Source: an uncultured delta proteobacterium
GTDB lineage: Bacteria > Desulfobacterota > Binatia > UBA9968
DNA length: 64,000 bases
Reading direction: 5' to 3'
Assembly: GCA_963816145.1 (NCBI GenBank)
Contig: CAWFJP010000018.1
Coordinates: 208,462-272,461, forward strand
Part shown: positions 1-64,000 of the stretch, piece by piece
How positions within the stretch are numbered: the first letter of the stretch is position 1
How the letters are laid out: every line of letters begins with the position of its first letter
Position numbers and translations under genes: made by a program
Notes under the pieces: model-generated
Databases searched by the model: none
What the model was told of the DNA's origin: nothing
The model's input: only the letters and a program-made list of their open reading frames with translations

Positions 1-960
1 ATACGCGGTATGAGTAAAAGCGCCGCGGCCATTGCAATCGCCCAGGGCATAGACGCCGGGCACATTCGTTCGCAGTTGGTCATCTACTTGGATGTAGCCG
101 CGCTGATCTACGGTGACGCCGGTATTCTCCAAGCCGAGGTCGTCGGTATTGGGCACGCGGCCGACAGCTAGCAGCACATGAGTGCCACTGACTGCCTTAT
201 CGCCGGCGCTGCAATCGACATTGACAGCGACCTTGGCGTCACGTTTTTCCAAAGCGATGCATTCAGCGCCGGTTCGAATATTGACACCTTCGGCTTCAAG
301 AATTGAACTGATGGCTTGGGAAACATCGGTATCTTCGCGTTGAATAAGGCGCGGCGCCATTTCGACGACGGTTACCGCACTGCCAAAACGGCGGTACATC
401 TGGGCAAACTCCAAACCGATGTAGCTGCCGCCAATAACGATCAAATGCTCCGGCACGAAATCAACATCCATCATGGTCGAGTTGTTGAAGTATCTCACCT
501 GGTCGAGGCCGGGCAGCTTGGGAGTAGAGGCGCGGCCGCCGACGTTTATAAAAACTCTTTCTGCTTCGAGAAGGTCATTGCCGACACGGACTCGATGGGC
601 ATCGACAAAACGCCCGTGGCCTTCATAGACCGTCACAGTCTTAGTATTCTTCAGCCACTTCTCGATGCCCTCGTTGGAGCTTCGTACCACCGCATCCTTG
701 CGCGCTTTGACTTTCTTCATGTCAACCGTGATTGGCTGATCGATCATCACTCCATATTCACCGGCGCGGCGCGCGATCTGTGCCGCCCTCGCGCTGGCGA
801 TTAGCGTCTTGGTGGGAATACAACCAGTGTTGACGCAAGTACCGCCAAACCGTTTGCGTTCAATGATCGCCACTTTCATGCCCGCGCCGGCCAGCCGAAC
901 GGCAAGCGACGGCCCGGCCTGTCCGGTGCCAATGATGATTGCGTCATAATGAGTTGCCAT
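1..960 (-). CDS. FAD-containing pyridine nucleotide-disulfide oxidoreductase (mercuric reductase/RclA-like), 3' end outside window
   Basis: Not in the ORF track. Reverse strand from ATG at 960 reads MATHYDAIIIGTGQAGPSLA...ERKRFGGTCVNTGCIPTK, giving a GxGxxG motif and the redox CxxxxC. Confidence 0.9.
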   Translation of the reverse strand, partial: MATHYDAIIIGTGQAGPSLAVRLAGAGMKVAIIERKRFGGTCVNTGCIPTKTLIASARAAQIARRAGEYGVMIDQPITVDMKKVKARKDAVVRSSNEGIEKWLKNTKTVTVYEGHGRFVDAHRVRVGNDLLEAERVFINVGGRASTPKLPGLDQVRYFNNSTMMDVDFVPEHLIVIGGSYIGLEFAQMYRRFGSAVTVVEMAPRLIQREDTDVSQAISSILEAEGVNIRTGAECIALEKRDAKVAVNVDCSAGDKAVSGTHVLLAVGRVPNTDDLGLENTGVTVDQRGYIQVDDQLRTNVPGVYALGDCNGRGAFTHTAY

Positions 961-1059
961 AAGATTGCCCCCCTCAAATGGTCAAACAGAAGCAATTTCT
1001 ATAGGATACACCAAACCCTTCAGTCATCATCGACGGCCAACACTCCCTCATCTCCGGGA

Positions 1060-1160
1060 CTGACAATCGTTGGAGAAATCTCGGCCGTAGCTTGCTCGCT
1101 CAGCCAATGACCCGAGCCCTCCGCTACGGAATCTGTCACCTTGTTGACAACTTCCGACTG
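1060..1160 (-). pseudogene. Possible C-terminal remnant of an alpha/beta hydrolase
   Basis: Reads VVNKVTDSVAEGSGHWLSEQA, resembling the catalytic-His segment (GSGHWLxEE) of epoxide-hydrolase-like proteins. No intact gene is present. Confidence 0.35.
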
Positions 1161-1190
1161 GAACGACGGGGATGAACATTCTGTTCAACG

Positions 1191-1652
1191 CTACAACCGC
1201 GAAACCACCCATAGGCTACCAGCGATCGTCACGACATCTTCCGCCAATGCGACGTAGAGGTCTCGAATGCCCAACGCTTGCACAAGTCCGGTGCGCACTC
1301 TGTAACCCAGGAAGCAGCCGGCCACACCGCCGACGGCGCCAAGGAGTACGCCGAGAAATATTTCTTGCGCTGCACCGGCGGCAACACAGGCGCCGGTCAA
1401 CCCGCCCATCACGATGCGCGCGATCAGGCCGGGTGGCGCCGTGCGGCTCGGTGTCTGCGGCAGCTTGTCGGCCACCAGCTCGACGACGGCGAGCACAGTA
1501 AAAATCCCAACGGCGGGAAGCGAGCCGATGAGCGAGAGCGGGCGCTCTAGTTTCAGCCAACCCAAGTACACGGCCCACGCCGTCGCGGCCGGAGCCGTCA
1601 ACGCGCGCAATCCGCCAAAGAATCCGATGAAAAAGGCCAGCAGTAGTGTCAT
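1191..1652 (-). CDS. DUF4126-like membrane protein
   Basis: Hydrophobic 153 aa with GLRALTAPA and ELVADKLPQTPSRT motifs. Confidence 0.8.
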   Translation of the reverse strand: MTLLLAFFIGFFGGLRALTAPAATAWAVYLGWLKLERPLSLIGSLPAVGIFTVLAVVELVADKLPQTPSRTAPPGLIARIVMGGLTGACVAAGAAQEIFLGVLLGAVGGVAGCFLGYRVRTGLVQALGIRDLYVALAEDVVTIAGSLWVVSRL

Positions 1653-1692
1653 CGTGTTTTCCTGATCTTTAGATAGTGCGATTGGTTAGGCA

Positions 1693-2105
1693 TCACGTCT
1701 TTATCCAGCCGCCGCCCAATCCGGCAAGCAGTTCGTCGGTTGTTACGATCGCATGCGCGAAATTCGGCCCGTTTAGTTGCGGGGCGAAATCAGGATGCCA
1801 CTCACCACCCCAGGAGCCTTTTGCGAAGGTCTGCCTTACTGTAGGTCTCAATTGACAGGGGCTCGGATGATCCCAGTCCTCGAAGTCGCCGGGCTCCCAC
1901 CGATGATGTGGGACGATGAAGATCTGAATCTTTGCCGCCCGTGCCGCCGCAACGACGCTGCTCAAATGCTTGAGCAGATTTTCTTCCACGGCGATGGCTT
2001 TGACCATGGACCAAAGCTTGCCGCCTTCGCTCAGGAAGCCATTGTAAGAATCGACAAGCAGCAGACCAGTTCGGTCGGCGGTATAGCCGGTCGTGGAAAT
2101 TATGT
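1693..2105 (-). pseudogene. Isochorismatase-family cysteine hydrolase with internal deletion
   Basis: N-terminal LLLVD..N.FLSEGGKLW and GSWGGEWHPDFAPQ are joined directly to the C-terminal LNGPNFAHAIVTT. The catalytic Lys/Cys segment is missing and there is no ATG at the expected start. Confidence 0.7.
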
Positions 2106-2177
2106 TGTTTGCCCCCCGTCGACTCTGCACCGAAGCTTAGCGAACATGCCGAGCCGCCGGATCGCTTGGATTCCATA

Positions 2178-2798
2178 CTACAATTCCTCATACAGCCATC
2201 GTTTCACCAGCCGTGTATAGTGCGGCATGATTACAAAGGTGAGCAATGCCGTGAGCGATGCCGCGATCGTAAATCCCTTGACGAGTTGATCATTCAGAGG
2301 CGGCGGCAACCGGCTAAACAGCGGACCGAGTACTAGGGGCAGAATCAAAGTCAACGGATAAACTGCGCTAAGGGTGAGGAGGAATTGTTTCCAACGCTTT
2401 GGTGGTTTTACGCCTTCGGGCGTGAACCAGAAGTCTATTCCGGTCCTGATCTCATGCTGATCGCCTTCTTCCAGCAGGTCGCGCACACTATTGATAAAAG
2501 TTCGGCGCACGCTCGATTCAGCCCATGCATTGAGATGTCCGTGGGAGTCAAAACGCACGATGGTCGTGTATTTATTGCCGCCATGGGCCGGACGAAAAAT
2601 CTCCCTGCCAAGATAACCGGGGGAACTGCTAACCGCGCGTAGAATATCTCCAAGCCAAACTTCGTAGCGCTGCGCCTCTCCAGCCTTGATGACATGGGTA
2701 ATAATGAATGCGACCGTTGCATTTTCGCCAACCGTGTTGCGGTCGGGCCCGTTCAGCGCGATAGCGTCGTTAGTTAGAGGATCCATATTCGTGACCAT
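2178..2798 (-). CDS. Antibiotic biosynthesis monooxygenase (ABM) domain protein with C-terminal TM helices
   Basis: PGYLG...YTTIVRFDS...AW ABM motif, then TGIDFWF, PPKRWKQ and two hydrophobic segments. Confidence 0.8.
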   Translation of the reverse strand: MVTNMDPLTNDAIALNGPDRNTVGENATVAFIITHVIKAGEAQRYEVWLGDILRAVSSSPGYLGREIFRPAHGGNKYTTIVRFDSHGHLNAWAESSVRRTFINSVRDLLEEGDQHEIRTGIDFWFTPEGVKPPKRWKQFLLTLSAVYPLTLILPLVLGPLFSRLPPPLNDQLVKGFTIAASLTALLTFVIMPHYTRLVKRWLYEEL

Positions 2799-4655
2799 TC
2801 AAAATGCAAAACAATCACAGCCCGGACTCCAGAGTCCAGATTCACCGATCAGCCATCGGTGCGCTTTAGCCCCGACAGGATCACGTGGCAACTCTCCTAT
2901 CGAGTGAGAAGCATCCGCAGTCTCCCGAGGCGCTTGTTTTTCCGGCGATCGGTGATAGCCGCCAAATTGCTTTGCCGGCGACCATCCGGGACTAACCGGA
3001 AGCGGCGGCGGCGCTAGTTGGGAGAACTCCTTCGCCCCGTATACGATGTTACCGCCAACAATCGTCAGCATCGATTCAAGCTGTTTGATTTCTACTTCAG
3101 GAATGGAAAAATAATCCCCGGACAGCACGGCTAAATCGGCCCATTGGCCGGGCGCAATCGAGCCTTTCTTGCCTTCGTCGCTAGAGAACCAACTGCTGCC
3201 CACCGTATATAGCCGGAGCGCTTCCATGCGTTCGAGACGGTTGTTTTCCGGATAAAGCGCGGTCCCTCCGACGGTCTTGCCCGTGACGAGCCAATACAGT
3301 GCGACGAAAGGATTGTAACTCGCGACACGGGTTGCGTCGGTGCCGGCACCGACAGGAACGCCCAGATCCAACATCCGCCGAATCGGTGGCGTCCGCTCAG
3401 CTTGCTTGGCGCCGTAGCGGTCAACGAAATATTCGCCTTGATACGCCATCCGGTGCTGCACGGCGATGCCGCCGCCTAGCGCTTTGATTCTCTCGATGTT
3501 GCGGTCGGAAATTGTCTCGCAATGATCGAAAAACCAGTGCAAGCCCGCGAATGGAATATCTCGATTGACGTCTTCATAGACGTTGAGCGCGCGTGCGATG
3601 GTTTCGTCGTAGGTCGCGTGCAGACGGAACGGCCAACGGTTTTCGACGAGGTGGTGGATCACCGCTTTGAGCTCGGATTCCATCACGGGCGACATGTCTG
3701 GGCGGGGTTCGAGGAAGTCTTCGAAATCCGCCGCCGAATAGACCAGCATCTCGCCGGCGCCGTTCACCCGGTAAAAATCGTCGCCAACGCCCGGCTTCGT
3801 CAACTGCGTCCATTGGCGAAAGTCCGCCAACTCCTCCTTCGGCTTCTGGGTGAAGAGATTGTAAGCCAACCGCAAGGTCATCTCGCCGCGTTTGTGCAGT
3901 TCATCGATGACCGCGTAGTCATCGGGATAATTCTGAAAGCCGCCACCGGCGTCGATGGCGCTGGTGACACCGAAGCGATTGAGCTCGCGCATGAAGTGGC
4001 GCGTCGAATTGATCTGATCTTCGCGCGCTAACTTTGGCCCCTTAGCGAGCGTAGAATACAAAATGCTCGCGTTCGGCCTGGCGATCAGCAACCCCGTCGG
4101 ATTGCCTTGCTTGTCTCGCTGGATTTCACCGCCCACTGGCGCCGGCGTGTCTTTGGTATAGCCGACCGCGCGCAACGCCGCGCTGTTCAACAAGGCGCGG
4201 TCATACAAATGCAGAACGAAAACCGGTGTGTCGGGCGCAGCTCGATTGATCTCGTCCAAGGTCGGCATGCGCCGCTCGGCAAATTGAAACTCGGTCCAGC
4301 CGCCGACCACGCGCACCCACTGCGGCGGCGGCGTGCGCGCCGCTTGCTCCTTCAGCAAGCGCAGCGCATCCGCCAGGGACGGCACGCCGTCCCAGCGCAA
4401 TTCCATGTTGTAGTTCAGCCCGCCGCGGATCGGATGCATGTGGGAATCGTTAAGGCCTGGAATCACGGTCCGGCGGCCGAGATCGACCACCTCGGTCTTC
4501 GAGCCTCGTAGACCCATGATTTCCTGATCCGAGCCGGCAGCGAGAAATCGACCCCCGCCGATGGCAACGGCCTGTGCGAAAGCGCAAGCGGCGTCTACGG
4601 TGGCGATGCGACCGTTGGTCAATATCAAATCCGCCTCGACATGCTTTTCAGCCAT
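2799..4655 (-). CDS. Amidohydrolase family 3 (YtcJ/NfdA-like)
   Basis: PGLNDSHMH metal motif, plus RLHAT, DHCE, GTDATRV and GSIAPGQWADL. Confidence 0.9.
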   Translation of the reverse strand: MAEKHVEADLILTNGRIATVDAACAFAQAVAIGGGRFLAAGSDQEIMGLRGSKTEVVDLGRRTVIPGLNDSHMHPIRGGLNYNMELRWDGVPSLADALRLLKEQAARTPPPQWVRVVGGWTEFQFAERRMPTLDEINRAAPDTPVFVLHLYDRALLNSAALRAVGYTKDTPAPVGGEIQRDKQGNPTGLLIARPNASILYSTLAKGPKLAREDQINSTRHFMRELNRFGVTSAIDAGGGFQNYPDDYAVIDELHKRGEMTLRLAYNLFTQKPKEELADFRQWTQLTKPGVGDDFYRVNGAGEMLVYSAADFEDFLEPRPDMSPVMESELKAVIHHLVENRWPFRLHATYDETIARALNVYEDVNRDIPFAGLHWFFDHCETISDRNIERIKALGGGIAVQHRMAYQGEYFVDRYGAKQAERTPPIRRMLDLGVPVGAGTDATRVASYNPFVALYWLVTGKTVGGTALYPENNRLERMEALRLYTVGSSWFSSDEGKKGSIAPGQWADLAVLSGDYFSIPEVEIKQLESMLTIVGGNIVYGAKEFSQLAPPPLPVSPGWSPAKQFGGYHRSPEKQAPRETADASHSIGELPRDPVGAKAHRWLIGESGLWSPGCDCFAF

Positions 4656-4694
4656 AGTGGATCCTCCGCATCGAAACAGCGGATGCTTACGGAA

Positions 4695-5396
4695 TTACTT
4701 ATGCGCGGGCGCCGGCACGACGTATTCGGGAAATTTCGTCGGCGCTGCACCGTGCACCATTGTATAGGCATACTCCACGCCGACTCCGTAGGCGCCGCAA
4801 TGATTTTTCACGATGTCCATGATCGCATCGTAGGTATCTTTCAAAGCCCAGTCGCGCTGCCACTCGAGCATCACCGAGAGCGCAGTCACGGGTTTGGCGC
4901 CGGCTTGAATCACGCGTTTCATCGCGTTGTCGTGCGAAAGCTGACTTACGTCGCCGCAGCAATCTTCGACGACATAAATTTCATAACCGTCGTGGATTGC
5001 CTGGATCGTCGGCAACGCCACGCAGGTCTCGGTCCACAGGCCGGACAGAACAATCTTCTTCTTGCCGCTCCTTTCTATTGCCGCGACGAAGTTCGCGTCG
5101 TCCCAAGAATTCATCGAGGAACGCTCGATGGGCGATTGATTCGGAAATATAGCCTGGATCTGCGGCCACATATTGCCGCTGAAGCTCTTGGTCTCGACCG
5201 TGCTGAGGACGACCGGAACGTCGAACACCTTTGCGGCTTTCAACAGCGCGACGTTATTGTTGATGATCGCCTGGCGATCGAAGTTGGCGACGCCAAACAA
5301 CATCTGCGGTTGCAGATCGATAATCGCGACGACACAGTTGTCCGGCGTCAGCAGACCTTTCTCGCTGCGCTTCGCACGATCATTATTTTGAGCCAT
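4695..5396 (-). CDS. YcaC-like isochorismatase-family hydrolase
   Basis: IDLQPQM, ERSSMNSW, GLWTETC (catalytic Cys) and LEWQRDW. A GGAGGA RBS precedes the ATG at 5396. Confidence 0.88.
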   Translation of the reverse strand: MAQNNDRAKRSEKGLLTPDNCVVAIIDLQPQMLFGVANFDRQAIINNNVALLKAAKVFDVPVVLSTVETKSFSGNMWPQIQAIFPNQSPIERSSMNSWDDANFVAAIERSGKKKIVLSGLWTETCVALPTIQAIHDGYEIYVVEDCCGDVSQLSHDNAMKRVIQAGAKPVTALSVMLEWQRDWALKDTYDAIMDIVKNHCGAYGVGVEYAYTMVHGAAPTKFPEYVVPAPAHK

Positions 5397-5513
5397 GATT
5401 TTCTCCTCCGTCAAATTAGATAACGCTATTAAAATCGCAGATTTTGAATCATCTTTGCTGCTGGTACATTCTTCGAAAATGCTCCATCTTCGAAGCTTGG
5501 CCTGAGCAATCGT

Positions 5514-5915
5514 TCAGCCTTTCGATAACGCGTGCGCCAGCAGCGCGGTGTCGGTGAAAGCACGCATTCGTTGGAGATAGCCCTCGCGAACTGTCCAGAC
5601 ATGGGCAAAAGGCACATCGACGGGCACACCGCCTTTTCGTGTCTTTCCCTGGATGCGACCGAGCGCGACGACCTCGTCGTCCTGGGCGATGAATTCTTCG
5701 GCGACGAAATGAACGTCGAGAGCTTTATAGAAGCTGCTGAGAAAGCGCTCGAGCACGTCTTGAAGACCGACGAAATGGCCGCAGCCAACGGGCATGCCTT
5801 CCGGCATGTCGTAGACGACGTGCGGTGCCTGGAGCCCGCGCAGCGACTCCCGGTGGCCGGGGACTGTAGCTTCGTAGAAGGCGCGAACGCGCTTGGTGTT
5901 TTCTTCTTCAATCAT
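5514..5915 (-). CDS. SnoaL/NTF2-like protein
   Basis: MIEEENTKRVRAFYEA...EEFIAQDDEVVALG...FAHVWTVREG...FTDT. GGAG RBS upstream. Confidence 0.85.
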   Translation of the reverse strand: MIEEENTKRVRAFYEATVPGHRESLRGLQAPHVVYDMPEGMPVGCGHFVGLQDVLERFLSSFYKALDVHFVAEEFIAQDDEVVALGRIQGKTRKGGVPVDVPFAHVWTVREGYLQRMRAFTDTALLAHALSKG

Positions 5916-5995
5916 GTTTTCTTGCTCCGTTCCGATAGGTGTCGTCTCTTGCTCACGTCGAATTTCGCCGCCGTCGCCGGCAAACGTTTCTTGAT

Positions 5996-6268
5996 TCAAT
6001 ATTCCGCAACGGCATCGTCGGGATAACAGTACAACCAACGTTCCCCTGGCTCCGCCGATGCGATCACCGGGTGTTTGCTGGCACGCGCGTGCTTGGTCGC
6101 GTGGCGATTGGGAGAATCGTCGCAACAATGGGTGGCGCCGCATTCTTGACAGATGCGCAGATGAACCCAATCCGCGCCGATTTTCACACATTCATCGCAC
6201 TGACGATGTTTGGCGTGTTTGACGGTCGCGACAGCCTCGATATGCGCGCAGGTTGCCTCAGCCATCAT
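5996..6268 (-). CDS. UBP-type zinc finger protein
   Basis: CAH..CDECVK..WVHLRICQECG..CCDDSPNRHATKH..EPGERW.YCY. Has its own AGGAGG RBS. Confidence 0.85.
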   Translation of the reverse strand: MMAEATCAHIEAVATVKHAKHRQCDECVKIGADWVHLRICQECGATHCCDDSPNRHATKHARASKHPVIASAEPGERWLYCYPDDAVAEY

Positions 6269-6277
6269 CAATTTCCT

Positions 6278-7961
6278 CCTATCGGGCAGCGCCTGATGGA
6301 CGAAGGAGATCGCGATCGACCCCTCGCCCACTGCCGACGCCACGCGCTTGATATTGCCGCCCCGGACATCGCCGACCGCGAACACTCCAGGCAGACTCGT
6401 TTCGAGAAGATGTGGAACCCTGGCGAGCGGCCAATGCGCGGCAGCCAAATCCTCTGGCGATAGATCCGGGCCCGTCTTGATAAATCCTTTCGCATCGAGC
6501 GCGACGCAGCCTCGAAAGCCACTGGTGCCGGGAACTGCACCGGTCATGACGAAAACATGCCTTATGTCGTGGGTCTCGATGTTACCGGTCTCGATGATCG
6601 CGCCAGCGCACGCGTTCGAGATGATTATTCCCTTCGAGGGCGACGATTTCGGTGTTGGTTCTGAGGACAATGGCCGGATTCTGTTCGATCCGACGAATCA
6701 GATAGCGCGACATGCTCTCGCGCCAGCCCGTTCGCCCGCACGAGCATATGCACACGCTTCGCGGTCTGAGCCAGAAACACCGCGGCCTGGCCGGCCGAGT
6801 TCCCGCCGCCGACGACAACGACTTCTTCGTTTCGGCACAACTGCGCTTCCATGAACGTCGCGCCGTAGTATACGCCCGCGTTCTCGAACTGCGGCAAATT
6901 CTCGATGGACGGTTTCCGATACGCGGCACCGGTGGCGATGATAACGGTGCGCGCTGAATACGCGTACATCGTCGTCGATCTCAATGGCGTAGGGCTTGCG
7001 GTCGCACACGAGGCGTTTGGCGTCCTTCGCGATCATCACCTGGGCGCCGAACTTCTGCGCCTGGGTGTACGCCCGTCCGGCGAGCGCTTGACCCGAGATC
7101 CCGGTCGGAAAGCCCAGATAGTTCTCGATCTTCGAGCTGGAACCGGCCTGCCCGCCTGGCGAGTTGGTCTCCAGCACCAAGACATCGAGTCCCTCCGATG
7201 CGGCGTACACGGCCGCGGCCAGTCCCGCAGGTCCCGCGCCGACGACGATCACATCCCGTATCTGGGTCTGGTCGATGGCCTCATTGAAGCCGAGGCATGC
7301 CGCGATCTGCTGGTTGGATGGATTGCGCAGCACCATCTCGCCACGGCAGATCAGCACGGGAACATCTGCGGCAGTGACCTGAAACCGATCGAGTAATTCC
7401 TGGACCTCGGCGTCGCGGTCGAGATCGATGTACGAGTATGGATGGGCGTTGCGCGTCAGGAACTCTTTGACGCGCAGCGTTCCGGAGCAATGGTTAGAGC
7501 CAAGGAGCACCACGTCGCCAAGCCCGTGGGCGATCAGCTCCACCCGGCGCAGGATGAAAGCGCGCATGATCAGCTCGCTGAGCTCGCTATCGGTCTGCAC
7601 CAGCGCCAGCAATTGTTCGCGATCGAGCTCGATCACTTCAGACGGCTCGCTGGCGCGGGATCGTACAAGCGCTGGGCGGCCCGAAAGCATGTTGACCTCG
7701 CCGGTAAAGTGGCCCGCTTCATGGACCACGACGAGAGTCTCGCTGTTGCCGGACGGCCGAACAACTTCGATCCGACCCGCGGTGACGACGAAGAACGGTA
7801 CGATGCGCGCTCCGGCCTCGACCAGCAACTCGCCGGCTCGGATCGAACGTACATGCCCATGAGCGGCGATCCGTTTTATCTGCGCCGGCGTCAAGGTCGG
7901 AAACGTGCGCTCGGCACCCGAGGCAAGCATCGATGCCAGAGGAAGAACTGCATTCAGTCAT
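6278..7961 (-). pseudogene. cNMP-binding domain + thioredoxin-reductase-like FAD oxidoreductase, multiply frameshifted
   Basis: cNMP domain (FTGE), GAGPAG, IENYLGFPTGISG, IATGA.Y, VVGGGNSAGQAA and PGVFAVGDVR are split across ORFs 6698-7930, 6625-6984, 6582-6929 and 5996-6670. Confidence 0.8.
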
Positions 7962-7998
7962 TGGAGATGCACCGTTATCGATTGCATTGGCATTCCGA

Positions 7999-9018
7999 CT
8001 ATCCCATCGTCAGCACCGCGCGAAACCGCGCCTTGCCGCTCATCATGTGCTCGTATCCTTCGGCCGCTCGCTCCAGCGGAAATACTTCATTCATGGGCCG
8101 CACGCCGGTGAGCAGGCTGAAAGAAAGCGTATCCTGCGAGTCAATCGAGCAGCCGGAAGGCCAACCCAAGATCGAACGTCTACCCAGGAGCAGCGGAATC
8201 CCAGACACTTGGAGCGGCTCAGCCGCGGCACCCAGGATGACTAATTTTCCGTTGACGCCGAGACCGCCCAATGTCGCGCTCATCGCGTCGCCATTCGTCA
8301 CCGTCGCGAGGACGACCTTGGCGCCGCCCAACTTCAGCAGTTCCGCGGCGGGGTCTTGCGCTTTACTATCGATGTAAGACCAAGCCCCGAGCTTTCGTGC
8401 CAGCGGCTCCTTGTCCATGCCGCGTGCGATGGCAACGGTCCGAAAACCCATTTTCGCGGCGAACTGCACGCCCAGGTGGCCGAGACCGCCGATGCCGAGT
8501 ATGGCGACCAGATCGCCGGGCCGCGCGCCGCTGTTGCGCAGAGGATTAAAAGTGGTGACTCCCGCACACATCAGCGGTCCTGCTTCGACCGCTGAAAGTC
8601 CTTCCGGAATTGATGCCAGTGCACCCGCGGGAGCGATCATGTATTCGGCGTAGCCGCCGTCATAGGCGATGCCGGGAACTTTGGGCGCGACCTGGCAGGT
8701 GACAAAGTCGCCACGGCGGCAAGAGTCGCAATAGCCGCAATGTCCGCCATGCCAACCGACACCGACGCGTTGACCCACCGTCCAGCCCACGACACCGGCA
8801 CCGAGCGCGTCGATGACGCCGGCGACTTCATGACCGGGAACGCGCGGATACTCGATGCCCGGCCACAAGCCTTCCTTGGTCATGGCGTCGCTGTGGCAGA
8901 TGCCGCAGGCCTCAACCTTTATCCGTGCCGAACCGGTGCCGGGTTGCGGAATATCGCGTTCGACAATTTCAAAGGGTCCCTTGGGGCGAGTAATTTGAGC
9001 GACGCGCATCTTTGACAT
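7999..9018 (-). CDS. Zinc-dependent alcohol dehydrogenase (AdhP-like)
   Basis: CGICHSD, GHEVAG, structural-Zn CGYCDSC...C and GIGGLG. GGAGGA RBS before MSKMR. Confidence 0.92.
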   Translation of the reverse strand: MSKMRVAQITRPKGPFEIVERDIPQPGTGSARIKVEACGICHSDAMTKEGLWPGIEYPRVPGHEVAGVIDALGAGVVGWTVGQRVGVGWHGGHCGYCDSCRRGDFVTCQVAPKVPGIAYDGGYAEYMIAPAGALASIPEGLSAVEAGPLMCAGVTTFNPLRNSGARPGDLVAILGIGGLGHLGVQFAAKMGFRTVAIARGMDKEPLARKLGAWSYIDSKAQDPAAELLKLGGAKVVLATVTNGDAMSATLGGLGVNGKLVILGAAAEPLQVSGIPLLLGRRSILGWPSGCSIDSQDTLSFSLLTGVRPMNEVFPLERAAEGYEHMMSGKARFRAVLTMG

Positions 9019-9064
9019 AGTTCCTCCGATCGTAAATCTTTCTGCGACTCGGATATGTGGATGC

Positions 9065-9898
9065 TCACTCCTTGATGAACGCGAGCAGATCTGCGTTGAT
9101 TTGATCCTTGTGCGTCGAGCACATTCCATGCGGTAATCCGGGATAGACTTTCAACATGGAACCCTTCACGAGCTTGGAAGACAACATGGCCGAAGCGCCG
9201 ATCGGTACGATCTGGTCGTCGTCACCGTGCATGATCAAGGTCGGCACGTCGAACTTCTTGAGATCCTCGGTGAGATCGGTCTCGGAAAACGCCTTGATGC
9301 AAAAGTAGGAGGCCGGAAAACCGGCCATCATCCCCTGGAGCCAAAACGATTCGCGCACGCCCTCCGAGATTTTTGCTCCCGGCCGGTTGTAACCATAGAA
9401 GGGCAGAGTCAAATCCTTCCAAAACTGCGAGCGATCGGCAAGCACACCAGCACGAATTTGGTCGAATGCAGCCATCGGGAGGCCGCCGGGATTGGCCGCC
9501 GTCTTCAGCATCAGCGGCGGCACCGCGCCGATCAGCACCGTCTTGGCCACACGCTTGGTGCCGTGCCGGCCGATATAGCGCGCGACCTCGCCGCCGCCGG
9601 TGGAGTGGCCGACGTGGATAGCGTCCTTCAAATCGAGGGCTTCGGTTAACTTGGCGAGATCGTCGGCGTAGGTGTCCATGTCGTTGCCGCTCCACGGCTG
9701 ACTCGAGCGGCCGTGGCCGCGCCGGTCATGGGCGATGCAGCGGTAGCCGCGCGACGCCAGATAGAACATCTGGTCCTCCCAAGCGTCGGCGCTTAACGGC
9801 CAACCGTGGCTAAAAACCACCGGCTGCCCGCTGCCCCAATCCTTGTAGTAAATTTGTATGTCGTTGGAATTGTCCTTGCCTACCGTGACGTAACCCAT
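9065..9898 (-). CDS. cpo: Non-heme chloroperoxidase / arylesterase (alpha/beta hydrolase)
   Basis: [41 protein letters not shown] and PHG. Confidence 0.9.
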
Positions 9899-9951
9899 GG
9901 CAAATCTCCTTCAATTAGAATTTCATATCTGGTCGGTTATTGACGGCGGAA

Positions 9952-10884
9952 TTATGTTGGTTCGATGGATATCACTACTTTTCCGCGGCCGTGCCTCGCA
10001 TTTACATTTCCCCTGTAGGCTTCCGCTGCCCGGGCGAAAGGCAACACGGCATCGACGAACGTGCGGAGCTCGCCCGCATCCAACATCGCGCCGATCCGGA
10101 CCAGCTGGGATTGATTCGCTTCGACGATAAAAAAGCCCTGCTTCACATGCTCGTCGATCGTAGCTTCGCTGTCCGCGGCGATGGTGATCAGCCTCCCGCC
10201 GGGCTTGAGCACGCTCCAGGATCGAGCCAATGTTTCGCCCCCGACCGTGTCGAATATCACGTCCATTTCCCGCGCCTGTTCTTCGAAACGCACCGACTGA
10301 TAATCGATGATCAGTTGAGCGCCCAACTCGGAAACGAACGAACGATTGCGCGCCGACACAGTTGTCGTTACATGAGCGCCGTGCCTGCGAGCGAGTTGTA
10401 TCGCGAAGACACCCACCGCACCGGCGCCGCCATGCACCAGCAGACGCTCGCCGGCTTGAAGCCGCGCGCGATCGAACAACCCCTGCCATGCCGTCAACGC
10501 GCCGATCGGAACCGAAGCCGCCTCGGCATGGGTCAGAGTAACCGGCTTGGGAGCGACACTGGTCGGCTGGGTGAGGCAAAATTCTGCGGTCGCGCCGTCG
10601 GCAAACCAATCGTTCATGCCGTACACTTCCTGGCCGACGGCGAAGCCGGCCGCGCCCTCGCCGATAGCCGCAACAACGCCGGAGAATTCATGCCCGGGGA
10701 CCGTGCGGCTGCGCGTTTCGCCGCTTTTGTTATGGGTTGTCGGGTACCAAATCAGCTCCTTCGAGGTGACGCCCGCCGCGTGCACCCGAACCAGCAACTC
10801 TCCCTTGCCGGGTTGCGGTCGCGGCACATCTTCTTCGACCAACACCGGTCCCTCCGCAGCATCTGACAAGCGCATCGTTCGCAT
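9952..10884 (-). CDS. NADP-dependent MDR (quinone oxidoreductase-like) oxidoreductase
   Basis: PGHEFSG, LTAWQGL, HGGAGAVG and GKVV. Confidence 0.88.
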   Translation of the reverse strand: MRTMRLSDAAEGPVLVEEDVPRPQPGKGELLVRVHAAGVTSKELIWYPTTHNKSGETRSRTVPGHEFSGVVAAIGEGAAGFAVGQEVYGMNDWFADGATAEFCLTQPTSVAPKPVTLTHAEAASVPIGALTAWQGLFDRARLQAGERLLVHGGAGAVGVFAIQLARRHGAHVTTTVSARNRSFVSELGAQLIIDYQSVRFEEQAREMDVIFDTVGGETLARSWSVLKPGGRLITIAADSEATIDEHVKQGFFIVEANQSQLVRIGAMLDAGELRTFVDAVLPFARAAEAYRGNVNARHGRGKVVISIEPT

Positions 10885-10905
10885 AGTTTAGCTCCGTAAA
10901 TCGGC

Positions 10906-11469
10906 CTAGGAAGCGCTCGCGTTGCGCTCGACCCAGCCGGCGTATGCGGTTATGAACTTCTGCAAGAATTCCCGCGTGCTGTTATCCGAGAGCGCGCCCT
11001 TCTCGTCGAATTTGGCGGAAACGCCGCCGATATACGCCTCCGGCATTTGCAGGCACGGCATATTGAGAAAGACCAGCGATTGGCGCAGATGATGGTTGGC
11101 GCCGAATCCGCCGATCGCCCCCGGCGAAACGCTGACGATTGCGCCCGGCTTGCCGTCCCAAACGCTTTTTCCATGGGGACGCGAGCCGACGTCGATGGCG
11201 TTCTTGAGCGGCGCGGGAACCGAGCGGTTGTATTCGGGCGTCACGAACAGCACCGCGTCGTATGCTTTCATTTGCTGGCGAAACTCCGTCCACGCCCGCG
11301 GCGGCTGGCCGTTGTCGTCAAAGTCCTGATTGTAGAGCGGCAATTGGCCGATCTCGACGATCTCCGGCTGCAGCGAGGCGGGTGCCACGGCGATCAATTC
11401 CCGAGCGACTTTCCGGTTCCACGATGCCGCGCGCAGACTGCCGACAATAACTGCAACTTGTTTTGCCAT
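10906..11469 (-). CDS. NAD(P)H-dependent FMN reductase (ChrR-like)
   Basis: VGSLR..S.N, TPEYNRS, LKNAIDVGSRP and GGFGANHHLRQ. Confidence 0.92.
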   Translation of the reverse strand: MAKQVAVIVGSLRAASWNRKVARELIAVAPASLQPEIVEIGQLPLYNQDFDDNGQPPRAWTEFRQQMKAYDAVLFVTPEYNRSVPAPLKNAIDVGSRPHGKSVWDGKPGAIVSVSPGAIGGFGANHHLRQSLVFLNMPCLQMPEAYIGGVSAKFDEKGALSDNSTREFLQKFITAYAGWVERNASAS

Positions 11470-11526
11470 GTGATTGATTCCTCATTTCCTTTCCAACAGC
11501 GGCAGCAAAATATAAATCACGATTGA

Positions 11527-11555
11527 ACGACCCTCGGCTTTAAGCTGAGGGTCGT
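11527..11555. repeat. GC-rich hairpin (terminator- or REP-like)
   Basis: ACGACCCTCGGCT-TTA-AGCTGAGGGTCGT, a stem with one G.T pair, inside the leftward gene run. Confidence 0.55.
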
Positions 11556-11572
11556 AAATTTGTCGACTGGAA

Positions 11573-11678
11573 GTCGACTTTTCTTTCCGTCATTCCGGCG
11601 TAGGCCGGAATCCAGATTTTTTTGGCCTTGCAGCGCTGCCGAAGATGGATGCCGGCCTGCGCCGGCATGACAAATCTT
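11573..11678. repeat. REP-doublet repeat family A (GTCATTCCGGCG...GGAATCCA / TGGATGCCGG...GGCATGAC)
   Basis: Two inverted palindromes. A homologous reverse copy lies at 18828-18958, with partial copies at 13589-13673, 19064-19086 and 50079-50105. Confidence 0.85.
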
Positions 11679-11744
11679 CACTCCGCGTGAAGGCACGGTT
11701 TTCGTTTATCAGCGAAACGAACATTGCACCGTCAACTCCAACGC

Positions 11745-12488
11745 TCACGCGTTGAAGCCGCCGTCGATAGTCAAACTCGCGCCGGTGACAAAGCCGGCTT
11801 CGGGGCCGGCCAGATACGCGACCATTGCCGCGATGTCGTCGGTGGAGCCGTAGTGCGGCACCGCCATGAACTTAAGCAACATCTCGGCGAAATCGCCCTT
11901 TGCCGGATTCATATCCGTGTCGATCGGACCGGGTTGCACGTTGTTGATGGTGATGCCGCGCGGACCGAGGTCGCGCGCCAGCCCTTTGACCAGTCCGACG
12001 AGACCGGCCTTGCTCATGGCGTAGACCGCGCCGCCGGCGAACGGCATGCGTTCGGCATTGCAGCTGCCGATGTTGATGATGCGCCCGCCCGACTTCATGT
12101 GTTTCACTGCGGCCTGGGTGGCGACGAACACGGCGCGCAGGTTTACTGCCACGGTGCGGTCAAAGTCCTCTAACCGGTAGTCCTCGATCGGCGCCATCGC
12201 CGCGACGCCGGCGCTATTGACCAGGATGTCGATACCGCCGAATTCCGCAACCGTCCGCTCCACGGCAGCAGACACCGCGTTGGCATCGCTGCTGTCGGCA
12301 TGAATCGCCAGCGCGTTCACGCCAAGCCCTTGGGCGGCTTTGACCGTTTCGTGCGCTTGCTCCGGTCTGCTCACATAAGTCAGCGCGACGTCGGCGCCTT
12401 CGCGGGCCAGACGTTTGGCGATGCCGGCGCCGATGCCGCGGCTGCCGCCCGTCACCAAGGCGCGCTTATTTTGCAGTGATTGGCTCAT
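11745..12488 (-). CDS. Short-chain dehydrogenase/reductase (FabG/BdcA-like)
   Basis: TGGSRGIG, YAMSK, NNVQPGPIDTDMNP and IDGG. AAGGAG RBS before MSQSL. Confidence 0.9.
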   Translation of the reverse strand: MSQSLQNKRALVTGGSRGIGAGIAKRLAREGADVALTYVSRPEQAHETVKAAQGLGVNALAIHADSSDANAVSAAVERTVAEFGGIDILVNSAGVAAMAPIEDYRLEDFDRTVAVNLRAVFVATQAAVKHMKSGGRIINIGSCNAERMPFAGGAVYAMSKAGLVGLVKGLARDLGPRGITINNVQPGPIDTDMNPAKGDFAEMLLKFMAVPHYGSTDDIAAMVAYLAGPEAGFVTGASLTIDGGFNA

Positions 12489-12615
12489 TGAAGTTCTCTC
12501 CTTGCGGAATTGGATATTCCTCTCGCCAAGGCGCCAAGAACGCCAAGTTCGGATCGACATTTTTCTTTGCGGGCCTTGCGTCTTTGCGAAAGATATTCCG
12601 AAATTCGCATATAAC

Positions 12616-13053
12616 TTATTTGTCGAAAGTCGTGAGTTGCGCGCCGTCGTCGGCGGCGAAGATCGCGAGCAGGCTCGCCGACTCTTTATTGCTGGCGTTT
12701 TCGCTGACCAGATGGCGGCTCCCAGGCGGCTCGAAAAAGCTCTCGCCAGCCTTGTAGACTTTGGCCGGCCCGGTTGCGGAGTTTTCCGAGCGGATCGCCC
12801 CCGAAAGTACGTAAGCGAAGACGCTGCCGGCATGGCGATGCGCGCCCGACTTGCCTCCGGGAGCATAGTTCACCAGGATCGCGGTAAGGTTCTTACCGGG
12901 CACGTTGCCGAGCTTCTCGGCAGATACCTGCTTGGTCTGGACGCCCACTTCTTCGCCATCGGCACTCGACAAGGTTCCGATCCAGACAGCACTGCAAAAC
13001 ACCAGTACGCCACTGGCCATGATCCAGCCGGAGTTTGTAAATGATCGGTTCAT
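12616..13053 (-). CDS. Exported cupin-domain protein
   Basis: Signal-like N-terminus, then HRHAGSVFAYVLSG and GESFFEPPGSRH cupin motifs. Confidence 0.85.
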   Translation of the reverse strand: MNRSFTNSGWIMASGVLVFCSAVWIGTLSSADGEEVGVQTKQVSAEKLGNVPGKNLTAILVNYAPGGKSGAHRHAGSVFAYVLSGAIRSENSATGPAKVYKAGESFFEPPGSRHLVSENASNKESASLLAIFAADDGAQLTTFDK

Positions 13054-13316
13054 GGTTTTCTCTCCTGCTCCCGGACCATCCATTCTCGTATGTAGGGCGA
13101 GCAGTGGAGCAGTTCGATGTTGTCCTCTTCGCAGGTATTGAGAAACCGCACGACCTCAACGTCCACGAGCATTACGCCATCTAGGTCCAGCGCGATGGGC
13201 GGATGATCACATTTTATTTCGGTTTTGAATTCATCGAGATGCTCCGATCTCAGCCGACCGCTCAGACAAATGATCGTTTTTCCCTCGTCGTAAACTTTTT
13301 CAATTTTTACTGTCAT
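13050..13316 (-). CDS. Small STAS-like protein
   Basis: IICLSGRL...IALDLDGVMLVDVEVVRFL...CSPYIREW. Overlaps the cupin start by 4 nt (ATGA). Confidence 0.65.
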   Translation of the reverse strand: MTVKIEKVYDEGKTIICLSGRLRSEHLDEFKTEIKCDHPPIALDLDGVMLVDVEVVRFLNTCEEDNIELLHCSPYIREWMVREQERKP

Positions 13317-13351
13317 CTGCGATTTCGTTGCCTTGGATGGTTACACACCTG

Positions 13352-13367
13352 TGCAACGACGAGACCA
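13352..13367 (-). promoter_or_regulatory. Sigma-54 (-24/-12) promoter
   Basis: Minus strand TGGTCTCGTCGTTGCA has exact GG-N10-GC spacing, about 35 bp upstream of the first gene of the leftward run. Confidence 0.7.
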
Positions 13368-13371
13368 TCTG

Positions 13372-13384
13372 TAAGTATTTGAAA
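13372..13384 (-). promoter_or_regulatory. IHF-like binding site
   Basis: Minus strand TTTCAAATACTTA versus consensus WATCAANNNNTTR (one mismatch). It lies between the promoter and the enhancer boxes. Confidence 0.45.
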
Positions 13385-13409
13385 CTTTTGCAATCAACGT
13401 GGATGCACG

Positions 13410-13443
13410 TGCCGAAATTTCAGCATTTGCTGAATTGTCGGCA
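13410..13443. promoter_or_regulatory. Paired palindromic upstream activator sequences (putative bEBP sites)
   Basis: TGCCGAAATTTCAGCA (13410-13425) and TGCTGAATTGTCGGCA (13428-13443). Each is an imperfect palindrome, and they match as inverted copies at 14/16 positions. Confidence 0.6.
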
Positions 13444-13672
13444 AACATTTGAAAAATCAACTGGGCTATTGATGAGCGCCGAGCCGTAGCAGAATGCGGC
13501 GATTCGAGGTTATGCAGGAAGTAAAGTTTGTAGCGGCGAAAGAAGCGACCGTGCTCCTTTTCGTGACCCGTAAATCGATTTGACCAAACCCCGGACTCGA
13601 TCCAGGGCCTGAATCCAATTTTTCATTGCCCTTGCAGCGCTACCGAGGATAGATGCCGGCCTTCGCCGGCAT

Positions 13673-13912
13673 GTGGGAAGAATGAAAGTGAAATTCGCCG
13701 AGGAAAGCCGATTTGGAGTTTTAGATCACGAAGTAACTCTGCCATCCGGGGTCAAGGTCTATAACCCCATGCGAGTCTTCCCAAACAACGACGGCAGTGA
13801 ATTGGTTTTTTCTCTGTATCGCCGACCGGACGTGTCGGATCAAGAGTTTGCGGATGATGCCGAGTCGGTGGAGAAGGACTTAGCGAAGTTGAAGACCTTA
13901 CTTGAAAAATAA
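13673..13912 (+). pseudogene. 5'-truncated SRPBCC/polyketide-cyclase-like gene
   Basis: FGVLDHEVTLPSG..VYNPMRVFPN..GSELVFSL...DL..LK.LLE is the C-terminal half only. It abuts a family A repeat. Confidence 0.7.
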
Positions 13913-14225
13913 ATGTCCGAGCAACGACGCCAGGGCAGAAGATTTTCAAAATCATACCTAGCGCTGCAACCGGTTGACCGGTATGCAAGAATTCAAGACC
14001 AGCTGCTTCATTCAAAGGTAGTCAAGTTGCAATTGCCTGACCCCGCATCCCTACTCGTATCGATCCGGTCCTTTGTCCCGCTTCGCAAACGATGCGTGAA
14101 TTTCATCGACGCTGCGCGAATGAAAGATCGTGCAGTTGATGATTGATTGGTTGACGATCCGTGCCAAATCGGCAATCCTCAACGACTGACGAACTAACCG
14201 ACGTTACAGCTTGGCTCAGCGTGGG

Positions 14226-14766
14226 GAGATCGAGTCGGATTTGTATCGTTGTCGGCGGTTCGGTAATTCAACGCGGTCCGATGCGCAAAGTCATCGCTTC
14301 CAAATAGATCTCGCGGCGGAGTCGGGAGTTTCTGCGGATGGAGGAGAAAGGGCAAGTGAGAAAACCGCAACTCTAAACTTCTGGTGCGACGCTCAGCGCA
14401 TCTTCGATGAAAGGCGCCGCCTCTGGATAGACCCGTTTCGCAGTTTCAAGGAGCAGCTTCGCCTCAACCAAGTCACACAAGATATCGACGGTTGGCGGCT
14501 CCTCGCTGTTTTGGGACGTGGCGACGATATTATTTTTGAGGACCGTATATTCGGGAGAGGTAATATCGCACGCCGCTACGAACAGGTCGTAGTGCTCAGG
14601 CGGCAGTTGGATCATCAGGCTCGTCACTCGTTGAAGCTAGAAACTTTTCAGTGAAACTACAAGTGCCGGTCGCGATCGAGTCGGCTCTGGACAGTTGCCG
14701 GCGGTACGAAGAGTCAACGGGGGCCGATGCGCAGGCTCTTCGTGGCCAGATAGATCTCGCGCCGGA
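14226..14766. repeat. Diverged ~95-bp direct repeats (14226-14320 and 14672-14766), 3' remnants of a DUF2721-like gene
   Basis: Both copies read GATCGAGTCGG...TCAACG...CCGATGCGCA...ATAGATCTCGCG. The minus strand encodes RREIYL.....LRIGP. Confidence 0.65.
14373..14627 (-). CDS. Hypothetical protein, 84 aa
   Basis: ORF with plausible globular composition. No family recognised. Confidence 0.6.
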   Translation of the reverse strand: MTSLMIQLPPEHYDLFVAACDITSPEYTVLKNNIVATSQNSEEPPTVDILCDLVEAKLLLETAKRVYPEAAPFIEDALSVAPEV

Positions 14767-14861
14767 ACCACAGCAAGCCAAGAAAGAAACTCAACATCGC
14801 CGCAATGAACAGTAAAGCCAGCGGCGGTTGGTTGATTGACAGTTCTTACCGTCCGGCCGAC

Positions 14862-17800
14862 TTAAGAAGTCTGCCGGGCTTTGAAGCGGTGCTTTTCGAT
14901 TCCCAGGCTCTTGATCTTCGACTCAAGCGTCTGCCGCGGAATTCCGAGCTTGGCGGCGGCGCCCGAGCGGCCGGCAATCCGGCCCTGGCATGCGGCCAAG
15001 GCGTTTTCGATCAATTCTTTTTCGTTCTCGACGAGAGTAGCGACTAAAGACACGACTGGCCCGGATCGTTGCCCGTCGCGTTTCAACCAGGTCTCGTCGA
15101 CGGAAAAGGTTTCGCCATCGCACAGCACCACGGCCCGCTCGATGACATTCTGCAGCTCGCGAATGTTGCCGGGCCAATCGTAGGCTTGGAACAGCTCCAT
15201 GGTTCGTTTGTTGAGGTTTTTGAACTTCTTGCCGGCCGCTTTGCCGTACCGTTCGATGAAGTACTCGACGAGCAATGAAATGTCGTCCGTCCGTTCGCGC
15301 AACGACGGTATCCGAATTGGAAAAACATTCAACCGGTAATAGAGATCCTGGCGGAACGTCCCCGCCGCCACGGCGGCCTTTAAGTCCCGGTTGGTCGCGG
15401 CGAGCACGCGCACGTCCACGGCTATCGGCTGGCTGCTGCCGACCCGTTCAAATTCCCGCTCCTGAAGCACTCGCAAGAGCGCGATCTGGGTTTCAGCCGG
15501 CAGCTCGCCAATCTCGTCCAGAAAGATCGTCCCGCCGTCGGCCAATTCAAAGCGACCCAGACGCCGTTGCATCGCGCCGGTGAAAGCGCCTTTCTCGTGT
15601 CCGAACAATTCCGAGGCGATCAGCGATTGCGGAATCGCCGCGCAATTCACCCGGATAAAAGCCCGCGACGCGCGCTTCGACCGTTTGTGAATGGCGCGAG
15701 CAATGAGTTCCTTGCCCGTGCCGGTTTCACCGAGAATGAGCACCGTCGAATCCACCGCCGCCACCTTGGCGACTTGACCGAGCACTTTGCGCAGCGCTGC
15801 GGACGAACCGACGATCTCCTCGAACATCGAAGCGGTGTCGATTTCTTCGCGCAACGCCAAGTTTTCTTTTTGCACGCGCTCTTCGACCTGCTTGCGGTCG
15901 TCGATATCGATTCCCGTCGCGTACCAACGGATGACCCGTCCGTCATCGTCCCGCAGCGGATGGTAGCGAACCAAAAACCAGCGATACTGCCCGTCTTTGC
16001 GGCGCGCCCGGAGCTCGGCTTCGAAGGCTTCGCCGCGCTCCAGCGCCTGCTGGCGTTGGTCGCCGAACTGCTCGAGATCGTGCGGGTGGAAAAGCCGAGC
16101 GCGAAAATCATCGCGCTTGACGTCTTCCAAACTCAGGCCGGTGTAATCGAGCACAACTTCATTGGCGTAGAGCAGTGACCCGTCCGGCGCCAGGACGCTG
16201 ATCGCTTGCGGTATCGCATCGACGATCCGTCGCAGCTCTCTTTCGTCTTTACGCAATTTCTCTTCGGCGCGTTTGCGATCTTCAATATCGGTTCTCGTGC
16301 CGTACCAGCGGATGATCGTTCCCTGTTGATCCCTAAGCGGGTTGGCGCGGATAAGAAACCAGCGATACTGCCCATTCTTATCGCGTAGTCTAGCTTCCAA
16401 CTCGTAGGGCACGCCGTGGGAGATTGACCGCTGGCGCTCAGCCAGCACTCTTTTCCGATCTTCCGGATGAACGAAAATCGCCGGACGGTCTTCCTGAGGA
16501 TCAGCCGGGGTAAGACCGTGGTACTCCCGCGCGACTTGATTGGCGTAGAGTCGGCGGCCGTCCGGCGCCAGGACAAATATATGTTGAGGCACTACATCGA
16601 CGATCTGGCGCAGCTCGGTTTCGCTTTGCCTGAGCTTTTCCGCCGCGTGTTCTTGCTCGATGGCGACGGCGGCCAGATGGGTTACCTGGTCCATGAGTTT
16701 TTGATGCTGCGCAGTGGGATATCCCGGGGTGCGCCGGTAGATCGCAAAGGTGCCCAATACTTTTTTATCGCAGGACAGTATCGGCGTGGACCAACAAGCT
16801 CTAAGCCCATGCCCCAAGGCGAATTCCCGATAGTCCGCCCATAACTCATCCGTCGCGATATCACCGACGACCACGGGCTCGCCGCGAAATGCCGCTGTGC
16901 CGCAGGAACCCGCAGCCGGACCGATCCGGCTGCCGTCGATCGCCTTGGTGTAATTTGCCGGCAGACTGGGCGCCGCGCCATGCCAGAGACATTGGCTGGC
17001 CGGTTCCAACAGCAGAATCGAAGCCAGGGAGTCGCTGGAAATTTCCTCAACTAGGAGACACAGTTCTCTCAGGATTGACGCGAATGAATCGCCCTTTGCA
17101 ATCAACTCGAGGAGGCGATTCTCGCCGGCCAGCAAGGTCTCCGCCTGCTTGCGGTCGTGAATGTCCGTGGACGACCCATACCACTTGGTCAGATTGCCGT
17201 GCTCATCGCGCACCGCCGTCGCGCGAACCAGGAACCACCGATATTCGCCGCCGGCGCTGCGCAAGCGAACTTCGACCTCCAGCGGCTCGGTCAGCCGAAC
17301 CGCCTCGCGCCACTGACTGTCGAACCTTACGAGGTCCTCCGGATGAAATACGCGTCGCCATCCCCAGCCCAAGCCGTCGTCGAACGATAAACCGGTGTAT
17401 TCCAACCAGCGCCGATTGTGAAAATCGCGCGAACCGTCTGGCAACCCCGTCCACATCAAACCGGGACTGGTATCGAGCGCGAGGCGAAACTGGTCTTTAA
17501 AGGTTTGCGCTTCGTGAAGCGCCTTTTCGAGCGCTTGCTGCGCGCCGATCTGAGCGCTCACATCCATCACCGCGCCGACAAATTCAACCAGTTGTCCGGA
17601 TTGGTTCCTCACTGCGCGCGCGGCGACTTTCAAATGTTTGACGGCGCCATCGGGCATCGACAAGCGGTGAACGAAAGCAAAATCTTTGCCTTCTAACGGT
17701 GCAGAATTTAGATAGCGCTCGAACTCGGGAAGGTCGCCGGGATGAATTCGCCGGCGCACCATCTCAATGGTCGGCTTGTCGACTGGATCGTAGCCAAAAA

Positions 17801-18374
17801 TGCGAAACGTTTCTTTGGACCAGTCGATCTCACCGGTTGCCACCTGCCAGGAGAAACTACCGGTAAGACTCAACTGCTGGGTCTCGGCGAGAACTCTTTC
17901 GCTTCGGCACACTCGTTCTATTAGCGGCGCTTGTTGGCTGACATCGCGACAGGAAACGAGTAGCAGATCCTGGTCGGCTTGATTGAAGTCCGCGATCTGA
18001 AATTCAACCGTTAGTTCATGCCCGTCTTTACGCCGGCAAACAGCTTGCAGCGCGGATTGCTTATCTAAACCTCGATTTCGAATACATTGGAAAAGCGCTT
18101 CGCGGCCTTGACTCGTCACCAACTCATAGATCGCCATGTCGAGCAGCTCTTCCTTGGCGTAAGCGAAAAGCGCGCTAAGGGTCGGATTGGCATCGACGAT
18201 TTGTCCTTCGGCATCGGTGATCAGAAAAGCCTGCGGCAGATTCGCCAGGACATTTTCGGCTTGCGATAAGCGGCGCCGGTAATCGTCGGGCTCGCGTTCG
18301 ATCAGCGCCGGGTCGATTCGATCAGACTCGCGGAGCTGCGCATCCTCTTCAAGTTCCGTTAAGTCGGCTTTCAT
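14862..18374 (-). CDS. Sigma-54-dependent enhancer-binding protein with ~5 PAS + GAF domains (FhlA-like AAA+/HTH)
   Basis: GETGTGKE, ELFGHEKGAFTGA, FLDEIGE, WPGNIREL and a C-terminal HTH. Repeated HPED..GxYRWFL..WYG..DI PAS units and a GSCGTAA GAF segment. Confidence 0.93.
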   Translation of the reverse strand: MKADLTELEEDAQLRESDRIDPALIEREPDDYRRRLSQAENVLANLPQAFLITDAEGQIVDANPTLSALFAYAKEELLDMAIYELVTSQGREALFQCIRNRGLDKQSALQAVCRRKDGHELTVEFQIADFNQADQDLLLVSCRDVSQQAPLIERVCRSERVLAETQQLSLTGSFSWQVATGEIDWSKETFRIFGYDPVDKPTIEMVRRRIHPGDLPEFERYLNSAPLEGKDFAFVHRLSMPDGAVKHLKVAARAVRNQSGQLVEFVGAVMDVSAQIGAQQALEKALHEAQTFKDQFRLALDTSPGLMWTGLPDGSRDFHNRRWLEYTGLSFDDGLGWGWRRVFHPEDLVRFDSQWREAVRLTEPLEVEVRLRSAGGEYRWFLVRATAVRDEHGNLTKWYGSSTDIHDRKQAETLLAGENRLLELIAKGDSFASILRELCLLVEEISSDSLASILLLEPASQCLWHGAAPSLPANYTKAIDGSRIGPAAGSCGTAAFRGEPVVVGDIATDELWADYREFALGHGLRACWSTPILSCDKKVLGTFAIYRRTPGYPTAQHQKLMDQVTHLAAVAIEQEHAAEKLRQSETELRQIVDVVPQHIFVLAPDGRRLYANQVAREYHGLTPADPQEDRPAIFVHPEDRKRVLAERQRSISHGVPYELEARLRDKNGQYRWFLIRANPLRDQQGTIIRWYGTRTDIEDRKRAEEKLRKDERELRRIVDAIPQAISVLAPDGSLLYANEVVLDYTGLSLEDVKRDDFRARLFHPHDLEQFGDQRQQALERGEAFEAELRARRKDGQYRWFLVRYHPLRDDDGRVIRWYATGIDIDDRKQVEERVQKENLALREEIDTASMFEEIVGSSAALRKVLGQVAKVAAVDSTVLILGETGTGKELIARAIHKRSKRASRAFIRVNCAAIPQSLIASELFGHEKGAFTGAMQRRLGRFELADGGTIFLDEIGELPAETQIALLRVLQEREFERVGSSQPIAVDVRVLAATNRDLKAAVAAGTFRQDLYYRLNVFPIRIPSLRERTDDISLLVEYFIERYGKAAGKKFKNLNKRTMELFQAYDWPGNIRELQNVIERAVVLCDGETFSVDETWLKRDGQRSGPVVSLVATLVENEKELIENALAACQGRIAGRSGAAAKLGIPRQTLESKIKSLGIEKHRFKARQTS

Positions 18375-18612
18375 AGGAAATCCCCAAACAGTCATCGTCA
18401 AGTAAACTGAGTCGGTCTCCTGCCATCAAACCTAACATCACGATAACGCCGTTCAATTAGCGGCTTCGAACAGCGAAATCAAAACTCCGCGAGAGACCCA
18501 ACCTCCGCTCCGACACGGATGAATCTCGATAGTCGCTTGGCTTAAATTACCGATGCCCGCGTTGGAGAACGATTGTCTAGTCAAATTTCCGCGGGTGTGT
18601 CATATTGCCAGT

Positions 18613-18762
18613 ATGGCAAAGACAAAGGCAAAGAAAAGATCGGGCAAAAATAAAATTGTCGCGGTTCGAGAATGGGCTCCCGGCCAGCCCTTCGACTCAA
18701 TAGAAAAGCGTCCCGTCACCAGCGCCAAAAAAGTTAAAATCTACCCGGCGCGACAGACCTAA
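18613..18762 (+). CDS. Small basic hypothetical protein (49 aa)
   Basis: MAKTKAKKRSGKNKIVAVREWAPGQPF..., Lys-rich. No clear RBS. Confidence 0.35.
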   Translation: MAKTKAKKRSGKNKIVAVREWAPGQPFDSIEKRPVTSAKKVKIYPARQT

Positions 18763-18796
18763 AAGTCACCCAGGATGAATAATTAAAGCCTCTCGT

Positions 18797-19086
18797 CCCT
18801 TCGACGTTGCGCAGGGCAGGCGTCGGCAAGATTTGTCATGCCGGCGCAGGCCGGCATCCATCTTCAGCGGCGCGGCAAGGCCAAAGAAAACCTGGATTCC
18901 GGCCCCGGATCGAGTCCGGGGCAGGCTCTGCGCCGGAATGACGGAAAGAAAAGTCGACCGGCAGTAGACTCGTCCTTTGGTGAACCCAGCGCAGAGCCTT
19001 TCCCTAGACCCGATCCGGGGCTGGACCCCAGTGTTTTGTCGGTGAAGCGAATTCGAAACGAAAGGCCGGCCTGCGCCGGCATGACA
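18797..19086. repeat. Mosaic cluster of palindromic repeats downstream of gor
   Basis: A CCCTTCGAC..GCGCAGGGCAGGC unit, a family A copy (18828-18958) with a nested 24-bp insert, a degenerate CCCGATCCGGGG unit and a half family A unit. Confidence 0.8.
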
Positions 19087-19169
19087 ACTCTTCACGCAGC
19101 CTAACGGCAAGAGAATTCAACCATTCCCTAGTTGGACATTGACCACGCGAGGCGTCGTCGCCTTGCCTT

Positions 19170-20525
19170 TCAACTCGCAACCTTGGTCCGCATGGTGACG
19201 AACTCCTCCGCTGCCGTTGGATGGATGCCGATAGTCATATCGAACTGCGCTTTGGTGGCGCCGCAGTTGAGCGCGATCGCGAGACCTTGGGTGATTTCGC
19301 CGGCGTCAGGACCGACCATATGGCAGCCGAGAACTTTATCGCTGACTTGATCGACTACCAGCTTCATCATGGTGCGCTCGTCGCGGCCGGTGAGCGTGTG
19401 GCGTAGCGGTTTGAAGGAAGTTCGATAGATGTCGATGTTCCGGCCGCGTAAGCGCGCCTCCGCTTCGGTCAAACCGACCGTGCCGCAGTTGGGCGTGCTA
19501 AATACAGCCGTCGGGACATTCAAATAGCTCGGCTTGGTCGGCTTGTTGTTAAAGAGCGTATTCGCCAGTGCCATCCCTTCGGCGATCGCAACCGGCGTCA
19601 ACATCATCCGGTCGGTGCAGTCGCCGATGGCGTAGATGCTATCGACCGTCGACTTTGAATATTCATCGACTACGACCGCGCCATTGTCCTTAAGCGTTAC
19701 CCCGGCTTTTTCCAAACCGAGATCGGGCGTCTTGGAGCCGCGACCAGTGGCGTAAAGAATCTGCTCGGCCGCCAGGACACTGCCATCGGTCAGCGTCGCT
19801 TTGAGCTGACCGCCGATCTTTTCAATCTTGCTGATTTCGGTCTTGAAGCGCAGATCGACGCCGCGCTTGCGCATTTCGTCGGCGAGGGTCTTGCGAATAT
19901 CGTCGTCGAAACCGCGCAGAAATATCTCGCCCCGATAGAGTTGCGTGGTATGGGCGCCGAGACCGTGAAAGATGCCGGCGAACTCGACGCCGATATAGCC
20001 GCCGCCAACCACGATGACCCGCTCGGGCAACGACCGCAGATAGAAAGCTTCGTTGGAGGTGATCGCAAACTCGGCGCCCGGAAACTTGGCCACCGACGGC
20101 CAACTGCCGACCGCGACCAAGATATATTTAGCGGTGATATGCTTACCATCGATGACGACCGTATGCGGGTCGACGACCTCGGCATGCCCCTCGATGAGCG
20201 CCACCCCAGCGTCGGCGAGAATTTTTCGGTAAATGCCGTTGAGCCGATGGATTTCCCTATTCTTGTTCTCGATCAGTTTGGCCCAATCGAAACGGCGCTC
20301 CCCGACCGTCCAGCCGTAGCCCGCGAGATCGTCGAAGTCCTCGCCGTAATGAGATGCGTAGACTAAGAGTTTTTTCGGAATACACCCCACATTGACGCAG
20401 GTGCCGCCAAGATAGCGTTCCTCAGCGACTGCGACTTTCGCGCCGAAGGTTGCCGAGAGTCTGCTGGCGCGGACGCCGCCCGAACCCGCGCCGATGGTAA
20501 AAAGATCGTAATCGTATTGAGCCAT
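19170..20525 (-). CDS. gor: Glutathione-disulfide reductase
   Basis: [37 protein letters not shown] and GIHPTAAEE. Confidence 0.92.
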
Positions 20526-20667
20526 TGGGAATTTGCCTTTTCCTTTAGATGTCGCGTCATGATAAAAGGTAGCAGCGTCATCCTCAACCGAGCGACGTTT
20601 ATTTTGTGAAAGCGAACCCGCCGTTGGAGCGCAGCAGTTAAATCCACCGGGAACCGAATCATCAAGT

Positions 20668-21957
20668 ATGGCCTCATCCACGATGCAATACGTCTCCGCC
20701 CGCCGGCGCCTTAGTCTGGCGGTGAGCGCGCTGCGCCATAGAAACTATCGGTTGTACTGGTTCGGCCAGCTCGCGTCGGTGTTGGCGCAAAACATGGAGT
20801 ACGTGGCGCAAAGCTGGCTCGTGCTTGAGCTGACCAATTCACCGCTGCTGCTCGGGCTGACGGGACTAAGTCAGGCGATTCCTACGATAACTTTAACCCT
20901 GGTCGGCGGCGTGATCGCCGACCGCGCCGATCGCCGCCGCATCATGATTGTCGCCCAATCCGGCGTCGCCCTGCTTTATTTCATCTTAGCGACCTTGATC
21001 GTCACCGGGCAGGTCGCCCTTTGGCATGTCATGACGATCGCGTTTATCTCCGGCGCCGTGCGTGCCTTCGACCGTCCGAGCCGCATGGCGCTATTACCTC
21101 ATATGGTGCCCAAAGTAGATATTCCCAACGCGGTGGCCATCGGCGGCACCATTTGGCAACTGTGCAAGCTTGCCGGACCAGCGCTCGCCGGCATGCTGAT
21201 CTATCTGTTCGGCGTCGCCGTCACCTATGCCTTTTGTTTTGCCGCCTCGCTTAGCGCGGTCGTCCTCTGGCTGTTCATCCACTTGCAACATGAGCCCACC
21301 GCGGCGAGCTCCGGGGGCATGTTGCAGCAGATGAAGGACGGTGTGAATTTCATTCGCCACAACGAGCTGTACCTGACCTTCATCGGTCTGACGTTTTTCA
21401 ACAGCGTCTTCGGCATGTCGTACGTCACGCTCATGCCGGTCTTTGCCCGCGACATCCTGCAGGTCGGATCCCGGGGTTTTGGATTTTTGCAGAGCGCTGC
21501 CGGCGGCGGCGCTTTGGTAGGTACGCTGCTGGCAGCGGTTTTGTCGCATAGCGGCCACCAAGTGCGGCAAACCACGGTCGGCGCGATGCTCTTTGGCATT
21601 ATTCTAATGCTCTTCGCGTTGTCGCCGGTTTACACCCTCTCCCTAGGCTTGGTCTTCGCCCTGGGGCTGACCAGTCAATTTTATATGACGAGCGTCAATC
21701 AAACCTTGCAGCTCCATCTGCCCGAGCAGCTACGCGGACGGGTCATGGGGATCTCCGGGCTGGCTTGGGAAGTCACGCCGATCGGCGGCACCTTCGCAGG
21801 AACCATCGCAGAATTCGCCGGCGCGCCGGTGGCCGTGTTGATCGGCGGCGCCCTGGTTGCCGGCAGCGCACTGCGTATTGTATTGTCCAAAGCCAAGTTG
21901 ACCCGCTTGGAGCCGCAGTGCAGTATGAGCAGCGCAGAAGTCCGGGCTCGGATATAA
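20668..21957 (+). CDS. MFS transporter (EntS/DHA3-like)
   Basis: [25 protein letters not shown] and about 12 TM segments. Confidence 0.88.
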
Positions 21958-21960
21958 GAA

Positions 21961-22950
21961 ATGGCTGAGAAAAAAGCTAAAAAGAAAAGTGGCGGCCTGC
22001 GCAAGCGGCGCAAGCTCGCCGGCAAGTCGACGGGCATCGGCGCGAAAGAAATAGTTTCAGCCGCGCCACCTGCCAGCATCACCCAACTGCAGGACACCAT
22101 CGACCGGGACGGCGGCAAAGTGCTGACGACTTACCGCGAGCCGTTCGGCGAACATTGGCTAATCCTCGCCGCCCTGCCCATCGACCAAGTCGAGCCGACG
22201 CCCTTCCAGCGCAATCTTTCCGACACCCACGCGCGCAAACTCGAAGGCGTCATCGCCAAGCTCGGCCGTTTTCTCGATCCCATCATCACCGTGCACCAAG
22301 AAGTCAAAGACAGTCCGACGCGTTACTGGACGCCCAACGGCAATCATCGCTTGCAGGCGATGAAGACCCTCGGTGCCAAAACCATCATTGCCATTGTCGT
22401 GCCAGAAGCGGCCGCCGCCTACCAGATTCTCGCGTTGAATACCGAGAAGGCGCACAATTTGCGCGAGCGCGCGTTGGAAGTCATCCGCATGTATCAGGAG
22501 TTGGCGACGCTGGACGATGCTACCGAAGAAAACTACGCGCTGGAGTTCGAAGAGGCCGCGCTCATCACGCTCGGCCTCTGCTACCTCGAAAACGGCCGCT
22601 TCAGCGGTGGCGCCTATCACCCGATCCTGCGGCGCTCGGACCAGTTTTTAAAAAAGTCCCTTGGCTCGGCCATCGAAGTCCGCCGCGAGCGCGCCAAGGC
22701 TTTGATGGACCTCGACAAAACCGTCGTCGAAAAAGTCGAAGCATTAAAAGCCAAAGGACTCACCAGCCCCTATCTCAAGAGCTTCGTCGTCGCGCGCATC
22801 AATCCGATCCGCTTCCGCCCCAAGGACGCAGCGCCGCTGGGCTTCGATGAAGTACTGGACCGCATGACCAAGGCCGCCGAGAAACTCAACGTCGAGAAAA
22901 TAAAGGTCGAGGATCTAGCGAAGTCCGGTGGCGCGCCGGCGGAAGAATAA
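21961..22950 (+). CDS. ParB/Srx N-terminal domain protein (orphan)
   Basis: LPIDQVEPTPFQR, PII, TPNGNHRL (GxxR) and ALNTE. Confidence 0.75.
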   Translation: MAEKKAKKKSGGLRKRRKLAGKSTGIGAKEIVSAAPPASITQLQDTIDRDGGKVLTTYREPFGEHWLILAALPIDQVEPTPFQRNLSDTHARKLEGVIAKLGRFLDPIITVHQEVKDSPTRYWTPNGNHRLQAMKTLGAKTIIAIVVPEAAAAYQILALNTEKAHNLRERALEVIRMYQELATLDDATEENYALEFEEAALITLGLCYLENGRFSGGAYHPILRRSDQFLKKSLGSAIEVRRERAKALMDLDKTVVEKVEALKAKGLTSPYLKSFVVARINPIRFRPKDAAPLGFDEVLDRMTKAAEKLNVEKIKVEDLAKSGGAPAEE

Positions 22951-23071
22951 CCATCCAGACGGAGCCCACATCTATGTTTGTTTACCTTGACCATTATATT
23001 GAAAAAGTATGAATCGAAAGCAAACGGGTTCCACAAAGTAACTCAAACCGTCACAAATAGGGAGAACATAT

Positions 23072-23806
23072 ATGGCTGACAGCGAAAAAGAATATCTCGT
23101 CGGTACGGTCCGTCCGACCAATCGTCCGGAAGCGGGACAAGAGCTCGATCTCGACACCTTGATTCCGGCAAAGATCAAATTCCTCTACTCGACCATGAAT
23201 TTCACCCAAGGCACCGCGGAGGAGTTCAGCACGTCGATGCCGGGTTATGAAGCGAAGTCAGCGGAGTTCGCCAAGATGGGCGCCAATCTGGTCCGCCCCA
23301 GCGGTGCGCCGCCGTTCATGCTGTTGGGCTACAAAAAGGAACAGGAGCTCATCGCCAGCTGGGAAAAGAAATACAACGTGCCGATGTGGACCTCGGGGCA
23401 AAATCACGTCAAGGCGTTTCACACCCTGGGCATGAAGAAGTTCGTTGGCGCGAGTTATTTCCCGGAAAAGATGAACAACATCTTCGCCCGCTACTTCACC
23501 GACGCGGGCTTCGAAGTGCTGGCCATGGAAGGAATCGGCGGGGCCTTCTTGGACGTGCCGCAGATACCGCCGGAAACAATTTTGGAATTCATGCTGAGCG
23601 TCGCCAGCAAGCATAAAAACGCCGATGGCATCTACATGCTCGGCTCGGCGTGGAAGTCGGTCGAGATCATTGAGCGCTTGGAAAACCAATCCGGCAAGAC
23701 CGTGGTCCACGCCGGCCCGGCGCGCGCCTGGGGCACACAACTGAGCCTCGGCTTGCGCCATAAGATCAAAGGCTACGGCAGATTGTTGGCGGAGATGCCA
23801 GGATAG
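23072..23806 (+). CDS. Maleate isomerase/arylmalonate decarboxylase-like protein
   Basis: Family pattern (...YF..AGFEV..., ADGIYM, IIERLE...GKTVV, GYGRLL) but the protein contains no Cys. Confidence 0.7.
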   Translation: MADSEKEYLVGTVRPTNRPEAGQELDLDTLIPAKIKFLYSTMNFTQGTAEEFSTSMPGYEAKSAEFAKMGANLVRPSGAPPFMLLGYKKEQELIASWEKKYNVPMWTSGQNHVKAFHTLGMKKFVGASYFPEKMNNIFARYFTDAGFEVLAMEGIGGAFLDVPQIPPETILEFMLSVASKHKNADGIYMLGSAWKSVEIIERLENQSGKTVVHAGPARAWGTQLSLGLRHKIKGYGRLLAEMPG

Positions 23807-23838
23807 TTAATTTTTGGAATTTTATCCTGGGAGGAAGC

Positions 23839-24819
23839 ATGATCATCAAACTTTTCGGCGTGCTTCTCTTTGTCATCTGTCAGAACGCGACGCTGTTTGC
23901 CCAAGAACGCATCCGCATCGCCTGGGCCGGCGCCAGTCCTGCCAACGCCGGCATCTGGGTATTGCAAGAAAAGAGGCTGATGCAAAAGTATGGCGTCGAG
24001 CCGGAGATCATCAGCATCAGCGCCAGCCCCATCGTCCTGCAAACCTTGCTCGCCGGCGAGATCGATGTTTCAGCGATCTCCGTGACGACGCTGGTCAGTT
24101 CCCGCCTCGCCGGCGCCGACACGGTGATGATCCTCGGCATGGTGCGCACCTTCGTCGATCATATTCTATCGCAACAAAGCATCACCAGCATTGAACAACT
24201 CAAAGGCAAGATCGGCGGCGTCAATCGTATTGGCAGCACGTCGGATATGGGCTTGCGCTTCGCCCTGCGCCGCTTGAATATCGACCCTGAGAAAGACACC
24301 CGTATCATCACCGCCGGCGGCAATCCGGAACGGTTTGCCGCCCTGACCAAAGGCGTGATCAATTTCACCATTATGCCGGAGCCGTTCGTCCGCCAGGCAT
24401 TGCAGATGGGCTTTCGCCACTTGTTCGATATCGGCTCGCTGAAGATACCGTTCTGGTGGAATGCCGTGCTGACGCGGGAGGCCATCGTCAAAGCCAAACG
24501 GCCGCTGCTGCTGAAATTCACCCGCGCCATGATCGAAGCGACCCATTTCAACAAAACCAACAAAGAAGAAGCCAAAGCGATCTGGGGCAAGTACCTGCGC
24601 ATCACCGACCAAGAAGCTTTGGAGCGCGCCTGGCAAACTTACACCGCCGCTTACCCCGACAACTTGCTGCCGACTCCAGACGGCGTAAAAACCTTGCTCG
24701 ACGACATCGCGCCGCGCGAACCGAAAGCCGCCAGCGCCGATCCGCGACAATTTGTCGACCCAAGCTTGGTGCGAGAAGTCGAAGCCACGGGCTTCGTCAA
24801 GCAGCTCTACAAAAGATAG
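23839..24819 (+). CDS. ABC-type substrate-binding protein (NMT1/SsuA-like)
   Basis: Signal peptide, LLAGEID, EQLKGK.GG.NRIGSTSD and FVDPSLV. Confidence 0.85.
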   Translation: MIIKLFGVLLFVICQNATLFAQERIRIAWAGASPANAGIWVLQEKRLMQKYGVEPEIISISASPIVLQTLLAGEIDVSAISVTTLVSSRLAGADTVMILGMVRTFVDHILSQQSITSIEQLKGKIGGVNRIGSTSDMGLRFALRRLNIDPEKDTRIITAGGNPERFAALTKGVINFTIMPEPFVRQALQMGFRHLFDIGSLKIPFWWNAVLTREAIVKAKRPLLLKFTRAMIEATHFNKTNKEEAKAIWGKYLRITDQEALERAWQTYTAAYPDNLLPTPDGVKTLLDDIAPREPKAASADPRQFVDPSLVREVEATGFVKQLYKR

Positions 24820-24861
24820 GAGCTCAATTAACCGCTCCTTCTCCCTATCCTCCCCGCATAC

Positions 24862-24993
24862 CAGACTGTGTCGCAACTGTCATTTCGAGGTGAAGCCGAG
24901 AAATCTCTTCTTCGTATGTGGCTGAAAACACGAGATCCCTCGCTGCGCTCGGGATGACAGATGTGGGGCATTTGCTCATTACGACACAGTCTC
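24862..24993. mobile_element. MITE copy 1 (132 bp, 15-bp TIR, TAC target duplication)
   Basis: tac|CAGACTGTGTCGCAA...TTACGACACAGTCTC|tac, inside the palindrome CCTCCCCGC...GCGGGGGAGG. Confidence 0.85.
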
Positions 24994-25067
24994 TACGCGG
25001 GGGAGGATATAGGTGGGGGTGGAACGTTTTGAACAGCTGGAACGATTGGAACCTGTGTCTTAATCGT

Positions 25068-26387
25068 TTACGCATACCGCGACATCGTCTGCGGCTTATA
25101 TTCATCAGGCGCTTGGGTAACGAATAGCTCCGGTTCGATGCCGTACAGCCGGCGGGCGTTGCCGCCGAGCATTTTCTCGCGCGCGCTCTGCGGCACTTGG
25201 TACTTGTCCATGTGATCGATGGCTTCCCAGACATCGGAGGCATCGAGATGCGGCATGTCGGACGACCATAGAGCGACGTTCTCGAACAGATCCCATAACC
25301 GGAGTGTAATCATCTCGTCGCTTTCGAAGGCGATGAAACACTGCTTGTAAAATACCTCGTGGGGGTCGCCGATTTTTTCACCGATATGCTTGTAAAGGTC
25401 AAGGTAGGTCTCGGCCTTTTCCAGCACCAGCGGCAGCCAGCTGGAGTTGGATTCCAAGATCGCCACTTTCAAACGCGGAAATTTTTCCAACCAGCCGGTC
25501 ATTAGCACGACCCCGGTCCAGGTCATCGCCTCGGCCATGAAGCCGTAGGCCGCATCGCCAGCCTGCTTGGAGCCCATGATCTGCATGATGTTGGCGACGA
25601 ACTGCCCCGGCGAGTAAACCATGATGTCTTCGTCCGAGAACAGCCGCTTGCGGTTGGCGCCCATGCGCTTGTCGAGTTCCGGTGACATCGCCTCACCGCG
25701 CGACGGGAAGGTATGCATGCCCAGCACCATGCCGAGTTCCTCAAACTCGCGCCACAACGGATCGTATTCAGGAAAGGTCGGATACTTACCCTGGGCGATG
25801 ATCGGCCGAACCAAAGCGGATTTGAAGCCGCGCTTGGCGACCCGGCGCAGTTCTTCGATGGCGAAATCGACATTCTGCGTTGGCAACACGGCGGCGGGAA
25901 ACAGCCGCTTCTTATCGGCGCTGCAATAATCGTAAGCCCAATCGTTGTAGGCGCGAGCGCAGATGTAAGCCGCGTCGGCGTTTTCCACCAGCGGTAGGTA
26001 AACGAAGGTCGACGGGAAAATCATCACCTGGTCGATTCCGGAAGCATCCATGTCTTTAAGCCGCGCATTGGGATCGCGCGCGCTTTTGTTGCGGCCGATG
26101 GTCTCGTCCCAGTCTTTGGTGCCGGGTTGAGTCTGGCCGATGATCTTCTTGGTCAATCCCGGATGCCAAGTTTCTCCGGGATATTTCCACTTGTCGGGAT
26201 CGCGAAAACTGATGCGCGAGTTGCGCACTAGAAACAACCGGTCCGAATCCCGATAGAAGTGCGTCTTCGCGAAATCGCGGTTGTTCTGCGGAATGTACTT
26301 GTCCCAAATCTCCGGCGGTTCGTAAATATGACTATCGCAGTCGAACACCGGAAAGTTTTTGCTTCTACCCTTTGCACTGTAAGCCAT
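25068..26387 (-). CDS. Amidohydrolase family 2 protein
   Basis: FDCDSH, ARLKDMD..GID, RAYNDW, GMH and WSSDMPH. Confidence 0.88.
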   Translation of the reverse strand: MAYSAKGRSKNFPVFDCDSHIYEPPEIWDKYIPQNNRDFAKTHFYRDSDRLFLVRNSRISFRDPDKWKYPGETWHPGLTKKIIGQTQPGTKDWDETIGRNKSARDPNARLKDMDASGIDQVMIFPSTFVYLPLVENADAAYICARAYNDWAYDYCSADKKRLFPAAVLPTQNVDFAIEELRRVAKRGFKSALVRPIIAQGKYPTFPEYDPLWREFEELGMVLGMHTFPSRGEAMSPELDKRMGANRKRLFSDEDIMVYSPGQFVANIMQIMGSKQAGDAAYGFMAEAMTWTGVVLMTGWLEKFPRLKVAILESNSSWLPLVLEKAETYLDLYKHIGEKIGDPHEVFYKQCFIAFESDEMITLRLWDLFENVALWSSDMPHLDASDVWEAIDHMDKYQVPQSAREKMLGGNARRLYGIEPELFVTQAPDEYKPQTMSRYA

Positions 26388-26455
26388 GTTGCCCCTCCGT
26401 CATTTCTTGTTCTTTCCTTCGTGAACTTCGTGTCCTTCGTGGTGATCAGTGTCTT

Positions 26456-27265
26456 TCAGCGGTTCAAAAACTCCCGCATCATGCCATGAACCTTTTCCGG
26501 CTCGGTATAGAAGTAACTATGCCGCGCTCCCGGCAGGACGATCAGCTTCGAGTTAAGGATGCCCTTGGCCAAGATATCCGCGCCGCTGCGGTGCGACATG
26601 TCACTGACGACGAAGTGATCATCGTCGCCGACAAAGATCAGCGTCGGCACTTTGATATCTTTCAATCGTCCGCTGGTGTCATGCTCCTGGCGCGCCAGCA
26701 CATGGCGGAAGTAGAACTCCACCGGGCATAGATTCGCCATGCGCACCTGCAGATACTTCTCAATCTCGTTCATGTGGTTGCGTGCGTACTCCTCGGTCCA
26801 GCCGACCACGATGGTGTGATCCCGGACATATTTCACATAGCCCCACTCGACCATCTCCTTGGCGATGCGTAGCGGAATGCCGCGATCGCCCGGATGGGCG
26901 GCGCCGCTGGAGGCGAGAATCAACTTATTGACTTTGCCCGGATGGTCGAGGGCGAGCAGCTGCGCCACCCGCCCGCCCATGGAGTGACCGCAAACGATGG
27001 CGCCGTCGAGGCCAAGGTGATCGAGCACCGCGACGGCATCCTCGGCGAACATCGCCGTGCTGTATTTCGCCGACGGCTTTCCCGACAGCCCCGTGCCACG
27101 GTAATCGAGCGTCACGACGCAGTAATCGCGAGCGAACTCCGGTGTCTGATAAAGATTCCACACCGCGCCGTCGCAAGCGGTCTCGCTCAAAAACAAAAAC
27201 GGCGCTCCCTTGCCAGTGGCCTCGTAGTAAATCTCAACTCCGTCTTTAGCTTTAGCATAAGGCAT
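26456..27265 (-). CDS. Alpha/beta hydrolase
   Basis: IYYE..G.G.P, DYRGTGLS, GHSMGG, GDDD and ARH. AAGGAG RBS. Confidence 0.88.
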   Translation of the reverse strand: MPYAKAKDGVEIYYEATGKGAPFLFLSETACDGAVWNLYQTPEFARDYCVVTLDYRGTGLSGKPSAKYSTAMFAEDAVAVLDHLGLDGAIVCGHSMGGRVAQLLALDHPGKVNKLILASSGAAHPGDRGIPLRIAKEMVEWGYVKYVRDHTIVVGWTEEYARNHMNEIEKYLQVRMANLCPVEFYFRHVLARQEHDTSGRLKDIKVPTLIFVGDDDHFVVSDMSHRSGADILAKGILNSKLIVLPGARHSYFYTEPEKVHGMMREFLNR

Positions 27266-27470
27266 GGATCGGTCTCCTTGCTTGCAGCAATAAACCAAGA
27301 GTGGCGTTCATGACAAGTCTAGAGTCCGGGGGTCTTGCCTTAAAGAGTGCGCCTATTAGAGACGGTCCAAGTCTGAAAACCTAGACGCTAAACACCTAAC
27401 TGAAAATACCTGTTGACAGCCTGCCATCGCCCCCACTATTCAAGGCAATACAACGATCGGAGGACAGACG

Positions 27471-28499
27471 ATGGCGAACCGATTTGTCGACTGCGACGGT
27501 CATGTCATGGAAAACACCGATGAGATCATCCGGCTCGTCGGCGAACCGTTCAAAACCACCGGCCACATGAATCCGCGGCGGGTGTTGCCAAGCCTCGACC
27601 GCTTCCACACGCCGCGCTTGGAAGAGCGCAAGCCCGGCACCTTCGATCCCACCGTCGGCCCGGAAAAATGGGTGCAGTTTCTCGACAAGATGGGTCTCGA
27701 ATTCAGCGCGCTGTTCCCCACCGAAGGACTCGCCTACGGCCAGGTCGCCTTCGCGCCCTGGGCGATCGCCTACGCCAAAGCCTACAACGACTGGCTCGTC
27801 GCGAAGTATTTAAAGTACAACTCGCGCCTCAAAGGCGTCGCCTTGATTCCGCTGCAAGATGTCCCCGCTGCCGTAACCGAGTTGCGGCGGGCAATAAAAG
27901 ACCTGGGTATGGTTGGCGCCATGCTGCCATCCAATGGTTTGAATCCGCATCTGAGCGCCAAACATTTCTGGCCGGTGTATGAAGAAGCGGCCAAGCTTGA
28001 CTGTGCGCTGGCCGTGCATGGCGGTTGCTATGGCGACTTGGGATTCAACACTTACACGGTCTTCCCGGCCACCCGCGCCCTCGGCATGCCGGTTCCCCTC
28101 GCGATCGCCGCCACCGGTATGATCGTCGACGGCGTGTTCGATGAGTTTCCAACCTTGCGCGTCGGGTTCTTGGAAGGCGGCACCTGCTGGATACCCATGG
28201 TCCTCGACCGGTTGGCGAGAGAGCAAGAATATGGCGGCTTGCGGATCAATCGAAAGCCGGTGGACTACTTCACCTGCGGTAAAATATTCTGCAGTTGCGA
28301 AGGCAACGAGAAAGCGCTCGCCTACGCCATCGAACGGGTCGGCCCGGCGCCATTCATGTTCGCCTCGGACTTCCCCCATGAAATTTCGTTGGATAATTGC
28401 TTGGAAGAGATCGACGAAATCCAAGTGCGCAAAGATCTCAAGGACGAACACAAAGCCGCGATCTTGGGCGAGAACGCGCGGCGCTATTACAAAATCTAG
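27471..28499 (+). CDS. Amidohydrolase family 2 protein
   Basis: VDCDGH, AYNDW, AVHGG, FLEGG and FASDFPH. GGAGG RBS with TTGACA upstream. Confidence 0.88.
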   Translation: MANRFVDCDGHVMENTDEIIRLVGEPFKTTGHMNPRRVLPSLDRFHTPRLEERKPGTFDPTVGPEKWVQFLDKMGLEFSALFPTEGLAYGQVAFAPWAIAYAKAYNDWLVAKYLKYNSRLKGVALIPLQDVPAAVTELRRAIKDLGMVGAMLPSNGLNPHLSAKHFWPVYEEAAKLDCALAVHGGCYGDLGFNTYTVFPATRALGMPVPLAIAATGMIVDGVFDEFPTLRVGFLEGGTCWIPMVLDRLAREQEYGGLRINRKPVDYFTCGKIFCSCEGNEKALAYAIERVGPAPFMFASDFPHEISLDNCLEEIDEIQVRKDLKDEHKAAILGENARRYYKI

Positions 28500-28527
28500 G
28501 CTGTCGGCAAAAGCGCGGGGTTCAATT

Positions 28528-29550
28528 ATGAAAATGACCATCCGAAACCTTCGTGTCCTTCGTGCCTTCGTGGTGAGTAGCCTACTGGCAGTTTCGTTCA
28601 CTGCCCAAGCGCAGACCCTGACGCCGATCCTGGTCGCCTACGCCGGCCAAAACGAAACCGCCGGTCCCATGTGGGTCGGTGTCGAGCGCGGTACTTTCAG
28701 AAAATACGGCCTCGATGTCCGCATGGTACAGCTGCGCAACGGCTCCCTCAGCATGGCGACTCTCGCCAACGGCCAGGTACAATACAACTACGGCTCGCCG
28801 GCCAACGCTCTGAGCGCCGCGGCCGGCGGCATGCGCCTCCAATGCGTCGCCTCTGCCGTGGCCAAGATTCCCCGCGAGCTGGTCGCGCGCAAAGAAATCC
28901 GCACGCTCGAAGAGCTGCGCGGCAAGTCGTTCGGCGTGCAAAGCATCGGCGGCGGTTTCTGGCTGCAAACCATGATCGCGTTAGATTTTCTCGGCATCGA
29001 TCCGGACAAGTACGATCTCAAGATGCGCATCTTGGGCGACACTGCCACGGTCACCCAGGCGCTCGGTACCGGCGGCGTCGACGCCACGGTAATTCCTTAC
29101 AGCTTCAGCGAAGCCGCCAAACGCGCCGGCGCCAACGTTCTGGCCGACATCGGCAAATTGCCGATCCCCTACCAAGGCACGACGATCTGCTTTTTGCGTG
29201 ACTCACCGTCGCACAACCCGGATATCATTTCCCGCTTACTCAAAGGCCTGGTCGATTCCGTAGTTATGATTCACGATCCCAGCGCCAGACTCGATGTCAC
29301 CGAGATCCTGCGCAAGAGTTTTCGTTTTCCCCGGCTCGAAGACGCCGAGGCGTCGTACAAAGTGCTGGGACAAATGGCAACCATCGACCTACTGCCGGAT
29401 GTCGCGGCTTGGAAAATCGTCCAGCGCATCGTCGCCCGCATCAACCCCAAAGTCGCCCAGGTCGATATCACCCAACTGAACAACCCGGCCTATGTCCGCG
29501 CTCTCGAAGACAGCGGCTTTTTGCCTGACGCCCGGCGCAGGTTGCGATGA
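28528..29550 (+). CDS. ABC-type substrate-binding protein (NMT1/SsuA-like)
   Basis: Signal peptide ending TAQA, G.FRKYGLDV and EELRGKSFGVQSIGGG. The ORF-track extension to 28141 overlaps the upstream gene. Confidence 0.83.
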   Translation: MKMTIRNLRVLRAFVVSSLLAVSFTAQAQTLTPILVAYAGQNETAGPMWVGVERGTFRKYGLDVRMVQLRNGSLSMATLANGQVQYNYGSPANALSAAAGGMRLQCVASAVAKIPRELVARKEIRTLEELRGKSFGVQSIGGGFWLQTMIALDFLGIDPDKYDLKMRILGDTATVTQALGTGGVDATVIPYSFSEAAKRAGANVLADIGKLPIPYQGTTICFLRDSPSHNPDIISRLLKGLVDSVVMIHDPSARLDVTEILRKSFRFPRLEDAEASYKVLGQMATIDLLPDVAAWKIVQRIVARINPKVAQVDITQLNNPAYVRALEDSGFLPDARRRLR

Positions 29551-29563
29551 CTGCGACGGACCA

Positions 29564-29646
29564 TTCACCACGAAGGGCACGAAGAGCACGAACTTCGGAA
29601 GAATATTCATCCGAAATCTTCGTGTCCTTCGTGCCTTCGTGGTGAA
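29564..29646. repeat. Repeat family B (TTCACCACGAAG(N)n...CTTCGTGGTGAA, built of 9-mer units)
   Basis: Full copies also at 35088-35170, 47265-47338, 58685-58756 and 40804-41014 (interrupted). Half copies at 26417-26445 and 28540-28576, and a variant at 12521-12589. Confidence 0.88.
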
Positions 29647-29704
29647 GTAATAAACCGCACATGGCGCATCATCCGCACCACCATTAGAAAAGGAACATAC
29701 CATC

Positions 29705-30862
29705 ATGCTGCAAGGTTACCGCATCTTTGACGCCGACGCTCACGGCTCGATCAATCCCAGCATGTGGGGAGACTTGCCGGAAAAGTTTCGCGCGCGACGG
29801 CCGCGGCCGGTGACGATTCATGACGATGCGGGATTAGGCAATTTCAACGCCGGATGGTTGATCGAGGGTTCGCTCGAACCGCACGCTCTCGGTCCCGGCG
29901 CTCAACAAGCGAATACACCACGCAATGTGTTAGTAGAGTTTGGCGCCAACCTGAGTCGCGAGCATTGTTCCATCGGCAGCATGACGCTCAACGATCCGCG
30001 GGCGCGGCTGGCAGACATGAATCGCATGGGTTTCGATGTCCAAATGATTTTCCCAAGCACGCTTTACGCTCATATGACCAACGACCCGGAATTCGAAGCG
30101 GCGCTGTGCCGCGCTTACAACCGTTTTGTCGCCAAGCAGTGCGCGGCCAACTCCCAACGTCTCAAATGGTCGGGCTTATTGCCGCTGCGCGAGCCGCGCC
30201 AGGCGCTGGCGGCCATCGAAGAGATGCAGCGCTTGGGCGCGCGCGCCGCCGTGGTGTTCGGCACCGCCGGTGAACGGCTGCTTTCCGATCCGAGCTTTCT
30301 GCCGATTTGGGATGAGTTCGCCAAAACCAAGCTGCCGCTCTGCGTCCACATGGGCATGAGCTATCCGCCGCTGGCCCAGCTAGGCCGGAGCATTTACGAC
30401 GGTCATATCATCGGCATGTCTTTGCCGGCGCAGTTGGCGTTCATGGCTATCGTCGGCCACCGCATGCTCGATCGTTATCAAGAGTTGAAAGTGGCGTTTT
30501 TGGAATTTGGCGCCGAGTGGATTTTCTACATGGTGTCGCGCATGGACCATTATCTGCCGCTCGACCGCGGCGCCCACCCGTTCGGCTTGAGCATGCCCAA
30601 CGCCGCCGACCTGCCGCGCGCCAGTATCCGCGACTACGTCAAATCCGGCCGTATCTTTATGGCCGCCGAAGCCGACGATCGCATGTTACAGCAACTATTT
30701 GACTTGATCGGCGAAGACCAGGTGCTGTTCTCTTCGGACTTTCCCCATGGCGAAGGCCGCGACAACGCCGCCCTGGAAATTCTCGAACGGCCGGACCTTT
30801 CTGCTTTACAGAAGCGCAAACTGCTTTATGACAACACCGTGCGCTTTTTCGGCGAGCCGTGA
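29705..30862 (+). CDS. Amidohydrolase family 2 protein
   Basis: FDADAH, RLADM, RAYN, CVHMG and FSSDFPH. Confidence 0.88.
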   Translation: MLQGYRIFDADAHGSINPSMWGDLPEKFRARRPRPVTIHDDAGLGNFNAGWLIEGSLEPHALGPGAQQANTPRNVLVEFGANLSREHCSIGSMTLNDPRARLADMNRMGFDVQMIFPSTLYAHMTNDPEFEAALCRAYNRFVAKQCAANSQRLKWSGLLPLREPRQALAAIEEMQRLGARAAVVFGTAGERLLSDPSFLPIWDEFAKTKLPLCVHMGMSYPPLAQLGRSIYDGHIIGMSLPAQLAFMAIVGHRMLDRYQELKVAFLEFGAEWIFYMVSRMDHYLPLDRGAHPFGLSMPNAADLPRASIRDYVKSGRIFMAAEADDRMLQQLFDLIGEDQVLFSSDFPHGEGRDNAALEILERPDLSALQKRKLLYDNTVRFFGEP

Positions 30863-31021
30863 TAGTTCTCAGCTACCAGTGCTATTTTCTGATCTCTGGT
30901 TTTATTCCCGGCTTAGCGGCTTGCCAGATACTGTGGCCACAGCTTCCCCAAACGGGCGGCGACGTTGTTATAATCCCCAACTGAAGGCGGCAAGATTGCA
31001 CTCAACTGGGATGACTAACGC

Positions 31022-31867
31022 CTAACGCGGTGATAAGGATTCGGCGAATTTAAGAATCAACGCATTGAAGCGTTTCGGTTCGTCGACAAACAAGGTATGT
31101 CCGGCATCTTTGAAGACTTGCACCTCGGTGCCGGGCCGGTTTTTTTGCAGATTGGCCGCCTGCTCCTCGAATTGCGGCGTGACGACATAAAGCAGCGGCT
31201 TCGTGAATGCATGCACGATCTCTTTCCAGTGGTTACGGGGGAACGGATAGGACAACAGCGCTATACTTTGATCCAGCGACATGCGTTTGGCACCGTCGAC
31301 CATGGCGTGAATTTCGGCGTCGCTGCGAGGTGACTTGAAGATCGCCCGAACGAAGCCATCCAAAGCCTTGTCACGATCGTTGCGCAGCGCTTGCAGAAAA
31401 GTGTCGCCCGGCGGCGGCGCCGGCTCCTCGCCGACAGAACTGTCGACTAGCACCATGCCCGCCAACCGGCTGGAGCCGAACATATGTACGTACTGCAATG
31501 ATTCAATGGCGCCGAGGGACCAACCGATCAGCAGGACATTATTTAACGGATCGAGAAATTCTTTGAGATCCTTGGCTCGCCGTTCTGCGGTGAAGCCATC
31601 CGCCGGCACCTGCGAGGCGCCCTGGCCGCGCGGATCGATGGCGAGTGAGTAATAGCTCCGGCCGAATTCGTCAAGTTGATTCTGCCAGATACTCGCAGGC
31701 ATCGACCAGCCGGTGACCATGGCGATCTTGAGATTGCCGCTGGCGGCGTATTCTCGTCCCGACTCGAGGACCGAAAGAACCACGCCGTCGCTGGTTTGAA
31801 ACGAACGGCGAGTGATCTGGGTGGCACAGCCTTGTGCCATGAGGACGAGGCAGCTCACGAGGAGCAA
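31022..31867 (-). CDS. Exported/lipoprotein alpha/beta hydrolase
   Basis: AQGC lipobox-like sequence, GWSMP, DPRGQGAS, GWSLG and AGHTLF. Confidence 0.8.
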   Translation of the reverse strand: MLLVSCLVLMAQGCATQITRRSFQTSDGVVLSVLESGREYAASGNLKIAMVTGWSMPASIWQNQLDEFGRSYYSLAIDPRGQGASQVPADGFTAERRAKDLKEFLDPLNNVLLIGWSLGAIESLQYVHMFGSSRLAGMVLVDSSVGEEPAPPPGDTFLQALRNDRDKALDGFVRAIFKSPRSDAEIHAMVDGAKRMSLDQSIALLSYPFPRNHWKEIVHAFTKPLLYVVTPQFEEQAANLQKNRPGTEVQVFKDAGHTLFVDEPKRFNALILKFAESLSPR

Positions 31868-31877
31868 CTGTCGTAGA

Positions 31878-33041
31878 CTAATTTGAATTGCGTTCCTTGG
31901 TGGCGAGTATTAGAGCGCCCTGACCGCCGCGCCAATGATAACCGAAAGCAAACGGCAACTCATTGGTCTGCACCTTGGCCTTAAAGGCCGCGTCGAGATC
32001 TTTTTGATATCCATATCCCATCGGCTTGATCGGCTTATTATACTTGCCGTAGAGCTTCGCCTGCCAAGGAGTCTGATTGATGAAGCGATAGGGAATACCG
32101 GTGTCGTCTTGCACCAAAAGATCCGCGGAGTCCAAAACCATCGCCCGAGTCTTGGAAAACTGGGCATCGTGCAAGAGGTATGACGCCGACTTGATAAGCG
32201 CGCTGGCGGGCCGGTTCTGACCAACCCAATTGAGAAAGTCCGGATAGTATTCCAGAGCCTTATCGGTCGCATCTAAGGAAAAGTAATAGAGCTGCTGCAC
32301 ACCCGGTGCGCCCGGGTTGGAAAATTCGATACGCACCCCACGCAGGAGCAGACGTGGCCGTTTGCCTTCCGGTGAATCATAAACCTTAGTCAACTCTGGG
32401 AACAAATCGATGGGTTCGATACGCACGATCCGGCGATTCATCAGTGCCATCATGGTCGCCATTACCGGCACGGTGCCGCGGATCCATGGGGTCGTGAGCT
32501 GTTTGTTCATGTACGAAGTTATAAAATAATTGCGTTCGAAAATATCGCGAAATGCCCCACGCACGTCGGTGAGCAGCTTGGCAAACTGTTGCATGGTCAC
32601 CGATTCTAGATCAGGTAACGTACCAGGACGCTCTAGGCTAAAGAAAACGTAGCGGGAATGTTCCGGAAAAAAAGCATAGGCGTTGAAAAAGTCCGGCCCG
32701 CTAAAAGGATAAAGCAGGGTTTTTTTCTGGGGATTGGCGATTTTAAGCTCATGATCGCGCCACCCTTCAACCGTCTTGATTCGTCCGCGCACCTCGGCCC
32801 ACTGGGAAGTCATCCACTTCTGATGCTCTTTCCACGCATCGAGTTCGAGCAAGTGGTTGAATGCCGGCTCGGCTGGATTCGGCGTGATACCCGCCAGCAG
32901 CTGTGCGGTGGCGGTCGCCCGACGATTAAACTCCGGAGTCGGCGTTTCAACAGCGGCGGTTGGACTGTTGCTAGCCAATAAAGCACCGATGACGATCCAC
33001 CCAAAGATTTTATTGTAGGTTAAAGCCCTTTTAAAATTCAT
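31878..33041 (-). CDS. Exported conserved hypothetical protein
   Basis: Signal peptide, with LLYPFSGPDF, KSASYLLH, QDDTGIP and LPFAFGY blocks. Confidence 0.75.
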   Translation of the reverse strand: MNFKRALTYNKIFGWIVIGALLASNSPTAAVETPTPEFNRRATATAQLLAGITPNPAEPAFNHLLELDAWKEHQKWMTSQWAEVRGRIKTVEGWRDHELKIANPQKKTLLYPFSGPDFFNAYAFFPEHSRYVFFSLERPGTLPDLESVTMQQFAKLLTDVRGAFRDIFERNYFITSYMNKQLTTPWIRGTVPVMATMMALMNRRIVRIEPIDLFPELTKVYDSPEGKRPRLLLRGVRIEFSNPGAPGVQQLYYFSLDATDKALEYYPDFLNWVGQNRPASALIKSASYLLHDAQFSKTRAMVLDSADLLVQDDTGIPYRFINQTPWQAKLYGKYNKPIKPMGYGYQKDLDAAFKAKVQTNELPFAFGYHWRGGQGALILATKERNSN

Positions 33042-33313
33042 AACTTATTTTACCAAAATACCAGTGAACCTTTTCATTAACGAAGAACCATTTGCAAGTA
33101 CGCGAGACAACCTCTGTAGCTTAGACGCTAAGAATAGCATTATCACCCCGCTATCTGTCAAATATTATATATTAGAGTGGTAGTGATTTGCCCGATCGCC
33201 CAGTGCCCAATCGCCGTAAGCCACAGCGCCGGCGCCGCTTCCCATCCGCGGATAGTTACGATAAGTAGGGATTCACATTCTTGCCGGTCGCAATCTCTCA
33301 GGAGGAATCCAAA

Positions 33314-34021
33314 GTGTCAGGCTGGAAAGCACGCATCGGCTACCTATCACCATCGGTATTTGAAACGCCATCGGATTGGGATCGGATCCTACCGGAAGGC
33401 TTTACCATTGTCTCCTCTGGTCTGAACGTCCAATCTCACACTGAAACTGAGTTTAACAAGGCGATTGATGCTCTCGGCGCCGGCCTCGGCATCTTCAAAG
33501 CAGAGGAGTGCGACGCGATCTTGCTGGGCGGCATCACTCTCGGCACCCAACGCGGCTACGCCGTCGAGCAGGAAGTCGTCGCCAGACTATCGCAACAAGT
33601 TGGCCTGCCGGTGAGCACCGCCATGAGCGCGACGGTGCAGGCCCTCAAGCACCTAAAGGTCAATTCCACGGTGATCGCGACGGCTTATAAAGAATCGATC
33701 AATCAAGCCGTGCAGAGATACTACGAAGACGGCGGCATCAAGGTGCTGGCGATCAAAGGCTTGGAGGTTTCCAAACCGGTCGACCAGGTGAAGCTGCCGG
33801 ACTATTCATCCTACAAAGTCGCCCGCGAGCTCTGGCGGCAAAATCCCGGCGTCGAAAGCCTGCTCTTGCAAGGCCGCTGGCGCACGGTCGCTTACATTCA
33901 AGAGTTGGAAAACGACACACAACTGCCGGTGGTGGCCTCCACGGCCGCGTCGCTCTGGTGGGTGATGCAAACGCTGGGGATCAAAGCGCCTGTCCCAGGC
34001 TTCGGTCGTCTGCTAGCCTAA
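33314..34021 (+). CDS. Maleate isomerase/arylmalonate decarboxylase-like protein
   Basis: GWKARIGYLSPS, TAY...INQ, LE.D..LPVVAST.ASLW and GFGRLL. GTG start after GGAGG. Confidence 0.78.
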   Translation: MSGWKARIGYLSPSVFETPSDWDRILPEGFTIVSSGLNVQSHTETEFNKAIDALGAGLGIFKAEECDAILLGGITLGTQRGYAVEQEVVARLSQQVGLPVSTAMSATVQALKHLKVNSTVIATAYKESINQAVQRYYEDGGIKVLAIKGLEVSKPVDQVKLPDYSSYKVARELWRQNPGVESLLLQGRWRTVAYIQELENDTQLPVVASTAASLWWVMQTLGIKAPVPGFGRLLA

Positions 34022-34063
34022 ACAGCGTCGATCGAAGTAGCCTCGGTCAAGCCCAGCGGGACG

Positions 34064-35017
34064 TCAGTCGCCCAACCAAACGATGCGCGGCGCTCTGCTT
34101 TCGGGGATGCGCTTTTCCGAACCCATCGTCGCCGCGCTCAAATCCTCCCCAGTCAGCAGTTCGTAAAGTTTGCCCATGGCCGCCGGGCTATTCAAGCGCT
34201 TGAACCCGGCGGCACGGCCCATTTCCTGAATTTGATTGGCCATCGACGCCAAGGGCATCGGAATCTCCAACTTGGCAGCGATGTTCAAGGCTTGGCGAAA
34301 ATCTTTGTAACTGTTGCTGAGCGCGCCGCCATTATTGTTGTTGCGCTTCATGAACTCTTCCATTCGCGCTGCTGACGCCGGCGAGCCGGTGCTCTGCATA
34401 AGTTGGAGAAAAAGTTTGGGATCGGCGCCCTGGGCGGTGAGCCAAGAACAGATTTCCGCCGTGATGATGTTATTGGTGGTCGAATACAAAATGATCGCGA
34501 TCTTGAATGCCTTGGGCATCCAAGGCTCCGGCAGGCAAACGATCGTCTGCGCCACAGCGTTTAAAAATTTGGCGCTGGATTCGATCTGGCTCTTGGCGCC
34601 GCCGATGACGATGGCAAACTGCCCTTTGGGGATGACCACCGCCGGCGCTCCGCTGGCATGAATCGTCCCGCCAATGAAGGTCGCTTCTTTTTCCTGCAAA
34701 CGTTCTTGCAGTTCTCGGGCGCAGTCCGGGTCGGTGCCGCTCAAATCGACCAGCGCCATTCCCGGTCTCAGCGCTTCGAAGGCACCGCCGGCGCCAAACA
34801 CCGCGCTGCGAACTTCAACCGACGACGGCACCAAGGTGATCGTGATATCGCCCACCGCCGCCGCCGCAGTTTTGGCTGCGTGCGCGCCAAGCTGCACCAC
34901 CCTCGCCACCGCGGCCGCATCGATGTCGAATACGGTCAGCGCGTAACCCGCCGCCAAAATCCGCTCCGCCATCGGCCGCCCGGCATTTCCAAGTCCGATC
35001 AAACCAATTTTTTGCAT
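34064..35017 (-). CDS. 3-hydroxyisobutyrate/6-phosphogluconate dehydrogenase family protein
   Basis: IGLIGLGNAG, VDLSGT.P, KAFKIA and YKDF. Confidence 0.8.
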   Translation of the reverse strand: MQKIGLIGLGNAGRPMAERILAAGYALTVFDIDAAAVARVVQLGAHAAKTAAAAVGDITITLVPSSVEVRSAVFGAGGAFEALRPGMALVDLSGTDPDCARELQERLQEKEATFIGGTIHASGAPAVVIPKGQFAIVIGGAKSQIESSAKFLNAVAQTIVCLPEPWMPKAFKIAIILYSTTNNIITAEICSWLTAQGADPKLFLQLMQSTGSPASAARMEEFMKRNNNNGGALSNSYKDFRQALNIAAKLEIPMPLASMANQIQEMGRAAGFKRLNSPAAMGKLYELLTGEDLSAATMGSEKRIPESRAPRIVWLGD

Positions 35018-35183
35018 CTGCTCCTCTTATTTCGTCGCAGTCATCTTGCGGTGAATTAATGATTTAGTTGCCACGAGATAATTCAAGTTCACCACGAAGG
35101 ACGCGAAGAGCATGAAGTTCGGAGTTTTGCTCATCCGAAACCTTCGTGTCCTTCGTGATCTTCGTGGTGATGTTCTAATTCCA

Positions 35184-36335
35184 CTATTTCGCCTTGCCTG
35201 CCTTCTTCAGCGCGTCCTCGACGATCTGATGCAGCGCTTTGCGCCCTTCCATGCCGTTGTACTTGGCCGAATTGAGCATGAAATAATTGACGCCTTTCTG
35301 CGGCACATCGTCCGGCGGCAAGTCGGTCTTGGGGACGTCCACCCGCAGCGAATTGACTTCGGTGTATTTTTGCCAGGCGATCTGACCCTCGCGGGACAAT
35401 ACCCAATTGACGAACAACTTGGCGGCGTTGGGATGCGGCGCCTTGCTCATCACCGCCAGACAGCAGGAGCCGCCGCCCATGATATCGCCTTCTTTCAAAG
35501 CGTGCGGCATCAAGTCCACGGGCAAACCCTGCTTTTTCGCCTTCATCACCGGCTGGCCGCTGCCGATCTGAAATACCACCTTGCCTTGGCCCAACCAGTC
35601 AGTTCCCTGCTGCAGATCCCGGGTGATGAGAATGTCGGTCTCGGTCAAAATCCGCGTAATGAACTCCTGCCCAAGCGAGGGCGTGTAGTAGAAAAACGCA
35701 AAAGTCTCGCCACCGCCGCCCGCCACGCGCGGATCGAAGGTCACCAACTTGCCTTTGAACCTGGGCTTGAGCAGGTCCCACCAAGATTGAATCTCGTTAG
35801 GATCGAGCAACTTGGTGTTGTACGAACCGCGGCGCGTGCCGATCTCACCGGAGATAATCAGCCCGGCATTGTTCTGCGCATCGGCGAAGTGCAGCCTGCC
35901 ATCGAACCAGTTGTTGGCGTCGTTCACATCCGGCAGAATCAGCAGCGGCTTGAGCGGCTCCAGTGTTCCTGGCGCGAATGCGGCATAAGTCGACGATCCG
36001 CCCATGATCAAATCCGCCAGATATTTGCCGGCGCGCCGCTCGGCGACGATGCGCTGCGCGTGATCCGACCCCTTGCCCGGCACGAAGCTAAACTTCACCT
36101 CCGGATAGGTTTTCTGAAATATCGCCCAGATCTGCTGGTACGCCGGATTATGCGGCCCATAGATGACGACCTCGCCCTCTTTCCTTCCCGCTTCAACCGT
36201 CGCGTCCCACCGCTTCTTCCAGTCGGTCTGCGCCGACGACGCCCACGGAAGTACCAGCAACGCCAAGTTCAATAAAACCAGTCTGCAAATTTGCCGCACA
36301 GCATTCTTACTCAATCCTCGCGCCGCATGCGTCAT
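35184..36335 (-). CDS. Extracellular solute-binding protein (AfuA-like)
   Basis: Signal peptide, KEGEVVIY, SWWDLL.P.FKGK and APHPNAAKLFVNW.LS.EGQ. Confidence 0.85.
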   Translation of the reverse strand: MTHAARGLSKNAVRQICRLVLLNLALLVLPWASSAQTDWKKRWDATVEAGRKEGEVVIYGPHNPAYQQIWAIFQKTYPEVKFSFVPGKGSDHAQRIVAERRAGKYLADLIMGGSSTYAAFAPGTLEPLKPLLILPDVNDANNWFDGRLHFADAQNNAGLIISGEIGTRRGSYNTKLLDPNEIQSWWDLLKPRFKGKLVTFDPRVAGGGGETFAFFYYTPSLGQEFITRILTETDILITRDLQQGTDWLGQGKVVFQIGSGQPVMKAKKQGLPVDLMPHALKEGDIMGGGSCCLAVMSKAPHPNAAKLFVNWVLSREGQIAWQKYTEVNSLRVDVPKTDLPPDDVPQKGVNYFMLNSAKYNGMEGRKALHQIVEDALKKAGKAK

Positions 36336-36402
36336 TGCCTTTTCTCCTACTGCTGCCTATTGCCTGCATTCATCCTTCAGCCCTCATCCTTCAACCTCAT
36401 GG

Positions 36403-36708
36403 TCACTTATGCCCCAGCCCCGCCGCGGTAAAATTCCCCGCGCCCATAATCTGATGCACTTCCCATTCGAGTAGTTCGAAAGAGCAGAAGCCTGCCGCCG
36501 TGTAGGGATCGCTGGCCGCGATCCGCGCCGCCTCATCCTTCGAATCCGCCCGGATCACATAGATTCCATACTTTCGGTCTGTGGTCGGCCCGGAAAAAAG
36601 AATCTTGCCGGTATCATGCTGCCGCTTCATCCAGACGAGATGCTGATCCAAGGTCACCGTCCACTCCGCGCGCGGCTTGGTCGCCTGGCGCAAAACTAGA
36701 TACCACAT
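36403..36708 (-). CDS. YciI family protein
   Basis: H..W, SGP, A.S..EA and DPY motifs. Confidence 0.82.
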   Translation of the reverse strand: MWYLVLRQATKPRAEWTVTLDQHLVWMKRQHDTGKILFSGPTTDRKYGIYVIRADSKDEAARIAASDPYTAAGFCSFELLEWEVHQIMGAGNFTAAGLGHK

Positions 36709-36789
36709 AAAAGCCTCCTGAGAATTTTCAGACTAGAACACGCTGACGTTCCAATCGTTATGCCCGGGAACTTGGCCTGTCAAGAATAT

Positions 36790-37653
36790 TTATCGTCCCA
36801 GCGCGATTGCGATTGTACCGACAACGACCGCCATCGTGCCGAGCACGGTGACCGTTGTGATCCTCTCTTTGCCGCGGAGGAAGATCAGCGAAATCATCAG
36901 ACTGAAAAGCGGCGTGGTCGCGACTATGGGTGAGACAATGACGACGCGGCCGGTGGTGAGCGCGATTAGGGTCAGCAAAGCGCCCAAGGCTTCAAAGAAC
37001 CCAGACAGAAAAAAGTCGATCACGGCGCGCCGATGCCAGATCAACTTTCGTTCGCCGCCGGTCCACAAGGTGTACGGTACGGCGCCTAGCAAAGAGACAA
37101 TCGCGACCACGAAACTGAAAAACACCGGCTCGTTGGTAATCGTCAAACCGTAGCGGCGCAGCGGGAACGCCACACCGGCGAGAAGCCCGGCGATCATCGA
37201 ATAGACCACATGCCACCAGCGGTAACTCGGCGGCGCCACTTCCGGTTTCCAGGAGATCATGACAACGCCGGCGACCACCAATAGAGTTCCGAGCAACACC
37301 GCGGCGCTGGCGCGCTCGCCCATGAGCGCGATGGCGATCACCGTGCTCCATAATGGATAGCTGTTGCGCAGCGGCTGGCTGCGCGAGGTGCCGATCTTTT
37401 GCAGCCCCATGAATGTGAGCAAGCTGATCACGGTCTGCATCAACCCCAGGATGATGAACACGACCAGCGCCCTCTTGGCGAAATCGGGCACGCCGCCGAA
37501 CAGGACCACCGCGATGCCGAGAGTGATCGTCCGCGCAGCCAAGGAAACTACGGTGGCGGTCAGCGGCGTCGAATGGCGCAGACCAAGCCAGCCGTAGACA
37601 GCAAAAAGCGCGAAGGATATCGACGCCAGCAGTGCGGTAACTTCGGAGCTCAT
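36790..37653 (-). CDS. EamA/DMT family transporter
   Basis: About 10 TM segments, with PLW...A...GE and VSPI..T.PLF repeats. Confidence 0.85.
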   Translation of the reverse strand: MSSEVTALLASISFALFAVYGWLGLRHSTPLTATVVSLAARTITLGIAVVLFGGVPDFAKRALVVFIILGLMQTVISLLTFMGLQKIGTSRSQPLRNSYPLWSTVIAIALMGERASAAVLLGTLLVVAGVVMISWKPEVAPPSYRWWHVVYSMIAGLLAGVAFPLRRYGLTITNEPVFFSFVVAIVSLLGAVPYTLWTGGERKLIWHRRAVIDFFLSGFFEALGALLTLIALTTGRVVIVSPIVATTPLFSLMISLIFLRGKERITTVTVLGTMAVVVGTIAIALGR

Positions 37654-37799
37654 AAGCGAGTAGCCCTTTGGCTGTACTAGAGCGTTGCCAACCAGTCAAA
37701 AAAATCGCCAAAAAATGAAGTGTCTTACCTAAGGGCGGCATTTTCGTATATAATTCCCACCAAGCCAATTGAACCCCAGGACGCACCTAAGGAGAAACC

Positions 37800-39344
37800 A
37801 TGCGCCGAATCGTTAGCGGATTGTTCATCGTCGTGCTTTTTAGCCTGGCGGCGCGCCAGGCATCGGCACAGGATCAGATACGCGATCTGGTCGTCAAGAT
37901 TCATGCAGTCCAACAGGCTCCCGACCTGCTCAGGCCCTGGACCCGGAGCAGTCCGCAGCAGGTCAAAGGCTCGGGGGTTGTCATCGATGGGCGCCGCATC
38001 CTCACCAATGCCCACGTGGTCAAGTACGCCAGCCAAATCTATGTGCAACCCAATCAATCGGCGAGCCATATCCCGGCGCGGGTCGAAGCGATGACGCCGG
38101 GGATGGATCTGGCGATTCTGAAACTTGACGATGAGACGTTTTTCGACAAGCGCGGCGCGCTGCCGTTCGCCCAGGAGTTGCCGCGTGTCAAAGACAGCAT
38201 CAACGTCTATGGCTACCCCACGGGAGGCACCGAACTGTCGGTGACCCAAGGCATCGTCTCGCGCATCGAGTATACCGATTACTACTACCAGGCTACGGGT
38301 TTGCGCATACAGGTAGACGCCGCACTCAATTTCGGTAATAGCGGCGGGCCGGCGGTTTCCGACGGTAAACTGGTTGGATTGGTATTTAGCCTGATTCAAA
38401 ACGCACAGAACATCGGTTATTTGATTCCCGTCGAAGAGATTCAGCATTTTCTTGCCGATATCAAAGACGGCGTTTACGACGGCAAACCGCAAACTTATGA
38501 TTTAATTCAGACCATCGAGAACGACGCGCTGCGCCAGCGCCTCGGCCTGCCCAAAGGCATCAACGGCGTCATGGTTGCACAGCCCTATCGCGACGACCCG
38601 GACTATCCGTTGAAGGAATGGGATGTGATCACTAAGATCGGCGACACGCCCATCGACGCTGACGGAAAGGTCGCCATCCGTTATGATCTCCGCTTATCGG
38701 CGTCCTACTTGGTGCAAAAATACGCCAAAAACGGTTTGCTGCCGCTCACGGTGTTTCGCAATGGCAACCTGGTGACGATTAATTTACCGGTGGGCACCCA
38801 GCGGGAATTGGTGATTCCATACCTCCTGGACGCCACCCCGCGCTATTTCATATTTGGGCCGTTCGTCTTTTCACAAACCACCCAAGATTACCTCGAACGG
38901 CTCGGCAACCAACGGCCTGGCACGTTCGGCCGCAAGCCCAGTCCGTTGATTACCCGGCGCCAAGATCGGCCGGCGTTCGATAACGAGGAGCTTGTCGTCG
39001 TCGCCTCGCCGCTCTTCCCTCATCGGATTACCAAAGGCTATGACGATCCCAACCGCTCGGTCATCAGCGAGGTCAACGGCGTGCCCGTGCGCAATTTGCG
39101 CCATCTGGTCGAACTGCTGCGCGATAATCGCGACGAGCAAATCAGCTTCAAGTTTGCCTCCTCCGGGGTTCTGACCCACGAGACGATGGTGTTCAATCGC
39201 AAAGATCTCTTGGACGCCACCGGCAAGATCCTCGAAGAAAACGGCATCCGCTACCCCTACTCGCAGGATCTGCGCGCAGTTTGGGAAGCTGCACCAACCG
39301 CTAACAAGTCTGCCCAAGTCAATTGCTGCGGGCTGACCCCGTAA
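37800..39344 (+). CDS. HtrA/Deg-type trypsin-like serine protease with PDZ domains
   Basis: TNAHV, DLA and GNSGGP catalytic triad, GYP.GG, and a signal peptide. Confidence 0.9.
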   Translation: MRRIVSGLFIVVLFSLAARQASAQDQIRDLVVKIHAVQQAPDLLRPWTRSSPQQVKGSGVVIDGRRILTNAHVVKYASQIYVQPNQSASHIPARVEAMTPGMDLAILKLDDETFFDKRGALPFAQELPRVKDSINVYGYPTGGTELSVTQGIVSRIEYTDYYYQATGLRIQVDAALNFGNSGGPAVSDGKLVGLVFSLIQNAQNIGYLIPVEEIQHFLADIKDGVYDGKPQTYDLIQTIENDALRQRLGLPKGINGVMVAQPYRDDPDYPLKEWDVITKIGDTPIDADGKVAIRYDLRLSASYLVQKYAKNGLLPLTVFRNGNLVTINLPVGTQRELVIPYLLDATPRYFIFGPFVFSQTTQDYLERLGNQRPGTFGRKPSPLITRRQDRPAFDNEELVVVASPLFPHRITKGYDDPNRSVISEVNGVPVRNLRHLVELLRDNRDEQISFKFASSGVLTHETMVFNRKDLLDATGKILEENGIRYPYSQDLRAVWEAAPTANKSAQVNCCGLTP

Positions 39345-39382
39345 AGTTGTGCGCGAAAACTTACCGGCAAATAGCGACAAAT

Positions 39383-39697
39383 ATGCGCGTCCTGCGACTC
39401 AGGCGCAAAGCTCTGCAAGTGAGTTTGATCGTTGCCCTTCTCGGCGGCGTCGCGAGCCAAGCTCTACTCGCGGCATCGCCCACCATTGAGACCGTGGCCC
39501 GAGGTCTCGAAACTCCTTGGGCCATCGACATTACCCCCGATGGGCACGCCTTTGTCACTGAACGCGCGGGAAGCGTTCGAGTCATCGACAATGGCAAACT
39601 TCTCGCCGACCCCTGGATCACTATCGACGTCGCCGCAGTCAGCGAAGCCGGCTGCGCGACATTGTTGAAGGTCCGGGCAAAGCGTTCTATTTATTAA
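39383..39697 (+). pseudogene. Truncated PQQ-dependent glucose/sorbosone dehydrogenase
   Basis: ETVARGLETPWAI..TPDG..FVTER.G.VRVI...EAG, then loss of similarity and a stop. Confidence 0.72.
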
Positions 39698-39841
39698 CCA
39701 GCAATCGCGATATCCGGGGCAGCCCCGGACCGGAGGATGACCTGGTCTTGCGGCTGACTTTCAATTAACCGAGTCTCTAAGGCGCGGCTGACGCGGCACC
39801 GCACGCGATTCATTGTGGTGCGAAAAAGCGAGGAAACCATC

Positions 39842-39988
39842 ATGTCAAAGAAATTTGGCGCATTATTCTTCTTCTTCATCATGTTCATTGCCACCATCGG
39901 CATTGCTAATTTCTTGTCGATCACGTTTTATGAAAAGTCGCTGCTCACAGCGATCAAAGACTTTCTGTTTATCCTTACGAAAAAATGA
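39842..39988 (+). CDS. Small membrane protein (48 aa)
   Basis: GAGG RBS. MSKKFGALFFFFIMFIATIGIANFLSITFYEKSLLTAIKDFLFILTKK*. Below the ORF-track cutoff. Confidence 0.55.
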   Translation: MSKKFGALFFFFIMFIATIGIANFLSITFYEKSLLTAIKDFLFILTKK

Positions 39989-40087
39989 CCGCCCGCCTTG
40001 GGCTCCGCGCTAACCCAATCCGGGATTGGCGTTGATCCGAACTCCGCCGTGTAATAGGATCGCGCCGTTCATTGCGAAGGAGTCAGC

Positions 40088-40768
40088 ATGCGCAAGAAAA
40101 TCTTCACTTGGCTGGGCCACGAGTTCATCGAGTTGTCTGGAGAAGCTACCGCCGGCGTCGATGCCGCAGGCGAAGCGCGTGAGCTTTTTCAGCGCGTCGA
40201 CCATGAGCTCCGCGCCCACGGCATGTCCCTCGACAACACCGTGCGCAGCCGCCTCTGGGGACGGGACCGCGCCAGCCGCGATGGCGGTAGCAATGAACGC
40301 GTTAAAGCGCTTTCCGGCAAGGCGCGCTCGGCAAGCTCCAGTTACATCGCGCCGGGCCGTTTCGATTCTCCAGCCAAGGTCGCGGTCGACTTGCTCGCCA
40401 TGCGCCCGTCCAGCGCGGACCAAACCAAACAAATCGTCGAGTATAATCCACCGATCGTGCCGATCCGCTTTCTGGTTTACGACTCGGTGGTGGTGCTATC
40501 CGGTGTGACCACCGTACTGCCGACGTTGGCCGACCAGTTCGACAACATTTTGCCGCGCATCAGCGGCTCCCTTGCCGACGCGGGCAGTTCCTGGGACAAG
40601 GTCGCGCAAGTTTCATTCTACCTGCACCGCAGCCAGGATTTAGCGAATCTGAAAAAGCTCTTTTCCGCCCGAGTTTCAGCGCAAATCCCGAGGATGGAGT
40701 ATGTCATCGTCGACGGCTACTCCTCCGAGGGAAAATTCTGCGAAGTGGAAGTAACCGCGCTACGGTAA
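40088..40768 (+). CDS. Tandem RidA/YjgF-like protein
   Basis: Two repeats of L...G.S.D..V...(.)..R/H, ending CEVEVTA. AAGGAG RBS. Confidence 0.7.
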   Translation: MRKKIFTWLGHEFIELSGEATAGVDAAGEARELFQRVDHELRAHGMSLDNTVRSRLWGRDRASRDGGSNERVKALSGKARSASSSYIAPGRFDSPAKVAVDLLAMRPSSADQTKQIVEYNPPIVPIRFLVYDSVVVLSGVTTVLPTLADQFDNILPRISGSLADAGSSWDKVAQVSFYLHRSQDLANLKKLFSARVSAQIPRMEYVIVDGYSSEGKFCEVEVTALR

Positions 40769-40871
40769 GCGCAGGACGGTAACTAAATGCGAAAACTTTT
40801 ATTACCACGAAGGCACGCAGAGCACGAGGGTCTCGGAAAAATGATTTTACCTTCGCGTCCTTCGCGCCTTC

Positions 40872-41003
40872 GAGACTGTGTCGCAACTGTCATTTCGAGG
40901 TGAAGCCGAGAAATCTCTTCTTCGTATGTGGCTGAAAACACGAGATCCCTCGCTGCGCTCGGGATGACAAATGTGGGGCATTTGCGCATTACGACACAGC
41001 CTC
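40872..41003. mobile_element. MITE copy 2 (132 bp), inserted in a family B repeat
   Basis: ttc|GAGACTGTGTCGCAA...TTACGACACAGCCTC|atc. The duplication is imperfect. Confidence 0.85.
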
Positions 41004-41077
41004 ATCGTGGTGAAATCAGAGTCTTCAGTCACGATTAAATCGACACCAACAACACCTTAGGAATCGAGACGCAATCC

Positions 41078-42067
41078 ATGACAACACTCCCTTTCAAAAT
41101 CGCCATTCTCGATGACTTCGAGAAGGTCGCCGACACCGTGCCGGCCTACGCCAAGCTCAAGGCCCGCGCCGATATCACGCTCTTACGCGAACGGCTCGAT
41201 TCCAGCGAGAAGATCGTCCAGCGTTTACGCGAGTTTGATGCGCTGCTGCTCATGCGCGAAAGGACGTTTTTTAGCGACAAGGAGTACAGCGAGCTGCCGA
41301 AGTTGAAGTTTATTTCGCAAACCGGCCGCACCAGCGTGCATCTTGACCTCGCCAACGCTACCAAGCGCGGCATCGTGATTTCCAGCACGCCCAGCGACAG
41401 CGGCGCTGCGACCAAGGAACTCACCATCGGTTTAATCTTGTCCTTGGTGCGAAAAATACCGCAAATCAACTTGCGCATGCGCGAGGAACTCTGGCCGGCG
41501 GTAACCGGCACCTTGCTCGAAGGCAAAACCGTCGGCGTGTTGGGACTCGGCCGCATCGGCAGAGAAGTCGCGCGCGTCATGAAAGCTCTCAATACCCGTG
41601 TGCTGGGCTATTCACGCAAGTTGACCGCCGAAAAAGCCGCCGAGGTCGGCGCCGAGTCGGTCCCCATGGAAACCCTGCTGCGCGAATCGGACATCGTCAC
41701 GCTGCATGTCCACTTCGGCGAACAGACCCGTGGCCTGATCGGCGAAAAAGAGTTGGCCCTGATGAAGCGAGGTGCGTTTCTCGTCAACACCGGGCGCGGC
41801 CCGCTGGTGGTAGAACAAGCGATGCTGAAGGCGCTCGAGAGCGGTCAATTAGGCGGCGTTGGACTCGACGTCTACGACGTCGAACCGCTGCCGATGGATC
41901 ACCCGCTGCGCCGCTTCGATAATGCGATTCTGATGTCCCACCGCGGCTACACCACCATGGAAATCTTGAGCGAGCGCTACGAGCAAGCGATTACCAATAT
42001 CCTGGATTATCTCGACGGCAAAGAGATCAAGCTAATCAACCCTGATGTGGTCCCGCGCCGGCCGTGA
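41078..42067 (+). CDS. D-2-hydroxyacid dehydrogenase family protein
   Basis: GLGRIG, LMK.GAFLVNTGRG, LDVYDVEPL and SH.GY. Confidence 0.9.
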   Translation: MTTLPFKIAILDDFEKVADTVPAYAKLKARADITLLRERLDSSEKIVQRLREFDALLLMRERTFFSDKEYSELPKLKFISQTGRTSVHLDLANATKRGIVISSTPSDSGAATKELTIGLILSLVRKIPQINLRMREELWPAVTGTLLEGKTVGVLGLGRIGREVARVMKALNTRVLGYSRKLTAEKAAEVGAESVPMETLLRESDIVTLHVHFGEQTRGLIGEKELALMKRGAFLVNTGRGPLVVEQAMLKALESGQLGGVGLDVYDVEPLPMDHPLRRFDNAILMSHRGYTTMEILSERYEQAITNILDYLDGKEIKLINPDVVPRRP

Positions 42068-42114
42068 TTCCACTGATCGGGTTAAGTCATCGAACCGCTT
42101 GAGGTTCCACAATT

Positions 42115-42750
42115 GTGGCTGTTAAACTCTCCAAGCAAGAAATCGCCAAAACATCCGCCATCACCATCAGTCATTACGACCAACGCGCCGCGATCTTCTG
42201 GTGTGACACCCGAGATCATGACGTCAGCCAGAATATTGCGGCTTTATTGCAGGCCATCATTGGCGCGCCACCCTTTCGCATCCTCGATTTTGGCTGCGGT
42301 CCCGGCCGCGACTTGAAAGCGTTTAAAGACCTGGGGCACGAGCCTATCGGTCTCGATGGCTCGGCACGCTTTGCCGAAATGGCCCGGGAATTCAGCGGCT
42401 GCGCTGTGTGGCATCAGGATTTTTTGACGCTTGATTTACCCGCCGACTATTTCGACGGTATATTCGCCAACGCCTCGCTTTTCCATGTGCCAAGCCAAGA
42501 ATTACCGCGCGTGTTGAAAGAACTTTACGCGACAACGAAACCCAACGGCGTGCTGTTCAGCTCCAATCCGCGCGGCGATAATCAGGAGGGATGGAACGGC
42601 GAGCGCTATGGCGCATATTACGATTGGCAAACCTGGCGCGAGCGGGTGACCGCTGCCGGCTTTAATGAAATCGGTCACTACTACCGTCCAACGGGATTGC
42701 CGCGCGAACAACAACCGTGGCTGGCATCGCTCTGGCGCAAACCCGCATAA
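42115..42750 (+). CDS. Class I SAM-dependent methyltransferase
   Basis: ILDFGCGPGRD, FDGIFANASLFH and KPNG. Confidence 0.88.
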   Translation: MAVKLSKQEIAKTSAITISHYDQRAAIFWCDTRDHDVSQNIAALLQAIIGAPPFRILDFGCGPGRDLKAFKDLGHEPIGLDGSARFAEMAREFSGCAVWHQDFLTLDLPADYFDGIFANASLFHVPSQELPRVLKELYATTKPNGVLFSSNPRGDNQEGWNGERYGAYYDWQTWRERVTAAGFNEIGHYYRPTGLPREQQPWLASLWRKPA

Positions 42751-42877
42751 CCCATTCTCTTGGACTATCGCCTCGTGCCTGTTGCCTATTGCCTTTTATC
42801 AACAATTGACAGCCGCACTGTCTATCTATTAAGGTGCGGTTATATCTCAGAGCTAGTCCGATAAGGAGGATCGACCA

Positions 42878-43930
42878 ATGGCCTTTGTAAGTGATCTCAT
42901 CATTTCATCCGACTCTCACGTCATGGAACCGGTAGACTTGTGGAAAAAGGGCGTCTCGGAAAAATACCGCGACACGGCGCCGCTTTTTCCGCCGCATCAA
43001 GTCGGCGAAGGTTTCCAGCAACACGCCGGCGGTTGGGACGCCAAAGCGCGCATGCGCGAAATGGAAGCCGATGGCTTGAGTGCCGAGGTGCTTTACCCTA
43101 CCTTGGGTCTTGATCTCTTCGGTCTCGACGATGCCGGTTTGCAGGAAGAATGTTTTCGCGTTTACAACGATTGGCTGATCGACTATTGCAGCACCGACAC
43201 AACCCGCCTGATCGGCATTCCCGCCATTGCGGTTTACAACGTCGACAACGGCATCAAGGAACTCGAGCGCTGCCGCAAGGCCGGGTTGAAAGGGGCGATC
43301 ATCTGGCAGGCGCCGCACAAAGATCTACCCTTCACCTCCGACCATTATGAAAAGTTCTGGTCGGCTTGCGAAGAGTTGGACGCGCCGGTGAGCCTGCATA
43401 TCTTGACCGGCCACAGCTACAACAAGGACAAGAATCGCAAGGGCGTCGAGCGCTATCGTGGCAGCGTCAACTTAAAACTCATGGACATCGCCAATGCGCT
43501 CTTCGAGCTGGTATTCTGCGGTGTGCTTGAGCGACATCCCAAGCTCAAAATCGTCTCGGTGGAAAACGAGTCCGGCTGGATGCCCTGGATCTTCCAGCAG
43601 TGGGACTACTACTACAACCGCTTCAAGAAGGAGAACCCGCCGGCCTTCTCTCGCAACCCGAGCAGCTACGTCAAGGATCAGATCTACGCCTGCTTCTTCA
43701 ACGACCATGTGTGCGGCGAGAATCTCGCCTTCTGGGGCCAGGACAACATCATGTGGTCCAATGACTTCCCCCATCCCAATTCGACCTGGCCGAACTCGAT
43801 CAAGATCATCCAACGCGATCTCGGCCATCTGCCGGAAGAAACCCAGCGTAAAGTCGTGTGCGACAACGTCTGCCGGCTCTACGACATCGACGCGTCGAAA
43901 CTACCGCGGGTGCAAAAACAAGCGGCGTAA
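42878..43930 (+). CDS. Amidohydrolase family 2 protein
   Basis: ISSDSH, YNDW, SLH and WSNDFPH. AGGAGG RBS with TTGACA upstream. Confidence 0.88.
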   Translation: MAFVSDLIISSDSHVMEPVDLWKKGVSEKYRDTAPLFPPHQVGEGFQQHAGGWDAKARMREMEADGLSAEVLYPTLGLDLFGLDDAGLQEECFRVYNDWLIDYCSTDTTRLIGIPAIAVYNVDNGIKELERCRKAGLKGAIIWQAPHKDLPFTSDHYEKFWSACEELDAPVSLHILTGHSYNKDKNRKGVERYRGSVNLKLMDIANALFELVFCGVLERHPKLKIVSVENESGWMPWIFQQWDYYYNRFKKENPPAFSRNPSSYVKDQIYACFFNDHVCGENLAFWGQDNIMWSNDFPHPNSTWPNSIKIIQRDLGHLPEETQRKVVCDNVCRLYDIDASKLPRVQKQAA

Positions 43931-43956
43931 CACGCCATAAGTTAGAGATGGGAAAT

Positions 43957-43985
43957 GTGGGGGCGGGTTTGAAACCCGCCCCTAC
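43957..43985. repeat. GTAG-type REP palindrome
   Basis: GTGGGGGCGGGTTTGAAACCCGCCCCTAC. Another GTAG-type unit lies at 44591-44620. Confidence 0.7.
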
Positions 43986-44006
43986 GCATTTGGAGCGCAA
44001 AGACCG

Positions 44007-44567
44007 ATGACCTACTCACTGCAACAATTCATCAAAGACCTCACCAGCATCACCGACCGCTACCAAGAGCAAGAGAAAATCGTCGCCGTGGCGAAACCGC
44101 TGCTTGCTGAACTGGTCAAAAATCCTGACTGCATCGAAGCGCGGTTCAAACACCATGGCGGCAAAGCCTATGGCCGCTACATGCTGCACCGCGCGCCGCG
44201 TTTCAACGTCACCTCGGTGGTCTGGGGCCCCGGCGACGGCGCTAAAGCGCATAACCATGACACCTGGGGCTTGGTCGGCGTCGTCGAAAACGAACTGCAA
44301 GAAACTCGCTTCAAGCGCCGCGACGACGGCAGCAAGGAAGGTTACGCCGAATTAGCAGCATCCGGGGTGAATCAGAACCAAGCGGGCATGGTCTCGACGC
44401 TGATAGCCCCGGAAGACGACATCCACGAGATGCTCAACATAACGCAAAAAAATACCGTCGAAGTTCATGTCTACGGCATAGACTTAGCCAATTATCAGCG
44501 GCTGCAATTCGACGTCGCCAATAAATCAGTGAAGTTTTTTGCCAGCGCCAAGTATGATAACTGCTAA
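44007..44567 (+). CDS. Cysteine/thiol dioxygenase family protein
   Basis: YGRYML, WGPG, HNH.TWG, DIH and VHVYG (3-His facial triad and His-Tyr). Confidence 0.82.
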   Translation: MTYSLQQFIKDLTSITDRYQEQEKIVAVAKPLLAELVKNPDCIEARFKHHGGKAYGRYMLHRAPRFNVTSVVWGPGDGAKAHNHDTWGLVGVVENELQETRFKRRDDGSKEGYAELAASGVNQNQAGMVSTLIAPEDDIHEMLNITQKNTVEVHVYGIDLANYQRLQFDVANKSVKFFASAKYDNC

Positions 44568-44631
44568 GGTATAGGATGAACTGACTCACGGTAGGATGGG
44601 TCGAGCGTAGCGATACCCATTGTTCCGACGC

Positions 44632-46185
44632 TTAGTGTTTCAGCTTCAGTTCCCAATTCAAATAATTCAGCATGTCTTGTTTGCTGCCGCGGATCGACGG
44701 CGACAAAACGACGTCGTTGGGTTTGACTAGACAGTCATCGAGTCCGGCGGCGGTTTGAAGTCCCGCAGCCAACCAGCGCCGAGCGCCGCCGTCGAGAACC
44801 AGGACATCGCTGTAACCGACTTGGCCGAGCTGGCGCGCCGCCAAAATCGATTGCCGTCCATCGGCACAGGTCAACACAATCCGCTGTGCGCGATCTGAAA
44901 ATAGCTCCGGCACTTTGACGTCGATCCAGCCGCGGGAAATCCACTTGGCTCCGGGAATGTGAGCGTTTTCGAAATCCAAACTGGAACCGACATCGAGAAT
45001 CAACGCCGCTTCCGCGTTTAGTTTTCGTAGCTCCGCCGCGGCGATAATCCGCGCGCTGCGCTGGGCTGATTCGAACCCTAACGGCGCCGCTATATCTGCA
45101 CCGGAAACTAATGGCCTCGCACCCGCCCGCCACGCTTCCAAGCCGCCTTGCAGCACGCTGACGTTCTTGAATCCCATCTGCCGGTACCAATACGCCGCCA
45201 TCACCGCACGCGCCGATTGGTTGCTGACGAAAACGATGCAACCATTGCGCACTGGCACGAAATCATCGGCACGCTGCACCGCCTGGCCGCCCGGCACGTT
45301 GATAGACCCCTCAATATGAGCGGAAGCAAACTCCGGCTCGGATCGCACATCGATCAGATAAATGACCGCGTCAACGGGATCCTCGACCAATCGCGCAAGA
45401 TCTTCTGCCGTGATCCACGCAAGCTTTTCATCCGCTGCGATCTGCATTGCCGCCGCGATCGCTTTGTTGCTGCTTTGCGGCGCAGCGGCGTGCCGTGACG
45501 GCTTCGATTCCAAATCATAACCGGCCAACACCCAGCCCATCGTGCCGTTTCGCAGCGCCCACACATTGGTCAGGCCAAGCCGGCGCAGCGCCGCCGTGCC
45601 AATGATGCTCCGTGTCCGGCCGGCACAGTTGACGACTACGGCCGGCTTATTGCGCAAGGCTTCAGCCCAGAGTATCAATTCACCGCCCGGCACATTGATG
45701 CCGCCGGGAATACAAAATCTGCCGTACTCCTCGGGCGTGCGCACGTCGACGATCGTCAGATCGCGGTTACTATCGAGCAACGCTTTCAACTCCTCAGGTG
45801 ACAGGTCGGGAACATCACGGTCGTGGTGCACGCGCTCGCCAAACGCCTTACTCGGCACGTTGACGCCGCTGGCGGTCTCGCGCCCATCGGATTGCCAGGC
45901 GCTTAACCCACCCTGTAGAATCGAAACATCCAGATAATCCAGGTCAGTCAAAGTGCCGGCCGCCAATTCCGCGCGGTTCCCGCCCTCGTCATAAACAACA
46001 ATCGGCACCTTGCGATTGGGCACCAATGCGCCGATACGAAACTCGATCTGACTGCGCGGTAAAGAAGTGGTATTGGCAATCTGCCCTTGGTTGTATTCGC
46101 CGCGCTCGCGTACGTCGAAGACTGCGAACAAGCGATCGGATGTCATCAATGCCGCGGTATCAGCCGGCGATATGGTTTTGATCAT
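44632..46185 (-). CDS. Four-domain rhodanese-like sulfurtransferase
   Basis: Four DV[R/G]...[EF]...HI.G repeats, NVPSKAFGE and VNCAGRTRS. Confidence 0.88.
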   Translation of the reverse strand: MIKTISPADTAALMTSDRLFAVFDVRERGEYNQGQIANTTSLPRSQIEFRIGALVPNRKVPIVVYDEGGNRAELAAGTLTDLDYLDVSILQGGLSAWQSDGRETASGVNVPSKAFGERVHHDRDVPDLSPEELKALLDSNRDLTIVDVRTPEEYGRFCIPGGINVPGGELILWAEALRNKPAVVVNCAGRTRSIIGTAALRRLGLTNVWALRNGTMGWVLAGYDLESKPSRHAAAPQSSNKAIAAAMQIAADEKLAWITAEDLARLVEDPVDAVIYLIDVRSEPEFASAHIEGSINVPGGQAVQRADDFVPVRNGCIVFVSNQSARAVMAAYWYRQMGFKNVSVLQGGLEAWRAGARPLVSGADIAAPLGFESAQRSARIIAAAELRKLNAEAALILDVGSSLDFENAHIPGAKWISRGWIDVKVPELFSDRAQRIVLTCADGRQSILAARQLGQVGYSDVLVLDGGARRWLAAGLQTAAGLDDCLVKPNDVVLSPSIRGSKQDMLNYLNWELKLKH

Positions 46186-46284
46186 AACTTGAATTTATCC
46201 CAACCCGAATGAAACTTGAACCCACTGGCGGTTTCTGTTCTACTTGGGTCTGCGGCAAATTTAAGCGCACTTCTGGAGGATCCC

Positions 46285-47244
46285 ATGGCAGCGATTCATG
46301 AAAAGTTCAGCGGTCTATTTATCCCGTATGTCACCCCGTTTAACCAAGATGGTTCCCTGGATGGCGAAAGTCTCTCGCGCCTGACGAAACACTTCGCCGC
46401 TCTGCCCGGCGTCGCCGGTCTAGTGTCCTGCGCGCGCATTGGCGAAAGCCCGGTCTTAAGCATTCAGGAAAAGCGCCAGGTGTACGAAGTCTGCGGCAAG
46501 ATCGCCCGCGACGCCGGCAAAGTCCATATCGCCGCCATCGCGCCCCAATCCACCGACGAAGCGGTCGCGCTCATGCGCGATCTGGAGAATCTCGCCGTCG
46601 ACGGCGTGATGATTTTTCCACCGCTGCTGTTTTCCTGGGGCAAGGTCGATAACAACTTAAAAGTCCGCTTCTTTGAAGACTTGGCGCGCGAGACCAAGCT
46701 CCCGGTCGTGCTATTTCAGATCCCGGTGAAAAGCTACTACTACGATCCCGACACTATCTGCCGCATCGCCAGGCTGGACAACGTCGTCGCCTTTAAAGAA
46801 GCATCCTTCGACATCGAGCTGTTTACCAACACCGCAAAGCAGTTGCAGCGTGACAAATCCCCCATGCGCATTCTAACCGGCAACGATCGTTTCGTCGCCG
46901 AGAGTTATCAGTTGGGCGCCCACGGCGCGCTCATCGGCGTCGCCAACGTCGCCACCGAGAAATGGGGCGCCATGGACTTCGCCGGCCGCGCCGGCAAGTT
47001 CGACGAGGCGTTTCGAATTCAGAAAGAACTAGAGTCGGTGAAAGAACTGGTCTTCAGCGAACCGATCGTCGAAGCGGTGGCGCGCATCAAAGCGGTCCTG
47101 CACTACGAAGGCTTAATCAAGACCGCCACCGTGCGCCGGCCGCAATTAGGCATCTCCGAAGCGGAAAAGAAACAACTACTGGAAAGCTACCGCGCCCTCA
47201 AGAACAACGAGTTCCGCCCCCAAAGCGCCCATCAAGCGGCGTAG
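46285..47244 (+). CDS. DapA/NAL-family class I aldolase
   Basis: VTPF..DG.LD, GE...LS..E, FKEAS (Schiff-base Lys) and LTGND. GGAGG RBS. Confidence 0.85.
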   Translation: MAAIHEKFSGLFIPYVTPFNQDGSLDGESLSRLTKHFAALPGVAGLVSCARIGESPVLSIQEKRQVYEVCGKIARDAGKVHIAAIAPQSTDEAVALMRDLENLAVDGVMIFPPLLFSWGKVDNNLKVRFFEDLARETKLPVVLFQIPVKSYYYDPDTICRIARLDNVVAFKEASFDIELFTNTAKQLQRDKSPMRILTGNDRFVAESYQLGAHGALIGVANVATEKWGAMDFAGRAGKFDEAFRIQKELESVKELVFSEPIVEAVARIKAVLHYEGLIKTATVRRPQLGISEAEKKQLLESYRALKNNEFRPQSAHQAA

Positions 47245-47363
47245 AAGAAAAAATTACCAGACATTTCACCACGAAGAGTACGAAGGTTGCGGAAATTTCA
47301 TTTCCGGACTTCGTGCTCTTCGTGACCTTCGTGGTGAATATGTATTTGCCTTATTCGCGGCTG

Positions 47364-48632
47364 TCACTCAGCCCCTCGGCTGGGAATCACCAAGGCGAAA
47401 AGCGCAGTCGTCACCGCCAATAACACCATGGCACTGATCGCCAGCGACCAGTGAATGCCGATCAACCCGCCGACGACGCCCACCGTGACGCCGCTGAAGG
47501 CGCGCAGGCCGTTGTTCGAGGTATTGAACAGGCCGATCAATCTACCGCGCAACTGCGGCGGCGCTTGCAACTGCACCAACGTCTGCGCCATCGAGAGAAA
47601 CGCCAAGTTGAGTACCCCGGAGCCGAATAGCAGCGCCAATGCGAGCATGTAGTTGGTCGCGGCGGCGAAGCCGACAATCGTAAGGCACCAGAGGATCGAA
47701 CAAATCGCCGCGTTGCGCGCATTAGCCTTGAGCCAACCGGTACCTTCCAGGAGCAGGCCTCCGGCCGCCGCGCCGGCGGCATTGGCGCCGAGTAACATGC
47801 TGTACGCCCAGTCTTGCTTATCGTGGCCGAAGTCATGGGCAAACTCCGGCATCTGCGCTTGAAATGCGTTACCCACGAGCAAGGACGTGGCGCCGCCCAA
47901 CAGGATCATCGAAAGGATCGTCGGATTGGACGCAGTTTCGCGTAAGAGTTGCAAAGCCCCCGCGAGGCTCACCCTGCCTGCCTTTGGCGCATTCGGTTCA
48001 TCCCGGCCATGGCCGGTGTAGGGCAGGATGAACAAGTAGAGAACTGCCGGCAGGTACATCAGTACATTGAGGAACAGTCCGGTCGGCCCGCCGAACAAGA
48101 GCATCGTCGCACCGCCTACGGCGGGACCGAATAGGATCGCAATGTTGCGCCCCGTGGAGTTCAAACGCACCGCGCTTTGTAAGTATTCGCGGCCGACGAT
48201 GTCGTGAATAATCAGTTGGCTGGCGGGTTGACCCAAAACGCCCGACAGACCGTGGAGCACCAGCAGCGCGCATGCACTCCACACTTCAATCGTGTCGGTA
48301 AGAAACAAGATACCCCAAGTGAGCGAAACCAAGCCATACATGGCTTGGGCAATTTGTATCAACCGGCGACAATCATAGCGATCGGCCAGGGCACCGAAGT
48401 AGACGGCAAAAAACAGAAACGGCGTCCAATGGCTGATGACGGCGAAGCCGGCGAGCACCGGCGAATGAAATTTTTGATAGAGCAGCCAATAGCTGATCAC
48501 ATGCTCGATGTTGTCGCCCATCTGCGCCAACATGAGGACGACAAAATATCGCCGGTAGTCGGCATGATGCAGCGCCGCGAAGGCAACCCGCCCTGCCGAT
48601 CGCTGGTTGGAAGATCGAGATTGATTAGCCAT
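47364..48632 (-). CDS. MFS transporter (paralog 3 of tandem triplet)
   Basis: DNIEHVISYW and ADRYDCR shared with neighbours. About 12 TM segments. Confidence 0.88.
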   Translation of the reverse strand: MANQSRSSNQRSAGRVAFAALHHADYRRYFVVLMLAQMGDNIEHVISYWLLYQKFHSPVLAGFAVISHWTPFLFFAVYFGALADRYDCRRLIQIAQAMYGLVSLTWGILFLTDTIEVWSACALLVLHGLSGVLGQPASQLIIHDIVGREYLQSAVRLNSTGRNIAILFGPAVGGATMLLFGGPTGLFLNVLMYLPAVLYLFILPYTGHGRDEPNAPKAGRVSLAGALQLLRETASNPTILSMILLGGATSLLVGNAFQAQMPEFAHDFGHDKQDWAYSMLLGANAAGAAAGGLLLEGTGWLKANARNAAICSILWCLTIVGFAAATNYMLALALLFGSGVLNLAFLSMAQTLVQLQAPPQLRGRLIGLFNTSNNGLRAFSGVTVGVVGGLIGIHWSLAISAMVLLAVTTALFALVIPSRGAE

Positions 48633-48729
48633 GGTCAGGAAATAAGCCAAGGATGGCGGCGGAAGTATGAATGACGAAATTCAGCTTCGGAGGCTTTCGC
48701 CTTCAACTTCAACCCTCCGCTCTCATCCT

Positions 48730-49992
48730 TCACCCTTGAACGACCTTCTCCTTCCGCGGTCCCGGTACTGCAAACGCGAACAACGCCAGCGTGATCGCCA
48801 TCAGCACCATCGCGCTCAACGCTAGCGACCAGTGCACACCGATCAAGCCGCCGGCGACGCCGACCGTGACGCCGCTGAAGGCCTTGAATCCCATGCTGGT
48901 CATGGAAAAAAGACCGATCACGCGGCCGCGCAGTTGCGCCGGCGAGCCCAGCTGCACAATCGTCTGGGCCATCGACGAGAAGGTCAGATTCAACACACCG
49001 GCGACAAACAGCAGCGCCAACGATAAATAGTAATTGGACGACAGCGCGAACGCCGCGATGGCGGCGCACCAGAGGATCGCGCTCGAGATCGCCGTCTTGA
49101 CATTGGGCGGCAACCAGGATCGCCCTTCGAGTAAGAAGCCGCCGACCACAGCACCTGCGGCGTTGGCGCCAAGCAACGCGCTGTAAGCAAAGTTGGCTTT
49201 ATCGGTGCCGAGGTCATGGGCAAATTCGGGCATGGTCGCTTGAAACGCCGAGCCGACGAAGAACGACACGCAGCCGCCCAAAACCACCATGGTCGTGACC
49301 GGCCGGTTGCTCGACACCTTGCGGATCACCTCGAAGGCGTCGCCCCAGCTGATCGCCCGCCGCGCCGGCGCGGCGCCTTCCCGGCTATGGCCGGTGTAAG
49401 GCACCGAAAGAAGCCATAAGGTTAGCGGCAGATAGATCAGCGTGTTGACCACCAACCCTACCGGCGGACTGAACATCAACATCAAACCGCCACCCACTGC
49501 CGGTCCGAATAGAATTCCCAGCTGCCGGCTCGTCGAGTTGAGCCGGATCGCACTCTGCAACTGCTCGCGGCCGACGATATCGTGAATCAGCAGCTGGCTG
49601 CCCGGCCCCCAAAGCACGCCCGCCATGCCATGAATCACCAGCAACACACAGGCTTGCCAGACTTGAATGGTATCGGTCCAAAAAAGAATAGCCCACGCCG
49701 CCGACACACCCATGTACATGATCTGCGCTACCTGAATCACTTTGCGGCAATCGTAGCGGTCCGCCATGGCGCCAAAATAGACGGCGAAAAGCAAAAACGG
49801 CGTCCAGTGACTGAGCACGGCGAAACCGGCCAACACCGGCGATTTGAATTTCTCGTAGAGCAGCCAGTAACTGATCACATGCTCTATGTTATCGGCCATC
49901 ATGGCCAACGCCGTGGTCCAAAAATAGCTTCGAAAATCCCTGTGATGTAGTGCGGCGAAAGGAAACTTCTTGTCGGATTCAGCAGATGCCAA
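48730..49992 (-). CDS. MFS transporter (paralog 2)
   Basis: Same motifs as its neighbours. TTG start. Confidence 0.88.
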   Translation of the reverse strand: MASAESDKKFPFAALHHRDFRSYFWTTALAMMADNIEHVISYWLLYEKFKSPVLAGFAVLSHWTPFLLFAVYFGAMADRYDCRKVIQVAQIMYMGVSAAWAILFWTDTIQVWQACVLLVIHGMAGVLWGPGSQLLIHDIVGREQLQSAIRLNSTSRQLGILFGPAVGGGLMLMFSPPVGLVVNTLIYLPLTLWLLSVPYTGHSREGAAPARRAISWGDAFEVIRKVSSNRPVTTMVVLGGCVSFFVGSAFQATMPEFAHDLGTDKANFAYSALLGANAAGAVVGGFLLEGRSWLPPNVKTAISSAILWCAAIAAFALSSNYYLSLALLFVAGVLNLTFSSMAQTIVQLGSPAQLRGRVIGLFSMTSMGFKAFSGVTVGVAGGLIGVHWSLALSAMVLMAITLALFAFAVPGPRKEKVVQG

Positions 49993-50221
49993 TACGGTGC
50001 TCCAAATTGCTCAGACTAAATCCGGACAGTAACCAATATCGAATAACGACGCAAACCACCGGACGGCAATCTTAAATTCGTCATTCCGGCGCACGCCGGA
50101 ATCCAGGCCTTTTGTTGTTAGCGCTGAAATTCGCCGGCGAAGATGTCTGCCGGTCTTCACCGTCATGGCGGAGCTTCACTCAGGGGACGATGAAAAGTTT
50201 ACTACGAATGCGCACGATCAC

Positions 50222-51502
50222 TCATCCCGGCTCGACAACCGTTTGCCGTTGCTGGGCGAAGCCGAACAACGCAAGGGTCACCGCCAGCAACACCAAAGAG
50301 CTCAAGGCCAACGACCAATGAATGCCGATCAAACCGCCGATCACGCCGACGGTGAGCCCACTAAAGGCGCGCAGACCGAAGGCCGACATCGAGAATAGGC
50401 CAATCAACCGGCCGCGCAGATGGGTCGGCGCTTCCAGCTGCACGATGGTCTGGGCGATCGAGTAGAACGCGAGATTCAGGGCGCCGGCGATAAATAACAA
50501 CGTCAAGGACAAGGGATAGCTCTTGGAAAAAGCGAACGCCGTCATCGCCAGGCACCAGAGAATCGCACAGCTGATCGCAGCTTTCACCGTCGGCGGCACC
50601 CATTGTTTGCCGTCGAGGACAAAACCGCCGAATACCGAACCAGCGGCATTGGCGGCGAGCAGCGCACTGTAGGCAAAATCGGCCTTGTCGGTGCCAAGAT
50701 CATGGGCAAACTCCGGCATGCTCGCTTGGAATGCGTTACCGACAAAGAGTGATGCCGCACCGCCGAGAACGATCATCGTCACGATGGAACGGTGCTGCGC
50801 CACTTCGCGCAACACGTTCGCCGCGTCGCGCCAACGCAACCCGCGCCGCGCCGGCGCCCCTTCGCGCAAGTGGCCGGTGTAGGGCACCAGCATGAGCCAA
50901 ATCGTCAGCGGCAAATAAATCGCCGCGTTGATCAATAACCCCGCCGGCGCGCCCAACCAGAGCATCATGGCGCCGCCTACCGCCGGACCGAACAGAATGC
51001 CCAATTGGCGCGCCGTGGCGTTCAAGCGCACCGCACTGGGCAAATCGTCGCCGCCGACGATGTCGTGAATCATCAAGATCTCCGCCGGCGTCCAGAACAC
51101 CCCGGCGATGCCGTGGATCACCAAGAGAACGCAGGCATGCCAGATTTGAATCGTATCGGTCAAAAACAGGACTGCCCAAAGCGCCGTCACGCCCATGTAC
51201 ATGACTTGGGCGATCTGGATCAGTTTGCGGCAGTCATACCGGTCGGCCAAACCGCCGAAATAAACTGACAATAAAAGAAACGGCGTCCAGTGACTGATGA
51301 CGGCGAAACCGGCAAGCACCGGCGATTGAAACTTTTGGAACAACACCCAATAGCTGATCACATGCTCGATATTGTCGGCCATCATGGCGAGCATGGTGGC
51401 GATGAGAAACCAGCGGTAATCCCTATGCTTCAGCGCCGCGAAGGCAACTTTCGGCGGCGCAACATTTGCATTTGTCGAGGTGCTTGGGGTGCGTGAATCC
51501 AA
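50222..51502 (-). CDS. MFS transporter (paralog 1)
   Basis: Same motifs as its neighbours. TTG start. Confidence 0.88.
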   Translation of the reverse strand: MDSRTPSTSTNANVAPPKVAFAALKHRDYRWFLIATMLAMMADNIEHVISYWVLFQKFQSPVLAGFAVISHWTPFLLLSVYFGGLADRYDCRKLIQIAQVMYMGVTALWAVLFLTDTIQIWHACVLLVIHGIAGVFWTPAEILMIHDIVGGDDLPSAVRLNATARQLGILFGPAVGGAMMLWLGAPAGLLINAAIYLPLTIWLMLVPYTGHLREGAPARRGLRWRDAANVLREVAQHRSIVTMIVLGGAASLFVGNAFQASMPEFAHDLGTDKADFAYSALLAANAAGSVFGGFVLDGKQWVPPTVKAAISCAILWCLAMTAFAFSKSYPLSLTLLFIAGALNLAFYSIAQTIVQLEAPTHLRGRLIGLFSMSAFGLRAFSGLTVGVIGGLIGIHWSLALSSLVLLAVTLALFGFAQQRQTVVEPG

Positions 51503-51601
51503 TGAGGTATCCGATCAGCCAACCGTAGAATTTCAAACTAACGGATATTGACGGTCGGTGCAAATCTGGGGTTAGCGAAACTCTTTTAAGAAATAATTTC
51601 C

Positions 51602-52939
51602 TTGCCATCTTCGGCTGCTTCTGGGAAAAACGAAGCAGCACCGAAACAACCTCGAGGCGCCGCACTGAAACCCCTCCGGCAAATATTTTCGCAAACCTTC
51701 ATCGGCTGGCGCATGGTCGGTCTAGTCTCGGCGCTGCGCGTGCTCGGCGGCGGCCTGCACAACTACGGCTTCACGGTGTTTTTTTTGCCGATCAGCACCG
51801 ACCTGGGTTTGAACCGCGCCGAGACCTCCCTAGCCTTCTCCTTGGCGCGCGCCCAGGGCGCGATCGAGGGCCCCTTTGTCGGCTATCTCATCGATCGTTT
51901 CGGTCCCAAGCCGATGATCCTGACCGCGGTGCTCCTAACCGGCTTGGGTTACGTATGCCTCGGCTGGGTGCATAGCTACACGACTTTTCTAATCGTCTAT
52001 CTCGGCATCATCTCGCTGTCATTCACGCCCGGCTTTGTCCATGCGCCCATGGCGGTGGGCAACACTTGGTTCATTCGCTATCGCGCCCGTGCCATGACCG
52101 TGATCAGCTCGGCTGTGCCTATCGGCGGCACGCTCCTGACGCCGTTGCTCGCCATCGCCGTGCAACAATGGGGTTGGCGCTGGGGCGCCATCCTCGGCGG
52201 CTTGTCCTTTCTAATTATCGGCATTCCGCTCGGCCTCGGTGTGCGCTCATCGCCCGAGAGCCTGGGCCTACTTCCCGACGGCGCCGCGCCTGAAACGAAC
52301 ACCAGTGCAACCGCCGCCGATCGTTCCATCGCGCCAGCCATAAAAGAAGATCCGACACTGCGCGAGGCGATGACGACTTGGATATTTTGGCTGTTCGTCG
52401 TCGGCATGACGGTGCGCGTCGGCGCCTACAGCACGATCAGCGTCCACTTCGTGCCGATCATGGTTTGGAAAGGCATGTCGCAGGAAGGCGCGGCGTTGTT
52501 ACTGGCGAGCTTCGCCTTTTTGAATTGGGCGGCGCACTATGTCATCGGTTGGTTCGCTGACACCACCAACCGGCCGAAACTTTTGACCTTGTGCATGCTC
52601 GCCGCCGCAGCTTCGATGTTATTGTTGGTCTTGGGCGACGGCGCGTGGCCGTTATGGGCCTTTACCATCGGATTTACCGCAATCGATGCTTCGTTTCCGA
52701 TCGTATGGGCCACCATCGGCGACTTCTTTGGCCGCAAATATTTCGCCACCATCCGCGGCACGATGTCTTTCTTCTACACCTGGGGCAGTGTGCTCGGGCC
52801 GGTCATCGCCGGCGCCGCCTACGACCGCAGCCAAAGCTATGTCGCGACCTTGTACGGCTTAGTGGCGATACTCCTACTCGGCGCCATTCTCACGGCGATG
52901 ACGATCAAACCGTGGAGAGAAATAATGGATAATGGATAA
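51602..52939 (+). CDS. MFS transporter (OFA/MCT-like)
   Basis: YGFTVFF.P, GYLIDRFGPK, WF...R.RA and FFGRKYFATIRG. Start uncertain. Confidence 0.85.
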   Translation: MPSSAASGKNEAAPKQPRGAALKPLRQIFSQTFIGWRMVGLVSALRVLGGGLHNYGFTVFFLPISTDLGLNRAETSLAFSLARAQGAIEGPFVGYLIDRFGPKPMILTAVLLTGLGYVCLGWVHSYTTFLIVYLGIISLSFTPGFVHAPMAVGNTWFIRYRARAMTVISSAVPIGGTLLTPLLAIAVQQWGWRWGAILGGLSFLIIGIPLGLGVRSSPESLGLLPDGAAPETNTSATAADRSIAPAIKEDPTLREAMTTWIFWLFVVGMTVRVGAYSTISVHFVPIMVWKGMSQEGAALLLASFAFLNWAAHYVIGWFADTTNRPKLLTLCMLAAAASMLLLVLGDGAWPLWAFTIGFTAIDASFPIVWATIGDFFGRKYFATIRGTMSFFYTWGSVLGPVIAGAAYDRSQSYVATLYGLVAILLLGAILTAMTIKPWREIMDNG

Positions 52940-53007
52940 TTGAGAATGGAAAATGATAATCCGGATCCGGATTATCATTTTCCATTCTCAATTATCCATT
53001 ATCCATT
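52924..53007. repeat. 84-bp perfect palindrome between convergent genes (probable bidirectional terminator)
   Basis: 42-nt arm AATGGATAATGGATAATTGAGAATGGAAAATGATAATCCGGA followed immediately by its exact reverse complement. Confidence 0.9.
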
Positions 53008-53009
53008 TG

Positions 53010-53915
53010 TTATCCCCTCGTCTTCGACATTTTTGGATCGAGGGCATCGCGCAGGGCATCACCGAGCAGATTGAAACTCATTAACGCGAAGAAGATAAAG
53101 AGTCCGGGCAAAAATACTTGCAACGGTGCAATGAAGATATTGGTCGCGGCATTGGTGAGTAGATTTCCCCAACTCGGCGTCGGCGGCTGAATGCCCAGAC
53201 CGAGAAAACTCAAGGTCGTCTCGGCGCGGATCGCCGCGCCGGCATCAAGCGTCGCCGAAACGATCAACGGCCCCAAAGCATTCGGCAGCAAATGACGCAA
53301 CATCACGCGCCAGCGCGAAGCCCCGAGACATTGCGCCGCCAAGACAAACTCTTGCTCGCGAAACGACAAGACCGCGCTGCGCGCCAAGCGCGCCGCGTTG
53401 GTCCATTCCAGAGCGACGAGAATGACGATGATATTGAGCAGGCCCGGCCCGGCCAGCTTGGACAGGACCAACAGCAGGACGATGCGCGGTATGGTGTAAA
53501 TGGTGTCCACCAGGCGCATGAGAGCATTATCCAGCGCGCCGCCGACATAGCCGGCCAGAATGCCGATTAGCCCGCCGATCAGAACAGTGCTCAACGCCAC
53601 CGCCAATCCCACGGTCAAGGAGACGCGCCCGCCATGCATGATGCGCACCCAAGTATCCCGCCCGAGCTCATCGGTGCCGAGCCAATGGCGCGCCGACGGC
53701 ATCTGCATGCGCTCCGACAGCGAAACTTGGTCGAGTTCATAAGAAACCAGAGAGGGACCGACTATCACCGCAAGCAGCAACGTCACAAAGAAAAAGAAGC
53801 CGACGTAAGCGACCCTGTGCTGTTTGAAGCGGCGCCAGACGACCCTCCAGTAGCCGGCCGGCTCGGTGCTCTGCACAGGGTTCAAATGAACTATCGCTGG
53901 ATTATCGACTGCCAT
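53010..53915 (-). CDS. Peptide/nickel ABC transporter permease (DppC-like)
   Basis: HWLGTDELGRD, EFVLAA..LGAS and HLLPN. Confidence 0.9.
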   Translation of the reverse strand: MAVDNPAIVHLNPVQSTEPAGYWRVVWRRFKQHRVAYVGFFFFVTLLLAVIVGPSLVSYELDQVSLSERMQMPSARHWLGTDELGRDTWVRIMHGGRVSLTVGLAVALSTVLIGGLIGILAGYVGGALDNALMRLVDTIYTIPRIVLLLVLSKLAGPGLLNIIVILVALEWTNAARLARSAVLSFREQEFVLAAQCLGASRWRVMLRHLLPNALGPLIVSATLDAGAAIRAETTLSFLGLGIQPPTPSWGNLLTNAATNIFIAPLQVFLPGLFIFFALMSFNLLGDALRDALDPKMSKTRG

Positions 53916-53950
53916 TCTTCACCTCCCCGTCCTCTTTCCTCCCCCGCATC

Positions 53951-54083
53951 GAGACTGTGTCGCAACTGTCATTTCGAGGTGAAGCCGAGAAATCTCTTCT
54001 TCGTATGTGGCTGAAAACACGAGATCCCTCGCTGCGCTCGGGATGACAAATGTGGGGGCATTTGCGCATTACGACACAGCCTC
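53951..54083. mobile_element. MITE copy 3 (133 bp, ATC target duplication)
   Basis: atc|GAGACTGTGTCGCAA...TTACGACACAGCCTC|atc, inside CCTCCCCCGC...GCGGGGGAGG. Confidence 0.88.
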
Positions 54084-54137
54084 ATCGCGGGGGAGGATGA
54101 AGGTGGGGGTGCTTTTTGTGAAGCTGTATTTCATTAA

Positions 54138-55109
54138 TCAGCTCTGATACCGAATGCGCGGGTCGAGCCAGCCATAAATCACATCGGCCAGTAGATTGAA
54201 GAATACGACGGTCACGGCGATGATCATCACCACGGTCATCGCGACAATGTAGTCGTTGCCCATGATCGACGTGTAGAGGAGCCGGCCCATGCCCGGATAG
54301 GCGAAAACCGTTTCGATCACAGTCGAGCCGCCGACCACTCGCGGCATGGTAACGGCAATAATCGTCACTACCGGAATCAATGCGTTTTTGAGCGCATGGC
54401 GGCCGATGACGACAGTTTCGCTCAAACCCTTGGCCCGTGCCGTGGTGAGATAATCCTGGCGCAGCACTTCGAGCAAACTCGACCGCATGAAGCGCTGAAC
54501 CTGAATAATCTCGGAGATCGCCAAAACCGCCACCGGCAAGATCAGATGCTTGAGCCAATCCACCGTCGCTGCCCAACTGCCGGGTTCAAGCTCGCTATTG
54601 ACGATGCCCGAGGTCGGCAGCCAGCCGAGCTTGACGGAGAACAGGATGATCAACATCAGCCCGAGCCAAAACGCCGGCACTGAATAGGCAACAAACGTCG
54701 TCGCGGTGAGCACATAGTCAGCGATGGAATACTGCCGCACCGCGGAAAAAATTCCCAGAGCGATCGCGATCAACTTGCCCAACACCACGGCGGCGATGGT
54801 CAGCACCAGGGTGTTTTTCAGCGCCGGGAGAATGATATTGAACACCGGCTGGCCATATTCACGCGAGTAGCCGGGGTTTAACTGGAGCAACTGCCAGAGC
54901 CATTTGCCGTACTGGACATAGATCGGATCATCAAAGCCGTAGAGCTTGCGCAACCGGTCATAATCCTCCGGCCGCAGGTTAGGAATCCCTTCAAGCATCC
55001 GGTACAGCGGATCCCCCGGCATCAAGTAGAGCAACGTGAAGATCAACGCCGATATCACCAACAGAAGCGGCACGGTCTGGCAAAGACGGCGGAGAACGTA
55101 GAGCAGCAT
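54138..55109 (-). CDS. Peptide/nickel ABC transporter permease (DppB-like)
   Basis: PGDP, DYLTTARAKGL, HALKNA and DPRI. Confidence 0.9.
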   Translation of the reverse strand: MLLYVLRRLCQTVPLLLVISALIFTLLYLMPGDPLYRMLEGIPNLRPEDYDRLRKLYGFDDPIYVQYGKWLWQLLQLNPGYSREYGQPVFNIILPALKNTLVLTIAAVVLGKLIAIALGIFSAVRQYSIADYVLTATTFVAYSVPAFWLGLMLIILFSVKLGWLPTSGIVNSELEPGSWAATVDWLKHLILPVAVLAISEIIQVQRFMRSSLLEVLRQDYLTTARAKGLSETVVIGRHALKNALIPVVTIIAVTMPRVVGGSTVIETVFAYPGMGRLLYTSIMGNDYIVAMTVVMIIAVTVVFFNLLADVIYGWLDPRIRYQS

Positions 55110-55140
55110 CGATCAATCACTGACATCGTGACGGCAACAT

Positions 55141-55203
55141 GTTCGTGATCGTGCTCGTGTCGAACTTCAATATCCATCACGAACGCGAAGCACGATCACG
55201 AAC
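55141..55203. repeat. Inverted repeat of 6-mer units (GTTCGTGATCGTGCT...AGCACGATCACGAAC)
   Basis: Stem directly downstream of the SBP gene, a typical position for an mRNA-stabilising structure. Confidence 0.65.
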
Positions 55204-55210
55204 ACGGCAC

Positions 55211-56905
55211 TTAGACTTTATCCCACATATGCGTATTCCACGAACTGGAATTCTGTCCGCCGCTCTCCTGGCGCGGCGTGATGCCGGTCAGGCCCTTTTT
55301 AACAACGAGAACTTCGGGCGTGAAAAAGAGCGGCAGATGGGGCAGCGCCGCGCTAAACATTTTACAGAACTCGATCTGCAGCTTTTCCGACTGTTCGGGC
55401 GTAATGATCGAATTGATATCGTCAAGAATCGCGTCCTTTTTGGGATCGTTCCAACCCGAAACGTTTTCCGGCGCGTACTTATTTTCCGCCGTCGGAATGT
55501 TTTTCGAATGAAACCGTTCGGGCCACTCCTCGATGGTGACGTTGTGCGAACCGATATACGCGCCCGGCCAGCGGTTGCGATTGTCGGCCGAGTTGAGCAG
55601 CCGGTTGGGCATATTTTTGATGTTGGTGCGCACACCAAGCTTTTTCCAATAGTCGGCGATGATCGCCTGCGCCTGTTCATGATCGCGCCTCTCGGCGGTG
55701 ACCCGGAACTCGAACTCCATTTTCTCGCCCTTGCCGTTTACGAGCACGCCGTCGGCGCCGGGCTTCCAACCGGCTTCGGCCAGGAGTTTCTTGGCGCGCT
55801 CCACATCGAACTTGTAAATCGTCGAAGCTGCCAGCGCTTTGCTGTTGACCTTGCGCGCGCGCGACAACGGCAGATGCGAAACCACCTTCTCGCCTTTGAA
55901 AAGATTTTGCACCATGGCGTCGCGGTCGATGGCATGAAGCAAGGCACGCCGCACTCTGACGTCGCTGAACCATAGATTGTCGCGGCTCAGGTTGAGCCAG
56001 GTCCACGACGCCGGGCTAATCAACACCTTCCCCTTGCCCTGCTTTTCCCATTGGTCGCGCAAGATCATCGCGCCGTCGAAAGAGATCGTGCTGCGCATGC
56101 ATATATCGACCTCGCCGGCCATCACCGCCGCTAGATTGGTGTTGGTGTCTTCAACCGTCTTGTAGGTGATGCGCTCGATCTTCGGCCGCCCCAGCGCGAA
56201 ATCATTGAATGCCTCCAACTCCACACGACTTCCCTGGTCCCACTCGACGACCTTGTAGGCGCCGGCGCCGACAAAGTTTTTGTTCCAATACGGCAAATTG
56301 GCGAAGGATTTCATATCGCCGGCTTGGAAAGCGTCGAGCAATAAATGACGCGGGAAAGCGCGCACATGGGTATATTGGATTGCGTAGGCTTCGTTGTAGA
56401 GATCGTTCCAGTGAATCACCAGGGTCCGATCGTCGGGGGTTTCGATCTTCGAAATCATTTCCGGCACCAGGCGATCGGGCATGGGAAATTCCGGATGCTT
56501 GGCGATCTGCCAGCCGAATTCGAAGTCTTTGGAGGTATAAGGCTTGCCGTCGTGCCATTTAAGATTGGGCCGCAGTTTGTAAACCGTGATCATGGTCTTC
56601 TTTTGCACATCGATCTTCCATGTGCCTTTCTTGACCGACGGCAACTCCTCGGCAAGCACCGGCACGCGTTCGAACGTCGTCGGGTTCTGGCCGACGAGCC
56701 CGGCGTCGACCATCGAAACATGCTCGGTCTCACGCCGGTTATGATAGCCGAGACTGGTCACCTGCCGTTCGCCGTGCATGACGATGCGCTTACGAGCCGG
56801 CTGAGCGGCAAATAGCGGCTGCAGCCACAGCGCACTCGCTGCAGTCGCCCCGCTCAGTTTGACGAATTGTCTCCGGGTCAACAATGATTTTTTAGCCTGT
56901 TTCAT
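55211..56905 (-). CDS. Peptide ABC transporter substrate-binding protein (family 5), Tat signal
   Basis: TRRQFVK Tat motif, LRPNLKWHDG and DVRVRRAL.HAIDR. Confidence 0.9.
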   Translation of the reverse strand: MKQAKKSLLTRRQFVKLSGATAASALWLQPLFAAQPARKRIVMHGERQVTSLGYHNRRETEHVSMVDAGLVGQNPTTFERVPVLAEELPSVKKGTWKIDVQKKTMITVYKLRPNLKWHDGKPYTSKDFEFGWQIAKHPEFPMPDRLVPEMISKIETPDDRTLVIHWNDLYNEAYAIQYTHVRAFPRHLLLDAFQAGDMKSFANLPYWNKNFVGAGAYKVVEWDQGSRVELEAFNDFALGRPKIERITYKTVEDTNTNLAAVMAGEVDICMRSTISFDGAMILRDQWEKQGKGKVLISPASWTWLNLSRDNLWFSDVRVRRALLHAIDRDAMVQNLFKGEKVVSHLPLSRARKVNSKALAASTIYKFDVERAKKLLAEAGWKPGADGVLVNGKGEKMEFEFRVTAERRDHEQAQAIIADYWKKLGVRTNIKNMPNRLLNSADNRNRWPGAYIGSHNVTIEEWPERFHSKNIPTAENKYAPENVSGWNDPKKDAILDDINSIITPEQSEKLQIEFCKMFSAALPHLPLFFTPEVLVVKKGLTGITPRQESGGQNSSSWNTHMWDKV

Positions 56906-57054
56906 GAACCGACCTCCATAGCTACCAATGCAAATTACGCAACCGGTATAACCAAAGGGCCGAGCCGGGTCAATTCAAATCCATCAAGCCATTCCTTGAC
57001 AACCCACCGATGCTCCAGTTACATGAAAAGCGATCACTCTTTAGGAGGCTCCCC

Positions 57055-57759
57055 ATGGCTGCCGATTTTGAAGATCACTGTTGGAAAGATATCGTTTCAC
57101 CGGAAATTTTAAAAACCTACACGCCGTATCATCGCGAAACCTTCATCGGTCAAAGGCCGGCGCTGCTAGCCATCGACCTTTATAACCTTGCTTACGAAGG
57201 CGGCGCAAAATATCCGCACGAGCTGGTCGACACGCACAAGAGTTCTTGCGGTATCTACGCCCACGAGGCGATCAAGCCAACCCAAGAATTATTCGCCTTG
57301 GCCCGCAGCTTGAAGGTCCCGGTTTTCTATACAACCACAGAGACCCGCAAGGAAGCTAAACCGGATTACATCTACGCGACCAATCGCCAGCGGGTGAAAA
57401 TCGATCCTGAGGCGTTCGAGATCAAAGAAGAGTTCAAACCGCAGCCCGGCGATGTGGTGATCTTTAAAGAACGCGCCAGCGGCTTCTTCGGCACGCCGTT
57501 GGTAGCCCATCTCACTCAATTGGGTTGCGACAGCTTGATCGTTTGCGGCGAAAGCACCAGCGGCTGTGTGCGCGCCAGCTGCGTCGACGGCTATTCTCTT
57601 GGCTATCACGTGTCAATCGTTGAAGAATGCGTCTTCGACCGCAGCCCGCTCTCCCACAAGGTCAACCTGTTCGACATGCACCACAAGTACACCGACGTGA
57701 TGAAGCTCGAAGAAGTCAAAGAAAAGATCAAACAAGAACGGCCGAGGAAACCGAACTAA
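57055..57759 (+). CDS. Isochorismatase-family amidase (N-carbamoylsarcosine/maleamate amidase-like)
   Basis: PALLAID, K.RASGFFGT, STSGCVRA and LFDM..KY.DV. AGGAGG RBS. Confidence 0.85.
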   Translation: MAADFEDHCWKDIVSPEILKTYTPYHRETFIGQRPALLAIDLYNLAYEGGAKYPHELVDTHKSSCGIYAHEAIKPTQELFALARSLKVPVFYTTTETRKEAKPDYIYATNRQRVKIDPEAFEIKEEFKPQPGDVVIFKERASGFFGTPLVAHLTQLGCDSLIVCGESTSGCVRASCVDGYSLGYHVSIVEECVFDRSPLSHKVNLFDMHHKYTDVMKLEEVKEKIKQERPRKPN

Positions 57760-57763
57760 ATAT

Positions 57764-57866
57764 CCGTTCCAGAAGTTCCAACCGTTCCAATGGTTCCATT
57801 CGGGAATCGCACTTCTGTTTTTTCGCACCGTTGGAACGACTGGAACAATTGGAACCATTGGAACGG
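57764..57866. repeat. Inverted repeat of 9-mer GTTCCA/TGGAAC units
   Basis: Four GTTCCA units followed by four TGGAAC units. Half copies at about 25020-25052 and 62945-62960. Confidence 0.8.
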
Positions 57867-57880
57867 GAATAGTTGAAATC

Positions 57881-58678
57881 ATGTACAGCACCGCCAACGG
57901 CATAAAAATCTATTACGAAGTCTCCGGCGAAGGCCTGCCCTTCGTCATGGTGCATGCCAATCCGTTCGACCATAACTTGTGGATGTACCAGATCGCCCAC
58001 TTCTCGACGTACTTCAAAGTGGTCGGCATCGACATCCGCGGTTATGGCCGATCCGACAAACCGGAGACCCCGTTTAGCCTCAAAGACATGGCCGACGACG
58101 TACTCGGCGTTTGCCGCGATCTCGACATCAAAGAAGCGATCTTGGGCGGCGTCAGCGTCGGCTCGGGGATGGCGATTTTGCTCGGCCTCGATCATCCGGA
58201 GATTTTTAAAGCAATCATTCTGGTTGGCGGCAGCAGCGGTCCCGGCGGCTCCATCGACGAACGCATCCGCGGCTATACCAAGGTCGGCATTGACAAGTAT
58301 CATATCCAGCATTTGCGCGAACTGGTCGCGCCGGATTTCCCACAAACCAAGTTGGGCAAGTATCTGCTCAGCACTTTCGTCGAGCGCGATCCCTGGCTGT
58401 CGGGCGAGTCGATCGGCCAGATCTTTCGCGCCCGCGGCGGGCTCGACATGACGCCGCGTCTGCCGACCATGAAAGTGCCGACTTTGGTGATCAACGGCGA
58501 GTACGACAACTCGCTGGCCGGCGGCAAGAAAACCGCGTCGTTGATCCCCGGCGCCGTGCATAGAATCCTGCCCAAGACCGGTCACGCCTGCAACATCGAA
58601 GATCCCGCCGGCTTCGACGAGTTCGTGATTGAGTTCCTGCGCGCCAATAAGTTGATGCCCTCTGCTCCAAGTCGCTGA
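57881..58678 (+). CDS. Alpha/beta hydrolase
   Basis: IYYEVSG.G.P, DIRGYGRS, GVSVG, GEYD and TGH. Confidence 0.88.
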   Translation: MYSTANGIKIYYEVSGEGLPFVMVHANPFDHNLWMYQIAHFSTYFKVVGIDIRGYGRSDKPETPFSLKDMADDVLGVCRDLDIKEAILGGVSVGSGMAILLGLDHPEIFKAIILVGGSSGPGGSIDERIRGYTKVGIDKYHIQHLRELVAPDFPQTKLGKYLLSTFVERDPWLSGESIGQIFRARGGLDMTPRLPTMKVPTLVINGEYDNSLAGGKKTASLIPGAVHRILPKTGHACNIEDPAGFDEFVIEFLRANKLMPSAPSR

Positions 58679-58843
58679 CATTACTCACCACGAAGAGCAC
58701 GAAGTCCGGAGCCTTAATTGTCCGAAAACTTCGTGTACTTCGTGTCTTCGTGGTGACGCGGATTTGTCACTTTCCTCGATGTGCAGAATCCGCCTGGACA
58801 TGCTATAGGATTGGCGATTCACAAGGACGACGAGGAAATCCCT

Positions 58844-59398
58844 ATGGCTGTCAATTTAGCAAAGCTGAAGAACATGTCGCCGCCCAAAGGCATGGAATTT
58901 CACATCGCCAAGGTCGGTCATGTGGTCTTGCAGGTCGCCGACCTCGAACAGGCGACGGAATTCTACACCCAAGTTCTCGGCTTCAAAGTGTCCGACGTTT
59001 ATCCCGAAGAGATGATGCCGGGCGGCATGGTATTTCTGCGTTGTAATACCGATCATCACTGCCTTGCCTTAGTTGGCCAGGGTGACGGCAAGAACGCTCA
59101 TCGCGAGCTGCACCATCTCGCCTTTGAAGTGCCGACCCTCGCCGAAGTGCTGCGCGCGCGCGATCGCCTGAAGCAGTTTGGCGCCAAGATCGACTTCGAG
59201 GGACGGCGCCGCGCCGGCTGTCAGATCGCCGTCGAGTTCCGCGACCCGGACAACAACTCACTGGAAATTTACTGGGGTGTCGATCAAGTCGGCAGCGATG
59301 GCCGCGTCCGGCCGGCGAACGAATGGCATGGGATGAATTCACTTGATGGCGCCATCGCCAACCCGGTGCCGGGCCAGGACACGCATATCCCTAAATGA
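58844..59398 (+). CDS. VOC/glyoxalase (extradiol-dioxygenase-like single domain)
   Basis: GHVVL.V.D, FLRC..DHH, LHHLAF and DPD.N.LE. Confidence 0.85.
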   Translation: MAVNLAKLKNMSPPKGMEFHIAKVGHVVLQVADLEQATEFYTQVLGFKVSDVYPEEMMPGGMVFLRCNTDHHCLALVGQGDGKNAHRELHHLAFEVPTLAEVLRARDRLKQFGAKIDFEGRRRAGCQIAVEFRDPDNNSLEIYWGVDQVGSDGRVRPANEWHGMNSLDGAIANPVPGQDTHIPK

Positions 59399-60369
59399 TT
59401 GCTCCGGTTCCATCTCTCGAAGATCTAATTCGCGACTCAAATCATGCTTTGGTCATCGGTGTCGGTGGCGGCGGTGATGTTGCGGGCGCGCTGGCTACAG
59501 CGCGTTTTTTTGAATTCTGCGGCTTGCGCTTTACCCTCGGCGGTTTGTCTTGGGAAAGAAACGTTTACGATCCGATACCCGGCCCGCGCAAACTGAGCGA
59601 AACCAACAACGTCAACCCTCTCCACGAGTTTGCTTGGCTGGCCAATCCGCTGAGTCAGACCAGCACCGGCGTGCCATTCGCCGAAGCGAAGATGGCAGAA
59701 GTTATCGGCCTGGAAGTCTTGCTCGTCGATATCAACGGCGGCGTGACCGGGGTGGTTGCCGCACTGGAAACCGCCATGAAAGCCCTCGGCGCCGACCTGC
59801 TCGTCGGCCTCGACGTTGGCGGCGATTCCTTGGCCCAAGGGTCGGAGCCTGGCTTGCGCAGTCCGCTCGCCGATTCGATCATGCTTGCCGCCATGGCGGA
59901 ATTGACAAGCCGCGGTCATCGAACGATTTGGGGCGTCTTCGGTTTCGGCAGCGACGGAGAACTGACAGTAGATGAAATCGAGCTGGCGCTAAGCAAACTC
60001 GGCGCCGCCGGCGGCCTGCTCGGCGCCTGTTCATTGACGCCGAAGATCGCCGCCGAGCTGGAAACCGTCATCAAGACCGTACCGACCGAAGCCAGCGCGA
60101 TCCCCGTGCAATGCTTTCGCGGCGCCTGGGGTGACCATGCCATCCGCCGCGGCCAACGGCAGGTAAAGTTGACGCCGCTCACCGCCCTGACTTTTTTCAT
60201 GTCGACGGCGAAACTTTATGGGACCCTCGCCCGACCCGCTCAAGCCGTGCGCCAAAGTGCATCTCTCGACGAAGCCAACGACGCCCTTCACGCCATCGGC
60301 ATCCGCACCGAACTCGATTACGAACGGGATTATTATCGCGCTATGATGCAACGAGGCATGCAGCAGTGA
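59395..60369 (+). CDS. DUF1152 family protein
   Basis: GVGGGGDV, DVGGDSLA.G.E..L.SPLAD and G.GSDGEL. Confidence 0.78.
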   Translation: MIAPVPSLEDLIRDSNHALVIGVGGGGDVAGALATARFFEFCGLRFTLGGLSWERNVYDPIPGPRKLSETNNVNPLHEFAWLANPLSQTSTGVPFAEAKMAEVIGLEVLLVDINGGVTGVVAALETAMKALGADLLVGLDVGGDSLAQGSEPGLRSPLADSIMLAAMAELTSRGHRTIWGVFGFGSDGELTVDEIELALSKLGAAGGLLGACSLTPKIAAELETVIKTVPTEASAIPVQCFRGAWGDHAIRRGQRQVKLTPLTALTFFMSTAKLYGTLARPAQAVRQSASLDEANDALHAIGIRTELDYERDYYRAMMQRGMQQ

Positions 60370-61622
60370 TCGAAAAACTCTTCGGCGATCTGCAGCGCGA
60401 CGCGATCATACTTATGACCTCGCGCGGCGTGCGCGCCTTCGCCTTCTCCTATTTGAGCGTCGTCTTCACGATCTATTTAAGCCAGTTGGGCTACTCGACC
60501 ATGACGGTGGGCTTGGTCGTCACCATCGCCTACGCCAGCGGCGCAGTATTGACCGCGCTCTGGGGTTTCATGTCGGACCGCTACGGCCGTAAAAATATCC
60601 TCATGCTCTTGGCTTTGTTGACCATCATCTCCAACTGCATCTATATCTTCTTCGACCATCTTGTTTTCATCGTCCTCGCCGTCGTCATCGCCAATGTCGG
60701 CGCCGGCGGCTCCGGCGCCGGTGGCCAAGGCGGCGGTCCCATGAGCCCGGTCGAACAAGCCCTGCTCGCCGAGAAATGCACGCCGGCCAATCGTAACAAA
60801 GTTTTTGCCACCAACTCCTTCGTCGGATCGATGATGGGCTCGCTGGGCGCGCTCGTCAGCGGCGTGCCGCAATATCTCCAAGAGAGCAGGCACTGGCAAC
60901 CGATCGCATCCTACAAGCCGCTGTTTGTCCTGACGATACTCTTCAGCTGCGTGCTGATCTTCGCCTACTCGCGCATCGAAGAGCATCATGTCTATCAAAA
61001 ACGCGAGAAGAAGCACTACGCCACGAAGGCCAACAAGTTCGTCTTGAAAATGTCGCTGCTCGGCATGGTCGATAACTTGGGCGGCGGCTTGATCAGTCCG
61101 CTGATCTCCTATTGGTTCTTCCTGCGCTACGGCGTCGAGCTGAAATCCTTGGGTTTCATGTTCTTTCTGTCCTACTTTCTCGCCGCCATGTCGTTTCTGA
61201 CCGCACCGATTATCGCCCGCCAGATCGGCGTCGTGCGCACCATGGCGTTTTCCCATGGTCTCGCCTCGCTCACCTGGCTCTGCTTGCCGTTTGCACCCAC
61301 CTTCACCATCGCCGCCACGCTGACCATCATCCGTTCTTATTTGGCCTACATGGACAATCCGCTGCGCAGCTCGTTCATCATGGGCGTGGTCCGACCCGAG
61401 GACCGCGGCTCTGCCGCCGGCTTTACGACCCTATCGCGTCAAGTGCCGGTAGCGATCAGCCCGAGCATCTCTGCTTACATGATGCAGGCGTTTGCTCTCA
61501 ACCTGCCGATTTGGATCGGCGGTGGACTGCAACTGTTTCACGACTGCGTTTTTTACTACATGTTCCGCGACGTCAAACCGCCGGAAGAACATGGAGCCAG
61601 GCCCCAGACGGTCAAAGTCTAA
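60366..61622 (+). CDS. MFS transporter
   Basis: SDRYGRK, Gly-rich ANVGAGGSG and MDNPLR.SF. About 12 TM segments. Confidence 0.87.
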   Translation: MIEKLFGDLQRDAIILMTSRGVRAFAFSYLSVVFTIYLSQLGYSTMTVGLVVTIAYASGAVLTALWGFMSDRYGRKNILMLLALLTIISNCIYIFFDHLVFIVLAVVIANVGAGGSGAGGQGGGPMSPVEQALLAEKCTPANRNKVFATNSFVGSMMGSLGALVSGVPQYLQESRHWQPIASYKPLFVLTILFSCVLIFAYSRIEEHHVYQKREKKHYATKANKFVLKMSLLGMVDNLGGGLISPLISYWFFLRYGVELKSLGFMFFLSYFLAAMSFLTAPIIARQIGVVRTMAFSHGLASLTWLCLPFAPTFTIAATLTIIRSYLAYMDNPLRSSFIMGVVRPEDRGSAAGFTTLSRQVPVAISPSISAYMMQAFALNLPIWIGGGLQLFHDCVFYYMFRDVKPPEEHGARPQTVKV

Positions 61623-61625
61623 ATC

Positions 61626-62858
61626 ATGGGAATCGTCAGCAGCCTGCACCGCGACGCCAAACTCCTGATGGCCTCGCGCGGTATCCGCGCCTTCGCGTTC
61701 TCTTATCTAAACGTCATCTTCGCAATCTATCTTGACCGCCTCGGCTACACGCCGGTCACCATCGGCATTGTTTACTCCGTCGCTTATTTGAGCGGCGCGG
61801 TGCTCACCGCCCTGTGGGGTTATCTGTCGGATCGCTACGGACGGCGCAAGATCCTGATGCTGCTGGCGCTATTAACGATTGTCTCCAACGCCATCTTCGT
61901 TTTTTTTAGCAGCCTGTTTTTCATTCTGCTCGCGGTGATTATCGCCAATGTCGGCGCCGGCGGCTCCGGCGGCGGCGGATCGGGCGGTGGACCGTTCAAT
62001 CCGGTCGAAGAAGCTTTGCTCGCGGAAAAATGCACGCCGGACAACCGCACGCAGATTTTCGGTCTCAATTCTTTCGTCGGCTCGGTGATGGGCTCCATCG
62101 GCGCCCTGGCCGCCGGCGTGCCGCAATTCCTCCAAGAGCGCTGGGGCTGGGAATCGGTGGCGTCGTACAAACCGCTTTTCTTGCTGACGATAGTTTTCAG
62201 CGTCGGCCTGCTGTTGGTGTACAACCTGATCAGCGAGCAACACCAACCGCGCCGGGTCGAAAAGAAAGTCTCGAAAGCGACCGGCGTGTTCGTCACCAAG
62301 ATGTCGATCTTGGCTTTCGTCGACAACTTTGGTGCGGGCATGGCCGGCGGGCTCGTCTCCTATTGGTTCTTTCTGCGCTTCGGCGTCGAGCTCAAGTCTT
62401 TGGGCCTGCTGTTTTTCATCTCCAACTTTCTCGCCGCCCTGTCGTTCCTTAGCGCGCCGATCATCGCCCGCTGGATCGGCTTGGTAAAAACCATGGCGTT
62501 CTCCCATGGGCTGGCGTCGCTGATTTACATCGCCATCCCGTTCGCGCCGACGTTTTTCATTGCTGCCACGCTGCTGGCGATCCGCTCCTTCTTCGCCTAC
62601 ATGGACAACCCCTTGCGGGCGTCCTTCACCATGGCCATGGTCCAGTCCAGCGAGCGTGGTTCCGCCGCTGGCGTCACCAGCCTGGCGCGCACCGTTCCCT
62701 TCGGTATTAGCCCAACCATCTCGACCTATCTCATGCAAAACGTTTCGTTGACTCTTCCATTATTTATCGGCGGCGGATTACAATTGGTCAACGACGTGGT
62801 TTTCTACACCATGTTTCGCCACATAAGGCCGCCGGAGGAAATGAATCGGAAATGGTAA
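61626..62858 (+). CDS. MFS transporter (tandem paralog of the previous gene)
   Basis: Same motifs as 60366-61622. Confidence 0.87.
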   Translation: MGIVSSLHRDAKLLMASRGIRAFAFSYLNVIFAIYLDRLGYTPVTIGIVYSVAYLSGAVLTALWGYLSDRYGRRKILMLLALLTIVSNAIFVFFSSLFFILLAVIIANVGAGGSGGGGSGGGPFNPVEEALLAEKCTPDNRTQIFGLNSFVGSVMGSIGALAAGVPQFLQERWGWESVASYKPLFLLTIVFSVGLLLVYNLISEQHQPRRVEKKVSKATGVFVTKMSILAFVDNFGAGMAGGLVSYWFFLRFGVELKSLGLLFFISNFLAALSFLSAPIIARWIGLVKTMAFSHGLASLIYIAIPFAPTFFIAATLLAIRSFFAYMDNPLRASFTMAMVQSSERGSAAGVTSLARTVPFGISPTISTYLMQNVSLTLPLFIGGGLQLVNDVVFYTMFRHIRPPEEMNRKW

Positions 62859-62894
62859 TGTTGAACTCGGTTCGAGCAGCTCAGACCCTATCGA

Positions 62895-62943
62895 CCCCCT
62901 CCTTCATCCTCCCCCGCGACGCGGGGGAGGAAAGAGGTGGGGG
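62895..62943. repeat. Repeat family C, intact (empty-site form of the MITE target)
   Basis: CCCCCTCCTTCATCCTCCCCCGC-GAC-GCGGGGGAGGAAAGAGGTGGGGG. Confidence 0.85.
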
Positions 62944-62976
62944 ATTGAACGGCTTGAACCGATCGAGCGTAGCGAG

Positions 62977-63378
62977 ATGAGACGCCCATCCCAACCCACC
63001 GGTGCTGTCAGCTTCATCGAACGGCTGGCCGAGCAGCGCATCCTTGAAGCCCAGCGCAAGGGCGAGTTCAATGACCTTGCCGGCAAGGGCAAGCCGCTGG
63101 AACTGGAAGACTATAGCGCCCTGCCGGAGGATCTACGCATGGCTTATCATGTCCTGAAGAATGCTCATGTCCTGCCGCCGGAAGCCGAGCTCATGAAAGA
63201 CATTAGGATACTTGAAGACTTACTTAAGCATATCGAAGACGAAGGAGAACGGAAATCTTTGGCCAAAAGCCTTCAGTGGAAAATGATCCGCTTGGACATC
63301 CTCAAGCGGCGCTCGATGAATCTCACCAGCGCGCGCGATTATAGCCGTAAATTGATCGCCAGGTTGTCGCGCCGTTAA
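62977..63378 (+). CDS. DUF1992 (DNAJC28 conserved domain) protein
   Basis: AE.RI.EA...GEF..L.GKGKPL and LRMAY.VLKNA..LPPE. Confidence 0.85.
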   Translation: MRRPSQPTGAVSFIERLAEQRILEAQRKGEFNDLAGKGKPLELEDYSALPEDLRMAYHVLKNAHVLPPEAELMKDIRILEDLLKHIEDEGERKSLAKSLQWKMIRLDILKRRSMNLTSARDYSRKLIARLSRR

Positions 63379-63501
63379 CGCTACTCGCAGTGGCTTCAGC
63401 GCCCGAATTAGCTTTGCCTTGACGGGTGTTCCATGTTAGAAATCCCCTACTCTAAATAACCGGCGTTAAAACGTCACCAAGCAAGCGAAAGGAGCACCGT
63501 T

Positions 63502-64000
63502 ATGTCAGAGAAGTCTCCCATCAATATCAAAAAGATCGGCCATATCGTCTATACGTGCAGCGACCTCGAGCGCACCTCGAAGTTCTGGACCGAGATCATG
63601 GGTTTCAAGTTTTCCGATAAGAACGAGATGGGCATGGTATTTTTCCGCAATGCCACGGATCATCACACCATCGCCTTGATGCAAGCGACGGAAAAGAATC
63701 CGCTGCCCAAGCGCGGTGAAGTAGGCTTCGATCATATGGCGCTCGAAGTTGCCAGCGTTTCGGAGCTGTTCAAGATCCGCGATTTCTTGAAATCCAAAGG
63801 CGTGACGATTTTCTACGAGGGGCGGCGCGGTCCCGGCGGCAATCCCGGCGTCGAGTTCTACGACCCCGATGGCTATAAGATCGAAATCTACGCCGCCATG
63901 GATCAGATCGGCACCGACGGCAAGAGCCGCCCGGCCAACGAGTGGAGCCGCGCGACGACCCTGGAAGAAGCGGTCAACAATCCGCTGCCCGGCGCCGAAT
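63502..64000 (+). CDS. VOC/glyoxalase family protein (3' partial)
   Basis: AAGGAG RBS. MSEKSPINIKKIGHIVY...FFRNATDHH...FDHMAL...DPDGYKIE. Paralog of 58844-59398; not in the ORF track. Confidence 0.85.
   Translation, partial: MSEKSPINIKKIGHIVYTCSDLERTSKFWTEIMGFKFSDKNEMGMVFFRNATDHHTIALMQATEKNPLPKRGEVGFDHMALEVASVSELFKIRDFLKSKGVTIFYEGRRGPGGNPGVEFYDPDGYKIEIYAAMDQIGTDGKSRPANEWSRATTLEEAVNNPLPGAE

Follow-up and report, generated by a model that had tools for sequence, protein, structure and literature searches.

A miniature element with IS1182-family ends inserts preferentially into one class of hairpin repeats in a soil and wetland bacterium

Three near-identical copies of a short element, each inside a palindromic repeat, are present in the 64,000-nucleotide stretch of DNA analyzed here (the window), which belongs to the genome of a soil/wetland bacterium. 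This arrangement raises the questions of which transposase moves the element and whether its sites are chosen by folded structure or by sequence. The initial annotation described a non-autonomous mobile element (MITE) that targets structure. All three copies were re-found at the positions given there, on the plus strand and between ORFs, with 15-bp terminal inverted repeats (TIRs) and 3-bp flanks of TAC/TAC, TTC/ATC, and ATC/ATC. Copy 1 (24862..24993, 132 bp, 97.7% identical to copy 2) has a target-site duplication (TSD) of TAC at 24859-24861 and 24994-24996. Copy 2 (40872..41003) is flanked by TTC at 40869-40871 and ATC at 41004-41006, which differ by one mismatch, and copy 3 (53951..54083, 133 bp, 99.2%) has a TSD of ATC at 53948-53950 and 54084-54086. 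The 15-bp TIR GAGACTGTGTCGCAA, with up to 3 mismatches allowed, had 7 matches in the window compared to 1.56 expected. Six of the 7 are the paired ends of the three copies, and none of 100 shuffled windows attained 7 matches. Coordinates and TIRs were correct as first placed; the first base of copy 1, however, is C and not G (CAGACT, not GAGACT). An initial C occurs in 24 of 53 copies, goes together with G at position 100 of the element, and is a heritable subfamily base.

Across the genome, 58 copies were identified (alignment of at least 100 bp), 53 of them at 90% identity or higher, and six are identical, namely copy 2 and five further copies. When flanks were tabulated genome-wide, most copies had an exact 3-bp TSD (38 of the 53, with a chance expectation of approximately 1/64), and an exact TSD was missing from 15. 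A 3-bp TSD combined with the originally proposed boundaries ranked at the top of 100 boundary and length models. The element is short (below approximately 300 bp), has no coding capacity, is multicopy, and possesses TIRs and a TSD of fixed length, and its description as a real non-autonomous element is upheld. The copies are not assembly artefacts: no two share their flanks, and for copies 2 and 3 contigs from independent public runs extend 25-28 bases into the element from both flanks. The site of copy 3 is precisely empty, with its hairpin intact, in the related genome G019, and the site of copy 1 is an intact hairpin without the MITE in G019 and G008. Filled and empty orthologous sites of this kind mark a mobile element. 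The empty sites anticipated in related genomes were thus found; empty alleles within the population were not seen in the public-run contigs. Since six copies are identical and the orthologous sites of the nearest species are empty, the approximately 58 copies appear to derive from a fairly recent burst.

Copies 1 and 3 interrupt hairpins of the same class. The host hairpin of copy 1 (24849..25019), located between convergent ORFs at 23839..24819 (+) and 25068..26387 (-), consists of a C-arm CCTCCCCGCA at 24849-24858, a G-arm GCGGGGGAGG at 24997-25006, a spacer ATATA, and a mirror G-segment GGTGGGGG at 25012-25019, an architecture of the triplex-motif type. That of copy 3 (53938..54109) has the C-arm CCTCCCCCGC at 53938-53947, the G-arm GCGGGGGAGG at 54087-54096, a spacer ATGAA, and the mirror segment GGTGGGGG at 54102-54109. 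Excision of both copies with one triplet each restored the palindromes CCTCCCCGCATACGCGGGGGAGG and CCTCCCCCGCATCGCGGGGGAGG, as had been claimed. The intact target reported for this class was also confirmed; at 62895..62943, CCTCCCCCGC-GAC-GCGGGGGAGG forms the uninterrupted CCTCCCCCGCGACGCGGGGGAGG (62908-62930), which is flanked by the mirror segments CCCCCTCC at 62895-62902 and GGTGGGGG at 62936-62943. The copy 3 region, MITE included, folds as a single long hairpin (-95.4 kcal/mol, z -8.8). Copy 2 lies in a different repeat, family B (40804..41013), a long hairpin with the left arm ACCACGAAGGCACGCAGAGCACGAGGG from 40804 and the right arm CCTTCGCGTCCTTCGCGCCTTC followed by GTGGT. The insertion lies outside the loop and separates CCTTC from GTGGT in the 3' arm, at a position that holds only a spacer of 9-50 nt in five relatives. 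Family B had been taken as a second kind of target, but insertions are found in only 5 of its 193 units, always at the same trinucleotide, which has a degenerate half-site on either side.

Members of the IS1182 family have a single long ORF, a length of approximately 1.3-2 kb (size per ISfinder), and terminal IRs. An IS of this description, approximately 1.7 kb long, shares the 15-16-bp ends of the MITE and occupies the same hairpin class in the congeners G023 and G018. The G023 element is 1,717 bp with a perfect 16-bp IR (GAGACTGTGTCGCAAT) and a TSD of TTG, at the site CCTTCCCCCG(TTG)AGGGGGAAGG; the G018 element is 1,668 bp and has no clean TSD at its site, CCTTCTCCC(ATTGA)GGGAGAAGG. Their ORFs (481 and 503 aa) scored 346.8 and 349 bits against NCBIfam NF033551, "IS1182 family transposase" (cut-off 270), and both transposases have Pfam domains DUF772, DDE_Tnp_1, and DDE_Tnp_1_6. 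The first 15-16 nt of the MITE are identical to those of the autonomous IS in G023 and G018, which bears out the proposal of IS1182-like ends; the MITE interior has nothing in common with the parent beyond approximately 28 nt at the right end. An internally deleted derivative of 441 bp in G008 is an intermediate. We also sampled 80 metagenome loci encoding transposases 57-78% identical to the parent's, and 65 of them had both TIRs, 1.69-1.82 kb apart. Among the 52 with usable flanks, complementary arms of at least 6 bp were found in 32 (31 of the C-rich to G-rich class) and at least one half-site in 41. Exact 3-bp TSDs flanked 12 of the 52, with a 2-of-3 match in 11 more and inverted rather than direct triplets in 5. 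No transposase bounded by the MITE TIRs is present in the window, as first noted, or in the genome assembly, and a genome search found the cognate IS neither intact nor as a remnant (best transposase match 28% identical, no DNA match). The MITE is therefore an orphan in this assembly. The MITE ends belong to a DDE transposon of the IS1182 family, in line with the IS1182/IS5-like ends and DDE transposase first proposed; because the cognate IS is missing from this genome, mobilization of the MITE in trans by a parent IS1182-family transposase is something we infer rather than saw.

The excess of copies in palindromes over random sites that had been anticipated was clear, as 24 of the 58 copies had their TSD in a loop closed by a perfect stem of at least 7 bp; among 20,000 random sites the share was 0.29%, and among 20,000 non-ORF sites it was 0.56%. 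Of the 30 hairpin-adjacent copies, 18 had the TSD center precisely at the dyad and 24 had it no more than 1 nt away. Such centering would suit a transposase that senses secondary structure as such, in any hairpin or cruciform and irrespective of sequence, as proposed for IS1272. So would the reported hairpin targeting of IS1272/TnSha1 without a primary sequence consensus (PMC5678879, PMC4923244), the variety of occupied arms (CCTCCCCC, CCTTCCCCC, CTCTCCC), and one metagenomic IS, L186, inside an unrelated ATTCCGG hairpin. This explanation is nevertheless improbable. When perfect hairpins (stem of at least 8 bp, loop 3-9) were counted in the MITE-excised genome, approximately 20 of 142 hairpins of the form CCTYCCCC…GGGGRAGG were occupied (19 of 141 CCCC-type pyrimidine-first hairpins plus one CCTCCCCCGCG hairpin that had been binned as "mixed"), compared to none of approximately 2,066 others. 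The latter comprise 79 CCCTT(T)-type (CCCCCTTT/AAAGGGGG) hairpins, 29 purine-first hairpins, and approximately 1,958 remaining mixed hairpins, including approximately 300 of the ATNCCGGC REP-like family, with zero occupied in each group. Moreover, copies in CCCCCCTTT...AAAGGGGGG hairpins lie 2-3 nt off the dyad, adjoining the G-run, and non-hairpin sites, including the stem arm of family B, have a degenerate GGGGGAAGG-like half-site adjoining the TSD. With a motif derived from the very insertions that were scored, the half-site (up to 2 mismatches) was found on both sides of 24 of 53 copies and on one side of 14, compared to 0.012% and 0.9% of random sites; at the 15 sites where it was missing, most had 3 mismatches on each side. 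Target choice is class-specific and does not extend to any hairpin, and the claim of "secondary structure rather than sequence" is not sustained. We infer that the transposase recognizes sequence half-sites and not folded structure, although computation cannot separate a sequence preference from a structural preference peculiar to C/G hairpins. Some structural component may contribute, because L186 sits in an unrelated hairpin. Insertion into a hairpin loop is, by itself, no proof of structure-based targeting.

A similar distribution could arise if insertion were near-random and purifying selection spared only the copies in hairpin loops, where a palindromic element does not disturb function. 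That the occupied site is still one hairpin and that the window copies are all intergenic agree with this scenario. However, the approximately 300 ATNCCGGC and 79 CCCCCTTT-type intergenic hairpins should tolerate insertion equally, yet their loops are unused; neither the exact dyad position nor the fixed family B site is expected from selection alone, and the autonomous IS has the same bias at 52 unrelated metagenomic sites. Selection as the sole cause is thus very improbable. The interior of the MITE raises another scenario. As first described, it consists of a REP-like hairpin unit repeated in inverted orientation (a doublet), and this unit, a short imperfect palindrome, has 115 standalone regex matches outside the MITE copies. 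Bertels and Rainey reportedly described REPINs in 2011 as REP doublets, which the inverted pair here resembles. The doublet could be the mobile part, a REPIN that depends on a tyrosine transposase of the RAYT type, with the "TIR" being only a palindromic landing site; the 7 Y1_Tnp matches in the genome and the unlikeness of the interior to the parent IS would fit. The MITE as a whole (TIRs plus doublet) is a long palindrome, and Di Nocera et al. reported REP dimers inside long palindromes (PMC3733652). Yet the doublet, which differs from REPINs in this respect, is enclosed by TIRs that terminate a real IS of the IS1182 family and are flanked by a 3-bp TSD. Neither a TIR pair lacking the doublet nor a doublet so arranged but lacking TIRs was seen in this genome. 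The REP-like unit was absent within 1.5 kb of all 6 Y1_Tnp loci fetched, that is, without RAYT association, and its head is GTCA rather than the GTAG or CGTC of REPs and REPINs. Movement as a REPIN is scarcely credible and explains, at most, the first acquisition of the REP-like cargo.

Very probably, then, the MITE is a transposase-less derivative of an IS1182-family element, and its target capture favors two half-sites in inverted arrangement. Judging from its anatomy, the parent DDE transposase would bind the 15-16-bp terminal inverted repeats GAGRCTGTGTCGYAA and insert the element at a target cut with a stagger of 3 bp, producing the 3-bp duplication. Capture is strongly biased to the pair CCTTCCCCC(N0-3)-NNN-(N0-3)GGGGGAAGG. 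The abundant C-rich/G-rich hairpin repeats supply two half-sites at the right spacing, so that the element, whichever way it is oriented, enters the loop on the dyad axis. Half-sites that are degenerate, as in family B, are used less often, and an occupied site keeps folding as one extended hairpin.

The nesting had been called unusual; however, members of the IS1182 family have already been reported to target palindromes or stem-loops (PMC5678879, PMC4923244), and the MITE is a clear new example. Staphylococcal IS1272/TnSha1 share with the cognate IS both the transposase family (NF033551 above cut-off) and insertion into inverted-repeat or hairpin sequences. According to these sources, IS1272 cleaves within the stem or at its base and deletes the stem-loop, with no TSD and no sequence consensus (PMC5678879, PMC4923244). 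Here, in contrast, insertion is at the loop center, with a 3-bp TSD (38 of 53) and a strong preference for one hairpin sequence class. "Stem-loop replacing" transposition was rejected, as the insertions leave both arms in place and come with a 3-bp TSD. The defined half-site and fixed 3-bp stagger complement the deletion-type, consensus-free behavior of IS1272, and the approximately 110 independent insertion sites (MITE and IS) constitute a well-quantified case of natural target selection by an IS1182-family transposase. IS1397 and ISKpn1, of the IS3 family, insert into loops with a 3-4-bp duplication. These elements enter enterobacterial REP/PU elements, a specificity conferred by their transposase (PMC1525189), and so resemble the MITE in landing specifically in a palindromic repeat of the host; they differ in transposase family, and the abundant form here is a MITE and not an IS. 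An IS3-family REP-targeting IS (rve-type OrfAB) was rejected as the source, the cognate transposase being of the IS1182 family. The genome has only two rve-domain matches, neither of them IS3-like: one is a frame of 559 aa at the end of a contig, and the other is weak.

The host hairpins match the layout of the TM_ECO-type intrastrand triplex motifs of Holder et al. 2015, which have a C-rich segment of 9 nt, a loop of 3-6, a G-rich segment of 9 nt, a loop of approximately 3, and a second G-rich segment of 9 nt (PMC4666352). In our hairpins a pyrimidine arm, a loop, a purine arm, and a short loop are followed by a second purine-rich mirror segment, which is present (up to 1 mismatch) in 114 of 130 C-rich-first perfect hairpins; the triplex itself is predicted. 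The sequences differ (CCTTCCCCC/GGGGGAAGG/GGATGGGGG here compared to CCCTCNCCC/GGGNGAGGG), and the motif here is a transposon landing site, whereas Holder et al. state that neither transposases nor integrases were found near theirs (PMC4666352). In the papers searched, intrastrand triplex-type repeats and transposon targeting were not found connected, and our results join these two literatures. The IS1182-clade transposase might even read a non-B feature of such repeats, a C-tract/G-tract hairpin possibly stabilized by the third G-rich segment, but we consider this rather unlikely. If true, triplex-type repeats would be dedicated landing pads for a transposon clade widespread in soil and sediment, and the statistical link of triplex motifs to "genomic instability" (Holder et al. 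2015, PMC4666352) would gain a concrete mechanism. A MITE burst would then be possible in a genome that had lost, or only transiently hosted, its parent IS.

A MITE family can be abundant where the assembly is without its parent, which matters for the annotation of metagenome-assembled genomes. QMITE2 of Coxiella burnetii is likewise a MITE that carries a REP-type palindrome (PMC10969869). Its GTAG REP is itself the target of IS1111, whereas the MITE here targets another palindromic repeat, and the head of the inverted doublet it carries is GTCA. In this REP-like unit, the stem pair T24:A40 is changed to C:G in 12 copies and to T:G in 1.

The three copies of the 132-bp MITE were confirmed at 24862-24993, 40872-41003 and 53951-54083 (copies 1, 2 and 3). 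Their 15-bp TIRs, the triplets beside them and the palindromes restored on their removal were all as described in the initial annotation, apart from a single base: copy 1 begins with C and not with G. The proposed blastn search of the whole genome (G000; 7.82 Mb in 31 contigs, 56.5% G+C; the window corresponds to C18:208462-272461) aligned 58 copies over at least 100 bp, with 53 at 90% identity or more and 6 identical to copy 2. Of 53 copies, 28 begin with G, 24 with C and 1 with T. Because the C co-occurs with other diagnostic bases, it is part of the element itself and marks a subfamily. When 100 pairings of a boundary shift with a duplication length were compared, the annotated boundaries with a 3-bp TSD came out best, and the duplication was exact in 38 of 53 copies. 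The MITE folds into a single long hairpin, with its two interior units base-paired to one another. An Rfam search of the window matched no family, and the RNA contigs touching an end of the MITE did not show its transcription. Public runs containing the locus were soil and wetland metagenomes. Copies were clustered in places, with three in 4.2 kb (C5:154272-158458) and three in 13.5 kb (C3:849925-863421).

Each interior unit is a hairpin of about 28 nt, GTCAT(T/C)(T/C)CGAG…CGAG(R)(R)ATCTC, present as two inverted copies. The REP-like unit TGTCATTTCGAGCGAAGCGAGAAATCT had 115 matches outside the MITE across G000, for example at C1:87022-87054, and a tandem G·A mismatch is expected in its stem. 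Across the MITE copies, one stem pair of the unit was T:A in 40, C:G in 12 and T:G in 1, a difference that may reflect one inherited double change. Neither a GTAG nor a CGTC head is present in the unit, no link to a RAYT was seen, as no unit lay within 1.5 kb of the 6 Y1_Tnp loci examined in G000, and a string search of the literature for the unit returned no match. QMITE2 is a known MITE with a REP inside (PMC10969869), and REP dimers are known within palindromes (PMC3733652). A second MITE-like element of 162 bp was present at C31:431813-431974 with related TIRs (GAAACTGTGTCGCAATTG…), and its interior holds two CCCCCTTT…AAAGGGGG-type hairpins in place of the GTCA doublet. Summed contig depth rose 10- to 70-fold in three metagenomes at window positions 43661-44311, 46916-47566 and 49520-50170, and the same jump was seen at MITE copies in those metagenomes, which suggests that the window contains other high-copy repeats.

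Empty sites were sought in related genomes, as had been suggested. The orthologous spacer of copy 3 in the nearest species, G019, lacked exactly the element; its flanking genes were 88-92% identical, the alignment resumed 4 nt on, and the hairpin was uninterrupted though degenerate. At the place orthologous to copy 1, an intact hairpin was found in G019 and in G008, a genome of the same genus, and unrelated spacers were found in five other congeners. The spacer orthologous to copy 2 was 9-50 nt long, with neither family B (the repeat that copy 2 splits) nor the MITE, in all 5 relatives checked. Empty alleles within the population were not found in contigs of public runs, which cannot show absence, and no contig bridged an empty site with at least 31 letters on each side. 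Four runs, three of DNA and one of RNA, had joints from 53947 to 54087 that were considered as empty sites and rejected; the sides of these joints were only 22-25 letters long and the letters between them varied, so these skipping contigs are other hairpin copies. MITE-related sequences were detected in 30 of 30 genomes of the genus, 34 of 36 of the family and 0 of 24 in the two sister families searched, and the copies of relatives had the same target type. The family is old, and its burst in G000 is comparatively recent.

Empty sites were also rebuilt in silico for each copy by joining the left flank to the right flank minus one triplet. The triplet lay in the 3- to 9-nt loop of a perfect stem of at least 7 bp in 24 of 58 copies, compared to 0.29% of 20,000 random genomic sites and 0.56% of 20,000 random sites outside long ORFs. 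Among 30 hairpin-adjacent copies, it lay exactly on the dyad in 18 and no more than 1 nt off in 24. All copies were then excised in silico for a census of perfect hairpins (stem of at least 8 bp, loop of 3-9 nt; n = 2,208). The CCTYCCCC(C/G)…GGGGRAGG class numbered 141, with 1 more binned as mixed, and 19 of these plus the mixed one were occupied. None was occupied among 79 hairpins of the CCCCCTTT…AAAGGGGG type, 29 purine-first hairpins or about 1,958 remaining mixed hairpins, which include about 300 REP-like ATNCCGGC…GCCGGNAT hairpins. Occupancy was thus confined to one class, and therefore the MITE is not a seeker of hairpins generally; the earlier suggestion that it targets secondary structure rather than sequence was not supported. 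Unoccupied hairpins of the same class were seen about 80 nt from several copies.

Copies outside good hairpins had a C/T-rich left flank and a right flank of the G-rich…AAGG kind. When 53 copies were scored for the GGGGGAAGG half-site (at most 2 mismatches, 0-3 nt from the triplet), it was present on both sides in 24, on one side in 14 and on neither in 15, against 0.012%, 0.9% and 99.1% of random sites, respectively; the motif was derived from the same insertions that it scores, and the magnitude of this contrast carries more weight than the precise figure. Three copies in CCCCCCTTT…AAAGGGGGG hairpins lay 2-3 nt off the dyad and directly adjoined the G-run. Family B is itself a long hairpin, and the MITE sits in its 3' arm; 5 of 193 units were occupied, and all five insertions hit one GAA/TTC triplet with a degenerate half-site on either side. 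Hairpins with ATGCCGGC/ATTCCGGC/ATACCGGC arms are very abundant in G000, and none of their approximately 240-300 perfect copies genome-wide held a MITE in the loop. Two MITE copies (C1:154772 and C3:787801) adjoin repeats of this type.

In most targets, the purine arm is mirrored by a G-rich segment, which follows the hairpin or precedes it on the other strand, as in CCTTCCCCC-TCGAC-GGGGGAAGG-CTA-GGATGGGGG. One or two such mirror segments accompanied 114 of 130 perfect C-rich-first hairpins. The third segment is unnecessary for targeting: hairpins without a mirror segment were occupied at 3/16, those with one at 15/72 and those with two at 2/42. Orientation of the MITE relative to the mirror segment was unbiased (10 right, 8 left, 1 both). 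C-rich/G-rich hairpins such as that at window positions 62895-62943 have the 9/loop/9/loop/9 layout of purine-motif intrastrand triplex repeats, with T opposite A, and in places they lie between successive genes, one per 1.2-2.2 kb (C8:35196-41120). This is the same layout as the intrastrand triplex motifs of Holder et al. (C-rich 9, loop 3-6, G-rich 9, loop 3, G-rich 9), for which that report describes genomic instability and an absence of nearby transposases or integrases (PMC4666352). A literature search found no paper tying triplex-type repeats to transposon targeting.

The initial annotation had called for a search for a transposase bounded by the MITE TIR. This was carried out across G000, and neither such a transposase nor any transposon bounded by these TIRs was found. 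Inverted pairs of TIR-like 15-mers (at most 4 mismatches, 300-8000 bp apart) numbered 10,780 in G000; only 2 were identical end to end, and both were two MITE copies. Candidates from earlier TIR scans in G000 were ordinary genes. No MITE TIR lay within 2.5 kb of any of the 18 transposase matches in G000 or near a contig end, the ends of its multi-copy IS did not match those of the MITE, and a TIR scan of G019 found only MITE-like ends. An IS427/IS1031-type parent was initially favored because of the 3-bp TSD and GAG ends characteristic of that group. It was ruled out; PF13340, PF13359 and PF13586 had no match in G000, and PF13586 exceeded the cut-off in 2 of 41 family genomes, where the IS ends differ. 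Three IS1182-type transposase lineages are present in G000, and their ends also differ from those of the MITE. Another IS1182-type IS, with a 533-aa frame and an IR of about TGAGAAAAAAT, was seen at C3:432454-434388, C14:231-233 kb and C14:631-633 kb, each copy with similar repeats (…ACCGCGGAGGCGC…) on either side, which suggests that a repeat family is its target too and that the duplication may be long.

The ends of the MITE were instead found on an IS1182-family IS in two congeners. The genus was searched for DDE_Tnp_1_6, and 30 loci were scanned for the MITE TIR; exact TIRs in inverted orientation occurred at two, in G023 and G018. The G023 copy (contig C31) is 1,717 bp long, with perfect 16-bp IRs and the TSD TTG in the site CCTTCCCCCG-TTG-AGGGGGAAGG. 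The G018 copy (contig C14) is 1,668 bp long, without a clean TSD, in the site CCTTCTCCC-ATTGA-GGGAGAAGG followed by a mirror G-segment. Their ORFs of 481 and 503 aa, respectively, are 73% identical, and both transposases are assigned to the IS1182 family by their Pfam architecture and by NCBIfam scores of 346.8 and 349 bits against a cut-off of 270. Both IS ends share the first 15 nt of the MITE, and the MITE right end resembles that of the G018 IS up to about nt 28, with one indel. In G000, the best transposase match was 28% identical, and there was no DNA match to either IS. In G008, a 441-bp internally deleted IS (L106, contig C9, locus 1387-1828) retains the first 94 codons and lacks a REP doublet, a visible stage on the way from IS to MITE. 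This derivative and IS fragments in G024 (two contig ends) and G009 all adjoin a G-rich arm of the target-hairpin kind. Genomes with the closest MITE copies (G019, G010, G002 and G021) had no cognate transposase at E <= 1e-20, whereas the intact-IS genomes G023 and G018 had only weak MITE matches; this split may be an assembly effect, as many of the MAGs are fragmented. Tallies of MITE distribution, PF13586, copy 1 orthologues, DDE_Tnp_1_6 and transposases include the unpublished genomes G005 and/or G035, on which no specific claim depends. Published reports place IS1272/TnSha1, like the parent IS, in the IS1182 family and at hairpins, and cite Siguier et al. for some IS1182 members targeting palindromes (PMC5678879, PMC4923244); IS that target REPs are known from five IS families (PMC1525189). 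The MITE is a real, well-supported and recently amplified element that belongs to a clade of the IS1182 family and whose palindromic target is class-specific.

Searching metagenome contigs with the G018 transposase gave 80 loci (57-78% identity); both TIRs, 1.69-1.82 kb apart, were present at 65, one at 14 and none at 1. Flanks were analyzed for the 52 IS copies with at least 20 nt on both sides. Complementary arms of at least 6 bp were present in 32, comprising 31 of the C-rich to G-rich class and 1 unrelated ATTCCGG hairpin, and half-sites were found on both sides in 30, on one side in 11 and on neither in 11. These IS share the target bias of the MITE, so that this habit is a property of the transposase clade. 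The 3-bp duplication was exact in 12 of the 52, matched at 2 of 3 positions in 11 and was replaced by inverted triplets in 5; the TSD signal is weaker in these older, diverse copies, which speaks against a simple picture. Reverse-complement flanking triplets (e.g., GAC/GTC and TCA/TGA) were seen at loci L133, L143, L144, L179 and L205 and at G000 C5:158327. In these copies, whether IS or MITE, the flanks are perfectly palindromic as far as the element ends, and recombination between copies or flipping of the loop is a possible origin.
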